A stretch of 64,000 bases of DNA, from contig JADKBM010000013.1 in assembly GCA_016715115.1 (NCBI GenBank), positions 423,475 through 487,474 on the forward strand, given 5' to 3'. The DNA comes from Acidobacteriota bacterium. Its GTDB lineage: Bacteria > Acidobacteriota > Blastocatellia > Pyrinomonadales > Pyrinomonadaceae. The notes below the pieces were generated by a model that was not told the origin of the DNA, searched no databases, and was given only the letters and a program-made list of their open reading frames with translations. Position numbers and translations under genes: made by a program. Below, piece by piece: positions 1 to 64,000 of this stretch. Positions within the stretch are counted from its first letter, which is position 1. Each line of letters begins with the position of its first letter.

Positions 1-816
1 GACGCTCGCAATGCCGCCCGCGCCGTAAACAAAGCCGCCGTTGGAGAAAGCGCTAACGAAACTTACCTGCTGAGGGTAAACGGCACCGAGGCTCCAGGTG
101 TTGCCTGCCACGTCATAGATCTCAAGCGCGTCGGTGGAAGCCGTTGCCGGACCGGTTCCGGCGAACTTATAGATCATTCCGCCTACGTAAACCGCCGCGG
201 AGTTCCAGGTGCCGACCGTGAATGGCGCCATCGTCGTATAAGTGTTCAGCGAAGGATCATATCTGAACATCGTCGTTTGCGGAGTGCCGGTGCCGGTTAG
301 CGCTCCACCGAGTATATAAATGAACGTTCCGTCCGAAACGGCCGTTGGGAATTCCAAGGCCGCCGGCAACGGCGCGATACTGGTCCAGGTCGTGCCGTCA
401 AATCTGCGGGCGTCGGCGATGATCGCTGTGCTGACGCCCCCGAACGTATAGAGAAAGCCGCCCTGCGACACCGTGGGTTGGTCGAGGATCGGCACTGGAT
501 AGTTTGTGGCTGCGGTCCAGCCGCAGACCTCGCCGGGAACGTTCGGATTGCTGACGATGGCATCAGTCGGGACCGCAATCGACTTCACAGCCTCCGGAAT
601 TCCGGTCCGCAGAGCTTCGCTCAGACTTGATGCCTCTGAATAGGGTTCGGAGGTCTTTTCTTGGGCCATCGAAACCATCAAGGGTCTTGACATCAATGAC
701 ACCGCAAACAAAGCAAATAGACCCAACACAAGTGCGACTTGGTTTCGTCCGCTCATTTGCTTAAATGCGGTTCGCCATCGTATGAATGGAGAATCTAAAT
801 TCTTGCGCCTCATCAT
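1..816 (-). CDS. Secreted Kelch/beta-propeller repeat protein (partial; C-terminus lies beyond the window start)
   Basis: Absent from the ORF track because there is no stop inside the window. Manual minus-strand translation from the ATG at 816 (GGAGG 7 nt upstream; alternative ATG at 756) gives MMRRKNLDSPFIRWRTAFKQMSGRNQVALVLGLFALFAVSLM... Blade-like motifs FLYTFGG, FIYILGG, MIYKFAG and GFVYGAGG then recur about every 45-50 aa. The N-terminus is hydrophobic and signal-like. Confidence 0.6.
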   Translation of the reverse strand, partial: MMRRKNLDSPFIRWRTAFKQMSGRNQVALVLGLFALFAVSLMSRPLMVSMAQEKTSEPYSEASSLSEALRTGIPEAVKSIAVPTDAIVSNPNVPGEVCGWTAATNYPVPILDQPTVSQGGFLYTFGGVSTAIIADARRFDGTTWTSIAPLPAALEFPTAVSDGTFIYILGGALTGTGTPQTTMFRYDPSLNTYTTMAPFTVGTWNSAAVYVGGMIYKFAGTGPATASTDALEIYDVAGNTWSLGAVYPQQVSFVSAFSNGGFVYGAGGIASV

Positions 817-1235
817 TTTGTAGCCTCCAAATTTTCTGTTTTCGAACGCATACACCGTCAAACACGGCATAGCCGCCGATTGGCGGGGAGACGAAGCCGG
901 AGCGGTTTTCACGCACAACGCGCTTCGCACTCCAAACCAACATTGTGAAAGACACTATAAGTTCACAATAGACCCTTTATTATCGACTCGCAATGCATTC
1001 TCGACCTGCGTGCCGACTAAAATGACGTTTGTGGCTTCGGCAGCGAAATAGATACCGCTTTTGGGGTTGGAGGTGAAGATTGCGGCAAGAAAAACCCGGG
1101 AACGAACGCTACACAGGGAGGATCCGATTTCGGGCGTGTACGGGAAGCAGTTCCGCTTATTGGTGCGGAAAGAAGTCGTGGTTCTGCGGGTGGGGGTCGT
1201 TCTTCGACGCTTGATTTCGAGCGTGAAGACGCGAA

Positions 1236-1263
1236 CAGGCCGCTTGCTTCCGCAAGCAGCCTG
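1236..1263 (-). terminator. Hairpin downstream of the BON gene (weak terminator candidate)
   Basis: caggccgcttgc-ttcc-gcaagcagcctg is an 11-bp stem with one mismatch, 23 nt after the stop. The T-run on the minus strand is poor. Confidence 0.35.
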
Positions 1264-1286
1264 TATTCGTTTTCCTTGAATTCGGG

Positions 1287-1841
1287 TTAGCGATACTCCA
1301 TCGTTCCGATGACGAGATTGTTCGTGATGCTGAAGACGCCGGGAATCGTGCTCGCGAGGATGTACGCGAGCTGCGAATCGCCCTTTCCCGAGACAAAACC
1401 TTCAAGCGTCAGGTGACCGTTCTTGACGATGATGCGCATCGACGGCCTCGGTTCGAGCAGGTATCGATACAGACTCGCGCCGTCGCGGTTGAATGTTCTG
1501 AGCGTCTGTCTGCGAATCGCGTCGTCGAATCTCGAAAGCGGCAGAACCTCAATGTTGTTGACGACCTTCCGAACTCCCTCGATTCGTTTGACGGCCGATT
1601 CGGCATCTTTGCGGTTGCGAATCTCCGCGACCTTGCCGCTCAGGATCACCGTTCCGTCTTCGAACGTGAACGCGATGTTGTCGAACACTCCGTAGTAGGG
1701 AAGAGCCAGAATCTTCTTGAAGATCTTCCTTTCGACGGTTTGCGTCGACTTGATCGCCGACGTATCCTGCGCGTATGCCGCGACCGAAGCGAATGATAAG
1801 ATCACGAAACTGAAAACTGCAAACCGTTTGATAAATCTCAT
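1287..1841 (-). CDS. BON domain-containing periplasmic protein (two BON-like modules, OsmY-like)
   Basis: 184-aa ORF with signal peptide MRFIKRFAVFSFVILSFASVAAYAQ. Two modules match the BON pattern: GTVILSGKV...IEGVRKVVNNIEV and GHLTLEGFV...IPGVFSITNNLVI. GAGGAGG lies upstream of the ATG. Confidence 0.8.
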   Translation of the reverse strand: MRFIKRFAVFSFVILSFASVAAYAQDTSAIKSTQTVERKIFKKILALPYYGVFDNIAFTFEDGTVILSGKVAEIRNRKDAESAVKRIEGVRKVVNNIEVLPLSRFDDAIRRQTLRTFNRDGASLYRYLLEPRPSMRIIVKNGHLTLEGFVSGKGDSQLAYILASTIPGVFSITNNLVIGTMEYR

Positions 1842-2274
1842 TTCTCTTTCCTCCTCGGTCAGATAGGACCGTCACTGATATTGATGATTCGGAAGGGAAA
1901 AAAGATGCAAGGCGTTCCGTGGGGCGACTTGCGCTACGCCGGTTGACAGACCCGGATTACCCTATAACGGCGCCTCAATCGGCGATACAAGGCGTGCGAA
2001 AGAAAGCTGTTGCTACGCTTTGGATTTGAGGGGACTCTTCCGCGCAGTTGCTTCTGCGAAACGAAATGTTTTTCAGCCACAAATGACGGGACACCAAACA
2101 GTATTTCGTTTTTAGCTGTGTTTTGTTTTTCCCCGTGTACCTTCGTGGATTCAAGAGACGCCGAGCGTGATTCCGAATTTCGCCCCAGCGCACGCGCTGA
2201 CAATCGCATACCTGACTCCCGTAATGCCCCTTTTTCGAGAGAGGTAAACTCCAATGAATCCGGTGTTATATTTT

Positions 2275-2314
2275 CCTTCGTGCATCTTCGTGCGCTTCGT
2301 GGTTTCAACAAACG
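2275..2314. repeat. CTTCGTG-type short periodic element (about 10-nt period)
   Basis: ccttcgtgcatcttcgtgcgcttcgtggtttcaac. The 14-mer CTTCGTGGTTTCAA (2295-2308) recurs at 32856-32869. A partial copy sits at 2138-2150, and related CACGAA arms at 55908-56030. Confidence 0.6.
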
Positions 2315-2417
2315 CCGGTCAATTTCCGCGCGGAGATCGCAAAGAACGCAGCGTCGGTCCGCAAGGTCGTCGAGAATCCGCGGTCAGACCGCGGTTTTAC
2401 GGATTTCTTTCGATTCT

Positions 2418-2873
2418 TCATTTCAGGTTGATCTGTCGCAAGGCTTCGTAGAGCACGATCGCGACGCTGTTCGCGAGATTCAGGCTCCGGACGTTCGGAT
2501 TCGGCATCGGTATCGTCAGGCAGCGGTCGGCATTCGCGGCCAGAACTTCGTCCGGCAGCCCGCGGGTTTCACGGCCGAATACGAGACAGTCTCCGTCTTC
2601 AAATCGCCAGTCGGTGTAACTCAGGCTGGACTTCGTCGTGAAGTACAAAAATCGCGAATTCGGCAGAGCCCGATAAAGCCGGTCGAGATCGATGTGACGA
2701 TGAAGCTCAACGTCGTTCCAGTAATCGAGGCCGGCACGCCTGAGCGTTCGGTCGTCCATCCGAAAACCCGTGACGCCGACGATATGGAGCGCAGAATAGG
2801 TCGCCGCGCACAACCGCGCGATGTTGCCGGTATTCGGCGGGATCTCAGGTTCGACAAGTGCAATACTCAACAT
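2418..2873 (-). CDS. trmL: tRNA (cytidine/uridine-2'-O-)-methyltransferase TrmL (SpoU/TrmH family)
   Basis: The internal ATG at 2873 gives MLSIALVEPEIPPNTGNIARLCAAT...HIVG...LVFGRETRGLP...IPM...RSLNLANSVAIVLYEALRQ, a typical TrmL layout. The longer ORF to 2933 adds 20 non-conserved residues. Confidence 0.8.
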   Translation of the reverse strand: MLSIALVEPEIPPNTGNIARLCAATYSALHIVGVTGFRMDDRTLRRAGLDYWNDVELHRHIDLDRLYRALPNSRFLYFTTKSSLSYTDWRFEDGDCLVFGRETRGLPDEVLAANADRCLTIPMPNPNVRSLNLANSVAIVLYEALRQINLK

Positions 2874-3015
2874 CTCAGCTTCCCGAATTCCGATTCGATC
2901 GATGGCCGAGGAGCATCCGGCCCAGAGGAGCATCCGGCAAGATCAAGGTTCCGGTCTTGAGAACGTCAGAAACGAAGCACGGACATCAAAGACCAAAGAT
3001 CCAAGACCAAGAAAA

Positions 3016-4584
3016 CTAAGAGTACGTCGCCAGAAACTTCGGTTTCCGCCGCGCCGTCGTGAGCTGCTCGTAGCCGTACGCGATCTCGATCAGCAACGGC
3101 TCCGAAAAGGCGCGTCCGAAAAAGGAGATCCCGATCGGAAGCTCGGCGATGAAGCCGGCCGGGACGGTGATGTTCGGGTAGCCCGAAACCGCCGCCAGCG
3201 ACGAACTGCCGACATAACTCGTCGGCGAATCGCCGTTGACGAGATCGATCAGCCACGGCGGGGAATTCGACGGCGCGACAATCGCGTGCAGTTTCTCTTT
3301 GTCCATCACGGCGTCAATTCCCTGATCCTGCGTCAAAACCTTGCTCTGAAGCAGCGCCAGACGATACGCGCGCGTTTCGAGATCGCCTTTTTCTTCAGCC
3401 TTCAACATAATGTCCTGTCCGAAATACGGCATTTCCTTCGCGGCGTTCGACTCGTTGAATTTGATCAGATCGGCGAGCGATCTATGGGTGCCGCCGCGTG
3501 CCGCGAGATACTTGTTGAGGTCGGCCTTGAATTCGTACAGCAACACCTCATACTCGGCGTCGCCGAATTTCTCGAGCGTTGGGATCATTATGTCCACAAC
3601 CTCGGCGCCGCCGTCTTTGAGCGCCTGCAGCTGCGTTTCCATCAGCTTGTCGAGGCGCGGATTGGTGCCGAAATACTGGCGCATCACGCCGATCTTCTTG
3701 CCCTTGAGTCCATCTTTCTTCAGGAACTGAGTGTAGTCTTTCGAGCCCTTCGAAGCCTGCGACGTGATCGAATCGTTCGGATCGGTTCCGACGATCGCGC
3801 TCAAAACCGCCGCCGCGTCGGCGACGGTCCGGCACATCGGACCGGCCGTGTCCTGGCTGTGCGCGATCGGAATGATCCCGGAGCGCGAGACGAGTCCGAG
3901 TGTCGGCTTGATGCCGACGATGCCGTTGATCGACGCCGGGCAAACGATCGAGCCGTCAGTCTCGGTTCCGATCGCGATCGCCGCCAGGTTCGCCGCGATC
4001 GCCGCGCCCGACCCCGAAGACGATCCGCACGGCGTGCGGTCGAGAACATATGGATTTCGCGTCTGTCCGCCGCGTCCCGACCATCCGCTCGAAGACTGAC
4101 CCGAGCGGAAATTCGCCCATTCGCTCAAATTCGTTTTGCCGAGTATGACCGCTCCGGCCTCGCGCAGTTTGCGGGCGATGAAGGCATCTTCCTTCGGGGC
4201 AGGAGCGTCGAGCAACGCGAGCGAACCGGCTGTCGTTTTCATTCGGTCGGCGGTGTCGATGTTGTCCTTGATGACGACGGGAATCCCGTGAAGCGGCCCG
4301 CGAACCTTTCCGGATTTGCGTTCGGCGTCCATCTGCGCGGCGATCGCCGGCGCGTCCGGATTCATTTCGATCATCGAATTGGTCTTCTTGTCGATCTCCG
4401 CGATCCGCGCCGAATAGCCGCGCACGAGATCGGCCGACGAAAACCGTCCGGCGCCCATCCCTTGCTGCAGTGCGGCGACCGTCGTTTCTTCAAACTCGAC
4501 GACCGCTGCGGCCGAAGCCTTTCTTCCAATCATCAACCCGGCCGCGCCGATGGCGCCGAGACTTACGAATTCTCTGCGTTTCAT
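3016..4584 (-). CDS. Amidase (amidase-signature family) with Tat-type signal
   Basis: 522 aa. The N-terminus MKRREFVSLGAIGAAGLMIGRKASAA looks like a Tat signal. AS-family core is present: GGSSSGSGAAIAANL...GTETDGSIVCPAS. Its ATG overlaps the stop of the upstream gene (ATGA at 4581-4584). Confidence 0.85.
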   Translation of the reverse strand: MKRREFVSLGAIGAAGLMIGRKASAAAVVEFEETTVAALQQGMGAGRFSSADLVRGYSARIAEIDKKTNSMIEMNPDAPAIAAQMDAERKSGKVRGPLHGIPVVIKDNIDTADRMKTTAGSLALLDAPAPKEDAFIARKLREAGAVILGKTNLSEWANFRSGQSSSGWSGRGGQTRNPYVLDRTPCGSSSGSGAAIAANLAAIAIGTETDGSIVCPASINGIVGIKPTLGLVSRSGIIPIAHSQDTAGPMCRTVADAAAVLSAIVGTDPNDSITSQASKGSKDYTQFLKKDGLKGKKIGVMRQYFGTNPRLDKLMETQLQALKDGGAEVVDIMIPTLEKFGDAEYEVLLYEFKADLNKYLAARGGTHRSLADLIKFNESNAAKEMPYFGQDIMLKAEEKGDLETRAYRLALLQSKVLTQDQGIDAVMDKEKLHAIVAPSNSPPWLIDLVNGDSPTSYVGSSSLAAVSGYPNITVPAGFIAELPIGISFFGRAFSEPLLIEIAYGYEQLTTARRKPKFLATYS

Positions 4585-6542
4585 TTCTCTCCTTTCGCCT
4601 TCTTCAAATTCTGTTTCGCTTCCTCAAAATCTGGTTTCAATTGAATCGCCTTTTCAAATTGCGGAATCGCTTGGGCCGTTTCCTTCTTTTCGACCAGAAT
4701 CTTGCCCAAGAAATTGTAAAGCTCCGGCTTTTCGGGTGTTTGCCGGATCAGTTCGCCAACCTGAGCCTGCGATTCATCGTAACGCTTCAGCTCAAAGAGC
4801 GCGAGCGCGAGTTTGAGCCGCGCGTCGAAGTTGTCCGGCGCCAGGAACAACAGACGGCTCAGCGCATCGACCGCCTTTGCGAGATTGTCTTTTCTTGCAT
4901 ACGCCGACGCAAGGTCGTCGAGCGTCGTGATAAAGATCGAGGGTGCCGGGCTTCCCGGAAGGTCGGCGGCGCGCCTCAGGCTGTCCTCCGCCTCTTCCGG
5001 CTTGCCCTGAAGTATCTGGGCGAGCGCCATATTCGAATAGGCCAGCGCGTAATCGGGCCGAATCGCGAGGCATTCTTTGAATTTCTGCTCGGCCTCGGCG
5101 AACTGTTTTCGCTTCGTTAGCAGAATGCCGTAGGTATTGTAGGCTTCAAAATAACCGAGATTGTCTGCGAGCGACTGCTTGCAGAAGGATTCGGCCTCGT
5201 CGAGCCGGTCCTCCAACGTCAGATGATGACAGAGATTATGGGATATCAGGAAGTTCCGCTGCGTCACCGCAAGCGTCCGTTTGTAAAGGATCTCATTGTC
5301 CTTCCAATAAGAAGCCTGAACGTATCCGGCAAAGGTCAGGCCGGCGATGAACAAACCGAACAAGGCGAAATAGATCGATTTCCCGATTCCCAACGCTTTG
5401 AAGACGTCGGCCGCGCCCCAGACGAGAATGATGAAAAGTCCGAAATATGGGACGTACGTGTAGCGGTCGGCCATCGGCTGCGCGCCGACCTGGACCAGTC
5501 CGATTACCGGCACGAGTGTTCCCAAGAACCAAAGCCAGCCCATCAAAAGATACTTTCTCCGGCCGATCTGCCAGATGGACAATGCGGTCATCGCCGCGAC
5601 AAAAAGCGTTCCGACGGCGATCTGCCAGACGGGAAAGTCGCGGTCGTACGGATACCAAACGCCGAGTTTCGCCGGATAGAAAAGCATTCCGGTGTACTTG
5701 GCATATGACAGGACGGCGTTAAGCGCACGCGTCGTCATCGGCAGATGCTCGAACGATTCCATCGCTCCGCCGGCCCGCTGCGCGATGAACGTGATGTACG
5801 ACGAAGCGGCCGACAGCGCGAAAAGCGGGATCTTTTCGGCGACGAGGGCGGGGAGGTCGCGAAATGACCGGAGCCGTTCGAGCGACCAGTAGTCCATCAG
5901 CAAGAGCACGCACGGCAGCGTCACAAGCATCGGTTTCGCCATCAGTCCGAGCGCGAGGAGGGCGAAGACGAGCAAGTAGGACAGCCAGAGTCGACGTAGA
6001 CGCGAGGCGACGCCCTCGCTTTCGTCCGTGTTCGCGCGCCGGGCAAAACCGATATATGCGAGCATCGTCAGCAGCCAGAAAAACGTCGAAAGAACATCTT
6101 TGCGTTCGGATACCCAGGCGACCGATTCGACGTGTGCCGGATGGACCGCGAACAGCGCCGCGACGATCACGCTCTTCCAGAAGGATCCCGTCATTCTCTG
6201 AAAAACGGTGAACGCGAGGATCGTGTTGAGAATATGAAAAACGACGTTCGTCGCGTGGTGTCCGCCGGGATTCTGGCCAAAGAACTCGACGTCGATCATA
6301 TGCGAGATCCACGACAGCGGGTGCCAGTTCGCCGCGTGAAACTGCGTGAACGCCCATTGGACGGACTGTTTGTTGACGCCGCTCGAAACGATCTGATTGC
6401 CGAAAACGTACAGATTGTCGTCGAGATTGATGAAGTTGAATCCGATCGTCTGGTAATAAATGACCATCACCAGTGCGGTCAGCGCCGCGTAAACGACCGT
6501 CTGCTGGTTCTCCTGAAAAAATCCCGGTTTCTTGTCTGACAC
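4581..6542 (-). CDS. Polytopic GT-C-like membrane protein with C-terminal TPR repeats (TMTC/PMT-like, DUF1736-type)
   Basis: 653 aa, GTG start. There are about 10 predicted TM helices, an acidic first-loop motif NLDDNLYVF, and about 6 TPR-like repeats in the last 250 aa (for example AYNTYGILLTKRKQFAEAEQKFKECLAIRPDY). Confidence 0.75.
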   Translation of the reverse strand: MSDKKPGFFQENQQTVVYAALTALVMVIYYQTIGFNFINLDDNLYVFGNQIVSSGVNKQSVQWAFTQFHAANWHPLSWISHMIDVEFFGQNPGGHHATNVVFHILNTILAFTVFQRMTGSFWKSVIVAALFAVHPAHVESVAWVSERKDVLSTFFWLLTMLAYIGFARRANTDESEGVASRLRRLWLSYLLVFALLALGLMAKPMLVTLPCVLLLMDYWSLERLRSFRDLPALVAEKIPLFALSAASSYITFIAQRAGGAMESFEHLPMTTRALNAVLSYAKYTGMLFYPAKLGVWYPYDRDFPVWQIAVGTLFVAAMTALSIWQIGRRKYLLMGWLWFLGTLVPVIGLVQVGAQPMADRYTYVPYFGLFIILVWGAADVFKALGIGKSIYFALFGLFIAGLTFAGYVQASYWKDNEILYKRTLAVTQRNFLISHNLCHHLTLEDRLDEAESFCKQSLADNLGYFEAYNTYGILLTKRKQFAEAEQKFKECLAIRPDYALAYSNMALAQILQGKPEEAEDSLRRAADLPGSPAPSIFITTLDDLASAYARKDNLAKAVDALSRLLFLAPDNFDARLKLALALFELKRYDESQAQVGELIRQTPEKPELYNFLGKILVEKKETAQAIPQFEKAIQLKPDFEEAKQNLKKAKGEK

Positions 6543-6551
6543 GATGTTTCC

Positions 6552-7343
6552 CTAAGATGATTTTTCGATTTCGCGGTAGTAGTCCGGCAGAAGGCACTGT
6601 CCGGGCTTGCGAAAAAGCTTTGATTTGACCAGTTTCCAGCGATGCAACCGGAATTCGATGGAGGTCGAGAGCACGCCGAAGCCGTAGCGGACCGAGCGCC
6701 GGAAATTGATCGACGATGCCTCATCGAAGTAACGTGTCGGGCAGCTGATCTCGCCGACCCGATAACCGAAGTAGATCGCCTCGGCGATCATCTGGTTGTC
6801 GAAAACAAAGTCGTCGGAGTTTTCGTCGAGCGGCAACCCCTCGATGACCTCACGGCGGAACGCACGGAATCCGGTGTGATATTCGCTTAGTTTTTGGTTT
6901 ATCAGTATGTTCTGAAAAAGCGTCAGAAAACGATTCGCGAAGTACTTGTAAACGGGCATTCCGCCGGCGATCGCGCTGTTTCCGAGAATCCGCGAGCCCA
7001 TCACCACATCATACTCGCCGTACGCGATCATCCCGGCCATCGGAACGATCAGGTTCGGCGAATACTGGTAATCCGGATGAACCATAACGACGATGTCGGC
7101 GCCGTTTCGAAGCGCTTCGCGGTAGCACGTCTTCTGATTGCGTCCGTAACCGAAGTTATTGTCGTGCCGAAAGATCTTGAGGTCGAGCCGGTTGGCGACC
7201 TCGATCGTCTCGTCGGAACTCGCGTCGTCGACGAGCAGGATCTCGTCGACGATGTCGCGCGGAATCTCTCCGACGGTCTTCTCGAGCGTCTGCGCCGCGT
7301 TGTAGGCGGGCATTACGACAATTATCTTCTTTCCGTTTAGCAT
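6552..7343 (-). CDS. Family 2 glycosyltransferase (polyprenol-phosphate sugar synthase-like)
   Basis: 263 aa. IIVVMPAYNAAQTLEKTV...LLVDDASSDET...HPDYQY is a classic GT2 N-terminal fold with DxD-like motifs. Confidence 0.85.
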   Translation of the reverse strand: MLNGKKIIVVMPAYNAAQTLEKTVGEIPRDIVDEILLVDDASSDETIEVANRLDLKIFRHDNNFGYGRNQKTCYREALRNGADIVVMVHPDYQYSPNLIVPMAGMIAYGEYDVVMGSRILGNSAIAGGMPVYKYFANRFLTLFQNILINQKLSEYHTGFRAFRREVIEGLPLDENSDDFVFDNQMIAEAIYFGYRVGEISCPTRYFDEASSINFRRSVRYGFGVLSTSIEFRLHRWKLVKSKLFRKPGQCLLPDYYREIEKSS

Positions 7344-7544
7344 CAGATCTATTTGGCTTTAGGAAGCGCCATCAACCGGTCATAATTTGGCGCGCGGCGG
7401 AATCCGAATCAATTGGCGACTGGAACAAAGCCATCTCCGCGGCAAACTGTAGAATCCGTCGCCAAACGCTGAAAGCCATCCTTCTCGCCTTCGGTAAGAC
7501 CAATTTACAGCAACGGGGTTTGCTTATCAACGGCCGCATTCGGC

Positions 7545-8564
7545 TCAGGCGGCTTTTCGCGCGCAGACCACCAGCGTGCCGCCGCGGCCCGAAACGGTCG
7601 AGACCGCAAGCAGCGGAAGCGCCGCCGCTGCGAAAAACGTTCCGAGCGCGAAATCCCTCGCGCGAACGAGTTTTCCGATCTCCCGGGCGTGGCCGGTCAA
7701 GGTTCGGAAAAAGACGTTCTTTTCAACAAAAAGCGTGTTGAGCGCGCTCTGCGACCAACCGAGTAGGTCGTATTCAAACTCCTGGTCGCGGCGCCACTCC
7801 ACCGCGAAGCCAGTTTGATCGAGAAGCTTCAACAGCGAGCGCGGGCCGAAATGGAAAAGATGGTTCGGAACGTCGAGATGGAGCCAGTTCCGTCCGGACC
7901 AACTCGCCTGCATCCCTTCGGCGTTCGGAACGGCGACGATCAACGTGCCGCCCGGTTTGAGCAATGCATCGACCGCCGCGAGCGTCCGGCGCGGGTCGTG
8001 GAAATGTTCGAGCGAATGCCACATCGTGACGGCGTCGAACGATTCCGGGCCGAACGCCGAGCGCGCCGAGCCGAGATCGCTGAAGACATCGATGCCCGAA
8101 CCTTCGAATCGAGACGCGTCGAGTTCGGTTCCGGCAATTTGCCAACCGCGTTCTTGCGCGGCCCTCAAAAAGGTTCCGTCGCCGCAGCCGACATCGAGCA
8201 GGCGTCCCGAAGTTTCGCCGCGGGCGGCCCTTTCGAGCCAGCGCAGGCGGCGCCGGGCGCAGAAATCGTTCGTGAAGCCGTGACGTCCGCCGTAGTATTC
8301 GGCGTAGAATTCGGAAACGTCCGTGATTCGCGGCGACGTTTGGCCGAGCCCGCAATCTTCGCAACCGAGAATTGAAAAGATGCGGCTCGAAAGGTGGTGG
8401 TTCAGGTTGGCGAACCTGACCTTGAGTCCGCTGCCGCAAACGTGGCACACTTCGGCCGGTTCCTGATCTCCGTCGAAAGCCGGACTGCCGCCGACGGACT
8501 CACCTCGAACCCCCTCCGAATTGTTGGCAGGCAGATCGGCCACTTTCTTTCTGTTGACGGGCAT
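7545..8564 (-). CDS. Class I SAM-dependent methyltransferase with N-terminal Cys4 zinc-ribbon-like segment
   Basis: 339 aa. Cys pairs CHVCGS...CEDCG are followed by SAM motif I LLDVGCGDGTFL and post-I/II motifs. Confidence 0.8.
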   Translation of the reverse strand: MPVNRKKVADLPANNSEGVRGESVGGSPAFDGDQEPAEVCHVCGSGLKVRFANLNHHLSSRIFSILGCEDCGLGQTSPRITDVSEFYAEYYGGRHGFTNDFCARRRLRWLERAARGETSGRLLDVGCGDGTFLRAAQERGWQIAGTELDASRFEGSGIDVFSDLGSARSAFGPESFDAVTMWHSLEHFHDPRRTLAAVDALLKPGGTLIVAVPNAEGMQASWSGRNWLHLDVPNHLFHFGPRSLLKLLDQTGFAVEWRRDQEFEYDLLGWSQSALNTLFVEKNVFFRTLTGHAREIGKLVRARDFALGTFFAAAALPLLAVSTVSGRGGTLVVCARKAA

Positions 8565-8597
8565 TTTTGCTTGAGATTCGGCGGCGATCGATCCGCG

Positions 8598-8918
8598 TCA
8601 GCCTCCGAGACGGATCTCAATATCGTCGACCCGTCCCTCCATTCGAAGAACGTTCCCGGCCAGCGTATTCATCCCGCGGTTTAAGGCGATAAATTCCTTT
8701 AAGATCTTTTCCTGGCCGAACTTGACCTCGGCGACGTCCCGCTCCAGACCGCTGACTCGAAATTTCAAATCGGCGACATCCGACTTGAGATCGGCGACAT
8801 CCGACTTGAGTTCGTCAACGGAGGTCGAGAGTTCGCTGAGCCATTTTTCGTTTCGCTGGGTTACGGTGATGACCATTTCCAATTTGTTGAGGATCTGCGT
8901 TTGAGTGTTTTCAGTCAT
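8598..8918 (-). CDS. Small coiled-coil protein with heptad peptide repeats, function unknown
   Basis: 106 aa, AGGAGGA RBS. Contains ELKSDVADLKSDVADLKFRVSGLERDVAEVKF. A perfect 21-nt tandem duplication lies inside the gene. Confidence 0.55.
   Translation of the reverse strand: MTENTQTQILNKLEMVITVTQRNEKWLSELSTSVDELKSDVADLKSDVADLKFRVSGLERDVAEVKFGQEKILKEFIALNRGMNTLAGNVLRMEGRVDDIEIRLGG
8769..8810. repeat. Perfect 21-nt tandem duplication inside the coiled-coil CDS
   Basis: atcggcgacatccgacttgag occurs twice (8769-8789 and 8790-8810), encoding LKSDVAD twice. Confidence 0.9.
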
Positions 8919-9232
8919 TGGTTTCCTCCTGAGTGTGTTTTTTGAGTAGCAATAAAATACTCCAGCCGGAGCGTGATTTCAAACGCCGAAAACGGAATGA
9001 AAGCGGCCGGTCACAAATGGCGAAAAAGGGCGGCTGAGCTTGGATCTTCGACCCGTTGAAGGCTCGGCCGGACTCGTTTTGTTCCGAGTGCGACTGGCGG
9101 AAACGCTCCGGCTCACAACAAAAAACCGGGCGATCAATTTGAATTTGATCCCCCGATTCACCCCGAAAAACGCGAAAGCTATCATAGGCGGGCTTTCACA
9201 TACTGCTCGTGCTCTGCCGGAATAATCTATGT

Positions 9233-10516
9233 TCATTGCTTCTTGAGCTTCATCAAACTACCCTGGCCGCTGATCTGCGAAGAAGTTGAGCGGGCGACCT
9301 GTTCGGCCTTTTTGAAGGCGCGCAGAAAGTTCTCGCCGAGGACCTTTCGCACTTCCTGTTCGGTATAGCCGCGCCGGAGCATTTCATAGGTGATGAGCAC
9401 GAGGTCTTCCATTCCCTCCATTCCTTTTGGGAGCAGAGGGACGCCGTCAAAGTCGGACCCAAGCCCGACGATGTCGATCCCGCCGACCTTCTTCATATGA
9501 TCGATGTGATCGACGATCCGGGTATAGCTCGGCACAGGGATCGGGTTTTCTGCGAGTAATTTGCGTTCAGCGGCGTTGAAACCGGCGCGATCGTCCTTGA
9601 ATTGCTCGCGGAGCGCGTCGATCTGCGTTTTCAATTTCGCGGTTCGATCGTTTTCGGCCTTGTTGTAGTCGTCATCGAGAAACGCGGGGTAGAAATTGAT
9701 CATCATCACGCCGCCGTTTTTCGCAACGCGCTTCAAGACGTCGTCGGATATGTTGCGCGTGTGATTCGCGACGCCGCGCGCCGACGAATGCGAGGCGATT
9801 ATCGGAGCCGACGTGACGTCGAGAACGTCGTTCATCACTTTTTCGGAAACGTGCGAAATGTCGACCAGCATTCCCAAACGGTTCATTTCATTGACGACTT
9901 CTTTTCCGAACGGCGCGAGCCCGTTGTTCTTGACCTCGCCGCGATGCGCGTCGGCCCAATCGTGCGAGACGTTGTGCGTGAGCGTCATATATCGGATGCC
10001 AAGCCGGTAGAAATTCCGCAGCGCGAAGAGCGAATTCTCGATCGCGTAGCCGCCCTCGATGCCCATCAGCGCGCAGACCCTTTCGAGCTTTTTCGCGCGC
10101 CGGATCTCGTCGGCGGTCGTGCATGGCATCAGAGTTCCCGGGTGTTTCTCGACCTCGCGGTTGGTAGCGTCGATGAGATCCATCGCGCGCCGCATCGCGC
10201 CGCCGGTTTTCAGAGTTTCGCCCGAGACATAGATCGAGAAAAACGAGCCGGTGATTCCGGAAAGCCGGAAACGGTTAAGATCCGTATGGAAGGGGTCGCC
10301 GTCGAGATGAAATTTCCCGATCGAATTCGTCGATAAATCGAAGTCCTCATCGACCATCGGCGACGTGATGTCGTTGTGGCCGTCGACGATGATCGCCTTT
10401 TTGTGGATCTTCAGCGCCTGCGCCCACAGTTTCGCATCGGCGCCGGCCGGCATCGTCTGCGAAAACGCGGAAAGGGAAAAGGAGAGCAAAAGAATCGCGG
10501 CAGTTAGTTTTTTCAT
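9233..10516 (-). CDS. Membrane dipeptidase (peptidase family M19), secreted
   Basis: 427 aa. Signal peptide, then IIVDGHNDI...HVSH...ISHV...ASHSS...GLGSDFDG, characteristic of renal-dipeptidase-type M19 enzymes. Confidence 0.85.
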   Translation of the reverse strand: MKKLTAAILLLSFSLSAFSQTMPAGADAKLWAQALKIHKKAIIVDGHNDITSPMVDEDFDLSTNSIGKFHLDGDPFHTDLNRFRLSGITGSFFSIYVSGETLKTGGAMRRAMDLIDATNREVEKHPGTLMPCTTADEIRRAKKLERVCALMGIEGGYAIENSLFALRNFYRLGIRYMTLTHNVSHDWADAHRGEVKNNGLAPFGKEVVNEMNRLGMLVDISHVSEKVMNDVLDVTSAPIIASHSSARGVANHTRNISDDVLKRVAKNGGVMMINFYPAFLDDDYNKAENDRTAKLKTQIDALREQFKDDRAGFNAAERKLLAENPIPVPSYTRIVDHIDHMKKVGGIDIVGLGSDFDGVPLLPKGMEGMEDLVLITYEMLRRGYTEQEVRKVLGENFLRAFKKAEQVARSTSSQISGQGSLMKLKKQ

Positions 10517-10554
10517 AAATTAGAGCATCGGACAATTTAGATTCAAGAGGAACT

Positions 10555-10692
10555 CGGATTTCGAATCGCAACTGCCGCGGCTGCCCGCCCGCTCACGCAG
10601 GCGGTACCCGACTCGCCGCAGATCACGAATCGCAAGTGCCCAATCACGAATCGCAAATGCCAAATCGCAAATGCCAAATCGCAAATCGCAAA
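10555..10692. repeat. Heptamer array (GCAAATC family, about 10 units at 10621-10692) plus 21-nt GC-rich core
   Basis: The units read gatcacg aatcgca agtgccc aatcacg aatcgca aatgcca aatcgca aatgcca aatcgca aatcgca aatca, and the last unit forms the S9 peptidase stop. The core cccgcccgctcacgcaggcgg (10584-10604) is the exact reverse complement of 37648-37668. Confidence 0.85.
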
Positions 10693-13110
10693 TCAGCGCG
10701 GCTTCGCGTTCTTGACCCACTTGTCGAACCATTCGACCTGCTCGGCGAGAACGGTTTCGATCGATTCACGGGCGCTGTAACCGTGGGACTCGAGCGGCAG
10801 CATCACGAGCCGTGCCGTGCCGCCGTTGCCCTGGATCGCGGCAAAGAGGCGTTCGGACTGGATCGGGAAGGTGCCCTGATTGTTGTCGGCCTCGCCGTGG
10901 ATCATCAACACAGGCTCATTGATCTTGTTGGCGAAAAAGAACGGCGAAACATTCTGGTAGAGTTCCTTCGCTTCCCAGAACGAGCGTCGTTCCGACTGAA
11001 AGCCGAACGGCGTCAAGGTGCGGTTGTAGGCCCCCGAACGAGCGATTCCGGCGCGGAAAATGTCCGAATGCGCGAGCAGGTTCGCGGTCATAAAGGCCCC
11101 GTAGCTGTGGCCGCCGACACCGACGCGGTCACGGTCGGTGACGCCCATCTCGACCGCCTTGTCGACCGCGGCCTGAGCTGCATCGACAACCTGCTTGATG
11201 AAGGTATCATTGACCGTCAAAGGATCGCCGACGATCGGCATCGTCGCGTCGTCGAGCACGGCATAGCCCTGGAGCAGGAAAAAGAGGTGTGAATAACTTC
11301 CGATCTGCGTGAACCGATTCGTCGAACCCGCGACTTGTCCGGCGGTCGAAGCATCGGTGAATTCGAGCGGATACGCCCAGACGACGGTCGGAAGCCGCGT
11401 CCCTTGTTTGTAATTCGGCGGCAAATAGAGCGTGAACGAGAGATCGACGCCGTCGGCGCGCTTGTATTTTACGAGCTGTTTCGTGATCCCGCGCAGTTGC
11501 GGCGCCGGATCCTTGAATTCGGTAAACTGACGATCGTAAACCGCGAGACATTCTGTCTTCGGCGGACAAACCTGGCGGAGACGAAGATTCGGCGGCTCGG
11601 TCGTCGATTCACGACGCGTGATGAACTGCGTCCCGTTGTCGTTCTGGAGAGCAACAAACGTTTCATAAGACGTCGTGTCCGAACGGAAGACCTCTTCGAA
11701 CTTCAGCGTCTGCAGATTCATCCGGCGCAGAAACGGCCGATCGCCTTCGGGCGAAGCGCCGGCGCCGGTCAGGAAGATATCGTCCCCGTCCTGATGCATA
11801 ACCGCGAAACCGTTCGCGAGACGTTTCGTCAGCGGTTGGCCGATGTCGCCGTAGCGATCGTTGACGCTGAGGTCGGAGATGAGCCGCGGCGTGCCCGGAT
11901 TACGGTAATCGACCGCGAAAACGCGTCGGCGCTGGGAGTCTCGATTGTAGTCGTAGAAGAACATCAGCCCGTCGCGCTCGCCGAAAACGCGGCCCATAAG
12001 ACGCTGTTCGATTTTGAACATCTCGGCCGGCGCACCATTGAACGGGGCGTCGATGCGAACCAGACGGTCGCGCTGCGCGACCTTTTTGCGCGGGTCGCCG
12101 TCGTCGAGCGCTTCGGCCCAAACGAGCGACGCGCCCTCGGTCGGAATCCATCCGTAGCTGCGCGGTCCGACGGGAACGCCCTGCGCGGGCAGGTTGTCCT
12201 GGAGCGGGATGCTCGCCACCTTGTAAACCGACTTGCCGTTCAGATCCCAGACTTCGACTTCCTTCGGAAAGCGGTTGAACGGGAAAAGATAAGAGAACGG
12301 TCGCTTGATGCGCGACGTCAGGATGTATTTTCCGTCCGGCGAAACGTCGCCGTTATCGAAGATTCCCGGCGCTCCGATGTTCTTGATCTTGCCGTCGAGG
12401 CTTACGACGGCAATCTGCGACGTCGCGTAATACTCGAACAGTTTTTCATCGTTGGGCGATTTGAGAAGATCCTGAAACGTCTGGACGACGCCTGTCTTTC
12501 CGGCCGTTTCCTGCATATTCGGAGACGTCGGAACGAGGTTCTGATACGCCGGCGCCGGACCCCGGTTCGCCGGAACAAGGCTGACGATCAGATGCTTCTG
12601 GTCGGGCATCCAGTCAAACTCGCCAAAAGCGGTGTTGACCTGCACGCCGTCGATCTTGCGGGCCTTGGCGGTCGCGGTTTCGACGATCCAGAGTTCGATT
12701 CCGGTCGGGGTGATATTGCCGACCGCGATGAATTTGCCGTCGCCGCTCCACGTCGGCGAAATGATCTTCGCTCCGGCGGGCAAGGCGACCGCGGTTTCCT
12801 TGCCGTCGGCGATGCTCTTGAGCGTCAGTTTGACGAAATACGGCTGTCGATGCTGCGAATTGCTGTTCGGATTGATACGCAAACCGGCGATCCGGAGCAT
12901 CGGTTCCGCAAGTTCGGCGATCGGCGGATAGCGCAACGGTTCGAGCAACGCGACGCGGTCCTTTGCGGGGCTGACCGAGGTCGAAGGGATCGCCGGTGCA
13001 TTGAGAACGTCGAGGATCTCCTTCGGCGGTTTCTTGTATTGCGCGTCGGCGGTTACCGCGATCGCGAGAATGGCCAGCACCAAAGCGGCCAGGTAATTCA
13101 TCTTTTTCAT
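10693..13110 (-). CDS. S9 family serine peptidase (prolyl oligopeptidase / dipeptidyl aminopeptidase type), secreted
   Basis: 805 aa. Signal peptide, N-terminal propeller-like region, and a C-terminal alpha/beta hydrolase with nucleophile elbow GGHSYGAFM and HGEADNN...H. Confidence 0.85.
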   Translation of the reverse strand: MKKMNYLAALVLAILAIAVTADAQYKKPPKEILDVLNAPAIPSTSVSPAKDRVALLEPLRYPPIAELAEPMLRIAGLRINPNSNSQHRQPYFVKLTLKSIADGKETAVALPAGAKIISPTWSGDGKFIAVGNITPTGIELWIVETATAKARKIDGVQVNTAFGEFDWMPDQKHLIVSLVPANRGPAPAYQNLVPTSPNMQETAGKTGVVQTFQDLLKSPNDEKLFEYYATSQIAVVSLDGKIKNIGAPGIFDNGDVSPDGKYILTSRIKRPFSYLFPFNRFPKEVEVWDLNGKSVYKVASIPLQDNLPAQGVPVGPRSYGWIPTEGASLVWAEALDDGDPRKKVAQRDRLVRIDAPFNGAPAEMFKIEQRLMGRVFGERDGLMFFYDYNRDSQRRRVFAVDYRNPGTPRLISDLSVNDRYGDIGQPLTKRLANGFAVMHQDGDDIFLTGAGASPEGDRPFLRRMNLQTLKFEEVFRSDTTSYETFVALQNDNGTQFITRRESTTEPPNLRLRQVCPPKTECLAVYDRQFTEFKDPAPQLRGITKQLVKYKRADGVDLSFTLYLPPNYKQGTRLPTVVWAYPLEFTDASTAGQVAGSTNRFTQIGSYSHLFFLLQGYAVLDDATMPIVGDPLTVNDTFIKQVVDAAQAAVDKAVEMGVTDRDRVGVGGHSYGAFMTANLLAHSDIFRAGIARSGAYNRTLTPFGFQSERRSFWEAKELYQNVSPFFFANKINEPVLMIHGEADNNQGTFPIQSERLFAAIQGNGGTARLVMLPLESHGYSARESIETVLAEQVEWFDKWVKNAKPR

Positions 13111-13124
13111 TTCAAACTCCTGGG

Positions 13125-13514
13125 TTAATCGATTCTGAAAGTTATCTTGAAGACTGCGGATTCGCGGCGCCGGGCGTAGGCGCGCGGCATCAGAACCCGG
13201 ACAACATAAGTTCCGCTTCTTTCAAGCGCGGTCGAGAATTCGGTTTCGCCGTTCGTCAGATTCTCGCCGGACGGATTGCGAACGATAAACTCGAGGCCCT
13301 CGTGCGAGGTCGTAAGTTCCACGAACAAAGTCTGGCCGCCCTTCGCCGGGATCAGATAGTCCCTGTATTTATAGCCCTTTACGACTCCGGCGTAGGTTCC
13401 GCCCGAAGTTCCGGGGTTGAACCTGACGCGGACTTTCGTCTGTGCCGCGGCGCTCTGTCCGGCGGCGAGAACGGCGATCGAAGCAACGATGACAACAAAG
13501 GTCTTTTTCAACAT
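13125..13514 (-). CDS. Small secreted protein, function unknown
   Basis: The internal ATG at 13514 gives MLKKTFVVIVASIAVLAAGQSAAAQ (signal peptide) plus a beta-rich domain of about 100 aa. The longer ORF to 13697 would overlap the upstream gene. Confidence 0.55.
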   Translation of the reverse strand: MLKKTFVVIVASIAVLAAGQSAAAQTKVRVRFNPGTSGGTYAGVVKGYKYRDYLIPAKGGQTLFVELTTSHEGLEFIVRNPSGENLTNGETEFSTALERSGTYVVRVLMPRAYARRRESAVFKITFRID

Positions 13515-13525
13515 TGGCTTTTCAG

Positions 13526-14521
13526 TTACTGCGCCGCACCAAGTCCGTCGATGACCCGTTCGGCGACTGCCGGGATGATGTTCCTTTCGCCGGCGAATTT
13601 CTCGGTGAAGACGACGAGGACGAACTTCCGTCCGTCCGGCAATTCGATGTAAGCCGCATCGTGCCGGGTTTGCGATGTCCAGCCCGCCTTCGACCACAAC
13701 TTCGCGCCGGTCAAGTTCTTGTTTATCAACGCGATACCGGTAAATCCGTGCGCCTGGTCGTCATTGTCTTTTGTCGCCGCGAAAGGATCCCGCTTCATCA
13801 GATCGACCATTAAACTGGTCGATTCCGCGCCGCCCATCCTTCCGAGCACGATCTCGGCCAAAAGGCGCGCCGTCGCGTTCGTCGTCAGCTTGTTGCGGTT
13901 CACGCCCTGATCGCCGCGAAACTGCTGTTCGATGCCGTAGGCGTCCTCGCAGAAGGTTTTCTGATTTACGTTTATGTTTTGGTAGCCGAGCGCGCTGAAG
14001 TACCGATTGACGACGTTGCGCTTGTATGACCAGGCGGCGAATTGCTTTTGGGGAAGCTGCGGACCGCTCGAAACGCCGCTCAGGACGTCGAGAATGTACT
14101 GCGTCGCTTCGTTCGACGAATCGACGATCATATCCTTCAATCCGCGGTCGAGTTCGCCCGACGGTTTGACGCGCTTGTCAGCAAGCCACTGTTCGAGCGC
14201 CGCCATATAGAACATTTTCACGACGCTCGCCGGATAGATCTTTTCCTCGCCGCGAAAACTTGCCGTCGGAAAACTCTTGGGATTCCGCATATCGATCAGC
14301 GTCGCGGCGATATGCTCGGCCTTGAAGCCTTTGTCCGCAAACTTCGCGATCGTCTCATTGATGGCCGTGTCGAGCACCTTCTGCAATTCGGGCGAAGCCT
14401 TTGACTCAAGTGCCCGGTACGCCTTGGGTAATGTGAATTCCTTGCTTCCCTGCGCCGGAGCGGGAACCGGAGCGAACAAAAAGCCGGTAACGAAAACAAC
14501 CAGTGCAGCCGCAAACTTCAT
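13526..14521 (-). CDS. Serine hydrolase, class A beta-lactamase-related
   Basis: 331 aa. Signal peptide, an SxxK motif (PASVVK), an SxN-like DSSNEA, and a late KAGWT (KTG-like) motif. Confidence 0.7.
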   Translation of the reverse strand: MKFAAALVVFVTGFLFAPVPAPAQGSKEFTLPKAYRALESKASPELQKVLDTAINETIAKFADKGFKAEHIAATLIDMRNPKSFPTASFRGEEKIYPASVVKMFYMAALEQWLADKRVKPSGELDRGLKDMIVDSSNEATQYILDVLSGVSSGPQLPQKQFAAWSYKRNVVNRYFSALGYQNINVNQKTFCEDAYGIEQQFRGDQGVNRNKLTTNATARLLAEIVLGRMGGAESTSLMVDLMKRDPFAATKDNDDQAHGFTGIALINKNLTGAKLWSKAGWTSQTRHDAAYIELPDGRKFVLVVFTEKFAGERNIIPAVAERVIDGLGAAQ

Positions 14522-14622
14522 AGTGAAATCCTCGAAAGTTCTTTACGAAAGGTGGTTTTCAGAGTATAAACGAAAAGCAGTCCGGGCGGAAAATGGAACT
14601 TTGGAATTTGAACTTTGATCTT

Positions 14623-14753
14623 TGACTGGAGCGCAAGCGTCCCGCTTGCAACGGCGCCACGCGCCGAGAGGCTATGACATTTCGTCGCTTCGATTTCCAA
14701 CGACCCCTTCGCGCTCCGCGCTCATTGCAAGCGGGACGCTTGCGCTCCAGTCA
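14623..14753. repeat. Perfect 29-bp inverted repeat flanking a 73-nt spacer, in a divergent promoter region
   Basis: tgactggagcgcaagcgtcccgcttgcaa (14623-14651) and ttgcaagcgggacgcttgcgctccagtca (14725-14753). Each arm also holds an internal hairpin GCAAGCG-TCC-CGCTTGC. Confidence 0.9.
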
Positions 14754-14769
14754 GAGCCAACCCCTTTTT

Positions 14770-16053
14770 ATGACAGAAGAAAAACTCGTCCGCGGAATCA
14801 GTCGCTGGGATTTGCTGGCCATCGCGATCAACACCATCATCGGCGCCGGGATCTTCGGTTTGCCGTCGAAGGTCGCGGCGCTGATCGGGAATTACGGGCT
14901 GATCGCGCTGATCCTCTGCGCCGCCATCATCGCGCTCATCGTGCTCTGTTTCGCCGAAGTTTCGAGCCGCTTCGAAGCGACCGGCGGGATGTATCTTTAC
15001 GCCCGCGAGGCATTCGGGCCGGTCGTCGGGTTCGAGGTCGGTTGGCTTTACTGGATCGTGCGCCTGACGACGGCCGCCGCGAATTGCAACCTGCTCGTCA
15101 GCTATCTCGGATTTTTCGATCCGCGCCTCAACGACGGGGCGACGCGCGCGGTCGTCATCTCGCTGATCTTCATCGTCATCGCGACCGTCAACTTCCTCGG
15201 CATCAAGCAAACGACGATTCTGACCAACATCTTCACCGCCGGCAAGATCCTTCCGTTGCTTGTCTTCGTCGGTGTCGGAATGTTCTTCATCCAGCCGGCG
15301 AATTTCGCGCTGCCGCAAGCCGTCGAGCCGGGAAATTTCGGCGCCGCGATCCTGATCCTCGTTTATGCGTTTTCAGGCTTTGAGGCGACGACGATCCTCG
15401 CCGGCGAATCGCGCGAGCCGCGCAAGAATCTGCCGTGGGCGTTGCTCGTTTCGCTCGGACTGGTCGCGCTGCTGTATGTGCTCATCCAGATCGTATCGGT
15501 CGGCAACCTGCCCGAACTGGCAAAGTCCGAACGACCGCTGGCCGACGCCGCGGTCAATTTCCTTGGATACTGGGGCGCTTCATTCATCACCGTCGGCGCG
15601 GTGATCTCGATCCTCGGAAATCTCAATATCGGATTCCTTGCCGCGTCGCGCATACCGTTTGCGATCGCCGAACAGGGAGAATTGCCGCCGGTTCTCGCGA
15701 AAACGCACAGCCGTTTCAAGACGCCATCGGTCGCGATCATCCTGACGACAGCGGTGATTCTCGTTCTGACGGTTTGGAGTTCGTTCCTGACGGCACTGAC
15801 GATCGCGACGATCACGCGCCTCATCGTTTACGCCACGACCTGCGCCGCGCTGCCGGTCTTCCGATTCCGAAAGGACGCACCCCCGGCGCAATTTTCGGCG
15901 CCGTTCGGGATCGCAGTTTCGGTTCTCTCGCTCGGGTTGATCGCATGGCTTTTGTCCAATGTTGATTTTGCGAAAGATGGGCTTGCCGCATTGGTTGCGA
16001 TCGCCGTTGGCATCGTGGTCTATTTTGTTCGGCGGTTGTTTGCCCGGACCTAG
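14770..16053 (+). CDS. APC superfamily amino acid/polyamine permease
   Basis: The ATG at 14770 gives MTEEKLVRGISRWDLLAIAINTIIGAGIFGLPS, followed by about 12 TM helices. The ORF-track start at 14674 lies inside an inverted-repeat element. Confidence 0.85.
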   Translation: MTEEKLVRGISRWDLLAIAINTIIGAGIFGLPSKVAALIGNYGLIALILCAAIIALIVLCFAEVSSRFEATGGMYLYAREAFGPVVGFEVGWLYWIVRLTTAAANCNLLVSYLGFFDPRLNDGATRAVVISLIFIVIATVNFLGIKQTTILTNIFTAGKILPLLVFVGVGMFFIQPANFALPQAVEPGNFGAAILILVYAFSGFEATTILAGESREPRKNLPWALLVSLGLVALLYVLIQIVSVGNLPELAKSERPLADAAVNFLGYWGASFITVGAVISILGNLNIGFLAASRIPFAIAEQGELPPVLAKTHSRFKTPSVAIILTTAVILVLTVWSSFLTALTIATITRLIVYATTCAALPVFRFRKDAPPAQFSAPFGIAVSVLSLGLIAWLLSNVDFAKDGLAALVAIAVGIVVYFVRRLFART

Positions 16054-16166
16054 GGTGTCCCTTTCAAAAACAAAAATACTCTTGAAACTTGTGGCGCGAG
16101 AACCTAAAATCGAAGACGGTCGCTCGTGTTTCGCACCTTTGACCGATCTTACCCGAAAATTCTCCG

Positions 16167-17912
16167 ATGCTCCGATTTTTCGAATCCGACAACGAACGAG
16201 GCTGCGCCATTGAACTGGTTTGCGCCGGTATACTGCTGTTTTCGGCATTTATGATCGTCTCGCCGGCGACGTTTCTTGGAATTCCCAACGCATACGATCT
16301 GCATCAGCACCTTCAATTCGCGGCGACCTATTTTGAGTCGATGAAGGCGGGCAATATCTTGCCAGGATGGAGCGCCTTTGAGAACCACGGTTACGGGGGC
16401 ATCGGAATTCGAATCTATCCTCCGTTCGCACACTACACTCTCGCGTTGACTCATTTTGCGACCGGCGACTGGTATACGACCGTTTGGACGAATTTGCTTT
16501 TCTGGACCTTCGTCGGTGGGATCGGCATTTACAGGTTCGCCCGCGAGTGGCTTCTGCCGTTGAGGTCATTGATTGTTGGCCTGATCTACATCGCTGCACC
16601 GTTTCGCCTCGGACAGATCTACCAGTCGTTCTTCTATTCCGAATACATCGCCGGTGCGATTCTCCCGTTTTGCTTCCTTTACCTGACGCGAGTTGTGCGC
16701 GGAAAGCGCCTCGGGGACTCGTTGCTCCTCGGCTTTCTGCTTTCGGTCCTGATCCTGACCCATATTCCGATGTCGCTGATCGGACTCGTCTCGATGGGAA
16801 TCTACGCGGCTATCCTGATCGATTGGCACAACATTTCGAAGGTCTTGCCAAAATTGCTGATTAGTGGAATCTCAGCGCTGGCCGCTACGGCGTTCTACTG
16901 GATACGGCTTGTCACCGAATCCGGACTTGTCAACCATTCGGATCCGAAGTACACGCTTGGAGACTATGATTACAGGCTTTACTTCTTTCCTCAGATCTAC
17001 AACACGATGAATGCGTATTTCATCAAACAGATGTGGATCAAGGATGTGACAACACTGATCACGTTCGTTTTGGTCGTTCCGTTTGCTTTCTACGTTCTTC
17101 GACTTGCTCTTCGCCGCGCGCGCGACGTTGATCTTCGCGGATTTCTGGCCATACTTGCCTCCACGCTTTTCGCGATGTTTATGGCAAGCATAATGTCCGC
17201 CGGAATCTGGGGCCGTATCGCATTGATTCAGAAACTGCAGTTCCCGTTCCGCTGGCTGACAATCGTCGCGATTTTCGGCTCATTGGCTGTTGTCATCGTT
17301 GTTGATCAGCTCGAGTTCCGTTCGAAGATCGCTTCGCGATTTGCAGCTTACGCGCTAATCCTCGTTGCGTTCGGCGTCTTTCTTTTCGAATTGACCCAGA
17401 TCGTTTTGCCGTCCGAAGCGTTGGATCGGCGGGTTTTCGCCGAAAAAACCGTCGATCTGAACGATCGCGAAAGCTATGATTGTTGGTGGCCGATATGGTC
17501 AAGGGCGGATGCGTTCAAGAATCACGAGCGCGTGAACGCCGGAGGTCGCGCGTACGAAGTCAAGACTTGGAGCGCGGAACGTCGCGAATTTGTGATCGAC
17601 GCGGGTCCGGCGACCAAAGTCCGCGTCGCGACGTTTTTTTACCCGTTTTGGAGTGTCAGAGTCAATGGCGATCCGATCGATGCCGAACCGGCCGTAGATG
17701 GCGCTCTGCAGTTCGACGTGCCGGAAACAGCCGTAGCGATTTTGATCGAGTTTCGTGAACCGCGATTGATTGGCGCGGCGCGGATGGTTTCGGCGATGGC
17801 TTGGTTGGGATTCGCCGGCACCCTCGTTTTTTTGACGGCCGGGCGACGTCGCGGAAAGCGCACGCTTAAGTATCAGAAAACGCAAGAACGTCGCGAAAGC
17901 GCAGAGAACTAA
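16167..17912 (+). CDS. Polytopic membrane protein, GT-C-type glycosyltransferase-like (COG5617 / PTPS-related-like pattern)
   Basis: 581 aa with more than 10 TM helices. The first-loop motif YDLHQHLQFAATYFESMKAGNILPGWS...GYGGIGIRIYPPFAHY resembles the D..H...P.W...G.G...YpP pattern of that family. There is a soluble C-terminal domain. Confidence 0.6.
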   Translation: MLRFFESDNERGCAIELVCAGILLFSAFMIVSPATFLGIPNAYDLHQHLQFAATYFESMKAGNILPGWSAFENHGYGGIGIRIYPPFAHYTLALTHFATGDWYTTVWTNLLFWTFVGGIGIYRFAREWLLPLRSLIVGLIYIAAPFRLGQIYQSFFYSEYIAGAILPFCFLYLTRVVRGKRLGDSLLLGFLLSVLILTHIPMSLIGLVSMGIYAAILIDWHNISKVLPKLLISGISALAATAFYWIRLVTESGLVNHSDPKYTLGDYDYRLYFFPQIYNTMNAYFIKQMWIKDVTTLITFVLVVPFAFYVLRLALRRARDVDLRGFLAILASTLFAMFMASIMSAGIWGRIALIQKLQFPFRWLTIVAIFGSLAVVIVVDQLEFRSKIASRFAAYALILVAFGVFLFELTQIVLPSEALDRRVFAEKTVDLNDRESYDCWWPIWSRADAFKNHERVNAGGRAYEVKTWSAERREFVIDAGPATKVRVATFFYPFWSVRVNGDPIDAEPAVDGALQFDVPETAVAILIEFREPRLIGAARMVSAMAWLGFAGTLVFLTAGRRRGKRTLKYQKTQERRESAEN

Positions 17913-17974
17913 CCTCTCGGTTCAGACGGACTTGAGAGAAAAGGCGACGGCGAGTCGCCGCCGCGTTTCAGCCC

Positions 17975-18793
17975 CTACGGCTTCTTGACGGCGGGCGTCG
18001 GCGTCGGTTTCGGGTCCTTTACTTCCTCTTCGGTGTCGTCGAGAATCCTCACCTCGCTGCGGCCGACGCGATAGTTGGCATATTTGACGCGGACGCGCAT
18101 CTTGACGACCTGGCCGTTGTCGAAGACGAGTTCATCGTCGGCCATCGAGAAAGAAGGGAACCAGTACTTTCCGTCGACGCTCTCTCGCCAGGTTTCGATG
18201 ATCGGAAACCGCTGTTTGCCTTCGGGAACGGCCTTGCCCTTTGATTTGACGATCATCAGGTCCCGGTCATCGACCCAAATTCGTCCGGTGAACAGGCGCA
18301 GGTTCGATTTCTTCCAATCGGGAATGACTTTCGGCGTGACGTCGAAGACATACAGATCGAGTTCGTCGATCTTTTCCTTGCCGACGAACCTGAAGTTGTA
18401 TTCCCTGACGTTTTTCGGTTCGATCGCGAAGGGGTTGATGCCGCCGAGATCTTCAATATCTTCGGGGCTGATGCTGATCTCTTTGAGCGTCGAGATCGGC
18501 GCATAGATGATCCGTTCGAAACGCGAACCGTCGGTCGTGAATGTAATGAACGAGTTTCGGATGTAAGTCCCGGTGATCTGCCCGCCGAGTCCGATCGTCT
18601 GGATCTTCGCGTCGCGGTTGAAGGCATAGATGCCGAGCGCCTGGCGAAACTCGAACTCATTGTCGCTGAACTTCTTGACGATCCGGTCGATCTCGCTCTG
18701 GCTCAAAGTGGACGGGACGATGTTCGACGCCTGCGCCAGCGCCGAAATTGCGAAAATGCCCAAAACAAGCACGAATGTCGTAAGTTTTCTCAT
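17975..18793 (-). CDS. Secreted LolA-like / outer-membrane-lipoprotein-sorting-like protein
   Basis: 272 aa. Signal peptide, a beta-rich body and a Pro/Thr/Lys tail. The assignment rests on overall resemblance only. Confidence 0.5.
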   Translation of the reverse strand: MRKLTTFVLVLGIFAISALAQASNIVPSTLSQSEIDRIVKKFSDNEFEFRQALGIYAFNRDAKIQTIGLGGQITGTYIRNSFITFTTDGSRFERIIYAPISTLKEISISPEDIEDLGGINPFAIEPKNVREYNFRFVGKEKIDELDLYVFDVTPKVIPDWKKSNLRLFTGRIWVDDRDLMIVKSKGKAVPEGKQRFPIIETWRESVDGKYWFPSFSMADDELVFDNGQVVKMRVRVKYANYRVGRSEVRILDDTEEEVKDPKPTPTPAVKKP

Positions 18794-18868
18794 AAAAGTC
18801 GGTTCCTGATTTCAATCCATAGATGCGGCTAAAATCGAAAAAGATGTTATCAGTTATCTTTCGGATTG

Positions 18869-18897
18869 CAAAAAAAGAGGGCCCGAAAGCCCTCTTT
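18869..18897 (-). terminator. Rho-independent terminator of the repeat-protein gene
   Basis: The minus strand reads agagggctttcgggccctct followed by ttttttt. Confidence 0.7.
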
Positions 18898-18917
18898 CAC
18901 CAACACAAGGATCAATG

Positions 18918-20486
18918 CTACTGTCGGCGATATTCGATCTGTTCGCCGGTCCGGGTGTTCGTCATCCGGAATCCGTTGGCGATCTTTTTCACCGAAGCGG
19001 TCTCGCCGTTGACCGTGAACGTCGTTTTGTACATCGAGCCGTAGCTGATGTTGCCGTCCATATTCACCGTCACGTTCCCGTTCGACTGAACCGTCAGCGT
19101 GATGTTTCCGCCGTTCTGCGGGTTACGGCCGTAAAACGTGCCGACCGCCCAACTTGGAACGTCGCCCATCTGGTTGTTGTCCTGGTTTCCACCGCCGAAA
19201 TTGTTCGTGCGGAAGTAGTCGATGCGTTCATTGGTGTCGAGACGCGTCGTGCGGATCCCGTCATTGATACGCGTCACGCGGGCGATGATGCCGTTGTTGT
19301 TCAGCCGGTCGCCGTCCATCGAGGCGTATGCAACCTGCCCGTTGTCCATTGTGATCGTCACCTGACCGTTCGCCTCGACGCGCAGCGTCATCGTGCGGTT
19401 GGTTTGCGGATTCAGGCCGTACCACGTGCCGACCGCCCATCTCGGCGGATTTCCCGTGTTCCAGTTTCCGTCCCCGTTGCCATCATTGCGGCGCGAGTAG
19501 TCGATGCGCTCGCCGGTTCGGTTGTTTGTCGTCCTGATACCGTTCGAAATCCGTGTGACGTTCGCCGATTCATTGTTGACCGTGAAAGTGGTCCGGTACA
19601 TCGAGCCGTAGCTTACGCCACCATCCATATTGACGGTGACCTCGCCGCTTGACTGGATAATCAGCGTGATGCTGCCGCCGTTCTGCGGGTTCCGGCCGTA
19701 GAATGTGCCGACCGCCCACGACGGGATGTCGCCGCGCTTGTTGTCGTTGTTGTTCCAGTCGCCGCCGTCGTTGTTGCGGTAATAGTCGATGGTCTCACCG
19801 GTCGCGGTATTGGTCGTTCGGATGCCGTTGTTGAGCCTCGAAACGCGCGCCGTTGCGGTTCCCATATCGAGAAGCGTGCCGTTGAGCGTTCCGTACGATG
19901 CGGCGCCGCCGATCTCGGCTGTCACCGAGCCGTTGTCGATGATCGTGATCTGGATCCGGTCGCCATTCTGCGGATTTCTGCCGAAGAATGTTCCGACCGC
20001 CCAAGACGGAGCGTTTCCGCTGCCGGTGGTGTTCGTATTGAGGGCGGGAAGTTCGTACTTGCCCGCGAGTTCATTGATATCGCGACGCATATTCTTCCAT
20101 TGGTTCTCGAGCTTTCGAGCGAATGAAAGATTGTTCATCATTCCGTTCACGGCACGCGCTTCGTCCATAACGCTGCGAACATTGTTGCGGCTCGCCCACC
20201 AGTTGTCGTTGCGGTCAAATTCGCTTCGCAAGCGATCGAGCGCCGTTTCGAAGTTGGACACGATGCGATTGATGCGGTTTTCCTCGTTCGTGCCGTTGAT
20301 CGAGCTTTGATCGAGATACTTGTCAAAGTCACGACGGAAAGTGTTGCTGCTCCGCTCAAGTTTTGCGATCGTGTTGCCGACATCGCGCCTTGAATAGCGG
20401 CTTTGCTGCGCGGTCACAGCCGAAGCAAAGACGAACAGAGCAACCACGAAAAGCACTGTTGTTGTGTAAAGTTTGTTGAATCTCAT
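18918..20486 (-). CDS. Secreted protein with four tandem ~95-aa repeats, function unknown
   Basis: The ATG at 20486 (GGAGG upstream) gives MRFNKLYTTTVLFVVALFVFASAVTAQQ. A helical N-domain is followed by 4 repeats of the form PSWAVGTFYGRNPQNGG.ITL.(V/I)QS.G.VTVNMDG..SYGS...T......A.V.RI.NGIRTTN..TGE.IDY.R. Confidence 0.7.
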   Translation of the reverse strand: MRFNKLYTTTVLFVVALFVFASAVTAQQSRYSRRDVGNTIAKLERSSNTFRRDFDKYLDQSSINGTNEENRINRIVSNFETALDRLRSEFDRNDNWWASRNNVRSVMDEARAVNGMMNNLSFARKLENQWKNMRRDINELAGKYELPALNTNTTGSGNAPSWAVGTFFGRNPQNGDRIQITIIDNGSVTAEIGGAASYGTLNGTLLDMGTATARVSRLNNGIRTTNTATGETIDYYRNNDGGDWNNNDNKRGDIPSWAVGTFYGRNPQNGGSITLIIQSSGEVTVNMDGGVSYGSMYRTTFTVNNESANVTRISNGIRTTNNRTGERIDYSRRNDGNGDGNWNTGNPPRWAVGTWYGLNPQTNRTMTLRVEANGQVTITMDNGQVAYASMDGDRLNNNGIIARVTRINDGIRTTRLDTNERIDYFRTNNFGGGNQDNNQMGDVPSWAVGTFYGRNPQNGGNITLTVQSNGNVTVNMDGNISYGSMYKTTFTVNGETASVKKIANGFRMTNTRTGEQIEYRRQ

Positions 20487-20603
20487 ATTTCCTCCATTAA
20501 GTGGTCGAATCGGGGGCTGCCTAATCGCCTGAATTAAGATGTATAAACCAATGATACTGTTTGTCCGAGAAAAGTGGAATCGCCGAGCGCTACGGTTAAA
20601 CGC

Positions 20604-20642
20604 GAAAAAAGCCAAAAGGGCCGGTCGTGAAATGACCGGCCC
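20604..20642 (-). terminator. Rho-independent terminator of the MqnD-like gene
   Basis: The minus strand reads gggccggtcatttcacgaccggccc followed by ttttggctttttt. Confidence 0.7.
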
Positions 20643-20669
20643 TTTCCGCGGTTACCTTTTCTCTCTTTT

Positions 20670-21518
20670 TCAGTCGACGAATTGGACATCGACGCGATGG
20701 GGAATGATGCCTTTTTCGAATCCTTCCTGAAGCAGCAGTTTGACACCCTCACGGCCGCGGTCGCCGTAGTCGAGCGTCAGATCGTTGACCCACATCGCAA
20801 CGAAACGGTCGGCAAGTTCGGGCGGCATATCGCGCGCGAACTGCATCGCGTAAGAGAGCGCGTCCTCGCGATTCTCGAGCGAGTAGACGATGCTCCGGTG
20901 AAGATGCGTCGAAACCTGTTTCATCAGATCCTCGCCGAGGTCGCGGCGAATGACGTTTCCGCCCATCGGAAGCGGCAGTCCCGTCCGCTCATACCACCAT
21001 TCGCCAAGGTCCAGAATCTTGCTGAGGCCCATTTGCTTGTAAAAAAGCTGTCCTTCGTGAATGAGGAGGCCGGCATCGAATTTGCCGCGCTGAACTTCCT
21101 CAATGATCTCGTCAAACGGGACCACGCCGTATTCGAAATCCTGATTGTAGAGACGCAAAGCTAAAAAAGCGCTCGTCAGTTCGCCCGGAACTGCGATCTT
21201 CAGATTCGGAATGTCTTCGGGTTTGTACTGTTCCTTCGACACGAGGATCGGACCGTATTTGTCGCCGATACTCGCGCCGTGAGGCAGCAGCGCGTATTTG
21301 TCGGCAACGTAGGCGTAGGCGTGAAAACTCACCGCCGTGACGTCGAAGACGCCGTTTTTGGCGTCTTCGTTCAACGATTGAATGTCCTTCAACGTATGTT
21401 CAAACTTCAAGCCTTCGGTCTCGAGCTTATTCGTGGCAAGGCCGTAAAACATAAATGCGTCGTCCGAGTCGGGCGAATGGGCGACGGTGATCGTTCGTAC
21501 TTCTGGTTTCGCGTCCAT
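20670..21518 (-). CDS. MqnA/MqnD family menaquinone (futalosine pathway) protein, MqnD-like
   Basis: 282 aa. [18 protein letters not shown] resembles the SPCPNDTFIFYAL signature of 1,4-dihydroxy-6-naphthoate synthase. The fold looks periplasmic-binding-protein-like. Confidence 0.65.
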
Positions 21519-21526
21519 ATAACTTC

Positions 21527-22285
21527 TTATAGTCGTGTGTAGAAAATATTCGTTTGATACAAGAGACCTATTCTACCTTTTTCGGCGTATTTATCAAACA
21601 GGGTTTTGAGTTTGGCGGAAAGCTCGGAGGCGCGTGGATCGCTTTCCGGCGGCATATACGACGATGAGTGCATACGGCCTCTTAGTCCTTGAAAATCAAG
21701 GAGTTGCGCGTTCGGGAACGAAGCTTGCGCGAACGTCGCCCCGAACTCGTTTTGAAGCCTTCCGAGGTCGAAACGATCGTGGCGGACGGCATCGTAGTCG
21801 TTCGCGAACTCCTTCAGAAGCTCTTCGTATGCGACGAGAAACTCGTTTGCGTCTAGGAGGCGCTCGTTCCAGATCAGAGCGACGAATCCGCCGGGCACGA
21901 GAATTCGTCCAAACTCTTCGCTAGCCTTTCTCGCATCGAACCAGTGGTACGCCTGCGCGGCGATGACCAGATCGATCGAACCGCTCGGTAGATTCGTACG
22001 CTCGGCGGTGCCGTCGTGGCTTTCGAAGCCCGGAAATTCCCTTAGAAACTCCTCGGCGGCCTTTCGCATTTCGGCGTTCGGTTCGACGCCGACGACGCGA
22101 TTTCCTCTTTCGAGAAAAGGTTTCGCCGAGATCCCTGTGCCGGATCCGATGTCGGCAACGACGGAATCGGGCGTCCAATTCATCTCGCGCGCGAAAACGC
22201 CGAACATCTCGTTCGGATACGACGGTCGGTATTTGACGTAGTTTTCAACGCGGTCCGAAAACCGTCCGATCGTGTCACCCATCAT
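21527..22285 (-). CDS. Class I SAM-dependent methyltransferase
   Basis: The ATG at 22285 shares its A with the upstream TGA (TGATG). SAM motif [13 protein letters not shown] is present. Sequence runs [24 protein letters not shown]... Confidence 0.75.
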
Positions 22286-22935
22286 CAGTCTCCGGCGACG
22301 AACGCGGTCATCTTCCATTTGCCGCCTTTTTTAGCGAAACAGGCGCGGTAATCGATCGGGCTCCGAACGAACTCTGATTTGACGAAACCTTTCTTCCCGC
22401 CGAGCGTCCGGATCTCGATCCAATCGGATTTCGCGGTTCGATCCGCCTGCTCGACCGGTTCGACGACGTTGTACGACAGTTGCGCGATCACCGGGGCCTT
22501 GAGCGACGGCGCGGAGCGGAGATTGACGTTGTTGCCGAAGATCGCGAGGTAGAGGAACGAGTCGAGGTCGTCAGGAAACGAAGTGAAAAGGTACGGTGCG
22601 CAGAACAGGCTCCTGTCGTCCGCCATAAATTCTCCGCCGTTGGTGATGACCGGAAGAAACGTGGCCCAGAACTCGCTTTTCGCAGTGGAGATCTTCCAGT
22701 ATCGCTTGAAATCAGCGACTCCTTCGTCGCCTCCGAAACTGCTCACGATCTTCGGATCGAGGATACTCAAAATGAACTTAGTGTCACGTTTTTTGGTTGC
22801 CGCGATCAGTTTCGTGCGGAAAGCGACGAGCGACGCGTCCTTTCCGCCATCGTCCAAAGGCTTGACGAAGCGCTCCTGCGCCGATGCGCTGAAGAGCCCG
22901 ATGGAAACAAAAAGCAAAGCTGTCAGGATTTTCAT
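22285..22935 (-). CDS. Secreted protein with C-terminal bacterial SH3-like domain
   Basis: The ATG at 22935 gives MKILTALLFVSIGLFSASAQ. The segment NVNLRSAPSLKAPVIAQLSYNVVEPV...WIEIRTLGGKKGFVKSEFV is SH3b-like. Confidence 0.6.
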   Translation of the reverse strand: MKILTALLFVSIGLFSASAQERFVKPLDDGGKDASLVAFRTKLIAATKKRDTKFILSILDPKIVSSFGGDEGVADFKRYWKISTAKSEFWATFLPVITNGGEFMADDRSLFCAPYLFTSFPDDLDSFLYLAIFGNNVNLRSAPSLKAPVIAQLSYNVVEPVEQADRTAKSDWIEIRTLGGKKGFVKSEFVRSPIDYRACFAKKGGKWKMTAFVAGD

Positions 22936-22950
22936 TGCACTGTTCTCCTT

Positions 22951-23035
22951 GGAGATTTGTGATCTCTGATCTGGGTTTGCGGATCCTGCCTGCTTTTGAA
23001 GGATCCGCAATCCCAGATCACGAATCCGAAATCTC
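22951..23035. repeat. Imperfect palindrome built of GATTTNN-type heptamers
   Basis: The left arm is ggagatttgtgatctctgatctgggtttgcggatcc, the loop is tgcctgcttttgaa, and the right arm is ggatccgcaatcccagatcacgaatccgaaatctc. The right arm includes the ubiX stop and its last 5 codons. Confidence 0.8.
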
Positions 23036-23635
23036 TTCGCCGGTCCATTGCGATCGCCGCGAATGAGGAATATCGAACTGGTCGAGGATCCGGTAGCAAA
23101 GGTGATCGACGAGTTCGCCGATCGATTGCGGCCGGTGATAAAAACCGGGACTTGCCGGCAAGATCCGCGCGCCGGCACGGGACAGCCGGAGCATATTCTC
23201 GAGGTGAATCGCGTTCAGAGGCGTTTCCCGCGGGACGATGACCAGTTTTCGCCCTTCTTTCAAGCAGACATCAGCGGCGCGATGAATGAGATTCGTTCCG
23301 GCGCCGCTCGCGATCGCGCCGAGGGTTCCCATCGAACACGGAACGATGATCATTCCGGCCTGTTTGTTGGACCCTGAAGACGGTTTCGCGGCGAGATTGT
23401 CGAGTCGCCAGAGCCGGATCAGTTTTGAATCCTTCGGCAGCCCGAGCCAATCGTTGATCCGCGCCGTGTCCGCATCCTTGAGATTGACGCCGAGTTCGAC
23501 CTGCGCGACCGTCCAAACGACTCCCGACATAATCAGGTTGACCGTTTCCACGACCCCGCTTTCGGCCAGAAGCTGCAAAGTCCGGTAAGCGTAGATCGTG
23601 CCGGAAGCGCCGGTGATCGCGAGTGTTAGTTCCAT
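23018..23635 (-). CDS. ubiX: UbiX-family flavin prenyltransferase
   Basis: MELTLAITGASGTIYAYRTLQLL...IIVPCSMGTLGAIASG...L.HRAADVCLKEGRKLVIVPRETPL is the canonical UbiX/Pad1 pattern. The last 5 codons and the stop lie inside a heptamer palindrome. Confidence 0.85.
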   Translation of the reverse strand: MELTLAITGASGTIYAYRTLQLLAESGVVETVNLIMSGVVWTVAQVELGVNLKDADTARINDWLGLPKDSKLIRLWRLDNLAAKPSSGSNKQAGMIIVPCSMGTLGAIASGAGTNLIHRAADVCLKEGRKLVIVPRETPLNAIHLENMLRLSRAGARILPASPGFYHRPQSIGELVDHLCYRILDQFDIPHSRRSQWTGEEISDS

Positions 23636-23787
23636 AAGTCGATCTGGGAATCGGGATCTGCGAATTCGGATTCGCCGCAACGATCGGTATGAGCCGCGGT
23701 TGATCACGATTCCTTATTCATTTACGTAATGATACGCGGGTTTTGAGCCGGCGCGCAATCAACCTCGCGTATGCTACTATTTTACGA

Positions 23788-24534
23788 ATGAACAAGCAGG
23801 CAATCGACGAGATTCTCGGACTTCTCGAGCGCGGAACGCTCGACCGCGAGACGGCGGCGCAGCGGATCAAGGACCTTTCGTTTGAAGACATCGGCTACGC
23901 GCGGGTCGACCACGCAAGGGCGAGCCGTCAGGGATTTCCGGAAGTCATTTTTGGTCAGGGAAAGACGACGGCACAGATCGTCGGCATATTTGAGAAACTC
24001 GCGGCGCGTTCGCCGAACGTGCTGATCACGCGGACGAATGCCGAAGTTTTCGGCGAGATTCGAAACGTCTTCACCGATGCCGAATGGCACGAAGAGGCGC
24101 GGATCATCCGCGTATTTCGTGACAAAACCGAACTCGGATCAGGCGAGATCGCGATCGTCACGGCCGGCACGAGCGACATTCCGGTCGCCGAAGAAGCCGC
24201 TCTGACGGCCGAGACGATGGGCAACCGCGTGCGGCGCGTCTGGGACGCGGGCGTCGCCGGGATTCACCGGATTCTGTCCGAAAGGGAAATGCTGCAAGGC
24301 GCGCGCGTCGTTGTGGTCGCCGCCGGAATGGAAGGCGCGCTGCCATCGGTTGTCGGCGGGCTCGTCCGCGTTCCGGTGATCGCCGTCCCGACATCGATCG
24401 GTTACGGCGCCAGTTTCGGCGGCATCGCGGCGCTTCTCGGAATGCTTAATTCGTGCGCTTCGAACGTCACCGTCGTCAACATTGACAACGGCTTCGGCGC
24501 CGGGTTCGTGGCGAGTTTGATCAACCGGAAATAG
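23788..24534 (+). CDS. larB: Nickel-pincer cofactor biosynthesis protein LarB (PurE-like AIR carboxylase family)
   Basis: The ATG at 23788 gives [10 protein letters not shown]...[23 protein letters not shown]...[17 protein letters not shown]...[19 protein letters not shown]...[13 protein letters not shown]. Confidence 0.8.
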
Positions 24535-24536
24535 AG

Positions 24537-24665
24537 CAGCAGAGTGCAGAGTGCAGAGTGCAAAGTGCAGAGTGCAGAGAGCATAGTGCATAGTGCATAG
24601 TGCAGAGTGCAAGTGCTTACCCTTTGAACTCTGCACTATGCACTTTGCACTCTGCACTCTGCACT
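24537..24665. repeat. Heptamer palindrome (GCAGAGT / ACTCTGC) between convergent genes; likely bidirectional terminator hairpin
   Basis: About 11 GCAGAGT/GCATAGT/GCAAAGT units (24537-24616), the loop ttaccctttgaa, then 5 complementary units ctctgcactatgcactttgcactctgcactctgcact (24629-24665). Confidence 0.85.
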
Positions 24666-24670
24666 TGATT

Positions 24671-26104
24671 CTATTGATTCATAAGCGCGTATAAACGGTC
24701 CGCCCAATCGGACTTCGCGGCTCGAAGAAGTTCGTATTGAATGTACGCCGAATCGCGGTCACCGGCTTTGAGATACGCGCGGCCGAGGTTGTAGCGGGCT
24801 TTTTCGAAGTCGGGATTGAATCCGATCGCGCTGTTGAAGGCGTCGATGCTTTCAGCGGTCTTGCCCGACTCAAGGTAACATTCGCCAAGGTAGTTATAGG
24901 TTTTGGCGTCGGACTTGTAGGTCTTCAATTGTTCGAAGGCGCCGACCGCTTCGACGAATCGCTTCTGTTTTAAAAAGGCCAATCCGAGTTGCTCGTACGC
25001 CGCAGCGTGGTCGGGTTTGATCGCGACGGCGCGCCGGTAAGCGAGGATCTCCTCCTCGGGACGATTCAATTTTCCGAGGGTCAAACCATACGCGAATTGT
25101 GCGTCGGCGTTGTCCGCGTCGAGCCGTGTGGCCATACGGTAAGCGTCGGAAGCATCTTTGAATTCTTTCAGCGCGTAGCTCGAAGCGCCGATATTGACGT
25201 AAACCTCCGCCCATTCAGGCCGCAGTTTCGCGGCCTGTCGCGAGGCGCGCAGCGATTCGGCGTGACGACCGATCATTCCGTAGCAGAAACCGATCTGGTA
25301 CCAGGCCTCGGCGTAGTTCGGATCGGTTTCCGCAGCTTTTTCAAAAAGCGTTACGGCGCGCCCGTAATCGTCCCGCGACAGCTGCGCAAGTCCCTGTGAA
25401 TAAAGCCGTTCCGCGGAAGCGCGTTTCGATTTCTGAGTCTCGCTGTTAAGCGTCGCGAAGGTCTGGAGTTCACCGATCCTGAGTGCCGCGATGCGTTCGC
25501 TCGGGACGGCGAAGTTCAGGCTCTGGCCTTCGGCGGCCTGGAGCGTGGCGACGCCGATGACTTGTCCGAGCATATTGACCACCGGACTTCCCGACGATCC
25601 GGGCGAGATCGGCGCCGTGATCTGGATTATTCTCCCATAACCCGAAATTTCCCGGACGGCCGAGACGATGCCGTTTGAAACCGAACCTTCGAGTCCGAAC
25701 GGATTCCCGATAACGACGACCGACTCGCCCTCGAGCGGAACTTTTTGAACTATCGGAAGCGGGACCGCAAACTCTTTCGGCACTTCGACTTGAAGCAACG
25801 CAAGATCGCCTTCGCCGTCGACCGCAAGAACGCCCTTGACCGGATACTTGCGGCCGTTGAAGAGATGTATCTCGGCGCGCGCCGATTTTTCGATAACGTG
25901 TTTGTTGGTGATGACCTTGTCGCTCGCGACGAAGAAGCCCGAACCGCGCGAAACGATGTTGCCGCGGGTGTCGAACGTCTCGATCGCGACCGCTGAAGGT
26001 TTGATCCGTTTGACAAGCTCCGGAAGATAATCCTGCGCGAAAAGAGTCGTCGCCGAAAACAGCAACAACAAAGTGCACAGTGCTCTTAACAAACCGATTC
26101 TCAT
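24671..26104 (-). CDS. Trypsin-like (S1C) serine protease fused to C-terminal TPR repeats, secreted
   Basis: The catalytic triad context is present: VITNKHVI, GDLALLQV, ISPGSSGSPVVN. About 6 TPR repeats follow. The ATG at 26104 comes right after a TTG. Confidence 0.8.
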   Translation of the reverse strand: MRIGLLRALCTLLLLFSATTLFAQDYLPELVKRIKPSAVAIETFDTRGNIVSRGSGFFVASDKVITNKHVIEKSARAEIHLFNGRKYPVKGVLAVDGEGDLALLQVEVPKEFAVPLPIVQKVPLEGESVVVIGNPFGLEGSVSNGIVSAVREISGYGRIIQITAPISPGSSGSPVVNMLGQVIGVATLQAAEGQSLNFAVPSERIAALRIGELQTFATLNSETQKSKRASAERLYSQGLAQLSRDDYGRAVTLFEKAAETDPNYAEAWYQIGFCYGMIGRHAESLRASRQAAKLRPEWAEVYVNIGASSYALKEFKDASDAYRMATRLDADNADAQFAYGLTLGKLNRPEEEILAYRRAVAIKPDHAAAYEQLGLAFLKQKRFVEAVGAFEQLKTYKSDAKTYNYLGECYLESGKTAESIDAFNSAIGFNPDFEKARYNLGRAYLKAGDRDSAYIQYELLRAAKSDWADRLYALMNQ

Positions 26105-26152
26105 CAACGTTGCGTTTCCGCGCCCCGGGCCGGTTCCCGGATAGTCGAAAAA

Positions 26153-27883
26153 CTAGAATTTCGCGCCCAACCGGTCCGCGATCTCGTCGATCGAAACCTC
26201 GGTGATCGACTTTGAAGCGCGTTCGACCAGTTCGACGATCCCCTCGTCCGCGCGCTTGCCGATATTGACCCGGTAAGGAATCCCGATTAGATCGGCGTCC
26301 TTGAATTTCACGCCGGCGCGCTCGTCGCGGTCGTCGAGCAGAACAGCCAGCCCATCGCGTGAGATTTCACGATAGAGCCGTTTTCCGAGTTCCAAAAGCT
26401 TTTCATCGCGAACATTCGTGACCGTCAGAACGACATCGAACGGAGCCGTTGCCGGCGACCAGATTATACCATCGGCGTCGTGGCTCTGCTCAATAACCGA
26501 CGCCATAATGCGTTCGACACCGATACCGTAGCTGCCCATCACGAGCGGTACGGCCTTGCCGTTCTCGTCAAGAACGTTGGCGCCCATCGCGACCGAGTAT
26601 TTGGTCCCGAGTTTGAAGATATGGCCGATCTCGAGCGACTTTGCGACCTCGAGCATTCCGGTGCCGCATTCCGGACATCCTTCGCCCGAACTGACAAGAC
26701 GCAGGTCGGCCCATTCATCGACCGGAATGTCGCGCGCAACATCCACCCCCCGCAAGTGATGGTCGTCGCGATTCGCGCCGGTCGTCATATTCGTGCGGCC
26801 GCTGAGCGCCCGGTCGGCAATGATCGTCAGCTTCCGGCCGGCGGCTTTTTGCCGGGCATTGACGGCGCCGAGGCTTCCGGCGTGCGCGCCGAGAAGTCCG
26901 TAGATCTCATCATCTTCGGCCGGTCTGATCTCGTCGGCGCGGAGCGCGTCCTGAAGCTTCGTATCCTGCAGCTGATGGTCGCCGCGCAGGAGCGCGATCA
27001 CGAAACTCTCGGAACCGTTCGTTTTCGCTACGTAGATCAGCGATTTGACCTGCCGCTCGGCCGGGGCCCCGCCCGCGAAACTGGCGAGTTGATCGATCGT
27101 CCGCACGCCCGGGGTCGGAAATTCCTCCGGCGCATTCAAACCGGGTTCATCTTCGACGGCTGAAAGACGCGACGTCGCTTTTTCGACGTTCGCCGCATAG
27201 CCGCAACTGTCGCAAACGGCGATCAGGTCCTCGCCGGCGTCGGTTCGGACCATAAACTCGGTCGATGCCGAGCCGCCCATCGCGCCCGACGACGCTTCGA
27301 CCATCACGAACCGCAAACCGCAGCGCGAAAAGATCTTCTTGTATGCCTCGCGGTGTTTTTCGAACGATTCGTCGAGGCCTTCGGGTTTGAGGTCGAACGA
27401 ATACGAATCCTTCATCGTGAATTGGCGAACGCGAAGGAGTCCGGATTTCGGCCGCGCCTCGTCGCGGAATTTCGTCTGGATCTGATACCAGATCTGCGGC
27501 AGCTGCTTGTACGAGCGAAGTTCGTTGCGGGCAATGGCGGTGAAGACTTCCTCGTGAGTCATTCCAAGACAAAGATCCGCGCCCTTGCGGTCCTTGAGCC
27601 GGAACATATTGTCGCCCATCAACTGCCAACGGCCGGTTTCTTCCCAGATCTCGCGCGGATTCAGTGCCGGAAGCAGGAATTCCTGGGCGCCGATCGCGGC
27701 CATTTCCTCACGGACGATGGCGTTGATCTTGTTCAGCACGATCTGCGCCAGCGGCAGATACGAATAAATCCCGGCCGCCAACTGCCGGATCATTCCGGCC
27801 CTCAACAGCAAACGGTGCGACGCGCACTCAGCATCCGCCGGAGTTTCCTTCACGGTCGGAATAAAAAGATTTGACCAAAACAC
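26153..27883 (-). CDS. proS: Proline--tRNA ligase (bacterial type with editing insertion)
   Basis: 576 aa, GTG start. [46 protein letters not shown], class II motifs, and a C-terminal anticodon-binding domain. Confidence 0.9.
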
Positions 27884-27894
27884 TTTTTAATAGC

Positions 27895-28452
27895 GGATTT
27901 CTGATTTCGGATTTTGGATTGTCAGAAACCGACGCGTTCAATTGTATGCCCCGGCTTCACAATCAACAAGTATTTCGGCAAGCCAAGGTCCAAAATCCAG
28001 ATTTCAGATTCCAGATTCCAGATTCCAGAGATTCCAGAGATTCCAGATTCCAGATTTCAGATTCCAGAGATTCCAGATTCCAGATTCCAGAGATTCCAGA
28101 TTCCAGATTCCAGATTCCAGAAATTCCAGATTCCAGATTTCAGATTCCAGATTCCAGAAATTCCAGATTCCAGAGATTCCAGATTCCAGATTCCAGAGAT
28201 TCCAGAAATTCCAGATTTCAGATTCCAGATTTCAGATTCCAGAAATTCCAGATTCCAGAGATTCCAGAAATTCCAGATTCCAGATTCCAGAGATTCCAGA
28301 AATTCCAGATTCCAGATTCCAGAGATTCCAGATTCCAGAGATTCCAGATTCCAAGAATTCAACATCTTCCAGATTCAATGGAATTTGGAATTTGGAATTT
28401 GGAATCTGGAATATCTGAAATCCCAAATCCCAAATCCCAAATCCCAAATCCA
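27895..28452. repeat. Largest array: 46 tandem 7/9-nt units (AGATTCC / AGAGATTCC / AGAAATTCC) with nested inverted arms
   Basis: My parse of 28001-28355 gives 29 heptamers, 16 nonamers and 1 terminal 8-mer. Inverted short arm GGAATTT/GGAATCT at 28378-28413. (CCCAAAT)n at 28414-28451 pairs with GGATTTCTGATTTCGGATTTTGGATT at 27895-27920. Confidence 0.95.
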
Positions 28453-28453
28453 G

Positions 28454-29737
28454 CTAGTCTCGCCTTCCGTTCCCGTCGAGCGCCGTGTAGACATCGTCGG
28501 TGTAAAGTCCGAGCCATTTGTCGGCGTCGGGAGTTTTGAACAGATCGGAGTAGATCGTCGAATTGAAGTTCTCGAGCAGGAACTTGCCTCTAAAATTGTT
28601 GAGCCGGCGAATCAACTCGGTATGAAGAAGAAAGTCGTTGCGCGTCGTATCGAGCGCGACGATCGTTTTCAGTTTCGAGATCATATTCTCGAATTGCCGT
28701 GCTTCAAGTTCGCGGTTCTGGCGTTTAATGAACGCCAGGCTCGAAGCGTCGAGATCGATCGTGCCGGCATATTCGGCTGCGAGTTTTTGCCAGTCGCCGG
28801 ACGGGATCTGCGGTTCGAATCGGGCGAAATTATCGTCGAGATCACGAAGAATCGTCGCCTCGGTCGCCATTTTAGTTACCGCGATCGGCCCGATGTCGAT
28901 CGCTCTAGCAGTTTTCGGCTCTTCGGCTTCTTTGAGGACGACCTTGGTCCTGGCGATCGCGTCTTCGCGTCGCGAACGGATCGAATAGAACTGGTTTCGC
29001 CGATAGCCATTCAACGCCGGTCCGCGCCTTTCGGCCGGAGTGTTCAAGAGTTGCGCCGAGAAATCGTGTCCTCTCGTCAGATAACCGAGAAATGCGCCCG
29101 GATCATAGAGTCCAGGAAGCGCGTCGATAACTTCAGCGTCGGGCGAGAGAATGTAATGGATGCTGTTGCCGGTCAATGTCCGTTCGAGCTTGCGGCCGTC
29201 GCCGAAATCGATCGTCACTTTCGGGGCCGGACGAACCGATTTCCAGTGGAGAACGTAGTTTTCGCGAAGATAGCGTGAAATCGAAGAATTCGAATAAAGC
29301 AACGCGCGAAAGAATCTCGAATTCGCGCAGCTGAATTCCTCGTTGAGATTTCCCAGAAGTCTGAGCGACAGGATCGGCTTGTTCGTGCGTTTTGCCTCAG
29401 CGACCGCCTCGTTCAGGTCGGTATGCCAGAAAAGCCTCGACGCGTAAACATCCTTCTGCATCGCGACCGAATCGAGTGCGGACGTGATCAGCGGCCAGTC
29501 GCCATCGGGCTTGCTAGACTTCGTGAAGGTTGCGATCTCGGCGGAATAAGCATCGAAAAGGGCGTTCAAACCTTCAACTCCCATCGATCGCAATTCGCGG
29601 ATCGCCACGGCACGTTCGTTTTCGTTTTCGGAGACCGCGCCGCGGACAAGTTCGGCCCGCGTTTTTGAGAACGCCGAGACGGCCAAAACCTGAACGAGCG
29701 CGAAAACCAGCAAAAATCTGAGACCTTTATTCTTCAT
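28454..29737 (-). CDS. Secreted hypothetical protein with thioredoxin-fold-like segment lacking CxxC
   Basis: The ATG at 29737 (GAGGAG upstream) gives MKNKGLRFLLVFALVQVLAVSAFS. The segment WHTDLNEAVAEAKRTNKPILSLRLLGNL resembles DUF255/thioredoxin-like proteins. No firm family call. Confidence 0.6.
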   Translation of the reverse strand: MKNKGLRFLLVFALVQVLAVSAFSKTRAELVRGAVSENENERAVAIRELRSMGVEGLNALFDAYSAEIATFTKSSKPDGDWPLITSALDSVAMQKDVYASRLFWHTDLNEAVAEAKRTNKPILSLRLLGNLNEEFSCANSRFFRALLYSNSSISRYLRENYVLHWKSVRPAPKVTIDFGDGRKLERTLTGNSIHYILSPDAEVIDALPGLYDPGAFLGYLTRGHDFSAQLLNTPAERRGPALNGYRRNQFYSIRSRREDAIARTKVVLKEAEEPKTARAIDIGPIAVTKMATEATILRDLDDNFARFEPQIPSGDWQKLAAEYAGTIDLDASSLAFIKRQNRELEARQFENMISKLKTIVALDTTRNDFLLHTELIRRLNNFRGKFLLENFNSTIYSDLFKTPDADKWLGLYTDDVYTALDGNGRRD

Positions 29738-29825
29738 CGCAAAAAAACTCCTCACTTGCCAACTAAGAACGTTGCAAGCTTGGAGGTTTTGCGGATTCTG
29801 AACGTTGCCTCGAAGAAAAGTCGAA

Positions 29826-30482
29826 TTATAGTCCGAACGGAATGACGTAGAGCGCGATCGCGAGGAAATGAAGGAAACTCCCGGACATTACGAACAGGTG
29901 CCAGATCGCGTGATGATGGCGCAGACGCGTCCAGGAATAAAAGATGACGCCGATTGAATATGCCAACCCGCCGAGGACGATCAGGGCGATCGCCGGAAAT
30001 CCGAGTTTGGCGAACAGCGGTTCGACGGCGATGACGCCGATCCAGCCCATAATCAGATATGAGACGACCGAAGCCGATTTGAATCGCTTGGCCAAAAAGA
30101 CCTTGCCGAGGATCCCAAAGATCGCGAAGGCCCAGACGAACGCGAAAAGCCCGATCCCGATCCCCGAACGAAGGACGATCAGGGTGAACGGCGTATACGA
30201 TCCGGCGATCAGAAGATAGATGCAGCTATGATCGACGATCTGCAGGATTCGTTTTTCTTCAGGTGAGGTCGCGCTGTGATAGAGCGTCGAGGCGCCATAA
30301 AGGACAACGAGCGACAATCCGTAAACGATGCTGCTCAGAATGTACCAAAAGTCTCCGAAAACGACCGCGAGCGACACCAGCACGACCAGGCCGCAGAGGC
30401 TCAGCAACAATCCAACGCCGTGCGTGATCGTGTTCGCGAATTCTTCGACCGTAAGTTCCTTCAAGCGCGCTTTAACCATCAT
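29826..30482 (-). CDS. Hemolysin III / PAQR family channel protein
   Basis: 218 aa, 7 TM helices. Contains EEFANTITHGVG...HS...DHS.IYLLIAGSYTPF...HHAIWHLFV. Confidence 0.85.
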   Translation of the reverse strand: MMVKARLKELTVEEFANTITHGVGLLLSLCGLVVLVSLAVVFGDFWYILSSIVYGLSLVVLYGASTLYHSATSPEEKRILQIVDHSCIYLLIAGSYTPFTLIVLRSGIGIGLFAFVWAFAIFGILGKVFLAKRFKSASVVSYLIMGWIGVIAVEPLFAKLGFPAIALIVLGGLAYSIGVIFYSWTRLRHHHAIWHLFVMSGSFLHFLAIALYVIPFGL

Positions 30483-30568
30483 AATTCGTCCCTAACATCT
30501 ATGATACGCCCCGTGACGAAAAAGAATCGTAATGGTTTTGTAAGAGTTCCGCAACGGGAACATCCCGG

Positions 30569-31429
30569 TCAGATGCTGCCGATGAACTCGGCCACGTCGT
30601 TGAAGGATTCCGGATAGAGCTCGGCCGGGAAGCGGCGACGGATATCGTCATTCTCAAAAACGCGTCCGCCGAGAATGACAGGAATGTTCAGTTTCACCAC
30701 CTGTTCGCGAAACAGCTTGTAGTCGCGGGCGAGACGGTCAAGATCGCCGAGGTAAGAGACGGAGATGCAGATCGCTTCAGGCGAATGGAAGCTAACCTCT
30801 TCGGCGAGCGAATAAAGCGGAGTGTTCGCGCCGAAATTCAAGACTTCCCAACCGCGGCTTTCGATCGTGATTTGGCTGAGATGGGTCGGCAGTTCGTGAA
30901 AATCTCCCTCGAACGCGGCGCAAAACGCGAGTTCGCCGGAAATTTTCGGAACCGGAAGCGTGCTGCGCAATTTATTTACGGCAGAATGCGCGGCACGCGT
31001 CGCGAGGTGTTCCTGCGCGACCGAAAGCTCGCCCTTCACCCAAAGCTCGCCGATCTGGCGCATCGCCGGGCTGATCATATTGTCAAAGATATCCACCAGA
31101 GGTTCGCCTTTGAGGAACGATTTGATCATCAGGTTCGCCGCCTCTTCCTCGCTCCCGGAAATAAGTGATTGAAAGAGCGTTGACGGCGTGCCTGTTTTCC
31201 GGCGGCGTGTCTGGACCGAAAAGATCGACTCGTCGCCGTGCGTGTGTTTGAGTCCAAGCCCTTGGTCGCGTTGAAAGCGGGCGATCTCGCCGGCGCGAAA
31301 ACGACGGTGCCCGCCGTTTGTTCGCTCGGAACGGATCAGCCCCGCCTCTTCCCAACGCTTGACCGTCGCATCGCTGACGCGACAGAGCCGCGCCACTTCT
31401 TTAGTTGTAAGACATTTCAGATCCGACAT
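30569..31429 (-). CDS. MerR/excisionase-type HTH regulator with B12-binding-like domains (CarH/LitR-like)
   Basis: The N-terminus LTTKEVARLCRVSDATVKRWEEAGLI...GGHRRF is an HTH. The C-terminal Rossmann-like B12-binding module carries GDFHELP (DxHxxG with G replaced by P), SVSYL and ILGG. Confidence 0.75.
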   Translation of the reverse strand: MSDLKCLTTKEVARLCRVSDATVKRWEEAGLIRSERTNGGHRRFRAGEIARFQRDQGLGLKHTHGDESIFSVQTRRRKTGTPSTLFQSLISGSEEEAANLMIKSFLKGEPLVDIFDNMISPAMRQIGELWVKGELSVAQEHLATRAAHSAVNKLRSTLPVPKISGELAFCAAFEGDFHELPTHLSQITIESRGWEVLNFGANTPLYSLAEEVSFHSPEAICISVSYLGDLDRLARDYKLFREQVVKLNIPVILGGRVFENDDIRRRFPAELYPESFNDVAEFIGSI

Positions 31430-31613
31430 TTGATTTTCTATATTCCTTCGATGGGCCCGATGTTTGCCGAATATTCTGAATGAGTATCGGCGAACCGCAC
31501 AAAACGAACCTTAAAAAGGTTACCAAAAACGCTCAAACCGCACAACTGAACCCGCCATATTATTTGTATCCTAAGAAAAAAATAAAAAAAATCACCATTT
31601 CGTGATTTTGTGC

Positions 31614-31642
31614 TTGACAGATGTGAGCGGTTTGCATAATCT
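31614..31642 (+). promoter_or_regulatory. Sigma-70-like promoter for the fasciclin gene
   Basis: TTGACA (31614-31619), a 17-nt spacer, then TAATCT (31637-31642), about 65 nt upstream of the ATG at 31709. It lies in an AT-rich intergenic region. Confidence 0.5.
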
Positions 31643-31664
31643 AGAAATCGCTCAAACCGCTCAC
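31623..31664. promoter_or_regulatory. Perfect 12-bp inverted repeat operator candidate overlapping the promoter
   Basis: GTGAGCGGTTTG (31623-31634) and CAAACCGCTCAC (31653-31664) are separated by 18 nt. A third half-site, GCTCAAACCGC, is at 31531-31541. The CarH/LitR-like regulator is encoded divergently. Confidence 0.6.
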
Positions 31665-31708
31665 GAGTGTGTTGAGAGAAAAAATTCGAATAAGGGAAGG
31701 TTAATATA

Positions 31709-32221
31709 ATGAAAAACTTTGGAATCAAATTTATCGGAATCGCCGCGGCGGCGCTGTTGATGTTCTCGGCTCTTTCGGTTTCGGCCCAGCCGGCGAAGAA
31801 GATGGAAAAGAAGGACATTGTTGACACCGCGGTTGCGGCCGGTCAGTTCACGATCCTTGCCAAGGCGCTCGAAGCCGCGGGCTTGATCGAAGCTCTCAAA
31901 GGTGAAGGAAAATTCACGGTGTTCGCTCCGACCGACGAAGCTTTTGGCAAACTTCCGGCGGGAACCCTTGAAATGCTCCTGAAACCGGAGAACAAGGAAA
32001 AGCTCAAGGCAATTCTTCTTTACCACGTAGTTTCGGGCAAAGTTGGCGCCGCGGACGTCGTCAAGCTTAACGGACAGGACGTCAAAACGCTTCAGGGCGG
32101 AACCGTCAAGGTGAACACGACGAGCGGCGTTATGGTGAATTCTTCGACGGTCGTCAAGGCAGACGTTTGGGCGAAGAACGGTGTCATCCACGTGATCGAC
32201 ACGGTATTGCTCCCGAACTAG
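31709..32221 (+). CDS. Fasciclin (FAS1) domain protein, secreted
   Basis: 170 aa. Signal peptide, then [24 protein letters not shown]...[11 protein letters not shown]...LLYHVV...[13 protein letters not shown]. Confidence 0.85.
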
Positions 32222-32262
32222 TTTCCGGACTCGGGCAAACGGTTTCGGGCTGGTATTTTTTG

Positions 32263-32655
32263 ATGGCTTCTGAAATCAGGACTTCAGCAGATTACAGGAT
32301 AGAGTTCCGTGCGAATGAGAGCTACTTGTACGTCCGCGTCGAAGGTCTGAAGGACGGTGCCGAGATAAGCAAGAAGTACTGGAAGGAAATACTTGATGAA
32401 AGTCGCGAACGCAAATTGAATGGTCTTCTCGTGGAAGTGAAACTCACAGACACGATGAGCGCCGCGGAAGTTTACGAGATCGCGAAGTTCGTCGCGGAAA
32501 CAGCTCCTGATGGGACGAGGATTGCCTATGTGGATCGGCGCCACTATCATCAGGAGCTCAACCGATTCGGGAATTTGGTCGCCAACAACCGCGGGTTGAA
32601 TTCGCGAGTCTTCGATTCAGTCGACGAAGCCGAAATCTGGTTATTGGCAAATTAG
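32263..32655 (+). CDS. Hypothetical protein (STAS/SpoIIAA-like size and pattern, uncertain)
   Basis: The ATG at 32263 gives 130 aa. A strong hairpin plus T-run follows. No family recognised with confidence. Confidence 0.5.
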   Translation: MASEIRTSADYRIEFRANESYLYVRVEGLKDGAEISKKYWKEILDESRERKLNGLLVEVKLTDTMSAAEVYEIAKFVAETAPDGTRIAYVDRRHYHQELNRFGNLVANNRGLNSRVFDSVDEAEIWLLAN

Positions 32656-32741
32656 GTCAAGGATTCGAATCATTTGCCGGTTTTGCAGTCTCCTCAGCAG
32701 TAATCAACGAACAAGGGTAGGTATCAAACAAGGGAAGTGAG

Positions 32742-32780
32742 GATCGTCTCCGCGGCAAACGGAGGCGATCTTTTTTTATT
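32742..32780 (+). terminator. Rho-independent terminator after the 32263-32655 gene
   Basis: gatcgtctccgcggcaaacggaggcgatc followed by tttttttattt. Confidence 0.75.
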
Positions 32781-32814
32781 TCTTAGGTCCTTCAACGAGA
32801 CCGGTTTCGCGAGT

Positions 32815-32877
32815 CACGAAGTCCTTCCATCTGCATCTTTCTGCATCTCCGCTTGCTTCGTGGTTTCAAAAAAATCG
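32815..32877. repeat. CTTCGTG-type periodic element, second copy
   Basis: cacgaagtccttccatctgcatctttctgcatctccgcttgcttcgtggtttcaaaaaaatcg. It has terminal CACGAAG/CTTCGTG inverted ends and shares a 14-mer with 2295-2308. Confidence 0.55.
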
Positions 32878-33012
32878 AACCGCTCAGATTTTGACAGGCC
32901 GCACGGAATCCTCGACCGGAGTTCTGATGCGGAATCCAAGTTGAACGGCTTTGCGGTTTACCGCGAAACGATTACAATTCAACGATATCAATTCAAAGGA
33001 AACTCATAAACG

Positions 33013-33450
33013 ATGAAGATAGCGATCGGCTCTGACCACGCCGGATTCGATGAAAAGGAACTTGTGAAACGAACTCTCGACGAGATCGGAGTCGAATACG
33101 ATGATGTCGGCACATATTCGCGCGATTCGGTCGATTATCCAGATTTCGCCCGGAAGGTCGGCGAACTCGTCGGCTCCGGCGCCGTCGAACGCGGAATTCT
33201 GGTCTGCGGTTCGGGAATCGGAGTCGCCATTGCCGCCAACAAGGTCGACGGTGTTCGCGCCGCGCAAGCTTGGAACGAGGAAACGGCGAGGCTTTCGCGC
33301 CAGCACAACGATGCCAACGTTCTGACGATCGGCGCGCGTGTCATCCCGCAGGACGAGATCACGAAGATCGTCAAGGCGTGGTTCGAAGCCGACTTCGAAG
33401 GCGGACGACACGCGGGACGCGTCCGGAAGATCCACGATATGGAGAAATAG
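33013..33450 (+). CDS. rpiB: Ribose-5-phosphate isomerase B
   Basis: MKIAIGSDHAGFDEKE...GILVCGSGIGVAIAANKV.GVRAA...ARLSRQHNDANVL..GARV is the canonical RpiB/LacAB pattern. Confidence 0.9.
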   Translation: MKIAIGSDHAGFDEKELVKRTLDEIGVEYDDVGTYSRDSVDYPDFARKVGELVGSGAVERGILVCGSGIGVAIAANKVDGVRAAQAWNEETARLSRQHNDANVLTIGARVIPQDEITKIVKAWFEADFEGGRHAGRVRKIHDMEK

Positions 33451-33460
33451 CGCGGAAAAA

Positions 33461-35368
33461 ATGTTCATCGTTTTCTTTTCGCTTTTCTTCTTTGCTTCGT
33501 GGCTGCATTTTTTCGAGCGCGCCGGTCGCGTCGGACTCAGGCTTTCCTTCCTCAAAACACTTGTTTTCGGGCTCGCGTTCATAACGCTTGCGACGGAGTG
33601 CCTTTCGTTTTTTGGAATCCTGAACATCTACGCCGTGGCATCATTCTGGTTCGTCTCGGCGACGGTCGTAATTCTGCTGATCCGCCGGCACTTCGTCCAA
33701 TCCGTCCGTGCTTTCGGCGAATGCGTTTGGTCGGGGCTCCGCACGGCTTCGTTCTTTCCATCGGTCATCATCGGCCTGATTCTCCTCGTCACGCTGCTGA
33801 TCGCGCTGGCGTCACCGCCGAACACATACGATTCGCAAACGTACCACCTCGCCCGGGTCGCGCACTGGATCCAGAACGGATCGGTCGCGCATTACCCGAC
33901 CGTCATTCTCCGACAGCTTTACCAGCCGCCGCTGGCCGAATTCGCGATATTGCATCTCCAGATCCTGACCGGCGGCGACTTTTTCGCGAATTTGGTTCAG
34001 TGGTTCGCGCTCGTCGGATGCGCGGCCGCGGCGTCGCTGATCGTCGCCGAATTCGATTTGGGCGAAAAGCTTCAGGTGTTCGCGGCGGCGCTTGTGTTGA
34101 CGCTGCCGGGGGCGGTCGTCCAGGCGTCGAGCACGCAAAACGATCTTGTCGCTTCCGTCCTCGTACTTGCCTTCTTCCTCTTTTTTCTTCGCGCCGTTAG
34201 ATCGAGCGAGTTTTCCGGCGTTGGCTGGATCGGCGGCGCACTCGGATTGGCGCTGCTGACGAAAGGCACGATGTACCTTTATTGCTTTCCGATCGGCATC
34301 TTCTTTACAGTCGTCGAGTTTCTCTCGCTGGCAGACAGACAGGCCCGTTTTCAATTCCTACGCCGCATCGCAATTGTACTTTTGATCGCGGCCGCATTGA
34401 ACTTCGGACATTTCTCGCGCAATTTTGCGCTTTTCGGCTCGCCGGTGTCGTCGGGCGAGGACGATGTCCGCAACCGGAATCTGACAGTTCGAATGGTGCT
34501 CGCCAATGTCGCGCGAAACTTCGCCGTCAACCTCGGGACGAAGTCGCAAACACTTCGAAACGGGATCGAAAGCTCGATGCGGAAGGCCTTCGGCGCAGAA
34601 CTGAAGAATCCGGATTCGACCTGGCTCGACAATGAATTCAAGGTCGAATACTCGACTCACGAGGATCTCGCGGGGAACCTCTTGCATATTCTGCTCGTGA
34701 CCTTCGCGCTCGGACTTGCGCTGTTCGCGGCCCGGCGCGCACGCGACGATAACGCGATCTATATCGCAGGTCTCGTTTTCACGATCGGTTTCGGGGTACT
34801 GCTTTTCTCGGCGCTGCTCAAATGGCAGATCTGGGCGGCGCGTCTGCAACTGCCGCTTCTGATGCTCGGCTCGGTGCTCGTCGCCTACGCGGTCGGGAAA
34901 CTGGCGCCCCGCGCGGCGAACGCCTTGCTGGCGTTGACGTTCGCGGCGTCGATCCCGTTTCTGCTTTTCGCCGATCCCCGGCGGGTCTTCGCGAACGACG
35001 GCAGTTTCGTGTTCTTCAACGAATCGCGCCGGCATAAACTGTTCAAGAATCTGCCGGACGCCGAACCGTTGTATGTCGAAGCCGTCGACGTCATCAGAAA
35101 GCAGCCGAACGCGCCGGGAGCGGTCGGGCTTCATATCGAATACAATGACTTCGACTATCCGTTTTGGGGGTTATTGAAACGCGATCCGCGCGCACGTCCG
35201 CTGATCTTTCACGTCGGCGTGCCGAACGTCTCAAAGCGTCTCGCCGTTTCGCGTCCGATACCCGAGTTCGTGATCTCGACGCGGACGGAAACGACGATCG
35301 ACGGCGCCGAATATCGCGAGATCTGGAGAAAGGACGTCGTTCGTGTTTTGCAACGCGAAATACCGTAA
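33461..35368 (+). CDS. Polytopic membrane protein, GT-C-type (ArnT/PMT-like) glycosyltransferase candidate
   Basis: ATG at 33461. About 12 TM helices, loop motif PPNTYDSQTYHLARVAHWIQNGS, and a soluble C-terminal domain. The ORF-track start at 33338 overlaps rpiB. Confidence 0.65.
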   Translation: MFIVFFSLFFFASWLHFFERAGRVGLRLSFLKTLVFGLAFITLATECLSFFGILNIYAVASFWFVSATVVILLIRRHFVQSVRAFGECVWSGLRTASFFPSVIIGLILLVTLLIALASPPNTYDSQTYHLARVAHWIQNGSVAHYPTVILRQLYQPPLAEFAILHLQILTGGDFFANLVQWFALVGCAAAASLIVAEFDLGEKLQVFAAALVLTLPGAVVQASSTQNDLVASVLVLAFFLFFLRAVRSSEFSGVGWIGGALGLALLTKGTMYLYCFPIGIFFTVVEFLSLADRQARFQFLRRIAIVLLIAAALNFGHFSRNFALFGSPVSSGEDDVRNRNLTVRMVLANVARNFAVNLGTKSQTLRNGIESSMRKAFGAELKNPDSTWLDNEFKVEYSTHEDLAGNLLHILLVTFALGLALFAARRARDDNAIYIAGLVFTIGFGVLLFSALLKWQIWAARLQLPLLMLGSVLVAYAVGKLAPRAANALLALTFAASIPFLLFADPRRVFANDGSFVFFNESRRHKLFKNLPDAEPLYVEAVDVIRKQPNAPGAVGLHIEYNDFDYPFWGLLKRDPRARPLIFHVGVPNVSKRLAVSRPIPEFVISTRTETTIDGAEYREIWRKDVVRVLQREIP

Positions 35369-35541
35369 ACGCCGCGCCTTTTGGACGGCGATCCGCCGAT
35401 GATGCGGCGGGATCGGATGCCGGACCGTTGCAGATTTCCTGCCAAAAGCGGGCAAACGAAGATTTGTCTTGCCGGTTTTAACAAATCGCGAAATCAAAGT
35501 TAAACTTAAACTGAATCATTACAAAAGGCAGCGATATTAGT

Positions 35542-36798
35542 ATGAACAATTCATTCAATTCAAAACTCGCGGACGTTGATCCGCTGGTCGCGGGGGCGAT
35601 CGAAAATGAAACCAAACGGCAAGCGAACGGACTGGAGCTGATCGCATCCGAAAATTTCGTTTCCGAAGCGGTGCTCGAAGCGATGGGCTCGGTCTTTACG
35701 AACAAATACGCCGAAGGTTATCCCGGCAAGCGTTATTACGGCGGATGCGAGTTTTCGGACGTCGTCGAGCAACTTGCGATCGACCGCGCGAAAGAACTTT
35801 TCGGCGCGGAGCACGCCAACGTCCAGCCTCATTCAGGCGCGCAGGCAAATATGGCGGTCTTTCTGGCGTCGCTGAACCACGGCGATACGATCCTCGGAAT
35901 GAGCCTCGCGCACGGCGGCCATTTGACGCACGGCCACCCGATGAACTTCTCGGGCATCAACTTCAAGGTTGAAGCCTACGGCGTTTCCCGCGAGACGGAA
36001 ACGATCGACTACGACGAACTTCAGAAAAAAGCCGAGGAAACGAAGCCGAAGATGATCATTTGCGGTGCCTCCGCATATCCGCGAACGATCGACTTCGCGC
36101 GCATCGGTGAGATCGCGCGCTCGGTCGGCGCCGTCGTGATGGCCGATATCGCGCACATCGCCGGACTCGTCGCCGTCGGACTGCATCCGTCGCCGGTTCC
36201 GCATTGCGAATTCGTGACGACGACGACGCACAAGACGCTCCGCGGTCCGCGCGGCGGCTTGATCCTGTGCCGCGAAGAGTTTGCGAAAGCGATCGACAAG
36301 GCCGTTTTTCCGGGAGTTCAGGGCGGTCCGCTGATTCACATCATCTCGGCCAAAGCGGTCGCGTTCGGCGAAGCGCTGCGTAGCGATTTCAAGGGTTATC
36401 AGAAGCAGGTCATCGACAACGCTCAGGTGTTGGCAAGTGAACTTGGGTCCCAGGGATTGCGCATCGTCTCCGGCGGCACGGACAACCACCTGATGCTCGT
36501 CGATGTCTTTATGGATGGAAAGGGAATTACCGGCAAGGTCGCCGAGAAGGCGCTTGAGGCGGTTCACATCACCGTCAACAAGAACACGATACCGTTCGAC
36601 ACGAACTCGCCTTTCGTTGCGTCCGGAATTCGTCTGGGAACGCCGGCGCTGACGACCCGCGGAATGGGCGAGGCCGAAATGCGGCGAATCGCGAAACTTA
36701 TCGCGGACATCGTCCACGATCCGGAATCCGAAGCGGTCAGGGAAAAGGTCCGCCAAGACGTTCTCGATCTGACTCAGCATTTTCCTTTGTACGGTTAG
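35542..36798 (+). CDS. glyA: Serine hydroxymethyltransferase
   Basis: 418 aa. [22 protein letters not shown] and the PLP lysine context [14 protein letters not shown]. Confidence 0.95.
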
Positions 36799-36801
36799 GT
36801 T

Positions 36802-36920
36802 GTTGAGCTTGGATTTTTGTATTTGAGGTTGATTTTCGAGCTTTGAGCTTTGAGCTCCGGGCTCCGAGTTCGTTCCAAACTCAAAGATCAAAGCTCTAAC
36901 TTCCAAGCTCGAAGTTCGAC
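36802..36920. repeat. Heptamer palindrome (GAGCTTT / AAAGCTC family)
   Basis: gagctttgagctttgagctccgggctccgag...aaactcaaagatcaaagctctaacttccaagctcgaag. It starts 4 nt after the glyA stop and ends just upstream of the next gene. Confidence 0.8.
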
Positions 36921-36930
36921 CAACGAAAAT

Positions 36931-37602
36931 ATGAGTAATCTTTCAGATATCGGATTTCCGACGCCGGACGAAACTGCGATCAACGAGATGATCCTGCACG
37001 TCCTCGAGCTCGCCAAGCCGATCAAGGCGCCACAGGGCTTCTACCTTGTTTACTCCGACCCGTCCGGCGCGGAGATCTTTCTGCAGGGCAATTTTGATCA
37101 GGAACTCGTCGGATTCAATCCGCATTTTGCCGGGACGAGCCGCCTAAACGCAACTCTTGTCGGGAATATTGAACGCGATTCGTCGGATCTTGACGGCGGA
37201 TTTCGCGCGGTCGTTGACGGTTCGGACGTTGAATTCGTCTTCGACGTCCCGGACTTTCGTTTGGTTCCCGAAGGCGGGTTTCCGCGCGCTGCCGAGGTTC
37301 AGTTGACCGCTTTCGGGTCGAACGATTTCAAGATCGGCGATGAATCGGCGGAGTTTTCATTCGTTCCGGCGCCGATCGTCGATCCCGAGATTCCGCCGCG
37401 GCCGATCGCGACCATCAGCGGGGAACTGGTTGGATTTGAAAAACGGAAGAACGAATTGTCGGGCGAGGAGTTCTACTGGCTGAAGGTCACGACCGTCGGC
37501 GGCGATGTCGATGTTGTCGCGGACCCTAAATGGATCAGATCCGAACCGTCAAAGGGGAACACCGTGTCGGGGACGTTTTGGCTTTCCGGGAGAACGATTT
37601 GA
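36931..37602 (+). CDS. Hypothetical protein
   Basis: The ATG at 36931 follows the palindromic repeat. 223 aa with normal composition. No family recognised. Confidence 0.5.
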   Translation: MSNLSDIGFPTPDETAINEMILHVLELAKPIKAPQGFYLVYSDPSGAEIFLQGNFDQELVGFNPHFAGTSRLNATLVGNIERDSSDLDGGFRAVVDGSDVEFVFDVPDFRLVPEGGFPRAAEVQLTAFGSNDFKIGDESAEFSFVPAPIVDPEIPPRPIATISGELVGFEKRKNELSGEEFYWLKVTTVGGDVDVVADPKWIRSEPSKGNTVSGTFWLSGRTI

Positions 37603-37720
37603 ATTGGGATTTGGGAATTCGGATTTGTGATTTGCGGCAAGTCAGAACCGCCTGCGTGAGCGGGCGGGCAACCACTGCACTTTTGGCCCTGGAATTCGGA
37701 ATGCCCGGAATCCCGGATCC
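37603..37720. repeat. Heptamer arms (GGGATTT / GGAATTC types) around the 21-nt GC-rich core
   Basis: attgggatttgggaattcggatttgtgatttgcgg begins right after the TGA at 37600-37602. The core ccgcctgcgtgagcgggcggg is at 37648-37668. The distal arm is ggaattcggaatgcccggaatcccggatcc. Confidence 0.8.
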
Positions 37721-37729
37721 GTTATCAAG

Positions 37730-38335
37730 TCATTCGTTCCCGAACCATTCTTCGAGCGCCCGGCGGGCGTCTTCAGACTCGTATTCGATCGCTTTTAGCT
37801 CCAGCGCGACGCGAGCGATGTCTTCGTAAATCGGATCTTCAAGCGACGGAAGGACCTCTTCGACGGGCATCAGCGCGATCGTTTCCATCGCGATCGCCCT
37901 TATTGCGGGAGTCGTTGTTTGGCGGGCGATCTCACACATCTCGCCGACCGAGAAACGGTCGCCGAGGATGTCGGCAAGCTTGTCGATCTGCTTGTAATCG
38001 CGGCGTTCGAGCGCTCGCTGGGCGAGCTGAATGAAAACTTCGGCCGATTCGGTCTGCGTCTGCAGTACAGAGACGCACGTCTCCGCAAGCTGCGAGATCT
38101 CGTCAAGCCGCTCGCGGTCATCGTTCGTTTTCGAATCTTTCGCCTGTTCGTCGAGAACGGACAGAAGTCCGCTTAACTCCCAATCTGACTGCGGATCGTA
38201 TGAAAATTTCTGCGAGGGCGAGGTCGGAGACGTCCCGCGCTTCGCCTCCAAAGCGCCGACGATCATCTTTTTTGTCATCGGCCGCAAGCCTTCCCAAACA
38301 CTCTCAACCCGCGCACCGAAGTCTTTTATCATCAT
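37730..38335 (-). CDS. Hypothetical helical protein
   Basis: 201 aa, acidic and helical (HEAT-like C-terminal part). Last gene of a three-gene minus-strand set. Confidence 0.5.
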   Translation of the reverse strand: MMIKDFGARVESVWEGLRPMTKKMIVGALEAKRGTSPTSPSQKFSYDPQSDWELSGLLSVLDEQAKDSKTNDDRERLDEISQLAETCVSVLQTQTESAEVFIQLAQRALERRDYKQIDKLADILGDRFSVGEMCEIARQTTTPAIRAIAMETIALMPVEEVLPSLEDPIYEDIARVALELKAIEYESEDARRALEEWFGNE

Positions 38336-38391
38336 TTCAACAACCTAAGTGTGCCCGCGACGCCAGAGTCTGTCAAGCAATACCTCACGTA

Positions 38392-38730
38392 TCAGCTTCC
38401 GCGTGCGAACGTTGCTTTCATCCGGCGAGCGACTGAGTCCAGCGCGTCTTCCCGCGTTTCGTCGATTTCGACGTCGCTGAGGACCGTGACCAGCGCGTAC
38501 GGGGTTCCGCCCAACCGCCGAAGTTCCCAGGATTCGCTTCCGGGCTGCGATACCCTCGAGAACCAAAGCCCGTCGAAATCATCGGTTACCACCGAAACCG
38601 ATCCGAAAAGCGAATTCGATGTCTCGCCGAGTGCTTCGGAACTTGGCCGTGAAAGCAAAACACGGCGTAGTACCCAGCCGTGTTTTGCGTAAAGCTTCAG
38701 GATTTCCCGGACTTCATTCGGGTCGATCAT
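38392..38730 (-). CDS. Hypothetical protein
   Basis: 112 aa. Its ATG overlaps the stop of the upstream lipoprotein gene (ATGA at 38727-38730), implying translational coupling. Confidence 0.5.
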   Translation of the reverse strand: MIDPNEVREILKLYAKHGWVLRRVLLSRPSSEALGETSNSLFGSVSVVTDDFDGLWFSRVSQPGSESWELRRLGGTPYALVTVLSDVEIDETREDALDSVARRMKATFARGS

Positions 38731-39398
38731 TTCTCTTTAGCCGCTTTAGGGGCCCGTTTCGGATTCGTGAAGTTGGCGTTGGCGTTGGCGTTCGGTCCCG
38801 GAACCAGATTCGGATTGTTGGCATTCGCCGCTTCCTGTTCGATCACCGTTTGGCTCTTTCCGGGCGATTTCCACTTGCCGCCGAACGCGTCGCCGAAGGC
38901 CGCCTTCCAACTTCCGTCTTCGAGGACGAACGGCAAATCGTCCCATTGTTTGCGGGTCGAGTTCCAGACTTCGACGGCCGCGAAACCGCCTTTGATCCGT
39001 TCGTCGCGAAGTTCCGGCATCGTGTCGGCGAAGGTCGTTTCGGTGAAGCCGTTCTTGACCACTTCCTCAACCGTTTTCTTTTGCTGCCCGGCCGCCATTT
39101 CGGCGAGTCCGAGCGAGCCCTTTGAAAGCATCGCCTTGATCTTGGTCGGATCCTGACTCTTAACCGCGGCAAAAAGCATCCGGTACGCTTCGCTCGGCGA
39201 AGTCGCGTTTCCGACGGGATAATCGGTCATCGTCGGCGGCTTCGTTTCCGGCGTCGGGGTCGTGCCGCCGTTGATGTTCGGCTTGGTGTTGACGGTGTTC
39301 GCCGAGTTTGTCGGTTTCTTGGCACAGGCGAACGCAAAGACAACCGCCGACGCAACAAGCGCCAGCGCAACGATCTTCTGAAAATTTCCTAACTGCAT
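38727..39398 (-). CDS. Putative lipoprotein, function unknown
   Basis: The ATG at 39398 gives MQLGNFQKIVALALVASAVVFAFAC (lipobox-like FAFAC). A low-complexity linker is followed by a globular domain and an Asn/Ala/Pro-rich basic tail. Confidence 0.55.
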   Translation of the reverse strand: MQLGNFQKIVALALVASAVVFAFACAKKPTNSANTVNTKPNINGGTTPTPETKPPTMTDYPVGNATSPSEAYRMLFAAVKSQDPTKIKAMLSKGSLGLAEMAAGQQKKTVEEVVKNGFTETTFADTMPELRDERIKGGFAAVEVWNSTRKQWDDLPFVLEDGSWKAAFGDAFGGKWKSPGKSQTVIEQEAANANNPNLVPGPNANANANFTNPKRAPKAAKEK

Positions 39399-39548
39399 AT
39401 TCTGTAAGCTTCCTCTCAGGGTCAAGAAATTATGATAAAGCAAACCGACGAAGCCGACAATCGCCGATTCTGGATTCAGAACTTAGCCGGAGCTGCAATT
39501 TACTAAGGCCGCACGTTCGTTCTATGATAAACGTTCGAAACTTTCGAT

Positions 39549-40385
39549 ATGAAGACCTGTCCGAGCTGCAATTCTCAATACACCGACGACACCCTGCGTT
39601 TCTGTCTTCAGGACGGAACGCCGCTCGTGGAGCCCTCCGGAGCGCCCACGATCGCATTCAACGAACAGGAAACGTTTGTTTCGGCGCGGCCGACAAATCC
39701 GCCGATCGCGGGTTTTGAACGCCAGACCCAGCCGATGCTGGCACCGGCGCCGGCGCCGGCAAGGTCGAATCTTCTGATCGTCGCCGTGCTCATCCTGGCC
39801 GTCCTGCTGCTTGCCTTCGTCGGGGTCGGAGCCTGGATCATCTACACCGGCGGTTCGCCCTATTCGCGCACGAATCCGATGCTCGCTAATGCGAACACGG
39901 ACAAGCCCGTAACGTCGTCAAAACCGCGAACCGACACGGCCGTCAACAAGCCGGCCTCAAACGTGAAAGCCAATTCAAATGCGAACGCGGATTCGCAGCA
40001 GATCAAGACCGACGTCGCCGAACGTATTGAAGCTTGGCGGACCGGAATTGAAGCGGTCAATCTCGACCGCTTTATGGAAAACTATGCCGAATCGGTCGAT
40101 TACTATAATGGCCGCGGGACGACGCGCGCGGCCGTCCGGGACGACAAACAGCGGGCTTTCGTAAAATTCGATTCGATGAAGATGACGATCTCGAATATGA
40201 CGATCACGCCGGGTGCGGGCGGAACGCGCGCGGTCGCGGTCTTCGATAAGGAATGGATCTTCACGAACGCCGCCGGCGAACGCAACGCGGGCAAGGTCCG
40301 CCAGCAGTTGACGCTTGAGAAGATCAACGGAAAATGGCTCATCATCCTTGAAAAAGACTTGAAGATCATCCAGAGACCGTCCTGA
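39549..40385 (+). CDS. Zinc-ribbon / single-TM / SnoaL(NTF2)-like domain protein
   Basis: MKTCPSCNSQYTDDTLRFCLQDGTPL is a zinc ribbon. A TM helix (LLIVAVLILAVLLLAFVGVGAWII) and a C-terminal domain of about 120 aa with a DUF4440/SnoaL-like pattern follow. Confidence 0.6.
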   Translation: MKTCPSCNSQYTDDTLRFCLQDGTPLVEPSGAPTIAFNEQETFVSARPTNPPIAGFERQTQPMLAPAPAPARSNLLIVAVLILAVLLLAFVGVGAWIIYTGGSPYSRTNPMLANANTDKPVTSSKPRTDTAVNKPASNVKANSNANADSQQIKTDVAERIEAWRTGIEAVNLDRFMENYAESVDYYNGRGTTRAAVRDDKQRAFVKFDSMKMTISNMTITPGAGGTRAVAVFDKEWIFTNAAGERNAGKVRQQLTLEKINGKWLIILEKDLKIIQRPS

Positions 40386-41341
40386 TGAAAGCGCTTAGAT
40401 TTACCGATAACACATTGAAAATGGAGGACTTGGCTTTGCCCACCGCGATCGGCGAAGCGCTTGTGCGCGTCGTTCGCTCGGGAATTTGCAACACCGACCT
40501 TGAAATCGTTCGGGGCTATGCGGGTTTTTCGGGAACGATCGGACACGAGTTCGTCGGGATCGTCGAAGAATGCGCGGAAAATCCGGCGCTCGTCGGAAAA
40601 CGCGTTGTCGGCGAGATCAATGTCGGTTGCGGAATTTGCGGTCTTTGCCGGGCCGGCGACTCGCGGCATTGTCCGGCACGGACCGTTCTCGGGATCAAGG
40701 GCCGCGATGGCGCGCACGCCGGATTTCTGAATCTCCCGGCCCGCAATCTGCTTGAGGTTCCGGCCGGCGTCAGCGACGAACAGGCCATCTTCACCGAACC
40801 GCTTGCCGCCGCCTACGGAATCACCGAACAGGTCGAGATCGGAAAGGATACGCGTGTCGCCGTGATCGGCGACGGCAAACTCGGAATTCTATGCGCCCTG
40901 AGCCTCGCGCTCGAAAGCGATCGGGTCGTTTTGATCGGGAAGCACCGGGAAAAACTATCCGTTGCCCGGAAGCGTAATATCGAAACCGACTTCGCCGAGA
41001 GCGGCGCGAAGCGCGCCGGCGAGTTTGATGTCGTCGTCGAGGCGAGCGGCAGCGAGTCCGGCTTCGATCTGGCGGCGGAACTCGTTCGGCCACGCGGCAA
41101 GATAGTCCTGAAATCGACGTTCGCCGGAAAGACGAGTCTCGATCTCTGGCGCGTGGTCGTGGACGAGATCTCCGTCGTCGGCTCACGTTGCGGCCGTTTC
41201 GCTCCGGCGCTGCAGTTAATGGCCGGCGGCCGGATCAATGTTGAAGATATGATATCGGATGAGTTTCGCCTCGAAGACGGTGTCGAGGCGATGCGCCGCG
41301 CCGCCGAGAAAGGCGTTCTCAAGGTTATGCTCACGATGTAG
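40385..41341 (+). CDS. Zinc-dependent alcohol dehydrogenase family (MDR) oxidoreductase
   Basis: GICNTDLEIVRGY...GHEFVG and the structural-zinc Cys cluster CGICGLCRAGDSRHC. Rossmann motif VIGDGKLG. The start overlaps the upstream stop (TGATG). Confidence 0.85.
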   Translation: MKALRFTDNTLKMEDLALPTAIGEALVRVVRSGICNTDLEIVRGYAGFSGTIGHEFVGIVEECAENPALVGKRVVGEINVGCGICGLCRAGDSRHCPARTVLGIKGRDGAHAGFLNLPARNLLEVPAGVSDEQAIFTEPLAAAYGITEQVEIGKDTRVAVIGDGKLGILCALSLALESDRVVLIGKHREKLSVARKRNIETDFAESGAKRAGEFDVVVEASGSESGFDLAAELVRPRGKIVLKSTFAGKTSLDLWRVVVDEISVVGSRCGRFAPALQLMAGGRINVEDMISDEFRLEDGVEAMRRAAEKGVLKVMLTM

Positions 41342-41389
41342 TTCGGAGTGTTATAATCGGATCAACCGGCGTTTTTTGGAGGTCCCGTT

Positions 41390-42892
41390 ATGAGGTTTTG
41401 CGGAAAGACTTTTCTTGTTTTCGTGGCGGTCTCGGTGCTCGCGGTTTCAGCGATCGCGCAGACCGGGGTCGAGCGTTCGCGGGCGGCGGCGATCACGCCC
41501 GAAAAACTCTCGTCTTCGTTTGCCGAGGTTGCGAAATCCGTCGAATCCGCCGTTGTCAATATCGACACGCGCTCGAAAAGCTCGGAGATCGGGATCAAGG
41601 ACAATAGCGGCGGAAAGGCGGATGGGATCGACGAAATGCTGCGCCGCCAGGAGCGTCGGCAGTCGGTCGCGGTCGGCAGCGGCTTCATCTTCGACAAATC
41701 GGGCTTTATCGTCACGAACTCGCACGTCGTCGAAGACGCTGCAAGGATCTTCGTACAGCTTCCGGGCGGCGAGGAGTTCGTCGCAACACTCGTCGGGATC
41801 GATGAGGAAACGGATCTTGCGGTGCTCAAGATCGATGCCGGCCGCGAACTTCCGGTACTCAGATTCGCTGATTCCGAAACATCACGCGTCGGCGATTGGG
41901 TGCTTGCCTTCGGTTCGCCGTTCGGGCTCGCGAACACGGTCACGGCCGGCATAATCTCGCAGGTAAAACGCGAAACGCCGGGGACTCCGCTCCGGCCGTT
42001 CCAAAAATTCATACAGACGGACGCCGCCATAAATCGCGGAAACTCGGGCGGGCCGCTCGTCAATATGAACGGCGAGGTAATCGGAATCAATTCGCAGATC
42101 GCAACATCGACCGGCGACAGCAACGGAATCGGCTTTGCGCTTCCGTCCAACGAGGCGGCGCGGGTTTTGCGGCAGATCGTCGAGTACGGAAAGGTCCGAC
42201 GCGGGTATTTGGGCGTCAATATGGACTCGGTAAAAGCCGAGTTCGCAAAGGTTTACGGTTTGGACGAAGCGCGTGGAGCGGTGATCACGAACATTTCGGA
42301 CAAGCGAAGCGCGGCGGCTGTCGCCGGACTTCTTGCGGGCGACATCATTCTCGAGGTTGACGGCAAAAGGATCGCGGACGCACAGGATCTGATCGAAAAG
42401 GTCGCCGCGAGCGCGCCTGACCAAACCGTCGAGATGACGATCATTCGCGAGGCCGGAGCTAAGCTTGAACGGATGTCGCTTCCGGTGAAACTCGGTGAAC
42501 GTCCGACAGTTACGAAGCAACTGCCAAATAGCGAGCGTCGCGTCCTACCGGTCGATGGCCGGACGGAACCGTTGAACCCGTTCGGACTGACGATGTCCGA
42601 ACTGACGCCGACGATCGCCGCGGCATACAAGATCGAAGGGCAGAAGGGCGTTGTTGTCAAAACGATCAGCCCGACGAGTTTCATTGCCGATGTTCGCGCC
42701 GCGAACGGAGACGATGCGTTGCGTGAAGGAGACGTCATCGTTCGCGTCAACCGCGTTCCGGTCACTGATCTGAAGACGTTCAATGATGTCGCCGGCAAAT
42801 TGAAAAAGGGCGATGCCGTGGTCCTGAATGTGCTCAGCGTCAACGCCGCGCGCGTTTCGGTTCCGAAGATCGTTCAGTTTACGGTCCGCTGA
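41390..42892 (+). CDS. Do/DegP/HtrA family periplasmic serine protease with two PDZ domains
   Basis: 500 aa. GGAGG RBS, signal peptide, triad contexts IVTNSHVV, DLAVLKI and GNSGGPLVN, then two PDZ-like modules. Confidence 0.9.
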   Translation: MRFCGKTFLVFVAVSVLAVSAIAQTGVERSRAAAITPEKLSSSFAEVAKSVESAVVNIDTRSKSSEIGIKDNSGGKADGIDEMLRRQERRQSVAVGSGFIFDKSGFIVTNSHVVEDAARIFVQLPGGEEFVATLVGIDEETDLAVLKIDAGRELPVLRFADSETSRVGDWVLAFGSPFGLANTVTAGIISQVKRETPGTPLRPFQKFIQTDAAINRGNSGGPLVNMNGEVIGINSQIATSTGDSNGIGFALPSNEAARVLRQIVEYGKVRRGYLGVNMDSVKAEFAKVYGLDEARGAVITNISDKRSAAAVAGLLAGDIILEVDGKRIADAQDLIEKVAASAPDQTVEMTIIREAGAKLERMSLPVKLGERPTVTKQLPNSERRVLPVDGRTEPLNPFGLTMSELTPTIAAAYKIEGQKGVVVKTISPTSFIADVRAANGDDALREGDVIVRVNRVPVTDLKTFNDVAGKLKKGDAVVLNVLSVNAARVSVPKIVQFTVR

Positions 42893-42957
42893 TTTGTCGG
42901 GCGAATGTCATTTGACGATTAACAATTTAGAATCAACGATTTACAATTCACAAAGTT

Positions 42958-44487
42958 ATGTCCAAAACAAAAGAATCGAAAAAGAAAACTACCAAAACAC
43001 CGACCTACCACAACTACATCGCCGGCGAATGGGTGAAATCGTCGTCGGGCGAATGGTTTGAAAATTTGAATCCGGCCGATACGACCGATGTCGTCGGTCG
43101 TTTTCCGAAATCGAACGCGGAAGACGTAAACCGCGCCGTCGATGCCGCGAAATCGGCCGCCACGCGCTGGCGCCGGACTCCGGCCCCGAAACGCGCCGAG
43201 ATCCTTTTCCGGCTCGGCGAGATTCTGCGCGAGAACAAGGACGAATTCACGCGCCAGATGACGCGCGAGATGGGCAAGGTTTTGAAAGAAGCCGGCGGCG
43301 ATGTTCAGGAAGCGATCGACTGCACTTATTACACGGCCGGCGAAGGCCGCCGTCTTCACGGATTCACGACGCCGGCCGAAATGCCGAACAAATTCGCGAT
43401 GTGCGTCCGCCAGCCGGTCGGCGTCTGCGGTCTGATCACGCCCTTCAACTTCCCGATGGCGATCCCGTCGTGGAAACTGATCCCGGCGCTCGTGTGCGGC
43501 AACACGGTCGTCATCAAATCGGGCGAAGACGTGCCGCTTTCGACGATAAATCTCGTCAAGGCGTGCGAAGAGGCCGGAATTCCGAAAGGTGTCGTCAACG
43601 TCGTCAACGGTTTCGGCGATGCCGGCGCGGCGCTTGTGAGACATCACGACGTGCGCTTGATCTCGTTTACGGGTTCGACCGATACCGGCCGCATCATCGC
43701 CGAAAAATGCGCCGCCGACAACAAGATCGTCTCGCTCGAAATGGGCGGCAAGAACGCGATAATCGTGATGGACGACGCCGATATCGACAACGCGGTCGAC
43801 GGCTCGCTGTGGGGCGCGTTCGGAACCAGCGGCCAGCGTTGCACCGCTTCGTCGCGGCTCGTCGTGCACAAGAAAATCTACAAGAAATTCTGCGAAAAAC
43901 TCGTCGAACGCGTCAAGAAACTCAAGGTAGGCAACGGACTAGATCCGAAAACCGAGGTCGGACCTGTGATCAATCAAAAGCAGATGGAAAAGATCCTCGG
44001 CTACATCGAGATCGGCCAAAAGGAAGACAAGGCGACGCTCGCGGTCGGTGGAAGCCGTCTGACGAAGGGCGACTATAAGAACGGCTGGTTTATCGAGCCG
44101 ACGGTCTTCACGAACGTCGACCGCAATCATCGCGTCGGCCAGGAAGAGATCTTCGGGCCGGTGACGTCGGTCATTCCGTTCTCGACTCTCGAAGAGGCGA
44201 TCGACATCGTCAACGACGTCAAATACGGACTTTCGTCGGCGATCTACACGCAGGACGTCAACCAGGCGTTTTACGCGATGCAGGAACTCTACACGGGCAT
44301 TTGTTACGTCAACTCGGCGACCATCGGCGCGGAAGTCCACCTCCCGTTCGGCGGGACGAAGGGAACCGGCAACGGCCATCGCGAAGCGGGAACCCAGGTG
44401 CTCGACATTTTCAGCGAATGGAAGGCGCTGTACATCGATTACTCGGGCAAACTGCAGAAAGCGCAGATCGACGAGGTTGAGATCTGA
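42958..44487 (+). CDS. NAD(P)-dependent aldehyde dehydrogenase
   Basis: 509 aa. [11 protein letters not shown] and [12 protein letters not shown] catalytic motifs, plus EEIFGPV. Confidence 0.9.
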
Positions 44488-44496
44488 CGGACCGCG

Positions 44497-44592
44497 GGCA
44501 ACGGAGCGCGGGCATCCTGCCCGCCCGCGCAGCAAAAGCCGAGCTTGAATTAAAGGGAACGCGCGGGCAGAGATGCCCGCGCTCCGTTCGCC
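44497..44592. repeat. Inverted repeat element (about 28-nt arms) between the aldehyde dehydrogenase gene and ald
   Basis: ggcaacggagcgcgggcatcctgcccgc (44497-44524) and gcgggcagagatgcccgcgctccgttcgcc (44563-44592). The left arm holds an internal hairpin GCGGGCA-TCC-TGCCCGC. Confidence 0.85.
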
Positions 44593-44694
44593 AAAATATT
44601 CGCTGATGCCTTTTTCTTATTCCGCAAAACAACGTAAAATCGACCAACATAGGCATTACTTATCACAACATAACTCTGGAGAATTTTTTGCACA

Positions 44695-45810
44695 ATGAAA
44701 ATCGGATTACCTAAAGAGATCAAAGACAACGAGTATCGGGTTGGTTTGACCCCGGCGGGCGTGAATGCGCTGACGAATTCGGGGCATGAGGTTTTTGTCC
44801 AAAGAACGGCCGGACAGGGGTCGGGTTTTAGCGACGAGAATTACGTCAACGCCGGCGGGATCTTGCTCGATACAGCGGACGAAGTTTGGGCGACTGGCGA
44901 TATGATCGTCAAGGTCAAGGAACCGATCGCGCCGGAGTATCCGCGGATGCGCGAAGATCAGGTTCTGTTCACATATTTACACCTGGCGCCGGAATTCGAA
45001 CTCACGAAGCAGATGATGAACCGCAAGGTCACGGGGGTCGCGTACGAAACGATCACCGACAAACTGGGCCGTCTGCCGCTGCTGACGCCGATGTCGGAGG
45101 TGGCGGGCCGGATGTCGGTTCAGGTCGGCGCGACATACCTTGAAAAAATGAACGGCGGACGCGGAATTCTGCTTGGCGGCGTCCCGGGAGTGCCGGCGGC
45201 GAACGTTGTCATCATCGGCGGCGGCGTGGTCGGGACCGAGGCCGCGAAAATGGCCGTTGGACTTGGCGCGCACGTGACGATCATCGACATCAATCTCGAT
45301 CGCCTGCGTCAACTCGATGACATTTTTCTTTCGAAGGTTCAAACCCTTGCCTCGTCGCGTTATGCGATCCGCGAAGCGATCTCGCACGCCGATCTCGTCA
45401 TCGGCGGCGTTCTCGTCGTCGGCGCCGCGGCCCCGAAACTCGTCACGCGCGATATGCTGAAGGACATTCCGAACGGCGCTGTTTTGGTCGATGTCGCCGT
45501 CGATCAGGGCGGCTGTTTCGAAACGACGCACGCGACGACGCACTCGAATCCGACTTTTTACGAGGAAGGCGTGCTTCATTACTGCGTTGCGAATATGCCG
45601 GGCGCGGTTCCGCGAACCTCGACCTTTGCACTCACGAACGCGACGCTGCCGTACGCGCTCGCGCTCGCCAACAAAGGCTTCGCACAAGCAATCGCCGACG
45701 ATGCCGGACTCAAGGAAGGCGTCAACACCTTCGCCGGAAAATGTACATACGAAGCGGTCGCGACTTCGCAGAACATTGAATACACGCCGCTCGATGATCT
45801 GCTCGGATAG
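44695..45810 (+). CDS. ald: Alanine dehydrogenase
   Basis: [23 protein letters not shown]..., [17 protein letters not shown] and a length of 371 aa are typical Ald. Confidence 0.9.
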
Positions 45811-45869
45811 TTTTTGAGAGATTGCCGCTTTTTGAAGCGCCGATTTTTCGGGAGCGAAACGAATCACGA

Positions 45870-45908
45870 ATAAAAAACACCACGTGGGACGAAAGCCCTA
45901 CGTGGTGT
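45870..45908 (-). terminator. Rho-independent terminator on the minus strand, about 190 nt downstream of the REC gene
   Basis: The minus strand reads acaccacgtagggctttcgtcccacgtggtgt followed by tttttta. The plus-strand side lacks a T-run. Confidence 0.55.
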
Positions 45909-46101
45909 TTCCGCTCATCCCGGATTACGCGAAAGAGAATGCCGCCCGCGAATTCTCGCAAATGAACCGTCGCCGGGAGTTACGGTGCTGGCGGCAAACC
46001 TGGCGCGTGGTTTCGCGCAAAGATCGCTAAATCCGCAAAGAATTCAGCACTGCGACGAATTCGAAAACAAATTTGACTTCGCTTTTTCGACGGCATTGGA
46101 A

Positions 46102-46485
46102 TCAATCGATCTTCTCATTGCCGATCAGTCGCTCAAGTGTTCGCAGCAAGGTCTCTTGCAAATTCGTGTCTTTCGTCAGAAAAGCGTCGGAAAACCGGCC
46201 GTCATTCGCGTTTTCTTCGAGCCCACTGAGGATCACGCAAGGTAGCGGACGAGATTCCGGCCTCGCTTGGATCAAGCGGCATAACTCGTATCCGGACAGA
46301 TTCGGCATAATCGCATCCGCGACGACGGCATCGAAAACGTTCTTGTTAATGAGTTCCATCGCGACCAGGCCGTCTTCCGCCAGATCAACGGCGTAGCCCG
46401 CCTTTGTTAAAATGATCGCGATGAACCTGCGCATCGAAGAATCGTCTTCCGCAAGCAGAATGCGCTTTTTATTACTGGTCGCCAT
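46102..46485 (-). CDS. Stand-alone response regulator receiver (REC) protein
   Basis: The ATG at 46485 gives MATSNKKRILLAEDDSSMRRFIAIIL...DAVVADAIMPNLSG...K, the receiver-domain acidic pocket and Lys pattern. Confidence 0.8.
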   Translation of the reverse strand: MATSNKKRILLAEDDSSMRRFIAIILTKAGYAVDLAEDGLVAMELINKNVFDAVVADAIMPNLSGYELCRLIQARPESRPLPCVILSGLEENANDGRFSDAFLTKDTNLQETLLRTLERLIGNEKID

Positions 46486-46613
46486 AGACACACCGAGCCC
46501 CTCCAAACATTGGAAACAAATGTCTTTGGGGATAGACGAACGATCGTGAGGGTTGATTTAGCTTAAATAACTTGCCAAGCTTTTGTCAATCAACATAAAC
46601 TTGACGTTTCCTT

Positions 46614-48038
46614 ATGTACGAATTTGCCGTTACACCGGCCGTTACACAAGTCAGACGCGCCGGCGTGATCATTACGGATGTCGCTCCGGACTCTCTCGGC
46701 GTCGAGCTCGGACTTGAAAGCGGTGACCGCATCGTCAAGGTGAACGGGCGTTCGATCCGCGATTATCTCGATTTTCGATTCCAGACGTCTGGTGAGACCG
46801 AACTCGAATTCACCGTCAAGAAATCAAACGGCGAGACCTGGGAGATCGAACTCGATCGGGAAGAAGGTGAAGATTTCGGGCTCGGATTCGAACAGATCGT
46901 GCCGCGCCAATGCGCCAACGAATGTCTTTTCTGCTTCTGCAAGGGAAATCCCGAAGACGCGCGTCCGTCGCTTTTCGTGCGCGACGAAGATATCCGGCTC
47001 TCGTTTTTGTACGGGAATTACACGACGCTCTCGTCGATCACGCCCGACGAGATGAAGCGGATCGTCGAACAACGCCTGTCGCCGCAGTACGTTTCGGTCC
47101 ACGCGACGGATCTCAAGACGCGTGCCTATCTGCTTGGTGTCGATGAAAAACGGGCGGACATTTCCGACAAACTTCAGTTTCTTTTGGACAACGATATCGA
47201 GATCCACGCGCAGGTCGTACTCTGTCCGACGATCAATGACGGCGCACAGCTTGAGAAGACGCTGCGCGATCTGGCGGCGAGCTATCCGAAGGTTATCTCG
47301 ACGGCCGTCGTTCCGGTCGCGCTGACGCGCTACAACAAAGACGACCGACTGACGCGCGTGACGCCAGAATTCTGTCGCGCGACGATCAAGCAAGTCGAGA
47401 AGCTGCAGAAGGAATTTCGCAAAGAGCTGGGCGCAACGTTCGCTTTTCTCGGTGACGAGATCTACATTAAGGCGGGCGCACCGATCCCTTCGCGGCGGCA
47501 TTACGGAAACTATCCGCAGATCGAAGACGGCGTCGGGATGATCCGTTCGTTTCTGAACAGGTTCGAGAAGCTTGTCGGAACCTTGAATGGCGGCGGCGCA
47601 TTGACGAAACGCTCCAATCGAATCGACGCCCGGACCCATCTCGCCGCGTTCGTGCCGGAAAATCTAAAATCCAAAATCCAAAATCCAAAATCGAAAACCG
47701 GATCGATCCTGACCGGCGAAATGTTCGCGCCGATCCTCAGAACCGAAATCGAAAAGATCAATGCTTTGACGGGCGCGAGATTGAGCGTCCTTGCGGTTCC
47801 CAACACGTATTTCGGCGGTGATGTTTCGGTCTCGGGCCTGCTCACCGGACAGGATTATCTGGCCGTCAGGGGACAGGTCACGGGCGATTTTGTGATTATC
47901 CCGAAACATACGATCAAATCGGACGAACCGATTTTGCTCGACGGAATGACGTTCGACCAACTGAAGGAATCGTTCGAAGTTCCGATCTATGCCTTCGATC
48001 TTGAGGAACTCGCCGCCTTTGCGTTGAAGCTAAAGTAG
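46614..48038 (+). CDS. PDZ + radical-SAM-like + DUF512 protein (TIGR03279-type putative FeS enzyme)
   Basis: 474 aa. N-terminal PDZ (GLESGDRIVKVNG), a Cx3Cx2C motif (CANECLFC) and a DUF512-like C-terminus. It contains a 42-nt in-frame heptamer array (ENLKSKIQNPKSKT). Confidence 0.75.
   Translation: MYEFAVTPAVTQVRRAGVIITDVAPDSLGVELGLESGDRIVKVNGRSIRDYLDFRFQTSGETELEFTVKKSNGETWEIELDREEGEDFGLGFEQIVPRQCANECLFCFCKGNPEDARPSLFVRDEDIRLSFLYGNYTTLSSITPDEMKRIVEQRLSPQYVSVHATDLKTRAYLLGVDEKRADISDKLQFLLDNDIEIHAQVVLCPTINDGAQLEKTLRDLAASYPKVISTAVVPVALTRYNKDDRLTRVTPEFCRATIKQVEKLQKEFRKELGATFAFLGDEIYIKAGAPIPSRRHYGNYPQIEDGVGMIRSFLNRFEKLVGTLNGGGALTKRSNRIDARTHLAAFVPENLKSKIQNPKSKTGSILTGEMFAPILRTEIEKINALTGARLSVLAVPNTYFGGDVSVSGLLTGQDYLAVRGQVTGDFVIIPKHTIKSDEPILLDGMTFDQLKESFEVPIYAFDLEELAAFALKLK
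47659..47700. repeat. In-frame intragenic heptamer array (6 units, 42 nt) in the DUF512 gene
   Basis: aaaatct aaaatcc aaaatcc aaaatcc aaaatcg aaaaccg, translated as NLKSKIQNPKSKT. Confidence 0.85.
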
Positions 48039-48314
48039 ACTTTTCAGTCGCTTGCACGACGTGACCAACTGCGATCGCTGATTCTCGGCCTCGCTAAATC
48101 TCCCGCCACGAATTTCCGCGAGCAGTGCTGTCGCGCCTGTTTCGATCTCTTTCGCCGATTCTTTGTGGACCGGATCTTCGACGTCTTCGATCATACGTGC
48201 CGCGTGATGCGCAAGATCGCACCTTTGGGTGTTCCCCAGATCTTCGACCCGGTTGCTGTTAAGTTCGGTGATAAGTAGCGAGATCCGCGTGAACGGACTG
48301 AGTCCTTTTGCCAT
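48030..48314 (-). CDS. Small hypothetical protein
   Basis: ATG at 48314 with AAGGAG 9 nt upstream; 94 aa. Its 3' end overlaps the convergent DUF512 gene by 9 nt. Weak support. Confidence 0.4.
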   Translation of the reverse strand: MAKGLSPFTRISLLITELNSNRVEDLGNTQRCDLAHHAARMIEDVEDPVHKESAKEIETGATALLAEIRGGRFSEAENQRSQLVTSCKRLKSLL

Positions 48315-48442
48315 TCGAAAAACTCCTTTCGTTTTGTGGCCAAAAGTCACTCAATGCGGCGATCTCCGTTTGATATGAGAAAAGAAGCGAGCCAGTCTTC
48401 GTTCGAGTCTGAGCCTAGGTCAAGCGGCGGGCGTTGTCAAAT

Positions 48443-49444
48443 TCAGGTTCCCGTCGAACCGTCGACGCTGTGCTTCGAATCGTCGGAAATATCGATCTCG
48501 GTCCAGTTTAGGCGCTTGACGAACTTTCGTTTGCGGACGTCGCAATCGGTTTTCGTGCAGATCTCGCAGGACGATTCAACGCAGGGGTCGGTGTGAACAA
48601 ACATCTCGATGCTCTCGCCGAATTTGGTGTCAATCAGCCGTTCGAGATCGTCGACGTCTTCGTGCGCATCTCGTGTGGTCAGATACCACGGCACCGTCAG
48701 ATGGCAGTCGATGTGCAGCGTGTTGCCGTATTTGATGATGCGGAGATTATGGAGGTCGATCCAATTGTCGCGGCGCGATTCTTCGAGGGTCGCGACGACC
48801 CTTTTCAGAAGTTCTTCGTCGGCCTCGTCCATAATCCCCGCGATCGAACCGCGGAGAATCTTGTAACCGGTGTAGATGATCACGCCGCCGAAGATCAGCG
48901 CGACCACGCTGTCAAGCCAGGCGAGTTTCGTAAACAGGATCAGGATGAGTCCGATGATGATGCCGATCGTTGAGTATGTGTCGGACTGCAAATGCTTTCC
49001 GCTCGCGACGAGGGCCAGTGAATTGTTCTTTTTGCCTTTTCTGACGGCAATGGCACCGACACCGTAATTGACGAAGGCCGTAATCGTGACGAGGATGATT
49101 CCGTAATCGAGCGAACCGATCTCGTGCGGGTGCCAGAGGTTATTGATGGCTTCATAAATGATCACGAGACCGGCGACGGCGATCAGTGTTCCCTCGATCG
49201 CCGCCGAGACGAATTCGACCTTGCCGTGACCGTAGGGGTGATTCGCGTCGCGCGGCTGGGCCGAAAGATAAAGACTGTAAAGCCCGACGAAGCCGGCGGT
49301 GACGTTGATCGTGCTCTCAAGCGCGTCGGTCAGGATCGCTACCGAATTCGTCAGATACCACGCGATGAATTTGATAACGAACAGCGCAACCCCGACCGCG
49401 GCGACGATCTTTTGAAAATTGTAGTTTTCTCGTGAGACTTCCAA
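48443..49444 (-). CDS. Cation diffusion facilitator (CDF) family metal efflux transporter with Cys-rich C-terminal tail
   Basis: The core matches CDF: IKFIAWYLTNSVAILTDALESTINV...HPYGHGKVEF...LQSDTYST. The start is uncertain (TTG at 49444 proposed). The ORF-track start at 49741 runs through the heptamer array. Confidence 0.7.
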   Translation of the reverse strand: MEVSRENYNFQKIVAAVGVALFVIKFIAWYLTNSVAILTDALESTINVTAGFVGLYSLYLSAQPRDANHPYGHGKVEFVSAAIEGTLIAVAGLVIIYEAINNLWHPHEIGSLDYGIILVTITAFVNYGVGAIAVRKGKKNNSLALVASGKHLQSDTYSTIGIIIGLILILFTKLAWLDSVVALIFGGVIIYTGYKILRGSIAGIMDEADEELLKRVVATLEESRRDNWIDLHNLRIIKYGNTLHIDCHLTVPWYLTTRDAHEDVDDLERLIDTKFGESIEMFVHTDPCVESSCEICTKTDCDVRKRKFVKRLNWTEIDISDDSKHSVDGSTGT

Positions 49445-49475
49445 GCTAATTTGATTGTAGATCGTTGAGCGCGAA

Positions 49476-49686
49476 TTGTTAATTTCGGATTCAAGATTCA
49501 AGAAAGATTTCAGATTCCGGATTCCAGGTATCCGGATTCCAGCGTTTAGGATTCCAGATTCCAGGATTCCAGGATTCCAGGATTCCAGGATTCCAGATTC
49601 CAGATTCAAGATTTCAGATTCCAAGAATTCAAGATTCCAAGAATTCAAGAATGATTCAAGATTCCAGGATTCCAGGATTCCAAGAG
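49476..49686. repeat. Heptamer array (GGATTCC / AGATTCC / AGATTCA family)
   Basis: Runs such as ggattccaggattccaggattccaggattccagattccagattcaagatttcagattcc. It lies upstream of the CDF gene start. Confidence 0.9.
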
Positions 49687-49965
49687 CCTGTCGGAAAAAT
49701 CGATTCAGTGTGCGGAGCAAACGCACATACGATAGCACCACGCGAAGCGGAGCGGAACGTGGTGTCAGCCGCGATCACCTCCAGCGAGCGTGTGAAACAC
49801 GCGGAACTGTTGCAAAAACGAGAGTTACGCGTGTTACACACGCTTAGGACGTCGGTTAGACAAGCCACCACGTTCCGCTCCGCTTCACGTGGTGTTATCG
49901 CAAGTTCGCGTGCTTCGCACGCTTGAAGAAGTAATGCCCGTTCCCAAACGGCTTTCTCCGACAGG
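49687..49965. repeat. About 279-nt nested palindromic element (possible structured RNA or MITE-like element)
   Basis: The outer arms are cctgtcgga (49687-49695) and tccgacagg (49957-49965). The 34-nt arms are gatagcaccacgcgaagcggagcggaacgtggtg (49731-49764) and caccacgttccgctccgcttcacgtggtgttatc (49866-49899), with 2 mismatches. At least four GCGTG-type mini-hairpins are present: tgtgcggagcaaacgcaca, gcgtgtgaaacacgc, gcgtgttacacacgc and gcgtgcttcgcacgc. Confidence 0.8.
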
Positions 49966-50085
49966 TTCCCAAGATCCAGATTCAAGATCCAAGATTCCAA
50001 GGATTCCAAATCCAGATTCCAAATTCCAGATTCCAGATCCGAATTCAAGATTCCAGAATTTCAAGGGTTCCAGATTGGGATCCCG
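49966..50085. repeat. Degenerate heptamer array (AGATTCC / AGATCCA family)
   Basis: ttcccaagatccagattcaagatccaagattccaaggattccaaatccagattccaaattccagattccagatccgaattcaagattccag. Confidence 0.85.
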
Positions 50086-50104
50086 AATCGCGTTGCAATC
50101 GCGT

Positions 50105-50213
50105 CGAGTCGGTACCATCTGCGGTAGCGGATGGTTGGTTGCGGCACTCGCGGACCGCAGTATTGATACCAACCTATCTTCAACCATCCGCTACCGCAGA
50201 TGGTACCGACTCG
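50105..50213. repeat. Perfect 33-bp inverted repeat with 43-nt spacer
   Basis: cgagtcggtaccatctgcggtagcggatggttg (50105-50137) and caaccatccgctaccgcagatggtaccgactcg (50181-50213). The spacer holds a small hairpin, tgcgg...ccgca. Confidence 0.9.
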
Positions 50214-50249
50214 TCCCGACCCCGCATACAAAGAACCCGTGGGTTTTTC

Positions 50250-50392
50250 AAAGCTCCAGATTCAAGATTCCAGATTGAAGGATCTCGAGTCCGGGCGTTT
50301 TAGATTTCTTGAATCGTGGAATCTGGAATCTTGGAATCGAAAATCCCAAATCCCAAATCCCAAATCCCAAATCCCAAATCCCAAATCCCAAA
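50250..50392. repeat. Heptamer arrays ending in (CCCAAAT)x7, abutting the xdhC stop
   Basis: ccagattcaagattccagattgaag...ggaatctggaatcttggaatcg, then 7 CCC tracts at 50345-50389. The final aaatca supplies the TGA of xdhC (50393-50395). Confidence 0.9.
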
Positions 50393-51421
50393 TCAGCGGT
50401 TCTTGACCGCGATGATCTCGGCCGCGATCGATATGGCGATCTCTTCAGGCGTTCGGCTGTTGATCGGAAGCCCGATCGGCGTCCGGATCCGTTTTAGCCG
50501 TTCGCCTTCGAAACCCTCCTTTTTCAATGAGTTCAGCAGAACCTTCATCTTGGCCTTGCTTCCCAAAACCCCGAAGTATTTGAAGTTCTTGTCAACAAGG
50601 CGACGGATGACGATCTCGTCGAAGCGGTATCCGAGCGTCATTGCGACGACGTAATGGTCCTCGCCGGAGTCGATCATCTGGTCGATCGACTCGTATGAGT
50701 CAATGATCGTTTTGCGATCCGCGAAGACGTTCTTCTCGACCGTGTTGAGTTCGTTTCGGTCATCGAACAACTCGATGTGAAAATCGAGTTTCGCCATCAA
50801 CTCCGAAAGTGCAAGCGCGCAATGCCCGCCGCCGACGATGAAAAGTCTCGGCTTTCGACCGATCGTTTCTTCATAAACGAACTTCGAAGCTCCGCCCTTA
50901 GAAGTTCCGCCGTATGGAGTTCCGCCTTCAGGCGGCCCTTCCTCCGCCACCCAGAACCCGATTTCCGACGAACCGAAGTCATCGGAGATCGCCAGCCCGC
51001 GTTCAGTGATCTTGAACCGGATCACCCGCGATTCGCCGAGCGCGTCGCAAATCGCACGTACCGTCGGCAGATCACCCGCGTCGAGCGCGCAGACGATCAC
51101 CGTCTGGCTTCCCGAGCAGATCATCCCGCTCGCGTCCGGAACATTCGGCCGGTGAACAAGCGTTTGGATTTTGGATTTTGGATTTTGGACTTCGGATTCG
51201 TCGGTGCGATCGTTGCGCGCTTGATCGACGAGCGCAACCTCCATCACACCGCCGCCGATCGAGCCAATCATTTCGTCATCGGCGACAACCATTTTGAATC
51301 CCGCGCGGCCGGGCGAACTGCCTGAACTCTCGGCGACGACGATCAAGATCGCGCGTTCGCCCGAATCCAGACGTTCGCGGGCAAAGTTCCAGAGTTCCGA
51401 TTCAAACCTCATTCGATGCAT
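50393..51421 (-). CDS. xdhC: XdhC/CoxI family molybdenum-cofactor insertion accessory protein
   Basis: ATG at 51421 (or 51412). The N-domain reads AILIVVAESSGSSPGRAGFKMVV and the C-terminal Rossmann reads RLFIVGGGHCALALSELM. It carries in-frame repeat insertions (QNPKSKIQ; PPEGGTPYGGTSKGGASK). Confidence 0.8.
   Translation of the reverse strand: MHRMRFESELWNFARERLDSGERAILIVVAESSGSSPGRAGFKMVVADDEMIGSIGGGVMEVALVDQARNDRTDESEVQNPKSKIQTLVHRPNVPDASGMICSGSQTVIVCALDAGDLPTVRAICDALGESRVIRFKITERGLAISDDFGSSEIGFWVAEEGPPEGGTPYGGTSKGGASKFVYEETIGRKPRLFIVGGGHCALALSELMAKLDFHIELFDDRNELNTVEKNVFADRKTIIDSYESIDQMIDSGEDHYVVAMTLGYRFDEIVIRRLVDKNFKYFGVLGSKAKMKVLLNSLKKEGFEGERLKRIRTPIGLPINSRTPEEIAISIAAEIIAVKNR
50882..50937. 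repeat. Intragenic (xdhC) 15-nt x3 tandem repeat overlapping the 22-nt hairpin element
   Basis: The sense strand reads GGCGGAACTCCATAC GGCGGAACTTCTAAG GGCGGAGCTTCGAAG (GGTPY GGTSK GGASK). GGAGTTCCGCCTTCAGGCGGCC at 50916-50937 is identical to 52359-52380. Confidence 0.8.
51167..51208. repeat. In-frame intragenic heptamer array in xdhC
   Basis: ggatttt ggatttt ggatttt ggacttc ggattcg (tcggtgc), translated on the minus strand as ESEVQNPKSKIQ. Confidence 0.8.
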
Positions 51422-51531
51422 TTTACTTCGTTTTCTGTCTGATCGCGACGGGTACTCGGACGTTGCCCGAACTGCGGGCCAACGCCGGAGCGCGGGTTGA
51501 AGAAGGCCAGATTGTGCGTTAAGGAAGTGTC

Positions 51532-51708
51532 TTTCCCGCGAAATACGCCAAAGGCGCGAAAAATGGCATTCTTTCACCTTGTTCTTCGGAAAATTCGCGG
51601 GAAGTTCCTTCAACCCAGATTACTCATTAAACTCAATTTCCCGCGAAATACCCAAAAACAACATCAAAAATGGCATTTTTGCGGTTTTGGCGTGTTTCGC
51701 CGGAAAGA
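51532..51708. repeat. Two tandem copies of a TTTCCCGCGAAATAC hairpin element between xdhB and xdhC
   Basis: Copy 1 is tttcccgcgaaatacgccaaaggcgcgaaaaatggcattc...ggaaaattcgcgggaag. Copy 2 is tttcccgcgaaatacccaaaaacaacatcaaaaatggcattt...gcgtgtttcgccggaaag. Confidence 0.7.
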
Positions 51709-51763
51709 GATTTTCTATTACGTAATTTGGGTTCAAATGCGTAAATTCGGATTTGGCCGACCG

Positions 51764-53980
51764 TTACGATCCGTACAGATTCATCAGGATCTTTTCCGGA
51801 GTCAACGGCGCGTCGAATGGCGGCAAACTCTCTTGATTGAATGCTTTGACGGCTTCGCGGAGGGCGAAATAGGCGCCGATGCCGTACATCAGGGGCGGTT
51901 CGCCGACGGCCTTTGAATTGAAAACCGCGAGATTTTCCTTGAGATTATCCAGCGAGACCACCTCGATCGTTTTCGGAGCCGAGTAAACATCGGGAATCTT
52001 GTAGGTTGAGAGCGCGTTCGAACGCAAACGGCCGATTTCATCGTAAACGACCTCTTCCATCGTCATCCAGCCGATTCCCTGAACGATGCCGCCCTCGATC
52101 TGACCGAGGTCGACCGCCGGGTTCATCGATTGACCGAAGTCGTGGCAAACCTTGACGTAATCGAATTCGTAGGTTCCGCGAAGGCAATCGACCGTAACGC
52201 CGACGATCGCCGTTCCATAAACGTGATATGCGAACGGATGGCCTTTGGCAACCGACCAGTCGAAACCGATTCCCGGCGTCGCGTAATGTGCGTGCTCGCT
52301 GAGATTGACGCGTCGCAAATGCGCCTCGTTCACAAGTTCGACCCAGCTCGGAGCGCTTGGAGTTCCGCCTTCAGGCGGCCTTCCAACCATCGATGCCTCA
52401 ACTTCCTTTAGCCTTTCAAGAATCGTCCCGCAGGCGATCGCCGTCGCCTTGCCGTTCAGATCGGCCGCCGCCGAAGCCGCCGTCGGCGACGTGTTGGCGA
52501 TCCGCAAAGTATTGGTCGTGTGGACCTTGATAAATCCGATCGGGATGCCGAAGACGTTCGCCGCGACCTGTGCGATCTTGGTGTTCACGCCCTGTCCCAT
52601 TTCGACCGCGCCGGTCGAAACCGCGACCGTTCCGTCGGTGTAAACGTGGACCAGCGAACGCGCCTGGTTCATCGGCGTTTTAGTGAACGAGATCCCGAAA
52701 CAGACGGGCTGGATGGCGACGCCTTTTTTCAGATACTTGCTCGATGCATTGAATTCAAACGCATCGCGTTTGAGACGTTCGAATTCGTATTTCGCGTCGG
52801 CCTGCATCCAGCTTGTTTCGGCCTCGGATTCAGCGATCTGGCCGTACGGGAATTCGTCGCCGGTCTTTAGGAGATTGCGGCGTTGGACCTCGTCTTTCGC
52901 GACGCCGAGCTTCTCGGCAGCGTGCGCGATCGCCGATTCGATGACGAACATTCCCTGCGGTCCGCCGAATCCCCGAAAAGCCGTGTTCGGCGGCAGGTTC
53001 GTCTTGCAAGAATAGGCGACGGCCGAAACGTTCGGGATAAAATACGAGTTCGAGCAGTGGAAAAGCGTGCGTTCGAGAACCGGAAGCGAGAGGTCGCACG
53101 CCGCGCCTGCGTTTTGGAAGAAGGTCACGTCATACGCGACGATCTTCAGATCGGCATCGAGCCCGATTCTGTAATCGGCCGAGTACGGATGCCGTTTTCC
53201 GGTCATCCGCATATCATCCATCCTGTGCAGCGCGAATTTCACCGGACGCCTTGTGATCTGTGTGCCGACGGCGCAAATGGCCGCCCAAGCGTTTGCCTGA
53301 TCTTCCTTGCCCCCGAAGCCGCCGCCGAGTCTCGTCACGTCGACCTCGATCAGATTCATCGGCAGCGCCGTAACCCTCGCAACCGCGCGCTGGACCGCCG
53401 TCGGACCCTGTGTCGACGAATAAACGCGGATTCCGTCGCTCTCGGCCGGAATCGTAAAGGCGCCCTGAGTTTCGATGTACAGATGCTCCTGGCCGCCCGA
53501 ATGGGTGCGGCCTTCGAAAACGTGCGCGCAGCTCTTGAGTGCCGATTCGGCGTCGCCGAGTTTGAATCGTTTCGGCGGCGCGATCAGGCTGTTTCTTGCA
53601 AATGCCTCGCGTTCATCGGTGATCGCTTCGAGCGGTTCGATCTCGACCGAGATCAGTTTCGCCGCGGCACGCGCCTGCTCGTCCGTTTCGGCGAGCACGA
53701 TGGCGATCGGCATTCCGCAGAAATGAACTTCGTCTTCCGCAAGCAGGGGTTCGTCCGGCAAGATGCCGCCGATCTGATTCTCGCCGACAAGATCCTTTGC
53801 GGTGATAACCCGTGCGACGCCTTTTGCAGTTTCCGCTTTGCTCGTGTTGAGGGCCGTGATTCGACCGTGGGCAACCGGCGAGTCGAAAACGCACGCGAAA
53901 AGCGTCCCTTCGACGACCGGAATATCGTCGAGATAAACCGATTCGCCGCGTACATATGATTTTGAGTCAAGGTTTTTCAT
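51764..53980 (-). CDS. xdhB: Xanthine dehydrogenase / aldehyde oxidase molybdopterin-binding subunit
   Basis: 738 aa. GESVYLDDIP..., GGGFGGKE and conserved Mo-hydroxylase blocks. It carries an in-frame 22-nt element (RPPEGGTPS). Confidence 0.9.
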   Translation of the reverse strand: MKNLDSKSYVRGESVYLDDIPVVEGTLFACVFDSPVAHGRITALNTSKAETAKGVARVITAKDLVGENQIGGILPDEPLLAEDEVHFCGMPIAIVLAETDEQARAAAKLISVEIEPLEAITDEREAFARNSLIAPPKRFKLGDAESALKSCAHVFEGRTHSGGQEHLYIETQGAFTIPAESDGIRVYSSTQGPTAVQRAVARVTALPMNLIEVDVTRLGGGFGGKEDQANAWAAICAVGTQITRRPVKFALHRMDDMRMTGKRHPYSADYRIGLDADLKIVAYDVTFFQNAGAACDLSLPVLERTLFHCSNSYFIPNVSAVAYSCKTNLPPNTAFRGFGGPQGMFVIESAIAHAAEKLGVAKDEVQRRNLLKTGDEFPYGQIAESEAETSWMQADAKYEFERLKRDAFEFNASSKYLKKGVAIQPVCFGISFTKTPMNQARSLVHVYTDGTVAVSTGAVEMGQGVNTKIAQVAANVFGIPIGFIKVHTTNTLRIANTSPTAASAAADLNGKATAIACGTILERLKEVEASMVGRPPEGGTPSAPSWVELVNEAHLRRVNLSEHAHYATPGIGFDWSVAKGHPFAYHVYGTAIVGVTVDCLRGTYEFDYVKVCHDFGQSMNPAVDLGQIEGGIVQGIGWMTMEEVVYDEIGRLRSNALSTYKIPDVYSAPKTIEVVSLDNLKENLAVFNSKAVGEPPLMYGIGAYFALREAVKAFNQESLPPFDAPLTPEKILMNLYGS
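52359..52380. repeat. 22-nt hairpin element inside xdhB, identical to the copy in xdhC
   Basis: GGAGTTCCGCCTTCAGGCGGCC (stem CCGCC/GGCGG, loop TTCA) is translated in frame as PPEGGTP. Confidence 0.85.
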
Positions 53981-53992
53981 TACGAATTAGAT

Positions 53993-54470
53993 GGTAGACG
54001 GTAGACGGTAGACGGTAGAGGGTAGACGGTAGACGGTAGAGGGTAGACGGTAGACGGTAGACGGTAGAGGGTAGACGGTAGACGGTAGAGGGTAGACGGT
54101 AGAGGGTAGACGGTAGACGGTAGACGGTAGACGGTAGACCGCCAACCTCTCACTGCTCACCTCTCACCTCTCACCTCTCACTGCTCACCTCTCACTGCTC
54201 ACCTCTCACTGCTCACCTCTCACTGCTCACCTCTCACTGCTCACCTCTCACCGCTCACCTCTCATTGCTCACCTCTCACTCACTGCTCACCTCTCACCTC
54301 TCACCTCTCACCGACCACTGACCACCGACCACTGACCACCGACCACTGCTCACTGCTCACCGCTCACCGCTCACCGCTCACTGCTCACCGCTCACTGCTC
54401 ACCGCTCACCGCTCACTGCTCACCGCTCACCGCTCACCGCTCACCGCTCACCGCTCACCGCTCACTGCCA
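53993..54470. repeat. Composite heptamer arrays filling the xdhA-xdhB spacer
   Basis: 21 units of GGTAGAC/GGTAGAG (53993-54139). Then CTCTCAC/TGCTCAC units (about 54147-54310), CGACCACTGACCAC units (about 54311-54347) and GCTCACC/GCTCACT units (to about 54470) that include the xdhA stop and last codons. Confidence 0.95.
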
Positions 54471-55899
54471 CGAAGTGCGCCCGGAAAAGCTGGCGCGCCA
54501 ACAGACGTTTGTATTCGGCCGAACCGCGAACGTCGGAGATCGGCGCGATCTCCGTTTGCAGGATCGCCTCCGCTTCTTCGAGGATCGCATCGTTGATCGG
54601 TTTTCCGCTCAGGAACGCCGAGGTCTTTCTTAACAACAAAGGCGTCGGCGCGACCCCGCCGATCGAGACGCGCGCCGTTTCGACAACATCGCCCGAAAGC
54701 CTGAGCGCGATCGCCGTATTAACAGAAGCGATGTCAAGATAGGTTCGTTTCGAGACCTTTTCAAAATTGAAATGCGTGAAATCCTTGCGAATTGAGATCT
54801 TCGAAATGATCTCCGACTCAACCTTTGCGAGCTGCTTGTAACCCAAATACAAATCAGATAACGCAATGTTCCGAATTCCGAAATCCGAATTCCCAATTCC
54901 GAAATCGCGTAGTTCCAATTCGGCGTCGAGCGCCAGAAAAAAGACCGTCATATCGCCGATCGGCGAGGCATTTACAAAATTGCCGGCGAGCGTCGCCATA
55001 TTCCTGATCGGCGTCGACGAAACCAATTTCAAATACTTGTCAAGGTTCGGAAAAAGCCGATGGAAGACTTCAGACTCGAGCAAGTCGGTGACGACGACAG
55101 ACGGGCCGATCTCGACCGTTTCGTCGGTCTCGCGGATGAACCGAAGCGCAGGATCGTCAAACAAACTCGTCGCACCCGCGTGGACCATTTCGTCGTGCTT
55201 CTGAACGTAAAGGTCCGTGCCGCCGGCGACGAATCTTGGGGTGGTGATTTCGGATGATACGGATTTCAGACCTTCGGAGTCGGGATGTTCGCGCACCAAC
55301 AATTCGAGACGCCGCCCGATGGATTCGAAATATTTCGGAACCGCACCGGCGGCGATCGCCTTCTCGATTTGCGACTGTGACTTGTTGAGCATCGCATTGC
55401 CGAAATCCGAAATCCCAAATCCCAAATCCGAAATCCTCTCGCACGCCCGCTCGATCGACTTGTAACCCGTGCAGCGGCAAATGTTTCCGTCGATCGCCGC
55501 AACCACCGATTCTTTGGTTTTCTGACCGTCGCCGAGGCAAAAACCGGTCAGAGACATCACGAATCCAACCGTGCAGAATCCGCATTGAGTTCCGGATTCG
55601 TCGACCAACGCTGCCTGCGCGGGTGTCAGGCTTCCGTCGGCCGGGTTGATTCCTTCGACAGTCACGATATGCTTGCCGCGCGCATTCAAGAGCGGCATCA
55701 GGCACGATGTCATCGAACGATATCTGAGGTCTCCGTCCTTGAGTTCACCGACGAGGATCGTGCACGCCCCGCAATCCCCTTCGCGGCAGCCGATCTTCGT
55801 TCCCTTCAGATTCTTGTGATACCGAACAAAGTCGAGCACCGTCGTTCCGCCTGGGAGATCGGTTTCGACGGATTGATTGTTGAGAATAAATTCGATCAT
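54448..55899 (-). CDS. xdhA: Xanthine dehydrogenase small subunit (2x [2Fe-2S] + FAD-binding domains)
   Basis: The ATG at 55899 gives MIEFILNNQSV. Contains CREGDCGACT, CGFCTVGFVMS and CRCTGYKSI, then FAD_binding_5-like VAGGTDLYV. There are two in-frame heptamer insertions, and the last codons are repeat-encoded. Confidence 0.85.
   Translation of the reverse strand: MIEFILNNQSVETDLPGGTTVLDFVRYHKNLKGTKIGCREGDCGACTILVGELKDGDLRYRSMTSCLMPLLNARGKHIVTVEGINPADGSLTPAQAALVDESGTQCGFCTVGFVMSLTGFCLGDGQKTKESVVAAIDGNICRCTGYKSIERACERISDLGFGISDFGNAMLNKSQSQIEKAIAAGAVPKYFESIGRRLELLVREHPDSEGLKSVSSEITTPRFVAGGTDLYVQKHDEMVHAGATSLFDDPALRFIRETDETVEIGPSVVVTDLLESEVFHRLFPNLDKYLKLVSSTPIRNMATLAGNFVNASPIGDMTVFFLALDAELELRDFGIGNSDFGIRNIALSDLYLGYKQLAKVESEIISKISIRKDFTHFNFEKVSKRTYLDIASVNTAIALRLSGDVVETARVSIGGVAPTPLLLRKTSAFLSGKPINDAILEEAEAILQTEIAPISDVRGSAEYKRLLARQLFRAHFVAVSGER
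54871..54909. repeat. In-frame intragenic heptamer-type array in xdhA (FAD domain)
   Basis: ccgaattccgaaatccgaattcccaattccgaaatcgcg, translated on the minus strand as RDFGIGNSDFGIR. Confidence 0.75.
55401..55436. repeat. In-frame intragenic heptamer array in xdhA (linker after the 2Fe-2S domains)
   Basis: cgaaatc cgaaatc ccaaatc ccaaatc cgaaatc c, translated on the minus strand as SDLGFGISDFG. Confidence 0.8.
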
Positions 55900-55907
55900 T
55901 ATTCCAG

Positions 55908-56030
55908 CCACGAATCGCACCAATTTCACGAACGCAACCCTTTATGCGACGTTGTTGATCCAACCGCCAAAAGCGCGGCGCATCAGGTGCGTTCCTGAAA
56001 AAACAGTCGTGAAATTCGTGCGATTCGTGG
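55908..56030. repeat. 23-bp inverted repeat (1 mismatch) with 77-nt spacer, immediately upstream of xdhA
   Basis: ccacgaatcgcaccaatttcacg (55908-55930) and cgtgaaattcgtgcgattcgtgg (56008-56030). The stem extends via gaacgca/tgcgttc. Confidence 0.85.
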
Positions 56031-56040
56031 CAAAGCGCAA

Positions 56041-56547
56041 CTAGAATCGCCGAATCAAAACGACGCCGATCGTGATCATCGCCGCGCCGACGACACGCAA
56101 AACGCTCACCGGCCGTTCCGGAACTCCGAGCCAGCCGAAATGATCGATGACGAGCGTGACCAGCATTTGCCCGGCGATGATCAGCGAGAACGTCAGAGCG
56201 ACCCCGATCTTCGGAACCAGAACTACGGCCGAGGCGACGAAAAACGCTCCCAGGATTCCCCCGAGCCACGCGACCGCCGGCGCATTCTTCGCGTTCGCCA
56301 GATTCGAAAGCGGTATGCCGGTCGCCAGAATATACAGGAAGAGCGCCAATGTCCCGACCGCGAATGAAATGAACGCGGACAGGATCGGACTCTCGACGTG
56401 GCTGGCGAGTTTGTTGTTGATCGCCGCCTGCGTCGGCATCATCATTCCGGCGAGAATCGCGAGGATGATGAAGGAATAATTCTGAATAAAGCTGACCACT
56501 ATGATTTCGGAATTGTGAATTTGGATTTCGGCGATTCGAAATCCCAA
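56041..56547 (-). CDS. DMT superfamily transporter, DUF606/YdcZ-like
   Basis: ILAILAGMMMPTQAAINNKLA...WLGGILGAFFV...IIAGQMLVTLVIDHFGW is DUF606-like. The real start is probably downstream (for example GTG at 56499), because the first 15 codons are repeat sequence. Confidence 0.7.
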   Translation of the reverse strand: MGFRIAEIQIHNSEIIVVSFIQNYSFIILAILAGMMMPTQAAINNKLASHVESPILSAFISFAVGTLALFLYILATGIPLSNLANAKNAPAVAWLGGILGAFFVASAVVLVPKIGVALTFSLIIAGQMLVTLVIDHFGWLGVPERPVSVLRVVGAAMITIGVVLIRRF

Positions 56548-56622
56548 TTCTGGAATTCAGTTCTGCGATTCAGGACTCCGGCAGTTCGAAAATCCAAAAT
56601 CAGAAATCACATACCGAATTCC
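56502..56622. repeat. Heptamer palindrome (GATTTCG / CGAAATC family)
   Basis: The left arm is tgatttcggaattgtgaatttggatttcggcgattcgaa. The right arm is cgaaaatccaaaatcagaaatcacataccgaattcc, ending at the deaminase stop (56623). Confidence 0.8.
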
Positions 56623-57102
56623 CTAATACTCGATTTTGTCCGCCTTCTCGACCCAGTTCTTGAAGACCCGCAATCCTTCATCGCGCAAAAACGTCGCTGT
56701 CGGGATGCGGCGGGATTCGAGCGGCAGCGCGAGTTCCTCGTAGATCAGATCGTCGTCGAATCCGGCTTCCTTGGCGTCGCTGCGGGAACACGCGAAAAAG
56801 ACCTGTTTCGGACGCGCCCAGTAGATCGCGCCTAGGCACATCGGGCACGGTTCGCAACTCGCGTAGACAATGCAATCGTCCAGCTGAAACGTCTTCAGTT
56901 CGCGGCAGGCATTGCGAATCGCCACGACCTCGGCGTGGGCCGTCGGGTCGTTCGTCGACGTCACTTGATTGCAGCCTTCGCCAACGATCCGGCCGTCTTT
57001 GACGACCACCGCACCGAACGGACCTCCGTCGTTCGCGTCAATGCCGTTCTGTGCGAGTGCGATCGCGCGGCGCATAAATTGTTCGTGGACGTCGGTCATC
57101 AT
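56623..57102 (-). CDS. CMP/dCMP-type zinc deaminase, guanine deaminase (GuaD)-like
   Basis: HAEVVAIRNA...CEPCPMCLGAIYWAR plus a C-terminal FDDDLIYEEL tail typical of Bacillus-type guanine deaminases. A tRNA-adenosine deaminase cannot be excluded. Confidence 0.7.
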   Translation of the reverse strand: MMTDVHEQFMRRAIALAQNGIDANDGGPFGAVVVKDGRIVGEGCNQVTSTNDPTAHAEVVAIRNACRELKTFQLDDCIVYASCEPCPMCLGAIYWARPKQVFFACSRSDAKEAGFDDDLIYEELALPLESRRIPTATFLRDEGLRVFKNWVEKADKIEY

Positions 57103-57122
57103 CAAATGTGAATCAAAAGTCA

Positions 57123-57956
57123 TCAACCTTTTGGCTTGACCTTGATCTCAAACAGCTTCTTCCAGAGCTTGCCGGTGACAAAGATCCGGTCGGCCGCCGC
57201 ATCGTAGGCGATGCCGTTGAGCGTTCGTTCCGACTCTCCGGCGGCATCCTCGGGCGAGATCCCGTTCAGATCGATCCAGCCGAGAAGATTCCCGGTATTC
57301 GGGTCGATGCGCGCGATGTGGTTCGGCTTGCCGACGTCCTCCGAGTGCCAGACGTTCGCCCAGATCTCGCCTTTGACGTATTCGAGTTCGTTGAGTTTGT
57401 AGATCGGCCGGCCGTTCTCGTCCTTGACGACGACCGTCCTGATCGTCTCGAACGTCTCGGGATTCAAGATGCGAAGGACGTGCGTGCCGTCGCTCATTAT
57501 GAGATTCGTGCCATCGTGCGTCAATCCCCAGCCTTCGCCTGAGTATCGCATTTCCTTCTGGAGCTTGAAGTTCATGTCATACACGAAAACGGTTTTTTCG
57601 CGCCACGTCAGCTGATAGATACGATCGTTGAAGATCGTCAGGCCTTCGGCGAAGTACTCGCGCGGAACATCATATTTTTGAAGGACTTTGCCCGTTTCGA
57701 TCTCGACCTTCCGGAGCGAAGAATTATCGTATTCGCCGTCGCTCTCAAAAAAAACGCCGTTTTGGATGACGAGCCCCTGCGTGAATGATGTCGAGTCGTG
57801 CGGATAAGCCTTCACCGTCTCATAAGTATAGACCGGCACCGACGCTTTGGCGGTTTTCGTGCCGGTGTTCGACGCATTGACGTTAGGCTTGTTGACCGCC
57901 TTTTCGCCGCAGGCGTTAAGCAAGAAAAGAGTCGCGAGTAAAAATATAAGACGCAT
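57123..57956 (-). CDS. Glutaminyl-peptide cyclotransferase (beta-propeller, plant/bacterial type), lipoprotein
   Basis: The ATG at 57956 gives MRLIFLLATLFLLNAC. Contains YPHDSTSFTQGL...SLRKVEIETGKV...FAEGLT...YQLTW...GEGWGLTHDG...SDGT. Confidence 0.8.
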   Translation of the reverse strand: MRLIFLLATLFLLNACGEKAVNKPNVNASNTGTKTAKASVPVYTYETVKAYPHDSTSFTQGLVIQNGVFFESDGEYDNSSLRKVEIETGKVLQKYDVPREYFAEGLTIFNDRIYQLTWREKTVFVYDMNFKLQKEMRYSGEGWGLTHDGTNLIMSDGTHVLRILNPETFETIRTVVVKDENGRPIYKLNELEYVKGEIWANVWHSEDVGKPNHIARIDPNTGNLLGWIDLNGISPEDAAGESERTLNGIAYDAAADRIFVTGKLWKKLFEIKVKPKG

Positions 57957-58117
57957 AAGTCCGATTTGATGGTCCGGTTCGTCGATCCGTTCCCTGATGA
58001 ATTCTTTCGGCTTGACCCGACGATCTTCGCAAGCGCGAGTTTGCCGGAGTTGCCGCGCTTCGAGCAAATGGCCGAGACAGTTCGCTTCAGTGATTCGGTC
58101 TGCAGATCGAAACGGCA

Positions 58118-59449
58118 TCATTTTTTCAGCGCCCGATCGATCGCGTCGCGAAATCCGTCGACGTTCAGGAATCGCACGCGAACGCCGTTGACATAGATCG
58201 AAGGCGTTCCGGAGATTCCAAGTTCCTTGCCGTCGGCAACGTCTTTCTTGACATCCGCGGCGACCTTTTCGCTTTGAAAGTCTAGCTCAAATTTCTGGGG
58301 ATTCAAACCGGCGGCGACGGCGTACTTCTTGAGCGACGCGACATCGAGCGCGGTTTGATTGCGGTAAAGCAGTTCGGTGTATTCAAAGAATTTGCCTTGC
58401 GCGGCGGCGGCATTGGCGGCGAGCGCCGCATTGTATGCGTCCTTATGGATCGCCGTCAGCGGAAAATTGCGGACGACGAACCGAACCTGACCGCCATATT
58501 CCGACAAAACCTTTTGCAGCACCGGATGCTTCGCGGCACAGACCGAACATTGAAAGTCCGAGAACATCACGACCGTCACGGGCGCGGTCGCCGCACCTTT
58601 CGAAGGCTTTCCGTCGGTTGCGATCTGGAAAACAATCGGCGCGGGTTCCGAGTACAGAAACTGCGGCTTGTATTTCGCCGCCAATCGGCGCCGCAGCGCG
58701 GATTCGAGTTCTTCGCGCTCTTCATCGGAATAATCGCGAAGCTTGTCGGTGATCTCCTGCGCGATCAACTTGTGCGGTTCGATCGCAAGACTCTTGGCTT
58801 CGGCAGAAACGAGCGCCGAGAAGATCAATTTGTTCAGCTCGAATTTCACACGGTCGAAGACCTTCGCTTTCAATTCAAAGAGCGTCACTTTGTTCTTCGC
58901 TTCGAACATCGCGACCGTGATCGGCTTGCCGTTGACGGTTGCCAGAACGTCGGCCGGAGCAAGATTCGCGGCGTTGACGCTTTTGCCGGTGACCGTTTTG
59001 TACTTTGTCTTCAGTGCCGCGACAAAGGCGTTGAAGGCCTTCTGCTCGGGTTCGCTCCGCAAAAAGGTCACGATCTGATCGCGGACCTCGGCTATCGGCC
59101 GGTTGTCGAGCGCGAGACGGTTCGCGTTGTAAATGTCCTGGATCTCTTTGTCAGTCGGATCGGGAACCTTTGCCTTCACTTCGCGTTCGTAAAGCTGTTC
59201 GAAGGCGATCTTGCGCGCCGCCGATTCAAGTTCGGCGAGCGTGTCGATGATCTGGACCTCGAGTAGTTCCTTGCGGCGTTCGGCCATTGAAGCGGCGAGA
59301 TTCTCGTACTCCGTACGGACGGGCAGCGGAAGATCCTCAACGGAAATGCGTTGTCCGTTGGCGATTGCCAAGACCTGTCCGGACGTCTGTCCGAACGTTG
59401 CGGCGGCGAAGAAGGCCAAAATGATTGCGATAACTATTGATCTGAACAT
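58118..59449 (-). CDS. Secreted thioredoxin-fold DsbA-like oxidoreductase with N-terminal SurA-N/chaperone-like domain
   Basis: The ATG at 59449 gives MFRSIVIAIILAFFAAATFGQ. The C-terminal DsbA-like module reads VTVVMFSDFQCSVCAAKHP...GTPSIYVNG. Confidence 0.75.
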   Translation of the reverse strand: MFRSIVIAIILAFFAAATFGQTSGQVLAIANGQRISVEDLPLPVRTEYENLAASMAERRKELLEVQIIDTLAELESAARKIAFEQLYEREVKAKVPDPTDKEIQDIYNANRLALDNRPIAEVRDQIVTFLRSEPEQKAFNAFVAALKTKYKTVTGKSVNAANLAPADVLATVNGKPITVAMFEAKNKVTLFELKAKVFDRVKFELNKLIFSALVSAEAKSLAIEPHKLIAQEITDKLRDYSDEEREELESALRRRLAAKYKPQFLYSEPAPIVFQIATDGKPSKGAATAPVTVVMFSDFQCSVCAAKHPVLQKVLSEYGGQVRFVVRNFPLTAIHKDAYNAALAANAAAAQGKFFEYTELLYRNQTALDVASLKKYAVAAGLNPQKFELDFQSEKVAADVKKDVADGKELGISGTPSIYVNGVRVRFLNVDGFRDAIDRALKK

Positions 59450-59593
59450 GACGCGGGTTTGATTCGGCTTTTTCGAATAAAGATGTCGCTCGACAGAAGT
59501 TCTTAATTTATCGTAACGGCCGGGCGCGTGCAACGCGTCGGAGAATCGCCGTCGGTTGAGTTATGATTATTGTGAACCGTGGAGGGAGAAAGT

Positions 59594-59935
59594 ATGTCGG
59601 ATGTTAGATTCTCGGGTACCGTCGATCACCTGGCTCTGAAATGCGCCGACCTTGAGGAGGCGGTTGCGGAGTACAAACGGCTTGGGTTTTCGCTCGAGAC
59701 GATCTATGAAGATTGGGCGATGATGCGCGACGCTCGCGGTTTTGGCATCGCGCTGCTGCCGCCCGAGTCGAAGCATCCGCCGCACATCGGATTGCGCGTC
59801 GAATCGATGGAGGAACTTGAAAAAGCCGCCCGCGCCGAGGGCCGGCCGATCAAGCCGCACCGCGACGGAACCTCGTCGTTTTACACCAAAGGCGTCGACG
59901 GACAGATCATCGAATTGATCTGCTACCCGGAATGA
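59594..59935 (+). CDS. VOC (glyoxalase/bleomycin-resistance/dioxygenase) family protein
   Basis: ATG at 59594 preceded by GGAGGGAG. VDHLALKCADLEEAVAEYKRLGF...HIGLRV. Confidence 0.7.
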   Translation: MSDVRFSGTVDHLALKCADLEEAVAEYKRLGFSLETIYEDWAMMRDARGFGIALLPPESKHPPHIGLRVESMEELEKAARAEGRPIKPHRDGTSSFYTKGVDGQIIELICYPE

Positions 59936-60129
59936 TTTTGGATTTGCGATTTGCGATTTTGGATTCCAGATATTCCAGATATTCCAGATTCCAACATCGA
60001 AAATTCCAAATTCCAAATTCCAAATTCCAAATTCCAAATTCCAAAATCCAAAATCCAAAATCGCAAATCGCAAATCGCAAATCGCAAATCGCAAATCGCA
60101 AATCGCAAATCGCAAATTCCAAAATCGAA
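59936..60129. repeat. Composite heptamer array between the VOC gene stop and the glycosylase start
   Basis: gattttg gatttgc gatttgc gattttg, then gattcca/gatattcca units, then aaattcc x6, aaaatcc x2-3, aaatcgc x8, and finally aaaatcgaa-ATG. The 5' arm is the reverse complement of the 3' AAATCGC block. Confidence 0.95.
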
Positions 60130-60717
60130 ATGCTTGCCCGTCAATTCTATCTTCGTACCGACACGCTCGCGATCGCCAGGGATCTGATCGGTAAACTGCT
60201 CATCGTTCAGGATCCCGAACACGGACGCGTGTCCGGGATGATCGTCGAAACCGAGGCGTATCTCGGTGAGATCGACAGGGCGGCGCATTCCTACGGCGGG
60301 CGGCGAACGGCGCGAAACGAGATCACCTACGCGGCCGGCGGTCATACTTACGTCTTTTTCGTTTACGGAATGTACTTTCAGCTCAACATCGTCTGCGGTC
60401 CCGAAGACTCGCCGCATGTTTGTCTGATCCGCGCCGTCGAACCCGTCGAAAACATCGAACTGATGCGCGAACGGCGAAAGACCGTGCAGGATCTGAATTT
60501 GACTTCGGGACCCGGAAAATTATGCGTCGCCCTCGGTATCAACAAAAGCTTTAACGGCGCGGATCTGCTCGGAAATCGAATTTGGCTGGAAGATTTTCGT
60601 ACAGTCGGCGGGGAAGAGGTCGGAAGCGGGAAACGCGTCGGCATCGATTACGCCGGGGAATTCGCCGCCAAACCCTGGCGCTTCTGGTTGAAAGGGAACA
60701 AGTTCGTGTCGCGTTGA
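60130..60717 (+). CDS. DNA-3-methyladenine glycosylase (Mpg/AAG family)
   Basis: The ATG at 60130 gives MLARQFYLRTDTLAIARDLIGKLL...IVETEAYLG..DRAAHSYGGRRT.RNE.....GGH.YVYF.YGM. The ORF-track start at 59932 is pure repeat sequence. Confidence 0.85.
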   Translation: MLARQFYLRTDTLAIARDLIGKLLIVQDPEHGRVSGMIVETEAYLGEIDRAAHSYGGRRTARNEITYAAGGHTYVFFVYGMYFQLNIVCGPEDSPHVCLIRAVEPVENIELMRERRKTVQDLNLTSGPGKLCVALGINKSFNGADLLGNRIWLEDFRTVGGEEVGSGKRVGIDYAGEFAAKPWRFWLKGNKFVSR

Positions 60718-60744
60718 TCCGGAACGCGGGGAAGTCGTTTGGCG

Positions 60745-61110
60745 TCAGCATTCGAGGTACTGCCGCAGCATCGGCTTTAGGATTCGATAGTCGAGCGGCT
60801 TGTCGAGCAACTCATCGCAGCCGGCCTCGCTTGCTTCGCGTTTGAAATCGCTGCCGAAAGCGGTCACCGCGATGATCGGAACCCGGCTACCGAAGGTGAC
60901 CTCGCGGATCGCGCGCGTCGCAGTCAGTCCGTCGACCACCGGGAGCGAAATGTCCATCAGGATCAGATCCGGATGAAACCGGCGCACCTTGTCGACCGCC
61001 TCGATCCCGTCGGCGGCTTCGATGACGAAATATCCGCAGCTTTCAAGCAGAAAACGCAAAACATCGCGGCTGTCTTCGTAGTCCTCGACGATCAAGATCA
61101 GTTTTTCCAT
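60745..61110 (-). CDS. Stand-alone response regulator receiver (REC) protein
   Basis: The ATG at 61110 gives MEKLILIVEDYEDSRDVL...PDLILMDISLPVVDG...PIIAVTA...K. Confidence 0.8.
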   Translation of the reverse strand: MEKLILIVEDYEDSRDVLRFLLESCGYFVIEAADGIEAVDKVRRFHPDLILMDISLPVVDGLTATRAIREVTFGSRVPIIAVTAFGSDFKREASEAGCDELLDKPLDYRILKPMLRQYLEC

Positions 61111-61222
61111 ATCTGCACGCTTTCGATACACGGCGGAGCCCCGGAACTTTCACTGCAAAAATAGTGCCGCGTCGAGCGAAGCAGTTTGAACGATCAATTC
61201 GAATTCCTGTATCATCCGAATT

Positions 61223-62179
61223 ATGAAAACACTTTACCCGGAAATCGAACCATTTGATTCGGGAATGCTCAAAGTTTCCGAAATTCACACGATCTATTAC
61301 GAACGCAGCGGAAATCCGAACGGAATTCCCGTAGTCTTCCTGCACGGCGGTCCGGGCGGCGGTCTGCTTCCGATGTATCGGCAGTATTTCGATCCCGAAG
61401 CGTATCACGTGGTTCTCTTCGACCAACGCGGTTCGGGGCAATCGATCCCGCATACGGAATTGCGTGAAAACACGACGTGGGATCTGATCAAGGACATCGA
61501 GACGCTGCGGGAGATGTTCGGGATCGAGAAATGGCACGTTTTCGGCGGATCGTGGGGCAGCACGCTGAGCCTCGCTTACGCGGTTTCGCATCCGGACCGC
61601 TGTCTCGGACTGATCCTTCGCGGGATCTTCCTGACGCGGCGCAAGGAGTTGGAGTGGTTTTACCAGTACGGCGCGTCCGAGATCTTCCCGGATTATTGGG
61701 AGCGCTATCGAGACGAAATTCCCGAGGAAGAGCGCGGCGATTTTATTACGGCATACCACAAACGGCTAACTAGCAGCGACGAGAGCGTTCGACTCTCGGC
61801 GGCGCGCGCCTGGGCCGTATGGGAAGGCTCGACCTCGAAATTGTATCCGGACGCGAACCTGATGGACCATTGGGAAGGCGCGCACGAGGCGCTTTCGCTG
61901 GCGTGCATCGAATGCCATTATTTTACGAACGGCTCGTTCTTTCCGACCGAGAACTATCTGCTTGAGAACGTCGACAAGATCCGGCACATACCGACGGTCA
62001 TCGTCCAGGGCCGGTACGACGTGGTTTGCCCGATCACGAGCGCTTGGGAACTCCACAAAGCGTTTCCCGAAGCCGAGTTCAACGTCATTCCCGACGCCGG
62101 CCATTCCGTCAGCGAAAAGGGGATCATTTCGGCGCTGGTCGATGCGATGGACAGATTTCGCGATTCCGCAGCGCTTTGA
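61223..62179 (+). CDS. pip: Prolyl aminopeptidase (proline iminopeptidase, S33)
   Basis: 318 aa. LYPEIEPF..G.L.VS..H.IYYE.SGNP.G.PVVFLHGGPGGG, nucleophile elbow GGSWGSTL, and a C-terminal GHS. Confidence 0.9.
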   Translation: MKTLYPEIEPFDSGMLKVSEIHTIYYERSGNPNGIPVVFLHGGPGGGLLPMYRQYFDPEAYHVVLFDQRGSGQSIPHTELRENTTWDLIKDIETLREMFGIEKWHVFGGSWGSTLSLAYAVSHPDRCLGLILRGIFLTRRKELEWFYQYGASEIFPDYWERYRDEIPEEERGDFITAYHKRLTSSDESVRLSAARAWAVWEGSTSKLYPDANLMDHWEGAHEALSLACIECHYFTNGSFFPTENYLLENVDKIRHIPTVIVQGRYDVVCPITSAWELHKAFPEAEFNVIPDAGHSVSEKGIISALVDAMDRFRDSAAL

Positions 62180-62273
62180 GAATTGAAATGCGTGGCACGA
62201 ATCGGGAAATCGGAGTATCATTAGCGAATCACAGTTTCGACCGTTGAGAACGGCGTTAAAAAAAGAATCTATT

Positions 62274-62534
62274 ATGTTGGGACTTGGAACACCGGAAATT
62301 TTATTGATCGTATTGGGACTGTTCCTGCTTTTTGGAGCGAGCCGGTTGCCGCAGCTGGCAAAGTCGCTGGGACAGTCACGGAAAGCCTTTAAGGAAGGAA
62401 TGCGCGAGGCTGAAGAGGAATTCAGCGCCGAGAGCGAGAAGAAACTGGAAGCGCCGGCCGCTCCGCAGATCACCGCGATGAGCGATGAAGAACTGCAGGC
62501 CGAGATGCAGCGGCGAGCTGCCGCGAAGCAGTAG
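62274..62534 (+). CDS. tatA: Twin-arginine translocase subunit TatA/E
   Basis: The ATG at 62274 gives MLGLGTPEILLIVLGLFLLFGASRLPQLAKSLGQSRKAFKEG. This is a TM helix, an amphipathic helix and an acidic tail. Confidence 0.85.
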   Translation: MLGLGTPEILLIVLGLFLLFGASRLPQLAKSLGQSRKAFKEGMREAEEEFSAESEKKLEAPAAPQITAMSDEELQAEMQRRAAAKQ

Positions 62535-62598
62535 CGTTTTGAGTTACGCCGTCTGGCGGCGATGCTTCAGATTTGGCCCCCAACCGCGAAGTCGGATA

Positions 62599-63390
62599 TC
62601 AAGGCTTTTCGCCGACGGCCAGAACCGCTTTGACGGTGAAGCGAAACGTGATCGGACCGAGTTCGTCGTCGATCAATCGGGCGAGTCGCTTTCGGACTCG
62701 CCCTATTTCTTTTTTGGTCAGTCCTGAAAACCACATCGGCATCAAAAAATCGGCGACGAGGGGCGAATCGACGAACGTCGGACCGTTCTCGAATTCGAAA
62801 ATCTCGGTCGCGATGTGAGATTCGACCTTCTCAAGTCCGGCGTCGGCAAGGATCTCCTCGATCTCCGAAACCGACGCCAACTCCGAGATCAACCGCTCGG
62901 CAAGTCCCAGATCCTCGGAGTCGACATCCATCATCGCTTCCCAGAGAATGGAGAAAATTTCGCCAAAACTTCCCGCAGAGACGAGAAAAACTGCGACAGC
63001 GCCGCCGGTTTCGGCGTAGCGTGCCGCATCCGCGACAAACTCGCGAATATCCCCCGGCCGGACAAGACTGCCGTCCGCCAGAACCGCGTCAAAGCTGTCT
63101 TCGTCAAAGCCCTTATCCGAAAAATCGACCCTCGAACGCGTCGCGATCGCTTTGTCGCGCGCGATCTTGAACAGATGCTTGTTCTCACAGACCGCGCCGA
63201 TCCGCGCGTCGCGTCCGGCCTTCGTGCCGATCTCGAGCGCGTGGTTGCCTGTTCCGGCATTGATGTACAGAAGGCTGCGGTCGCCTTTGAACTTGAAGTG
63301 CTTGTCGGTGAGTTCCATAAACCGCAGCGTCCATTCGGTGTCCACATACAGATCCCTTAAGAATGCGAGTTCTTTCGCTGTCTTCGTCAT
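62599..63390 (-). CDS. Methyltransferase-like protein (degenerate class I SAM fold), function unknown
   Basis: ATG at 63390 (the ORF-track start at 63408 is TTG). LLYINAGTGNHALEIG resembles SAM motif I. The remainder is not recognised. Confidence 0.5.
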   Translation of the reverse strand: MTKTAKELAFLRDLYVDTEWTLRFMELTDKHFKFKGDRSLLYINAGTGNHALEIGTKAGRDARIGAVCENKHLFKIARDKAIATRSRVDFSDKGFDEDSFDAVLADGSLVRPGDIREFVADAARYAETGGAVAVFLVSAGSFGEIFSILWEAMMDVDSEDLGLAERLISELASVSEIEEILADAGLEKVESHIATEIFEFENGPTFVDSPLVADFLMPMWFSGLTKKEIGRVRKRLARLIDDELGPITFRFTVKAVLAVGEKP

Positions 63391-63477
63391 ATTTCTATTA
63401 AACTTCAAAGTTTGTCACCGAAGCAAAAGCGCCCGCTTTTTTGCATCGAGCGGTTTATGTTATGTTCTAAATCAAAT

Positions 63478-64000
63478 ATGACGACACACATCAAAGAGCT
63501 TTTCGATCTCACGGGCCGGACCGCGATCGTCACCGGCGGAAGCCGCGGCATCGGCAAGGAAATGGCCGAAGCTTTGGCCGAAGCCGGAGCGAAAGTAATG
63601 CTTTGCGCGCGGCGCGAGGAATGGCTCAAAGAAACCGTCGGCGAGTTTCGCGCAAAAGGGTTCGAGGCAGAAGGAATGGTTGCCGACGTGTCAGACGAGG
63701 AAGCCGTTGGCAGACTGGTCGCGGCGACGGTCGAAAGATTCGGCTCGGTCGACATCCTGATCAACAATGCCGGCATTTCGTGGGGCGCTATGCCGGAAGA
63801 TATGCCGCGCGATCAGTGGCAGAAAGTTCTCGACGTGAATCTTACCGGCTGTTTTCTGATGGCGCAGGCCGCCGGCCGGCAGATGCTGAAACAGGGAAAG
63901 GGGTCGATCGTCAACATTGCTTCGATCGCCGGGATGACCTCGTCGGCGAACGGCCCGTTCTACGCGGGTTACGTCGCCAGCAAGGCCGGACTGATCGGGC
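63478..64000 (+). CDS. Short-chain dehydrogenase/reductase (SDR), partial (3' end beyond window)
   Basis: Manual translation gives MTTHIKELFDLTGRTAIVTGGSRGIGKEMAEAL...ILINNAGIS...NIASIAG...YVASKAGLIG. TGxxxGxG, NNAG and YxxxK are all present. Not in the ORF track because there is no stop in the window. Confidence 0.85.
   Translation, partial: MTTHIKELFDLTGRTAIVTGGSRGIGKEMAEALAEAGAKVMLCARREEWLKETVGEFRAKGFEAEGMVADVSDEEAVGRLVAATVERFGSVDILINNAGISWGAMPEDMPRDQWQKVLDVNLTGCFLMAQAAGRQMLKQGKGSIVNIASIAGMTSSANGPFYAGYVASKAGLIG

Follow-up and report, generated by a model that had tools for sequence, protein, structure and literature searches.

The period-7 arrays of the window (the whole 64,000-nt stretch analysed, from what we take to be a soil acidobacterium) obey a polarity rule that comes down to a single arm order, 5'-[G-rich][C-rich]-3' along the hairpin, which is identical read from either strand. 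The arrays are STRR-like simple-sequence arrays and characterize a whole lineage, Pyrinomonadaceae/Blastocatellia and to a weaker degree other Acidobacteriota, rather than this window.

Period-7 arrays in the window and in related loci

Using TRF with a lower limit of 2.8 copies, we identified 21 non-redundant period-7 arrays in the window (1,686 bp together), against 0-1 (mean ~0.1) in each of 20 mononucleotide shuffles. The window-wide heptamer family described in a sequence-only reading of this DNA is thus genuine; all eight units listed there were found (AAATCGC, AGATTCC, AAATCCC, AAAATCC, GCAGAGT, GAGCTTT, GGTAGAC, and GCTCACC), and its gene names were borne out by Pfam (S9 peptidase, flavoprotein/UbiX, AIRC/LarB-like, XdhC, XdhA-like Fer2/FAD, cytidine deaminase, glyoxalase/VOC, and SHMT). 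The loci are summarized in Table 1. Period 7 was by far the most frequent TRF period in the window and also dominated elsewhere, accounting for 260 of ~390 rows in 1.36 Mb of 80 related loci, mostly Pyrinomonadaceae, and for 81 of ~190 rows in a second set of 80 more distant acidobacterial contigs (0.88 Mb). Array density was 11 times higher outside coding sequence than inside, and co-directional spacers held 2-2.5 times more arrays per kb than convergent or divergent ones. Lengths of 4-5 units were commonest. The arrays recur across dozens of independent assemblies, closed chromosomes included, which excludes an assembly artefact.

Table 1. Heptamer arrays and array hairpins of the window (x, copies; z, folding against shuffles)
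Position	Strand	Feature	Context
2987..3010	-	GTCTTTG-type array, 3.4 copies (TRF)	G-rich on -; 5 nt past stop of gene 3016-4584 (-); outside the stretch covered by the sequence-only reading
10617..10694	-	ATTTGCG/ATTTGGC array, ~11 units; REP-like 20-mer enclosed in distal part	G-rich on -; first unit TGATTTG holds TGA stop of S9 peptidase gene (10693-13110, -); spacer z = -3.3
14596..14625	+	GAACTTT x4.3; adjoins inverted repeat with 32-nt arms	Divergent spacer 14522-14769
23005..23040	-	Degenerate units GAGATTT CGGATTC G TGA TCT GGGATTG CGGATCC	Around ubiX stop (23018); below TRF threshold; weak case
23641..23671	+	Period-14 array, two 7-nt sub-units	ubiX/larB divergent spacer, z = -1.3; G-rich on +, hence C-rich in ubiX sense, just upstream of ubiX start
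24539..24665		Hairpin, GCAGAGT x11.3 (24539-24616) and inverted ACTCTGC x5.4 (24628-24665)	Between convergent larB (+) and TPR-trypsin protease gene (-); MFE -88.5, z = -13.9
27894..28451	-	Composite, in - sense: GGGATTT x4.9 (abuts stop), AATTCCA x4.9, ATCTGGA x46, AAATCCG x3.9 (10 nt before proS start)	Hypothetical-gene stop (28454) to proS start (27883); z = -13.8
36838..36910		Hairpin, GAGCTTT units and inverted complement	Past glyA stop (36798); z = -3.9
37604..37717		Hairpin, TTGGGAT x4.4 paired with degenerate arm 37697-37717; REP-like 20-mer at centre	Begins 1 nt past stop at 37602, second arm ahead of convergent gene's stop (37730); z = -4.7
47659..47697	+	In-frame AAAATCC x5.6	Inside DUF512/radical-SAM gene (46614-48038)
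49488..50394	-	In - sense: GGGATTT x7.7 (first unit TGATTTG holds stop), degenerate 7-8-nt units, inverted repeat with 39-nt arms, ATCTGGA x12, CTGGAATC x22	~900-nt spacer, xdhC stop (50393) to cation-efflux (CDF) gene; G-rich in - sense along whole length; z = -31.7
51163..51198	-	In-frame array, ATCCAAA in sense, 5.1 copies	XdhC inter-domain linker
53988..54139	+	TAGACGG x21.7	C-rich (CCGTCTA) in xdh sense; stops 7 nt short of xdhB start (53980)
54145..54465	-	GGTGAGC/GAGCGGT x46	G-rich in sense; xdhA stop (54448-54450) inside; xdhA-xdhB spacer z = -1.0
54869..54921	-	In-frame period-7/21 array	Inside xdhA
55400..55436	-	In-frame ATTTCGG x5.3	xdhA linker between 2Fe-2S and FAD domains
56548..56622	-	Hairpin, 5' arm G/T-rich	Entire 75-nt spacer, deaminase stop (56623) to next start (56547); z = -5.3
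59937..60131	+	TTTGCGA x3.4 (first unit TGATTTT), ATTCCAGAT x3, ATTCCAA and AAATCGC units (~21)	From 1 nt past VOC stop up to ATG at 60130; outer arms pair; z = -6.3

The four arrays inside coding sequence had been missed by the earlier reading. In orthologues of the DUF512/radical-SAM gene, and likewise of the xdhA linker (55400..55436), arrays lie at the same site but are built from other units, and at the XdhC linker site many relatives encode 7-residue-periodic peptides. The stop junctions quoted earlier all read as claimed, that of ubiX being weak, with degenerate units and no TRF call. A 10-nt identity between the junctions at 10689 and 50389 (CAAATCAGCG) is real and ends there on both sides; we rejected it as meaningful, since the two arrays merely have a unit end in common (AAATC), to which the reverse complement of TGA and 3-4 chance bases are added.

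Polarity at gene ends and hairpin architecture

In the window, all nine arrays lying up to 10 nt past a stop codon are G-rich on the sense strand and none is C-rich; of those lying up to 10 nt ahead of a start, none is G-rich and three are C-rich. The 80 related loci gave 37 G-rich versus 5 C-rich arrays after stops (p = 4e-7) and 4 versus 27 before starts (p = 3e-5), counts that are only partly independent, as orthologous spacers recur across genomes, and that were obtained with our own codon-usage gene caller in two genomic neighbourhoods. The rule was weaker in the more distant contigs (16:6 after stops, 1:5 before starts). Polarity relative to gene ends is thus real, non-random, and replicated in independent genomes; it had been called strict, which is too strong, as relatives show ~12% exceptions. 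The proposed anchoring at stop codons is partly trivial, because arrays expand in spacers that in relatives measure only 0-20 nt. As sources of the polarity we rejected ORF calling, since of 64 C-sense in-CDS arrays a single one comes within 60 nt of the 3' end of an ORF, and local composition, GC skew being ~0 in array-free flanks.

Adjacent arrays of opposite skew were ordered G-then-C in 29 cases and C-then-G in 3, and 23 of these 29 G-then-C pairs had arms complementary at 6/7 positions or better, compared with 8% of re-paired units. In the usual form, the G-rich arm lies 0-6 nt past the stop and is followed by a loop of ~25 nt and by the C-rich inverted complement, which finishes 0-8 nt ahead of the next start; for array-based co-directional hairpins the median gap is 5 nt on the stop side and 8 nt on the start side, with stems of 26 bp. 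The mRNA of such a spacer is predicted to fold into a ~26-bp stem that would draw the stop and the next start together. Most array-bearing spacers folded far better than shuffles (z from -3.3 to -13.9, and -31.7 for the 948 nt folded between xdhC and the CDF gene), as expected from the suggestion that most arrays are imperfect palindromes giving an inter-cistronic hairpin. This did not hold for xdhA-xdhB (z = -1.0) and ubiX/larB (z = -1.3); some arrays are unpaired, as at the S9 stop, or, as in xdhA-xdhB, stand beside an array to which they are non-complementary (54145..54465 and TAGACGG). In the larB/TPR-trypsin protease hairpin, the G-rich arm comes first on both mRNAs.

The order bias in co-directional spacers was 47:15 for hairpins within 15 nt of the stop versus 7:11 beyond 40 nt (Fisher p = 0.008), and was unrelated to the distance from the start (33:17 within 15 nt, 22:10 beyond 40 nt). 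In relatives, the counterparts of four orthologous spacers are either 0-20 nt long or hold hairpins of unrelated units, and the units at one spacer may be wholly different with the arms still complementary. The xdhA and xdhB genes, 467 nt apart in the window, overlap by ATGA in ~15 relatives. Arrays have already diverged at 90% flank identity, and one in-CDS array combines a copy-number change with a unit mutation spread over copies. Many relatives have no array at the corresponding spacer, which makes a needed function unlikely.

Origin of the polarity

Folded as RNA, the G-strand is predicted at -0.079 kcal/nt versus -0.020 for the C-strand, which has zero predicted structure in 95 of 137 arrays, and 29 of 46 G-units contain a start triplet, versus 2 of 30 C-units. 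A G peak upstream of starts was looked for and none was seen in the lineage, which is therefore without a Shine-Dalgarno signal. RNA-level asymmetry is the cause of polarity that we favour, the arm-order argument being one that we infer; to the whole reading, in which heptamers would grow in place, be filtered by selection, and take their polarity from this asymmetry, we give roughly even chances. A neutral repeat-generating process, 7-nt slipped-strand expansion and homogenisation, would make arrays grow and turn over in situ wherever selection then permits, mainly in very short co-directional spacers and also in-frame in protein linkers. The G/U-rich RNA form would self-pair through G.U, the C/A-rich form remaining unstructured and free of start codons. 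If the 5' arm, directly behind the last ribosome, were C-rich and G-poor, it would be naked and Rho-accessible until its partner was transcribed; a G-rich arm would escape such exposure, and the C-arm would pair on emerging. At the other end, the unstructured, Shine-Dalgarno-less leaders of the lineage may accommodate no form but a C/A-rich arm; this start-codon half of the argument is weakened by the bias being unrelated to start distance. Counting against the favoured reading, the more distant acidobacterial contigs showed no bias in arm order (6:5).

Purely mechanistic polarity, arising without selection, seems to us possible though rather unlikely. A G/T-rich strand would fold back through G.T wobble and prime its own complement, which a C/A-rich strand could not do, so that pairs would always be born 5'-[G/T-rich][C/A-rich]-3'; template switching (quasipalindrome correction) would keep the arms complementary, and gene ends would merely mark the limit of expansion. 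Such a cause would fit an arm order that, being equal on both strands, makes by this reasoning no reference to genes, as well as its independence of start distance, self-pairing by the G-strand and none by the C-strand, arms that co-evolve through complete unit turnover, and the same polarity in unrelated phyla (PMC4692102). It is also hinted at by the G-first bias in convergent spacers, where operon polarity should not matter (19:6; array-based stems 3:1, non-array stems 16:5), and divergent spacers gave 9:2 for both kinds of stem together. However, the mechanism is itself hypothetical, and it is opposed by the loss of bias far from stops, by the 6:5 order in the distant set, and by arrays detected in one orientation only, which obey the rule (12 G versus 2 C after stops, 2 versus 11 before starts), although many may hide a degenerate partner.

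Other readings, among them roles suggested in the sequence-only reading, fared less well. Transcription terminators or attenuators are improbable: long stable stems do lie directly past stops, convergent pairs included, and in some relatives the xdhA-xdhB and xdhB-xdhC hairpins precede T-rich tracts and a -10-like box, but the 3' arm reaches almost to the next start without a U-tract, many of the hairpins lie within operons, and co-directional, operon-like spacers are enriched in arrays, one of them being xdhA-xdhB, whose genes overlap in relatives. A terminator scan that finds canonical terminators elsewhere (e.g., 20646-20614) flagged no intergenic array hairpin, its one consensus hit on an array being the in-CDS array 47659-47697. 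In the favoured reading, the hairpins probably serve at most as stem-loops between cistrons or at 3' ends, with a part in stability, processing or coupling. G-quadruplex elements, which in 3' UTR RNA or non-template DNA would modulate expression, we consider very improbable; GGGATTT x4.9 (28418-28451) and x7.7 (50341-50394) meet the (G3N4)4 rule on the sense strand past stops, and the length peak echoes a published four-unit preference (PMC4692102), but at least four GGG runs occur in only 4 of 137 skewed intergenic arrays, in-CDS arrays of A/T-rich units have the same modal length, and polarity is equally clear in units without G-runs (GCAGAGT, ATTTGCG, GGTAAGC, CAGTGGT, AATGGTA) and in these data survives removal of G3-tract arrays. 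Least probable is a selfish mobile repeat preferring gene 3' ends. Units are identical in 5.2% of comparisons between loci of one genome versus 1.1% between genomes, and TAGACGG occurs in the window and in L001 at different spacers, sharing that sequence preference or ectopic conversion can explain; neither conserved flanks nor terminal repeats nor target duplications were seen, the 10 nt shared by two junctions are trivial, and in-frame arrays arise in protein linkers too. Unrelated units at orthologous spacers, with copy number changing in place and no conserved flanks, fit growth and turnover in place rather than insertion. Rho loading on antisense RNA is not supported, as the usual paired form puts both arms in both transcripts and so exposes no free C-rich strand on either.

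Comparison with known heptamer repeats

The likeness to cyanobacterial STRR drawn earlier is apt. The accompanying view that no such system had been described does not stand: this polarity is the one that Rehm et al. (2015; PMC4692102) reported in Xanthomonas and Nostoc, where the heptamers are GGGAATC and GGGGAYT. There, G-rich heptamers occupy the coding strand within 50 bp after stops, some overlapping the stop codon, and the non-coding strand within 50 bp before starts; they show enrichment where neighbouring ORFs are co-directional, vary in copy number, and were proposed to be G-quadruplex elements. The polarity rule is therefore known, having been published in 2015. The acidobacterial arrays share with these repeats the polarity, the co-directional enrichment, and the copy-number variation, and differ in being nearly without G-quadruplex potential (4/137), in their phylum, in the many unit types per genome, and in the stop-to-start hairpin architecture.

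Heptanucleotide arrays in the window and in related genomes

With Tandem Repeats Finder (TRF; at least 2.8 copies), we identified 21 non-redundant period-7 arrays, 1,686 bp in total, in the 64-kb window, where seven is by a wide margin the commonest repeat period. Twenty shuffled windows gave no or one such array each, and tandem 7-nt copies so far above chance place the arrays among the heptanucleotide simple-sequence repeats of STRR-like type. All heptamer units listed in an earlier sequence-only reading of this DNA were recovered, its gene names are backed by Pfam, and the stop-codon junctions it quoted are present as read, the weak case being ubiX, where the units are degenerate and fall under the TRF threshold. 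The 10-nt identity CAAATCAGCG reported between two of the junctions is present at 10689 and 50389, but it extends on neither side and consists only of a shared unit end, the TGA complement and a few coincident bases. In-frame arrays in the DUF512, xdhC and xdhA genes had been missed; they are included in the table below.

The best relatives of XdhB (at most 85% identity) are Pyrinomonadaceae and Blastocatellia MAGs, and the window is therefore acidobacterial. Among 80 related loci around xdhB (1.3 Mb), arrays are present in most of those from Pyrinomonadaceae, including closed or multi-megabase long contigs (L046, a 5.4-Mb chromosome with 12 arrays, L029, and L030), and period 7 accounts for 260 of the approximately 390 TRF rows obtained from the window and these loci together. 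The excess recurs in a distant set of 80 further acidobacterial contigs around proS, drawn from a metagenome scan anchored on that gene; these relatives are all distant (at most 69% identity) and serve as a broader replicate, though not for synteny. Since arrays occur across both 80-contig sets and in closed contigs, they are a trait of the lineage and not the assembly artefact that would have undone the sequence-only reading. Around xdhB, period-7 arrays were also observed in some Bacteroidota MAGs (L073, L076, and L078; Bacteroidota/Chitinophagales), eight of them in L078, and the phenomenon is thus not limited to Acidobacteriota.

The arrays are dispersed and mainly non-coding, with 10.4 per 10 kb of non-coding and 0.94 per 10 kb of coding DNA (11-fold). 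Array-bearing spacers amount to 0.81 per kb between co-directional genes, 0.38 between convergent and 0.32 between divergent genes (2–2.5-fold), an enrichment that, counted per spacer, is significant against convergent pairs only (p = 0.036). Array length peaks at 28–35 nt (4–5 units), with the qualification that the TRF threshold drops short arrays and that sites within coding sequences (in-CDS) are orthologous and non-independent. A few units, AAAATCC, AAATCCC, ACCACTG, and AATTACG, are the commonest and recur across the lineage. Membership of an Rfam family was discarded, as Rfam 15 gave 0 matches at gathering score in the window.

Dozens of genomes (L001 to L062) have in-frame arrays at identical linker positions in XdhC, XdhA, and DUF512, each genome with a unit of its own. 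The encoded peptides repeat every seven residues (KIQNSKF, RITNYEL, and KWKMENG, among others), and 51 of 114 arrays fall within a length peak of 32–35 nt. Arrays break short-read assemblies and create spurious ORFs and over-long predicted N-termini. Both kinds of annotation error are found in the window (see table), and for the cation-efflux ORF the Pfam and orthologue alignments begin at residue 100–113.

Features of the window with coordinates and, for spacers, fold z-scores, which rest on mononucleotide shuffles
Feature	Position	Strand	z	Description
Array in DUF512 gene	47659-47697			In frame
Array in xdhC	51163-51198			In frame
Arrays in xdhA	54869-54921 and 55400-55436			In frame
Spurious 102-aa ORF	28057-28365	-		Wholly inside a TCCAGAT x46 array
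Cation-efflux (CDF) ORF	48443-49741	-		About 100 codons added at the N-terminus through the CTGGAATC array
Terminator-like hairpin	20614-20646	-		Canonical, with U-tract, not heptamer-built; the clearest; G-rich 5' arm, C-rich 3' arm
Terminator-like hairpin	17944-17964	-		Canonical, with U-tract, not heptamer-built
Inverted repeat, divergent beta-lactamase-like/amino-acid permease spacer	14620-14651 / 14725-14756		-9.7 (spacer)	32-nt arms, 97% complementary, 73-nt spacer; adjoins a GAACTTT array
Inverted repeat, long xdhC-to-CDF spacer	50099-50137 / 50181-50219			39-nt arms, 95% complementary, 43-nt spacer
20-mer CCGCCTGCGTGAGCGGGCGG	10585-10604	-		Exact copy
20-mer CCGCCTGCGTGAGCGGGCGG	37648-37667	+		Exact copy
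larB / TPR-protease spacer			-13.9	
Spacer 28454 to proS			-13.8	
VOC-to-next-gene spacer			-6.3	
Deaminase-to-next-gene spacer			-5.3	
37602 / 37730 spacer			-4.7	
glyA spacer			-3.9	
S9 peptidase spacer			-3.3	
xdhA-xdhB spacer	53981-54447		-1.0	Exception; non-complementary arrays of 46 and 21.7 copies
ubiX/larB divergent spacer			-1.3	Exception

Polarity at gene ends and hairpin architecture

Genes were called with a self-trained codon-usage caller, which recovers the Pfam-confirmed genes, and polarity was scored as the sign of an array's G-C skew, read in the sense direction of the gene next to it. For arrays at most 10 nt beyond a stop codon, the ratio of G-rich to C-rich is 9:0 in the window, 37:5 in the 80 related loci (p = 4e-7), and 16:6 in the distant set, and for those at most 10 nt ahead of a start codon it is 0:3, 4:27 (p = 3e-5), and 1:5, respectively; because only two genomic neighbourhoods were sampled and orthologous spacers recur, these counts are not fully independent. 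The G-strand is thus coding after stops and non-coding before starts, as in repeats of the GGGNATC type (Rehm et al. 2015). The orientation relative to gene ends described from the window was reproduced in the related loci and in the distant set, but as a bias and not as the strict rule proposed, given the five C-rich arrays found after stops in the related loci. Lag-7 periodicity climbs starting with the stop codon's first base, and in several cases the stop is itself a one-mismatch copy of the unit (TGATTTG beside GGATTTG or CGATTTG). By 150 nt from the gene end the bias has faded, since at that distance the count takes in the second, inverted arm as well.

Several trivial sources of the polarity were considered and discarded. 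Stop codons lack C, and ORFs might read through C-rich arrays and so conceal them; most units are free of stops in all six frames. An ORF-calling artefact does not agree with the finding that, among 64 C-sense in-CDS arrays, a single one comes within 60 nt of an ORF 3' end, nor does amplification of local composition with a GC skew of about zero in array-free flanks. Birth by duplication of a stop heptamer, or selection for all-frame stop barriers, finds no excess of stop triplets in the G-arm units (22, compared with 26.6 expected from letter-shuffled units).

Array-bearing spacers lie between co-directional genes in 73 of 88 cases, and read in the sense direction their arrays follow a G-then-C pattern 24 times and a C-then-G pattern once. 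Neighbouring arrays of opposite skew form 29 G-C and 3 C-G pairs, and in 23 of the 29 the units are reverse complementary at 6/7 positions or better, compared with 8% for units re-paired at random. The typical element consists of a stop codon, a gap of ~5 nt, a ~26-bp stem with a ~25-nt loop, a gap of ~8 nt, and the next start. Because a 5'-[G][C]-3' hairpin is the same on either strand, the G-rich arrays behind stops and the C-rich arrays ahead of starts express a single fact. Most array-bearing spacers of the window fold far better than their shuffles, bearing out the earlier description of most arrays as imperfect palindromes, with the xdhA-xdhB and ubiX/larB spacers as exceptions.

Other palindromic sequences were also observed. 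An exact 20-mer, CCGCCTGCGTGAGCGGGCGG, itself a small hairpin, occurs twice in the window (0.05 expected by chance), each copy forming the centre of a heptamer-array hairpin, and spacers of two related loci, L040 and L060, hold similar copies; the 20-mer appears to represent a REP-like family of its own. Two long inverted repeats are listed in the table, and the core of that in the xdhC-to-CDF spacer, CTGCGGTAGCGG, resembles the REP-like 20-mer.

Turnover, origin and possible role of the arrays

Locus L001 is syntenic with window positions 48–63 kb, and its orthologous spacers carry arrays of other units and lengths; one unit, TAGACGG, is common to both, at different spacers. Four orthologous spacers exist in relatives in two states, either as a tiny spacer or as a stop-to-start hairpin with a genome-specific unit and complementary arms. 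The xdhA and xdhB genes overlap (ATGA) in approximately 15 relatives (L009, L018, L025 to L027, L067, and others) and are 467 nt apart in the window, the spacer being filled by its two arrays. Between L029 and L049, which share 90% flank identity, the intergenic arrays have already been replaced, and an in-CDS array has expanded while a unit mutation spread through its copies. The comparison of syntenic loci called for earlier thus shows arrays present or absent and polymorphic in unit and length between relatives, and unit, copy number and length vary at orthologous loci as in slippage dynamics. Sharing of a unit between loci is five times more frequent within a genome than across genomes. 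Units at different loci are unrelated, with a mean best identity of 4.3/7 within a genome.

Judged from these sequence comparisons, the arrays fit an origin in place, followed by slippage and homogenisation, with arms that co-evolve. A defined mobile element that inserts itself, and with it the proposed selfish element with a preference for gene 3' ends, does not fit, since orthologous spacers carry unrelated units and the changes occur in place. REP/BIME or MITE elements were likewise rejected because units are unrelated between loci and no conserved flanks surround the arrays, only the nested 20-mer of two hairpins being REP-like. Phase-variable contingency loci do not agree with the nature of the genes, which encode housekeeping enzymes, or with in-CDS arrays that keep the frame across Pfam domains. 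A role as terminator or attenuator, also suggested from the sequence, is not borne out. The typical element has no U-tract and its 3' arm ends 0–8 nt before the next start, a terminator scan flagged no intergenic array hairpin (its total matches equal the shuffle expectation, and its one array match is the in-CDS array of the DUF512 gene), and many arrays lie inside operons. The scan does pick up canonical terminators elsewhere, and two terminator-like hairpins of the canonical kind in the window are listed in the table. G-quadruplexes (G4) were rejected as a general cause and cannot underlie the polarity here, as no more than 4 of the 137 skewed intergenic arrays contain at least four GGG runs.

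The two strands differ in their properties as RNA. The G-strand self-pairs through G.U pairs at -0.079 kcal/nt compared with -0.020 kcal/nt for the C-strand, which is wholly unstructured in 95 of the 137 arrays, and start triplets occur in 29 of 46 G-units versus 2 of 30 C-units. Base composition over the 10 nt preceding every predicted start of the window and of L001 to L062 shows no enrichment in G (A 0.34, T 0.32, G 0.17, C 0.18), and translation initiation in this lineage appears not to use a Shine-Dalgarno signal. In co-directional spacers, the bias in arm order falls from 47:15 at 15 nt or less from the stop to 7:11 beyond 40 nt (p = 0.008). The same bias is independent of the distance to the start (33:17 near, 22:10 far), which weakens selection acting solely on the start-adjacent arm. 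We infer that an RNA-level asymmetry may filter a slippage process that generates the repeats. A C-rich, G-poor first arm would leave naked, Rho-accessible RNA behind the last ribosome until its partner was made; in the G-first order the C arm could pair while emerging, and it would be the only form suited to a leader. The main rival to such a filter is a purely mechanistic origin, wobble-primed fold-back of the G/T-strand followed by quasipalindrome correction, which would explain why summing array-based with non-array stems brings out a G-first bias in divergent spacers and in convergent ones (19:6) too.

A more far-reaching reading, to which we give little credence, combines function and mechanism: the array hairpins would organise operons that lack Shine-Dalgarno signals, would have arisen convergently across phyla, and would be built by a dedicated process that imposes the polarity, either G/T-strand fold-back synthesis or an unidentified enzyme. 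The stem would then run exactly from the stop of one gene to the start of the next, and a terminating ribosome would open its base and either pass directly to the downstream start or expose it. In another version, RNase III might cut the stem, giving a 3' end that is G-rich and protected and a leader that is C/A-rich and unstructured. Provided that the arms co-vary, turnover of the sequence would be unconstrained, and the same repeat engine would write the 7-residue-periodic protein linkers.

A box, GCGGTAAAAT, is conserved in the xdhB-to-xdhC spacers of eight related loci (L033, L036, L040, L041, L044, L053, L056, and L058). It resembles a -10 promoter element and lies 7–12 nt upstream of the GTG/ATG start of xdhC, a position that suggests that xdhC, lying downstream of the hairpin, is transcribed without a leader.

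Comparison with known heptamer repeats

Knowledge of heptanucleotide arrays goes back to 1990 (STRR) and that of their polarity at gene ends to 2015; to this the present analysis adds a new phylum, many units without G4 potential, stop-to-start hairpins with co-evolving arms, and in-frame arrays at conserved sites. Polarity across dozens of unrelated non-G4 units removes the sole published rationale, and arms that co-evolve amid full sequence turnover between species are either strong evidence for selection on structure or evidence for arm copying by template switch. In-frame repeats at conserved positions of enzyme linkers are products of the array-generating process as well. Our literature searches found neither heptamer repeats in Acidobacteria nor a follow-up explaining heptamer polarity. 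With hundreds of Pyrinomonadaceae genomes now available, it has become testable whether the polarity arises as a by-product of mutation or marks an element that functions as RNA.

CCCCAGT, TTGGTCA, and CAACAGT are STRR units. The STRR heptanucleotides of heterocystous cyanobacteria, reportedly described by Mazel et al. in 1990 and cited in PMC4692102, are said to comprise several units per genome, dispersed and mainly intergenic. In these respects the present arrays are alike, and CAGTGGT/ACCACTG, common here, resembles CCCCAGT and TTGGTCA; they differ in units and in taxon, the host being a member of the Pyrinomonadaceae (Acidobacteriota), and are thus not STRR in the strict cyanobacterial sense. 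We know of no description of a stop-to-start hairpin architecture or arm co-evolution for STRR. Enterobacterial REP/BIME and inter-cistronic stem-loops stabilise upstream mRNA, and REPs form one conserved family of sequences, ~35 nt in length, that RAYT transposases mobilise. Imperfect palindromes, transcribed co-directional or convergent spacers and 3' stem-loops are common to both; the stems here, in contrast, are tandem heptamers of arbitrary sequence.

A general heptanucleotide excess in some large-genome bacteria was ascribed to polymerase slippage by Mrazek, Guo and Shah (2007), a survey which, as represented in later papers, describes the excess and neither polarity nor hairpin architecture (PMC4679880, PMC4692102). 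TAACTGA heptamer direct repeats of Beggiatoaceae, cyanobacteria, and Bacteroidetes have a fixed orientation directly upstream of starts in genomes with few canonical Shine-Dalgarno sites; the spacers bearing them hold mixed heptamers, and those of close relatives are shorter and repeat-free (MacGregor 2015; PMC4679880). The present arrays share all of these features, whereas the TAACTGA system has one dominant unit, no G/C skew and mostly 2–6 copies, and a paired inverted arm at the upstream stop is not reported for it.

The closest parallel is found in Xanthomonas (GGGAATC) and Nostoc PCC 7120 (GGGGA(C/T)T), where hundreds of loci, most of them non-coding, carry tandem heptamers with a preference for about four units (Rehm et al. 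2015; PMC4692102). Their G-strand is the coding strand within 50 bp after a stop, stop-overlapping repeats included, and the non-coding strand within 50 bp before a start; the repeats are always closer to the 5' neighbour regardless of its orientation, are enriched between co-directional and depleted between divergent ORFs, include some inverted pairs, and vary in length and sequence at one spacer among close relatives, with G4 offered as a possible function (PMC4692102). The sequence-only reading knew of no such system, but the same polarity had thus already been described. In addition to gene-end polarity, co-directional enrichment, inverted pairs and variation between relatives, one unit is similar, as GGAATCT of the window is identical at 6/7 positions to GGAATCG, a rotation of GGGAATC. 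They differ in that each genome here carries many unrelated units and those of Rehm et al. essentially one, that most arrays here are paired as stop-to-start hairpins, that the host is an acidobacterium, and that in-frame arrays in protein linkers are common.

Follow-up and report, generated by a model that had tools for sequence, protein, structure and literature searches.

A hypervariable heptanucleotide repeat in the spacer upstream of proS in a Blastocatellia genome

Introduction

The STRR sequences of cyanobacteria comprise a few heptamer motif families, which are scattered as short tandem arrays over numerous intergenic loci and are not known to have a function. The REP/BIME elements of enterobacteria form a family with conserved sequence, which RAYT transposases mobilise. 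To our knowledge, no role is known for heptanucleotide arrays in free-living bacteria, the only exception being a single pathogen locus, hmw1A.

As reported in later work, heptanucleotides are the commonest class of long SSRs with units of 5-11 nt (Mrazek et al. 2007, cited through PMC4679880 and PMC4692102). In Xanthomonas and Nostoc, the intergenic heptamers GGGAATC and GGGGA(C/T)T, respectively, lie near stop codons, often as inverted pairs, and STRR heptamers are mentioned in the same study for Calothrix PCC 7601 (Rehm et al. 2015, PMC4692102). In Haemophilus influenzae, the (ATCTTTC)n repeat of hmw1A is located in the transcribed 5' UTR of a surface adhesin gene and is cut by RNase III, and expression is inversely related to repeat length (PMC12721329, PMC8262952). 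In the Beggiatoaceae, TAACTGA direct repeats are found immediately upstream of start codons, where a role in translation has been proposed (PMC4679880). Our search of the literature did not find heptamer arrays linked to Acidobacteria or Blastocatellia.

Here, we describe the spacer upstream of proS in a window of 64,000 nt, the whole stretch of DNA that we analysed, from a Blastocatellia/Pyrinomonadaceae-like Acidobacterium of soil or sludge. We conclude that a heptanucleotide repeat in this spacer has undergone lineage-specific expansion, in a manner comparable to the Xanthomonas/Nostoc, STRR and hmw cases, and that the locus is most likely a further case of a known, poorly understood kind of bacterial repeat, not a new system. 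Our findings extend the phenomenon to the Acidobacteria, an abundant and mostly uncultured phylum of soil and sludge.

Results

The spacer measures 570 bp and, as the initial annotation stated, separates the stop codon of a same-strand upstream gene (28454-28456) from the proS start at 27883. Its parts and flanking genes are listed below by position; L108 denotes a second assembly of the same species, and L100 and L102 are relatives with 88% and 87% ProS identity, respectively.

26153..27883, minus strand: proS (proline--tRNA ligase), GTG start; NCBIfam NF006625, 750.9 bits, profile aligned from residue 3
27894..27920, minus strand: start-proximal mini-array of ~4 AAUCCRA units (coding strand), 11 nt before the GTG and in the predicted proS 5' leader
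27921..27986, minus strand: unique island with the predicted proS promoter, from conservation in L100 and L102
27946-27941, minus strand: predicted -10, TACAAT, from the alignment of the window, L100 and L102; inferred transcription start site near 27934
27969-27964, minus strand: predicted -35, TTGTTG, from the same alignment
27987..28000, minus strand: GGAUUUUGGA, remnant of an ancestral stop-proximal array, complementary to 27905-27918 of the leader mini-array
28001..28355, no strand assigned: main array, ATTCCAG on the plus strand and CUGGAAU on the coding strand, from TRF and the unit parse
28356..28379, no strand assigned: degenerate linker from the main array to the inverted block, read from the sequence; the L108 copy is identical
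28380..28414, minus strand: inverted block of AAAUUCC/AGAUUCC units (coding strand), which supplies the 3' arm of the stop-proximal hairpin
28415..28453, minus strand: stop-proximal array of five AUUUGGG units (coding strand), 5' arm of the 33-bp hairpin; four copies in L108
28454..29737, minus strand: conserved hypothetical gene, adjoining the arrays directly at its stop codon; the product, 427 aa when counted from the ATG, has an N-terminus resembling a signal peptide

ProS carries the Pfam domains tRNA-synt_2b, tRNA_edit and HGTP_anticodon, and its N-terminus aligns with those of relatives that start with ATG, TTG or GTG at the same codon; a contig scan with ProS returned, among the matches listed, relatives at ≤67% identity. 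The product of the upstream gene has no Pfam or NCBIfam match and has 19 metagenomic homologues at 42-64% identity, the best of which (L096, 64%) is partial. This gene adjoins proS in L100, L104, L106, L107 and L108, and the same adjacency was found at none of 80 more distant proS loci and at none of the 19 loci of upstream-gene homologues.

Positions 28001-28355 parse exactly, as first reported, into 46 units that add up to 355 nt, namely 29 heptamers (24 ATTCCAG and 5 ATTTCAG), 16 nonamers (10 AGATTCCAG and 6 AAATTCCAG) and one 8-mer (ATTCCAAG). TRF calls the array at 27996-28353 with period 7, 46.6 copies, 81% matches and a score of 393, and its units run head to tail with one short period and high identity, as in heptanucleotide long SSRs. 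Because its longest exact internal repeat, whose copies are offset by 32 nt, spans 56 nt, we infer that the main array grew by multi-unit duplication. Five phantom ORFs cross the array, three on the plus strand and two on the minus strand. The AGATTCC unit had been said to have no stop codon in any of the six frames; this absence holds for the three plus-strand frames but fails on the minus strand, where each of the five ATTTCAG units yields a TGA. The public annotation of L108 calls a 214-aa "gene" within the array.

The blocks between the array and the upstream gene had also been described, and their limits now require some correction. The inverted block is present and starts at 28380, not at 28378; it reads GGAATTT three times, followed by GGAATCT and GGAATAT, and its sequence complements that of the main array too. 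The (CCCAAAT) block exists as four copies plus CC at 28422-28451, preceded by CTGAAAT, and on the coding strand the heptamer run begins 4 nt past the TAG at 28454-28456. The strongest local structure predicted in the spacer is a 33-bp RNA hairpin, (AUUUGGG)5:(AGAUUCC/AAAUUCC)4, at 28379-28452, which has a 7-nt loop, uses G.U pairs, begins 1 nt past the upstream stop codon and folds as minus-strand RNA at -45.3 kcal/mol (z = -6.6); compared by strand, the hairpin region folds at -44.8 kcal/mol on the minus strand and at -24.9 kcal/mol on the plus strand. The same (GGGAUUU):(AAAUUCC) design is found at 50290-50400, 3' of the stop codon of an XdhC gene, and both hairpins in the window are predicted to be far more stable on the sense strand. 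Among 10 co-directional inverted pairs, about 4 favour the sense strand, 4 the antisense strand and 2 neither, and with no general bias we rejected strand asymmetry as a sign of RNA-level selection.

The nested inverted architecture put forward in the initial annotation does exist; its pairing scheme, however, needs revision. The best local partners are the adjacent A' and B' blocks, which form the 33-bp stem, and the complementarity of 27895-27920 (GGATTTCTGATTTCGGATTTTGGATT) to the distant CCCAAAT block is partial (22/26). As in relatives, this start-proximal stretch has another partner in the GGATTTTGGA remnant at 27987-28000, and predicted folds pair the remnant (GGAUUUUGGA) with UCCAAAAUCC; in L100, the homologous (GATTTTG)4 lies directly 3' of the stop codon and pairs with the leader array. 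In the global fold, the stop-proximal blocks pair with the far end of the array, and the whole 570-bp spacer folds at -219.9 kcal/mol (z = -10.7).

The stop-proximal (AUUUGGG)5 also matches a G3N4 G-quadruplex motif: (GGGAUUU)5 at 28415-28453 offers at least four G3 tracts, one per heptamer, and lies within 0-50 nt of a stop codon, and a second G3 heptamer array in the window, (GGGAUUU)7.7, occupies 50341-50394. With G-quadruplex energies in ViennaRNA, the isolated block is predicted to form the quadruplex (-14.1 versus -9.0 kcal/mol), while in context the hairpin wins (-44.8 kcal/mol). A terminator scan found no intrinsic terminator in 27884-28453, and the hairpin, which is AU/GU-rich and followed by AUUGAAUCUGG, is not a canonical intrinsic terminator because it has no U-tract. 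Rfam covariance models gave no match at gathering scores in the whole window, a result that led us to reject a T-box, riboswitch or other known structured RNA; at permissive thresholds, the spacer gave only sub-threshold matches to miRNA-precursor hairpins.

The spacer had been proposed to be either co-transcribed or the site of the proS promoter. This dichotomy is logically right, and its promoter branch is favoured by a conserved TTGTTG-17-TACAAT. In the alignment of the window, L100 and L102, GCATACAATTG is invariant and is the best-conserved stretch of the spacer, the -35 hexamer (TTGTTG/TTGTTA) lies 17/16 nt upstream, and the sequence of the intervening gap varies, as expected for a promoter. 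Because this motif, located in the unique island, is conserved in the two closest relatives, proS probably has its own promoter, 3' of the main array. The call is based on conservation and not on the sigma-70 consensus scan, in which no promoter was called in the spacer and TTGTTG-17-TACAAT scored 8/12, below threshold. Only the two closest non-conspecific relatives have the island, L104, L106 and L107 being different in sequence there. With a predicted promoter in 27921-27986, the 46-unit array would therefore lie upstream of the promoter, and the mini-array within a leader of ~50 nt. TRF describes the mini-array as CGGATTT x3.9, and (AAAATCC/AAATCCG)n directly before the proS start is kept in L100, L101, L102, L107 and L108. 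The island occurs once both in the window and in all loci, and it matches only orthologous proS loci; given this, and no dispersed copies of the core, we rejected a MITE/REP-type mobile element as an explanation for the module of inverted arrays and island.

Whether unit number varies had been suggested as a check, and the comparison with L108 shows that it does. The flanking genes of the two assemblies are 99.5% identical, with 8 differences in the 1731 nt of proS and 7 in the 1284 nt of the upstream gene. The L108 spacer measures 671 bp against 570 bp in the window, its main array 462 nt (~60 units) against 354-355 nt (46 units), and it has four ATTTGGG units against five; outside the arrays, the two spacers are the same save for one SNP. 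Within the main array, the two assemblies match exactly over the 102 nt on the promoter side and the 23 nt on the stop-codon side, between which the interior has been rearranged. Since a second conspecific assembly has the same spacer with different unit numbers, the array is real and hypervariable, and the ~14 units that separate these two strains constitute the unit-number polymorphism between close genomes seen in long SSRs.

At 82-88% ProS identity, orthologous spacers range from 139 to 310 bp (L100, 139 bp; L104, 290 bp; L106, ~310 bp; L107, ~250 bp), and the spacers of these four relatives contain no CTGGAAT array. One spacer can thus be traced from 139 bp to 671 bp across relatives. Most relatives keep the stop-proximal (ATTTKGG)n and the start-proximal (AAATCCR)n mini-arrays, and this persistence may reflect selection, against the view of the region as a mere by-product. 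The conserved promoter-like motif and the inverted mini-arrays separate the persistent from the volatile parts of the spacer.

Heptamer arrays are not confined to this spacer. Under one strict criterion, the window holds 26 arrays of period 7 (1129 bp), other periods from 5 to 12 account for at most 143 bp each, and in shuffled sequence no array of periods 6-12 arose and period 5 covered ~21 bp, so that period 7 is in excess over both other periods and chance, as in long SSRs. Array density per kb is 0.31 in the window, 0.36 in close relatives and 0.03 in other Acidobacteria. Arrays occur in 7 of the 43 intergenic spacers of the window and, at a TRF score of at least 40, in none of its 8 divergent spacers; of the 13 cases that we examined in the window and in Acidobacteria loci, 12 start 0-11 nt from a stop codon. 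The coxSM-coxL spacer (53981-54447) consists of 467 bp of arrays in a presumptive operon, and in L009 and L010 inverted heptamer arrays occupy the whole stretch from stop to ATG before proS. A few motif families recur across genomes and at non-orthologous loci, and unrelated motifs (TAGACGG, CACCGCT, GCAGAGT) are found elsewhere.

Discussion

The proS array shares with the long SSR class its head-to-tail heptamers, the over-representation of period 7, an intergenic location in a large-genome, non-host-adapted bacterium and slippage as presumed origin, and differs from it in its unusual length (46-60 units), its mixture of 7- and 9-nt units and its nested inverted blocks. As in Xanthomonas and Nostoc, a G3 heptamer (GGGAUUU) lies on the coding strand a few nucleotides from the upstream stop, an inverted copy is often paired with it, and length and sequence vary in close relatives while flanking genes are conserved. 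In contrast to those repeats, the proS spacer has another motif, its G-rich block is predicted to prefer the 33-bp hairpin over a G-quadruplex, and the array attached to this block is far longer and not rich in G. Heptamer motif families scattered over many intergenic loci and common to related genomes are also a property of STRR; however, the host belongs to another phylum, the motifs (ATTCCAG, AAATCCC and others) differ and STRR sequences (CCCCAGT and others) are absent here, and we therefore rejected membership and regard STRR as an analogue only. Finally, the (AAUCCRA)4 mini-array 11 nt before the proS GTG recalls the TAACTGA repeats of the Beggiatoaceae, which comprise one motif in 2-6 copies, whereas our Acidobacterium has many motifs and far longer arrays.

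The account that we favour, and consider reasonably probable, is that the spacer is a compound hypervariable heptanucleotide repeat that has grown, probably by slippage and multi-unit duplication, between a stop codon and the proS promoter. Its ancestral core would have consisted of (ATTTKGG)n right after the stop and (AAATCCR)n just before the proS start, flanking the sigma-70-like TTGTTG-17-TACAAT. On the stop-proximal side, this species would have gained an inverted pair, (AAATTCC)4/(CTGGAAT)n, one arm of which may have expanded to 46-60 units. Transcription of proS would start at a separate promoter located between the big array and the gene, giving a short, A-rich leader that contains the mini-array and lacks a Shine-Dalgarno sequence. 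On the transcript of the upstream gene, the 33-bp hairpin (AUUUGGG)5:(AAAUUCC)4 would form as soon as it is transcribed, and could function as a 3'-end stem-loop that blocks exonucleases, is cut by RNase III or terminates transcription weakly. The long array would be largely a tolerated by-product that spaces two transcription units and has no sequence-specific function.

To a different possibility we give some, though limited, credence: the upstream gene and proS might form one operon, with the whole 570-nt spacer transcribed as an intercistronic element. The hairpins A':B', B':array and stop-proximal:start-proximal would then act like REP or RNase III sites, and could set the ratio of upstream to downstream expression or cover the initiation region of proS when transcripts read through. 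The two genes are on the same strand with no canonical terminator found by the scan, the fold predicted for the whole spacer is strong, and read-through folds of L100 and L104 pair the stop-proximal with the leader array (z = -3.9 and -5.1), reaching to a few nucleotides before the AUG. RNase III is also known to process the heptamer repeat hairpin in the hmw1A 5' UTR of H. influenzae (PMC12721329). Moreover, arrays elsewhere fill intercistronic spacers that are necessarily transcribed through, as between coxSM and coxL and in L009 and L010, where no room is left for a promoter, which makes it quite possible that transcripts read through the proS array as well. Against a single operon, the conserved TTGTTG-17-TACAAT sits downstream of the array, and in L102 the module is found upstream of proS although the neighbouring gene is different and divergent, so that proS must have its own promoter there. 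The lack of the upstream gene-proS adjacency at more distant loci and the lack of a consistent sense bias in folding energy among the 10 co-directional inverted pairs also speak against it. Co-transcription is compatible with the account that we favour if both kinds of transcript exist.

A more far-reaching proposal, speculative and unlikely in our view, is that the heptamer arrays of this Blastocatellia clade make up a genome-wide, fast-evolving system and are not junk. A small set of motif families would be seeded at many loci, with inverted pairs bracketing stops, promoters and starts; a stem formed only on read-through would juxtapose the upstream stop and the downstream start and mask or process the leader; and the arrays would insulate transcription units, their length being a heritable, rapidly mutating setting. 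The presence of the same motif families at non-orthologous loci and across genomes is not predicted by independent local slippage and speaks against the account that we favour. Heptamer insertions also lie in frame in the DUF512, XdhC and CoxSM proteins. If the proposal were true, the recurrence of motifs and the extension of arrays, in frame, into coding linkers would speak for a dedicated mechanism that spreads or homogenises the arrays.

We consider it quite improbable that the array is a contingency locus or tuning knob, in which changes in unit number reversibly tune or switch proS expression. Like hmw1A, the locus has heptamers upstream of a gene, a long hairpin of units with a G-rich arm and a strain-variable unit number, which here differs between two strains with nearly identical flanking genes; in H. 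influenzae, hmw1A expression is inversely proportional to the upstream heptamer count (PMC12721329). Unlike the hmw1A repeat, the proS array would lie upstream of the promoter and, as judged from the predicted promoter, in neither a promoter spacer, a 5' UTR nor an ORF, only the four-unit mini-array falling within the predicted leader. Since the array is outside both the -35/-10 interval and this leader, a change in its length would leave promoter geometry unaltered, and on this predicted geometry we judge classical phase variation of proS unlikely. Furthermore, the promoter-proximal 102 nt are the same in both strains, many unrelated genes adjoin similar arrays, and proS is an essential, single-function housekeeping tRNA synthetase gene, not a surface or host-interaction gene.

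Very improbable, too, is that array length and unit order are artefacts of mis-assembled low-complexity reads. Short-read contigs of the same and related species do end inside arrays (L101, L109), and odd 6-nt units (CTGAAT) in L108 could be uncorrected indel errors. However, the array lies between identical flanks in two independent assemblies, the irregular order of its four unit types is unlike a collapsed or looped assembly graph, and many independent assemblies of relatives contain comparable arrays; the longest exact internal repeat is only 56 nt, and the array should therefore be resolvable with k ≥57 or long reads. In practice, arrays of this kind interrupt short-read assemblies and give rise to phantom ORFs.

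CsrB-type RNAs carry ~20 GGA motifs, and the omega protein of pSM19035 binds 7-bp heptad runs, both direct and inverted. Resemblance to these systems is the only argument for a binding array, in which 46 GGA units (CUGGAAU) might sponge a CsrA-type regulator or DNA heptads bind a ribbon-helix-helix protein, and we find this scarcely credible: the motifs at other loci are unrelated and could not all be accounted for by one binding protein, we see no promoter from which the array could be transcribed independently, and an Rfam match is absent.

With enterobacterial REP/BIME, the heptamer hairpins have in common their location at 3' ends and between cistrons, and they could stabilise upstream mRNA; unlike that conserved family, they differ in sequence by locus. 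A separate, GC-rich REP-like element occurs twice in the window.

Anatomy of the proS spacer

We find that heptamer repeats are a genome-wide phenomenon here and that the array in the 570-bp spacer upstream of proS is a lineage-specific expansion of them rather than a dedicated proS regulatory device. It is a real and striking feature, which the initial annotation described accurately: cutting the main array (28001-28355) at each CAG returns exactly the proposed 46 units in 355 nt, namely 24 ATTCCAG, 5 ATTTCAG, 10 AGATTCCAG, 6 AAATTCCAG and one ATTCCAAG. Five ORFs run through it, the number of phantom ORFs previously counted. Complementarity between 27895-27920 and the CCCAAAT block extends to 22 of 26 positions. 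One statement needs correction: the repeat unit, said to lack stops in all six frames, does so in the three plus-strand frames but not on the minus strand, where each of the 5 ATTTCAG variants in the main array carries a TGA. The longest exact internal repeat of the main array is 56 nt at a 32-nt offset, which indicates growth via multi-unit duplication and makes the array resolvable by k-mers of at least 57.

Features of the proS spacer (repeats from TRF)
26153-27883, minus: proS, GTG start; NCBIfam proline--tRNA ligase model, 751 bits, aligned from residue 3
27894-27920: mini-array, CGGATTT x3.9
near 27934, minus: inferred transcription start site of proS
27946-27941, minus: predicted -10, TACAAT
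27969-27964, minus: predicted -35, TTGTTG
27996-28353: main array, period 7, 46.6 copies, score 393
28379-28412: TGGAATT x4.9
28418-28451: AAATCCC x4.9
28454-28456, minus: stop codon of the upstream ORF

Heptamer arrays across the window and the clade

The proS-spacer array is one among many in the genome. With the same strict criterion for every period, period 7 contributes 26 arrays (1129 bp) in the window and the other periods from 5 to 12 at most 143 bp each; shuffled window sequence yielded no arrays at periods 6-12. On a rough gene map, arrays with a TRF score of at least 40 occupy 7 of 43 intergenic spacers, 5 of them co-directional and 2 convergent; all 8 divergent spacers are free of such arrays. 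Arrays start at a stop codon or a few nt away, and several stop codons are part of the last unit.

Heptamer arrays elsewhere in the window (TRF)
10617-10694: CGCAAAT
24539-24616 and 24628-24665: GCAGAGT and its complement
49488-50394: GATTCCAG, TCCAGAT, AAATCCC
53988-54139: TAGACGG x21.7
54145-54465: ACCGCTC x46.3
59937-60131: ATTCCAA, AAATCGC

Period-7 density is 0.31 per kb in the window and 0.36 in eight close-relative loci, against 0.10 in other Blastocatellia and 0.03 in other Acidobacteria loci, so array proliferation is clade-specific. Among the matches listed from species-representative genomes, the closest ProS proteins belong to Pyrinomonadaceae and Blastocatellia MAGs, at no more than 67% identity.

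Several of these spacers have features of their own. Between coxSM and coxL, two genes of the CO-dehydrogenase type, the 467-bp spacer (53981-54447) consists almost entirely of two arrays, (TAGACGG)x21.7 and (CACCGCT/CACCTCT/CACTGCT)x46.3; the latter includes the coxSM stop codon, and the coxL start is 7 nt from the former. If both genes form one operon, transcription must pass through these arrays. A 936-bp spacer (49457-50392) repeats the minus-strand design of the proS spacer, with a stop codon, (AUUUGGG)7.7, (AGAUUCC)n and (AAUCUGG)n in that order. Two large palindromic inserts of unique sequence interrupt it: the first (49690-49965) has inverted termini CCTGTCGGAAAAA...TTTCTCCGACAGG, and the arms of the second (~50097-50215), GTCGGTACCATCTGCGGTAGCGGATGGTTG..., are long and nearly perfect. 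Each has the look of a MITE-type element inserted into heptamer arrays. The convergent larB/protease spacer (24535-24670) is filled by (GCAGAGT)11 and five copies of its complement, which fold together into a long hairpin (-92 kcal/mol on the plus strand, -82 on the minus). Its orthologs carry an inverted ATTTGGG/CCCAAAT pair (L104), TCAAGAA/TTCTTGA arms of roughly 100 nt each (L106) or, as in the window, the GCAGAGT motif (L107). The window has two copies of a GC-rich REP-like element, GCCCGCCCGCTSACGCAGGCGG (10583-10604, plus; 37648-37669, minus; 0 expected), each with short heptamer arrays on either side, and the upstream-gene-to-proS spacer of L106, an 84% relative, has three (L106 2600-2900). 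A divergent spacer at 14596-14760 contains a short (GAACTTT)x4 array and, after it, a large near-perfect palindrome, CTGGAGCGCAAGCGTCCCGCTTGCAA...TTGCAAGCGGGACGCTTGCGCTCCAG.

Variation within the species and among relatives

A second assembly of the same species (L108; GCA_016712785.1, JADJQL010000001.1) shows 8 differences from the window over the 1731 nt of proS and 7 over the 1284 nt of the upstream gene. Its spacer measures 671 rather than 570 bp, with 4 ATTTGGG copies instead of 5 and a CTGGAAT array (the main array on the coding strand) of 462 nt (~60 units) as opposed to 354 nt (46 units), which answers in the affirmative the earlier question whether unit number varies. The array ends are identical (23 nt stop-proximal, 102 nt promoter-proximal) and the interior is rearranged; the remainder of the spacer differs by a single SNP, and the convergent protease/larB spacer by one 7-nt unit and one SNP. 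The main array is therefore real, being found in two assemblies, and changes far faster than the sequence around it. Short-read contigs from the same species (L109) and from the 88% relative (L101) both end inside arrays. Gene calls in L108 (2326-2970) include a 214-aa minus-strand "gene" wholly within the repeat spacer, a phantom ORF from the stop-free array.

L100, L104, L106 and L107 retain the gene order CarH-like, HlyIII, upstream hypothetical gene, proS, protease, and none of their four spacers contains a CTGGAAT array.

Orthologous proS spacers (ProS identity to the window)
L100 (88%), 139 bp: TAG, (GATTTTG)~4, island, (CAAAATC)~4, ATG
L104 (84%), 290 bp: (ATTTGGG)3(ATTTTGG)2, two GC-rich REP-like hairpins, leader with AAATCC...CCCCAAACC
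L106 (84%), ~310 bp: TTTGGATTTTG, three copies of GCCCGCCCGCTGACGCAGGCGG..., two (CTTTTTA)n arrays
L107 (82%), ~250 bp: (TGGATTT)~5, ~110 nt of (CCATTCT)/(CCCCTTTT) arrays, (ATCCGAA)n before a TTG start

The main array and the AAATTCC block are thus recent additions, and the stop-proximal ATTTKGG and start-proximal AAATCCR arrays are the persistent parts. In L102 (87% ProS identity) the upstream gene is different and divergent, and proS is nonetheless preceded by (GATTTTG)3, the island and (AATCCGA)3. More distant Blastocatellia again have inverted heptamer pairs before proS, with unrelated motifs: CTTTGTA/TACAAAG (L001), TTGCCGA/CAATCGG (L002), GTTTCGG/CGAAACC (L009) and GGTGTCA/CCTGACA (L010). 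Across the Acidobacteria loci there are 16 such pairs.

The same small set of motif families reappears at unrelated loci and in different genomes, and the flanking mini-arrays are still present in relatives at 82-88% ProS identity. Simple neutral slippage does not explain these two observations, which are grounds for moderate interest.

In more distant Pyrinomonadaceae (L001-L005, L007), a conserved GCTAAGCGAGAATG, absent from the window, lies 8-100 nt before the proS ATG; the distance in three loci is just 8-9 nt, suggestive of a -10-like element and of a proS mRNA almost without a leader. Farther upstream, L002, L004 and L007 share GATGGTACATCAC, to which L005 and L001 have close but inexact matches.

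Predicted promoter and RNA structures

Alignment of the window, L100 and L102 reveals an invariant block, GCATACAATTG, in the island, the unique stretch between main array and mini-array. TTGTTG (TTGTTA in L102) stands 17 nt (16 in L102) before TACAAT with variable bases between, the conservation pattern expected for -35 and -10 hexamers, although a consensus promoter scan made no call at this site (8 of 12 positions matched), so that the promoter is predicted from conservation. The proS promoter would then lie downstream of the main array, and the predicted leader is ~50 nt, A-rich and without a Shine-Dalgarno sequence, with the mini-array inside. A MITE reading of the inverted-array and island module is ruled out, since the island is single-copy.

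As minus-strand RNA, the whole spacer folds at -219.9 kcal/mol (z = -10.7), with the stop-proximal blocks paired to the far end of the main array. In the local fold, (AUUUGGG)5 pairs with the neighbouring AGAUUCC/(AAAUUCC)3 in a continuous 33-bp stem closed by a 7-nt loop (28379-28452; -45.3 kcal/mol, z = -6.6), beginning 1 nt past the stop codon. The stem needs G·U pairs (-44.8 kcal/mol on the minus strand versus -24.9 on the plus), and the same design follows the XdhC stop codon (50290-50400). Because the AAAUUCC block could equally pair, without mismatch, with main-array units, the hairpin and main-array pairing are mutually exclusive. A G-quadruplex is predicted for the G-rich block in isolation; in context the hairpin is favoured. 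The hairpin has no U-tract, a terminator scan of the spacer made no call, an Rfam search of window and spacer found no match, and 10 co-directional inverted pairs showed no general sense-strand folding bias.

Co-transcription of the spacer with hairpin-mediated processing is a serious rival: arrays elsewhere in this genome and in relatives fill spacers that are necessarily transcribed through. In read-through folds of L100 and L104, pairing between the stop-proximal and leader arrays reaches nearly to the AUG (z = -3.9 and -5.1); this pairing is absent from L107 (z = -0.2), and in the window the leader is weakly paired with a remnant at 27987-28000 (z = -2.1). Most probably, the upstream stop codon is followed by the 33-bp 3' hairpin, after which come the hypervariable array, the proS promoter, a heptamer-containing leader and proS itself.

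Relation to known heptamer repeats

Cyanobacterial STRRs are classical dispersed heptamer families; we rejected membership of the proS-spacer array, as motifs and taxon differ. The array has the defining features of the long heptanucleotide repeat class. As cited in later papers, heptanucleotides are the most abundant long simple repeat class in many bacterial genomes, with polymerase slippage as proposed cause (Mrazek 2007, via PMC4679880, PMC4692102). The nearest likeness is the Xanthomonas type: the GGGAATC arrays of Xanthomonas and the GGGGA(C/T)T arrays of Nostoc occupy intergenic sites, mostly 0-50 nt from the adjoining ORF, and those of Xanthomonas often form inverted-repeat pairs and differ in length and sequence between species with flanking genes unchanged (PMC4692102). 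In Beggiatoaceae, TAACTGA repeats directly precede start codons (PMC4679880). In Haemophilus influenzae hmw1A, a transcribed (ATCTTTC)n and a G-rich arm form a long hairpin cut by RNase III, and expression is lower with a longer repeat (PMC12721329). Given the predicted promoter position, such phase-variation geometry appears to be missing at proS. Our literature search found no paper tying such heptamer arrays to Acidobacteria.

Arrays inside coding genes

AAAATCC/AAATCCG-family arrays also occur within genes with the frame kept (47659-47697, 51163-51198, 54869-54921, 55400-55436). They encode ...NLKSKIQNPKSKTG... in a DUF512 radical-SAM protein, ...EVQNPKSKIQT... between the two domains of XdhC, and, as two arrays in a fused CoxS-CoxM ORF, ISDLGFGISDFG and RDFGIGNSDFGI. 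Those in the DUF512 and XdhC genes are 39 and 36 nt long, both multiples of 3.

Follow-up and report, generated by a model that had tools for sequence, protein, structure and literature searches.

Repeats of the REP, REPIN and MITE kinds are well studied in Proteobacteria and hardly at all in Acidobacteria. In E. coli and Pseudomonas, the RAYT-mobilised REP, REPIN and BIME repeats are extragenic and multicopy and consist of imperfect hairpin units; two inverted units around a spacer form one long hairpin, the spacers are structured, and singlets, doublets and clusters coexist. REP sequences are also known natural targets of IS110-family insertion sequences (PMC1525189, PMC11208160). Elements of the IS1111 group have a short left end, a long right end that carries the bridge RNA (PMC11208160), and subterminal inverted repeats. 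They insert at one precise position in a repeated palindrome, namely REP sequences for ISPa11, ISPpu9 and ISPpu10, the Tn21 inverted repeats for IS4321 and IS5075, and attC for ISPa21-like elements. RAYT-like ‘TIRYT’ transposases with inverted repeats on either side are encoded by Acidobacteria. At least one type of TIRYT-associated repeat, that of Koribacter versatilis, makes up a repeat family; such inverted repeats are complementary to themselves in part (‘double palindromic’), occur as dimers or clusters and carry no GTAG tag (Di Nocera et al. 2013, PMC3733652). Among bacteria, MITEs (for example Correia/NEMIS of Neisseria, ERIC and Nezha of cyanobacteria) are non-coding elements of 100-300 nt with terminal inverted repeats, which form long hairpins, are dispersed between genes and are co-transcribed with their neighbours.

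An element with likenesses to all of these systems lies in the 64,000-nt stretch of acidobacterial DNA analysed here (the window). An earlier note had described it as a nested palindrome of 279 nt at 49687-49965, and two of its suggestions, a nest of REP-like hairpins and a MITE-like element with terminal inverted repeats, agree with what we find: multicopy hairpin modules, conserved termini and sharp boundaries. The element is a REP/REPIN/BIME- or MITE-like non-autonomous repeat. It represents a new family within a well-known class of repeats rather than a new RNA gene. More fully, it is probably a fixed copy within a selfish palindromic repeat family of an activated-sludge Acidobacterium; this family is non-coding, dispersed and multicopy, and would be non-autonomous and mobilised in trans.

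The palindrome was borne out in full, with every arm and mini-hairpin where the earlier note had placed it. The outer arms are CCTGTCGGA (49687-49695) and TCCGACAGG (49957-49965), and the 34-nt arms (49731-49764 and 49866-49899) are two positions off perfect complementarity. Extended outward, arm complementarity covers 58 nt (49707-49764 and 49866-49923) at 84%, with 101 nt between the arms. From left to right on the forward strand, the element begins with the left terminus CCTGTCGGAAAAA (49687-49699), whose first 9 nt pair with 49957-49965. There follows a 58-nt unit, the L-type (49707-49764), which is inverted relative to the right unit and consists of a mini-hairpin TGTGCG..CGCACA (49709-49727), a linker TACGATAG and a hairpin H, CACCACG..CGTGGTG (49736-49764). 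The 101-nt centre (49765-49865) contains a spacer, the mini-hairpin M1 (GCGTGTGAAACACGC, 49788-49802), a variable loop of 26 nt, the mini-hairpin M2 (GCGTGTTACACACGC, 49829-49843) and a second spacer, M1 and M2 being an inverted pair of 15-nt hairpins. The right unit, the R-type (49866-49923), is an inverted copy of the left one, with the second CACCACG...CGTGGTG hairpin (H', 49866-49894), a linker TTATCGCAAGTTC and the fourth mini-hairpin, GCGTGC..GCACGC (49908-49922). Last comes a right tail (49924-49965), in which a small hairpin (49936-49952) precedes the right terminus TTTCTCCGACAGG.

The whole element folds as a rod of 104 bp. Its RNA folding energy lies between about -160 and -167 kcal/mol, at a z of about -14; the values are -167 kcal/mol for the forward strand (z = -14.1; none of 200 shuffles was as good) and -163 kcal/mol for the reverse strand (z = -12.4); with DNA parameters the energy is -93.9 kcal/mol (z = -13.1). 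One of the arm mismatches, C49743, is private to the window strain. A sister strain carries T at this position, as does the family consensus, and the pair is thereby restored.

The spacer that holds the element, put at 950 bp by the earlier note, measures 948 bp. It runs from the TTG start (49444) of a CDF (cation-efflux) transporter gene (48443-49444, reverse strand) to the stop codon (50393) of an xdhC-like gene (50393-51412, reverse strand), and a promoter-like site lies at 49482-49454, between the CDF gene and the left array. Arrays do flank the element on both sides as claimed, with units of 7-8 nt (GATTCCA / GATTCCAG), so not all of them are heptamers. The left array (49488-49685, forward strand) is composed of GATTCCA, GATTCCAG and GATTCAA units. 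The right array (49970-50074, forward strand) has the same unit in the same orientation, so the element interrupts what is a single array. The same array also carries a second, unrelated palindromic repeat element (50085-50240) with 39-nt arms that are 95% complementary; it too is multicopy, with 32 contigs and an arm depth of about 350-420 in one wastewater metagenome (X1, below). An inverted TGGAATC-type array followed by an AAATCCC array (50307-50394, forward strand) completes the cassette.

We then looked for relatives of the element. Among reference genomes, the closest one found was a Pyrinomonadaceae MAG. At about 99% identity, the window corresponds to contig JADJMK010000035.1 of the Acidobacteria MAG GCA_016709645.1, and the orthologous element in this sister strain differs at 2 of 279 positions. 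A third strain is represented by GCA_016712785.1; look-ups of the CDF transporter and of a 474-aa protein led to GCA_016709645.1 alone. The number of array units changed between the two strains, whereas the element did not. The window contains no other copy. Three further copies (c1, c2 and c3) lie on another contig of the sister MAG, JADJMK010000025.1; thus, four copies are present on two contigs of one MAG, all of them intergenic. In four activated-sludge or wastewater metagenome runs (X1-X4), short contigs matched the element at 85-99% identity, 106 in X1, 53 in X2, 15 in X3 and 31 in X4. Their summed depth peaks at about 1,700-1,790 at 49894-49903, compared to about 8 for the contig of the exact locus. 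Of the modules, the R-type unit has the greatest depth (up to about 1,790 in X1), and the L-type unit reaches about 290-390 in X1, against about 8 for unique sequence. The centre is represented by about 27 distinct contigs in X1, in which the stems are invariant and the loop at 49809-49820 varies, and 16-21 variants of the left end occur in X1 and X2. The right tail is nearly unique at an identity of at least 85% (depth 0-3); nevertheless, other copies end in ..AAACGGCTTTTTCCGA, as read from loose-end consensus sequences. The repeat is therefore multicopy and dispersed, not the single-copy sequence without homologues that the earlier note had named as its refutation, with a copy number in the tens to hundreds for an uncultured Acidobacterium of wastewater, a depth-based estimate that may pool related strains or species.

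Repeats of this kind interrupt short-read assemblies, and a collection of 185,579 reference genomes yielded no member of the family. An exact 21-mer from the arm had no match in that collection, from which the species is absent; the best XdhC relative there is 66% identical. A 19-mer matched JGI metagenome contigs 14 times, in each case by chance, with similarity that did not extend. For this wastewater lineage, which is abundant in Danish activated-sludge plants, the family offers a marker for strain typing.

Comparison of the copies shows that the family is modular: termini CCTGTCGGAAAAA ... TTTTTCCGACAGG, two inverted two-hairpin units of about 58 nt that form a REPIN-like doublet, and the 101-nt centre. 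One contig from the wastewater runs joins 49746 straight to 49887 and thus represents a single-unit form. The centre occurs in both orientations and is inverted as a whole in c1, while c2 and c3 have a unit in common, as in a cluster. All three of these copies share the left terminus CCTGTCGGAAAAA. In at least eight metagenome contigs with differing flanks, similarity begins sharply at 49688-49691; most of these flanks are GATTCMA-type arrays, and c1, c2 and c3 are array-flanked as well. At the other end, loose ends give the right terminus of further copies as ..TTTTTCCGA, and c1 and c2 have no right terminus.

Against this background, the family departs from each described system in some respect. 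REP and REPIN repeats share the inverted hairpin units, but here the units are about 58 nt long with two hairpins each, and the 101-nt spacer has its own hairpin pair; both the spacer and the full 279-nt element are at or past the upper end of described REPINs. The GTAG/CGTC tag that defines most REP families is absent from the unit ends, where GATAG (left) or GATAA (right, reverse complement) comes before hairpin H, and CGTC is found once in the element, in the right spacer (49851-49854). Additional terminal inverted repeats and a setting in heptamer/octamer arrays further distinguish the family, and no RAYT gene was identified. The likeness to the TIRYT-associated repeats of the same phylum is by analogy and not by sequence, and none of the copies had a TIRYT gene nearby. 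Compared to MITEs, the uneven mosaic of modules is more BIME-like, with no demonstrable target-site duplication and no known parent insertion sequence (IS).

We infer mobility from the dispersion of copies: the family would not be autonomous, and a transposase from elsewhere in the genome would drive, or would once have driven, its multiplication in trans. The identity of this transposase is likewise purely inferred, as no transposase was found in the window or beside the copies, except for the IS110-type IS that interrupts two of them, and a search for Y1_Tnp gave no match within about 95 kb of the genome of the species. As a tentative first choice we name an HUH tyrosine transposase (RAYT/TIRYT type), which would recognise hairpins and act on single-stranded DNA. 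A more doubtful second candidate is a DDE transposase that acts on the terminal inverted repeats.

The second candidate leads to the rival that survives best, namely a classical MITE, in which case the element would derive by deletion from a DDE-type IS and be moved by the parent's transposase via CCTGTCGGAAAAA / TTTTTCCGACAGG, with duplication of its target and a preference for GATTCCA-type arrays. The conserved termini and sharp boundary against varied flanks are as a MITE would have them, the right ends shared with other copies included, and size, multicopy status and the want of coding capacity are consistent with it. A candidate duplication of 8-9 bp, TTCCAAGA / TTCCCAAGA, even flanks the window copy. 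This pair, however, lies within a tandem array, where chance matches are expected, and not directly at the termini; because the element is inside such an array, a clear target-site duplication is not demonstrable, and neither a clean duplication nor a presence/absence polymorphism was seen. Uniform cut-and-paste would not be expected to give uneven module abundance, single units, flipped centres, or copies such as c1 and c2 that end without the right terminus. Nor did the sequence examined contain a parent IS with these termini, the IS110-type IS having different ends. A classical MITE is therefore possible but, in our judgement, unlikely.

Alternatively, the palindrome could serve its host, as a terminator or 3' stabiliser of xdh-xdhC or an insulator of the CDF gene, having arisen by local inverted duplication. 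Its position is suggestive, immediately downstream of xdhC and ahead of the promoter-like site of the CDF gene, and REP elements of E. coli have secondary roles of this kind (PMC3733652). A local origin is nevertheless ruled out, since related copies elsewhere number dozens to hundreds. The rod is not followed by a T-run, and a terminator scan was blank within the element. A relative, L034, has no such element after xdhC; it has no CDF gene or array there either, so its locus is uninformative as an empty site. We consider a host regulatory origin decidedly improbable. A secondary regulatory role is compatible with a repeat family. The element is unlikely to have a dedicated function at this locus. 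Any transcript that ran on from xdhC would form a very stable hairpin (-159 to -163 kcal/mol), and this might act as a 3' barrier or terminator.

The earlier note had also raised a structured non-coding RNA. If the rod were the functional product of an RNA gene or a multicopy sRNA family, its extreme stability and the invariant mini-hairpin stems would be accounted for, and one metatranscriptome contig (run X25) does touch a member of the family. However, neither strand folds better than the other, which is what a DNA palindrome would show, and the X25 contig has a depth of 2 and spans an IS junction of another copy. None of the RNA runs searched contains the locus or its 10-kb surroundings, and no promoter-like site was found beside the element. 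In the Rfam check of the window there were no matches at the gathering score, and those below threshold were generic miRNA-precursor hairpins (MIR831, 32.9 bits versus 100). Among the four copies, 91% of cells are paired and one pair is changed on both sides, but shuffles do as well in 295-332 of 500 trials; in this small set the rod is kept by sequence identity, with no covariation seen. Together with the free recombination of modules, these results speak against the RNA-gene reading, and we regard it as very unlikely.

An assembly artefact of the long-read MAG, such as a chimeric foldback read, would suit source MAGs with many frameshifts, but is refuted by the element at the same place in two independently assembled strains and by public-run contigs that match its inner part over 150, 128 and 84 nt with no differences and over 159 nt with one. 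Other identities were rejected as well. The window has no integrase, reverse transcriptase or cas gene that would go with an integron attC, retron msr/msd or CRISPR, and a ribozyme or viroid-like RNA found no Rfam match for any RNA family.

The earlier note had seen no credible open reading frame (ORF) here. ORFs of 91-130 aa do cross the element, and NCBI annotated two hypothetical proteins within the spacer of the sister MAG. Yet a single-frame protein query had as its sole database relative an ORF across another copy of the repeat, so we judge these ORFs spurious, as the note had. A protein search with the concatenated six-frame translation of three copies gave no match. The repeat family thus explains spurious ‘hypothetical proteins’ in MAG annotation.

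The IS mentioned above interrupts the M hairpin of c1 and c2, in the mini-hairpin loop. It encodes DEDD_Tnp_IS110 and Transposase_20 domains, and its short left end (86 nt), long right end (at least 336 nt) and subterminal inverted repeats of 15-16 nt assign it to the IS1111 group of the IS110 family (cf. PMC11208160). The source MAGs are rich in frameshifts, and the transposase gene of the IS is among the places affected. The occupied site reads ..TCCGCGTG|ATGTTATAAAGACGG..IS..CCGTCTTTATAGATG|TTTCACACGCTCGC in both copies. In the window, the corresponding site is intact and empty: it lies at 49783-49806 on the reverse strand (TTCCGCGTG^TTTCACACGCTCGCT, with the insertion point in the M1 loop) and is identical to the c1 site over 23 nt (49784-49806). 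Two further junctions support the same arrangement. In X25, the junction ATAACAT|CACGCG has the same left flank on the opposite strand, in a copy with a different loop, and the left flank in L037 reads TTTCCGCGTG|ATGTTAT, a junction with the left flank found in c1 and c2. In other metagenomes, relatives of this IS have TTYCGCGTG^TTTCGCGGG as their insertion site, and two target types, TCCGCGTG^TTTCACACGC and TTCGCGTG^TTTCGCGGG, are represented among the IS and its relatives. Thus, the same IS sits at the same repeat position in separate copies, and the 15-nt mini-hairpin is its insertion site. As in other IS1111-group elements the target is one precise position in a repeated palindrome; the difference is that here it is the loop of a 15-nt hairpin within a larger composite repeat, and in an Acidobacterium.

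By analogy with that group, the IS would find its hairpin site via a bridge RNA encoded in the long right end. A k-mer search of the IS ends for a guide against the target gave no convincing match, and no bridge-RNA model in Rfam matched the IS loci. With the IS, occupied sites and many empty ones in one genome, the family nevertheless supplies a bridge recombinase of the IS1111 group with a natural set of targets, useful for studying how an RNA-guided recombinase chooses targets embedded in hairpins.

Copies of the family sit preferentially inside or beside GATTCCA-type tandem arrays, and of all the features noted here, this association alone has no description among known families. An improbable extension is a site-specific nesting of three levels, peculiar to the genome architecture of this lineage, in which arrays at orthologous intergenic positions of Pyrinomonadaceae-related species would act as landing pads for at least two unrelated hairpin families, whose loops would in turn receive bridge-RNA-guided IS1111 elements. 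If the arrays are truly a specific target or product of the hairpin elements, this would be an undescribed ‘safe-harbour’ propagation of selfish bacterial DNA. The array cassette also recurs at 27989-28451 of the window, there without palindromes.

The 279-nt nested palindrome at 49687-49965 reads exactly as an earlier note had described it from the sequence. A repeat search finds inverted arms of 58 nt (49707-49764 and 49866-49923), 84% complementary and 101 nt apart, with a second inverted pair (49787-49808 and 49823-49844, 91%) nested in them; the 34-nt arms depart from perfect complementarity at two positions, in keeping with the two mismatches the note had counted. The whole of 49687-49965 folds into a 104-bp rod, with RNA minimum free energies of -167 kcal/mol on the plus strand (z = -14.1) and -163 kcal/mol on the minus strand (z = -12.4), as good as which 0 of 200 shuffles scored on either strand, and -93.9 kcal/mol with DNA parameters (z = -13.1). 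Its spacer, put at about 950 bp, measures 948 bp, bounded by the TTG start of a Cation_efflux/ZT_dimer (CDF) gene (48443-49444, minus strand) and the stop of an XdhC_CoxI gene, xdhC (50393-51412, minus strand). Tandem arrays of GATTCCA, GATTCCAG and GATTCAA flank the element on both sides in the same orientation. It lies downstream of xdhC and upstream of the CDF gene's promoter-like site (49482-49454); read-through RNA would form a very stable hairpin, possibly a side-effect and not a demonstrated function.

The 64-kb window contains one copy of the element. A search for further copies found it to be multicopy in metagenome data outside the window, and Logan contigs aligning on it at 85-99% identity numbered 106, 53, 15 and 31 in four activated-sludge or wastewater DNA runs. 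In one of these runs (X1), contigs of the exact locus have a depth of ~8, and summed depth is about 300-390 over the left unit (49707-49764), about 300 over a 15-nt mini-hairpin (49829-49843), 50-110 over the spacers and 700-1,790 over the right unit (49866-49923), going down to 0-3 in the right tail (49924-49965). X1 has about 27 variants of the centre alone, whose stems do not vary and whose loop (49809-49820) does; the left end alone has 16-21 variants in X1 and a second run, X2. We put the family at tens to hundreds of copies per genome, an estimate because runs may pool related strains and species.

When a spurious ORF crossing the element was used as a protein query, it found one relative, a 96-aa 'hypothetical protein' on another contig, in GCA_016709645.1. 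Contig JADJMK010000025.1 of that assembly bears three more copies, with a PmbA/TldD gene on one side and a membrane-protein gene on the other: c1 (10145-10290 plus 12073-12170), c2 (starting at 12218) and c3 (14146-14378, reversed, with 92% identity to window positions 2-169). Arrays of GGATTCCA precede c1 and c2, as they do the window copy. Copy alignment and the depth profile show that the family is a mosaic. The left terminus is CCTGTCGGAAAAA, and the right terminus of other copies is ..AAACGGCTTTTTCCGA. A ~58-nt unit of two hairpins, GYGTGC..GCACRC and CACCACG..CGTGGTG, stands inverted on each side, the same design as a REPIN doublet, and the 101-nt centre is built from two spacers and a pair of 15-nt hairpins (GCGTGTGWAACACGC / GCGTGTTWCACACGC) that enclose a 26-nt loop. 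In c1 the whole centre (10223-10290 plus 12073-12103) is reverse-complemented relative to c3 and window 49765-49865, which can be explained by recombination or inversion between the 58-nt inverted units, or by one palindrome having nested independently in another. A single-unit form without the centre is present in one metagenome contig, where 49746 runs straight into 49887; c2 and c3 have a unit in common, forming a cluster, and the right tail is absent from c1 and c2. In at least eight contigs whose flanks differ from one another, the match to the window starts sharply at 49688-49691, and most of these flanks are GATTCMA-type arrays in either orientation. Thus, the family ends at a defined point and is markedly associated with these arrays. 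Elsewhere in the window, just downstream of an alanine dehydrogenase-like gene, a hairpin at 45878-45907 (CACCACGTGGG-ACGAAAG-CCCTACGTGGTG) has a stem identical to the CACCACG..CGTGGTG hairpin, with a short T-run after it; this may be either a diverged unit standing alone or an ordinary terminator.

Copies c1 and c2 each have their centre split within the loop of one 15-nt hairpin (..GGTCCGCGTG / ATGTTATAAAGACGG ... CCGTCTTTATAGATG / TTTCACACGCTCGC.., with slashes at the junctions). The inserts are a tandem pair of IS copies (10291-12072 and 12363-14144), each inside a copy of the palindromic element, with DEDD_Tnp_IS110 and Transposase_20 domains; their transposase frames are broken by frameshifts, either MAG sequencing errors or decay. 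The IS left end is 86 nt, and the right end measures 336 nt among intact relatives and 648 nt here, because of an extra ~370-nt segment not found in relatives with 76-85% identical transposases (loci L017-L026 and L037-L039). Subterminal inverted repeats are 15-16 nt. A short left end, a long right end and subterminal inverted repeats are hallmarks of the IS1111 group, which carries a bridge RNA in the right end (PMC11208160). The same left flank junction appears in a metatranscriptome contig, in a copy with a different loop (ATAACAT/CACGCG on the other strand), and the closest intact relative (85% identity) has the same left flank, TTTCCGCGTG/ATGTTAT. Slightly more distant relatives (76-84%) from other metagenomes are inserted at TTYCGCGTG^TTTCGCGGG, a related site that does not belong to the palindromic repeat family. 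The window's minus strand at 49783-49806, TTCCGCGTGTTTCACACGCTCGCT, agrees with the reconstructed c1 site over 23 nt without a difference and is thus an empty IS target. REP-type palindromes are established as preferred targets of the IS110 family (PMC1525189, PMC11208160). Guide-target complementarity was sought for this IS and none was demonstrated. In its other copies, the palindromic repeat serves as a landing pad for an IS1111-group element.

Collectively, these data show a dispersed, multicopy, modular family with defined ends and without coding capacity, associated with arrays and, in other copies, targeted by an IS1111-type element. We infer that it spreads as a non-autonomous element; ~95 kb of the species' sequence held no transposase except the interrupting IS. 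As mobiliser we tentatively favor, at somewhat less than even odds, an HUH tyrosine transposase of the RAYT/TIRYT type that recognises hairpins, because the units form inverted doublets, because singlets, doublets and clusters coexist, because modules differ in abundance, and because TIRYT genes exist in Acidobacteria. These RAYT-like 'TIRYT' genes, known from several Acidobacteria, come with inverted repeats that are repeated and in part self-complementary (PMC3733652). A DDE-type MITE seems a somewhat less likely alternative: the conserved terminal inverted repeats speak for it, but the candidate 8-9-bp duplication (TTCCAAGA / TTCCCAAGA) lies inside the array and proves nothing. The earlier suggestion of a nest of REP-like hairpins or a MITE-like element stands as to multiple copies, hairpin modules and defined ends; the element lacks the GTAG/CGTC tag of REPs, which counts against full REP membership. 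We class it as a REP/REPIN/BIME- or MITE-like palindromic repeat, a new family of a familiar class from an uncultured Acidobacterium. What sets it apart is how large it is, how its modules are nested and how consistently it goes with heptamer arrays.

The reading as a structured non-coding RNA found no support in Rfam or RNA runs. The whole window matched 0 Rfam families at gathering score, and a permissive search gave nothing but generic hairpin hits to miRNA-precursor models, which fell far short of threshold. The 10-kb neighbourhood was found in no RNA run, and the sole RNA run with any element words held one depth-2 contig, from another, IS-interrupted copy. Across the four available copies (three independent), 91% of cells pair and only one pair is changed on both sides, which shuffles equal, a set too small to count against compensatory change; since the two halves are inverted copies of one unit, that accounts for the pairing. 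The fold is equally good on either strand, as a DNA palindrome requires. As far as can be tested, the element is not an RNA gene.

The window copy is fixed. Contig JADJMK010000035.1 of GCA_016709645.1 ('Acidobacteria bacterium') encodes one identical window protein and is 98.8-99.0% identical to the window, and so represents a sister strain. A third strain, GCA_016712785.1, covers only window 51067-64000; the nearest genome in a 185,579-species collection is a Pyrinomonadaceae MAG with an XdhC only 66% identical, and public runs holding spacer words are almost all activated-sludge, sludge or wastewater metagenomes. The sister strain has the element at the same place with two differences, C49743 versus T and T49932 versus C. 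The T at 49743 is the family consensus and restores a pair, making the window's C a private mutation. The arrays beside the element differ by several units between the two strains. Contigs from other public runs match the interior over 150, 128 and 84 nt with 0 differences and over 159 nt with 1, and these matches, with the shared site in the sister strain, rule out an assembly artefact.

The element's spacer carries two NCBI-annotated 'hypothetical proteins' (97 and 78 aa) in the sister MAG (locus L016, 12863-13156 and 13303-13539; window 49476-49847 and 49889-50278), and these are translations of arrays and palindromes. P0001 (IPJ30_14755), from a different contig, is a third case, and ORFs of this kind are likely to be artefacts of annotation across these MAGs.

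The same spacer and array hold a second, unrelated palindrome (50085-50240) with 39-nt arms, 95% complementary. Its RNA fold reaches -95 kcal/mol (z = -9.9). Sludge metagenomes show it, too, to be multicopy (32 X1 contigs, arm depth about 350-420), and its other copies have a common array-type left flank, TTCCAGGATTCCAAGGGTTCCAGACTGGGA. A further palindrome at 14620-14756, with 32-nt arms that are 97% complementary and 73 nt apart, lies between a divergent beta-lactamase-like gene and one for an amino-acid permease. A cassette of the form (GATTCCA-type)n-(TGGAATY)n-(AAATCCC)n is found at two places beside gene ends: intact and without palindromes at 27989-28451, and interrupted by both palindromic elements at 49488-50394. 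The intact cassette suggests that both palindromes inserted into a pre-existing array. The cassette's direct and inverted arrays are able to pair as a long hairpin.

Many window spacers hold heptamer arrays of many different units (10617-10694, 24539-24666, 37601-37634, 47659-47697, 54869-54921, 55400-55436 and 59934-60131), several of them direct and inverted pairs, such as GCAGAGT / ACTCTGC at 24539-24666. We found no description of such arrays for Acidobacteria in the literature, the nearest being TAACTGA repeats in Beggiatoaceae (PMC4679880) and a heptamer repeat that forms quadruplexes and is enriched in Xanthomonas and Nostoc (PMC4692102). Long heptamer arrays also lie between xdh-operon genes, ending ~12 nt before a start codon, in the window (53988-54465), and arrays surround the xdh genes of L034, the Pyrinomonadaceae MAG with the 66% identical XdhC (1541-1877 and 3305-3520). 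The L034 arrays have the same or related units (TAGACGG/GTCTACC; GTGAGCG- and TGGTCAG-like), and the related units occupy the orthologous junction of the FAD and Mo subunit genes, which suggests that the arrays have been maintained over the long term. In-frame repeats occur inside the window's xdhC, TTTGGAT x5 (QNPKSKIQ) at 51163-51198 and 15-nt repeats encoding GGTPYGGTSKGGASK at 50882-50926, and the L034 xdhC has an AATCCAA run at a similar place (6215-6246).
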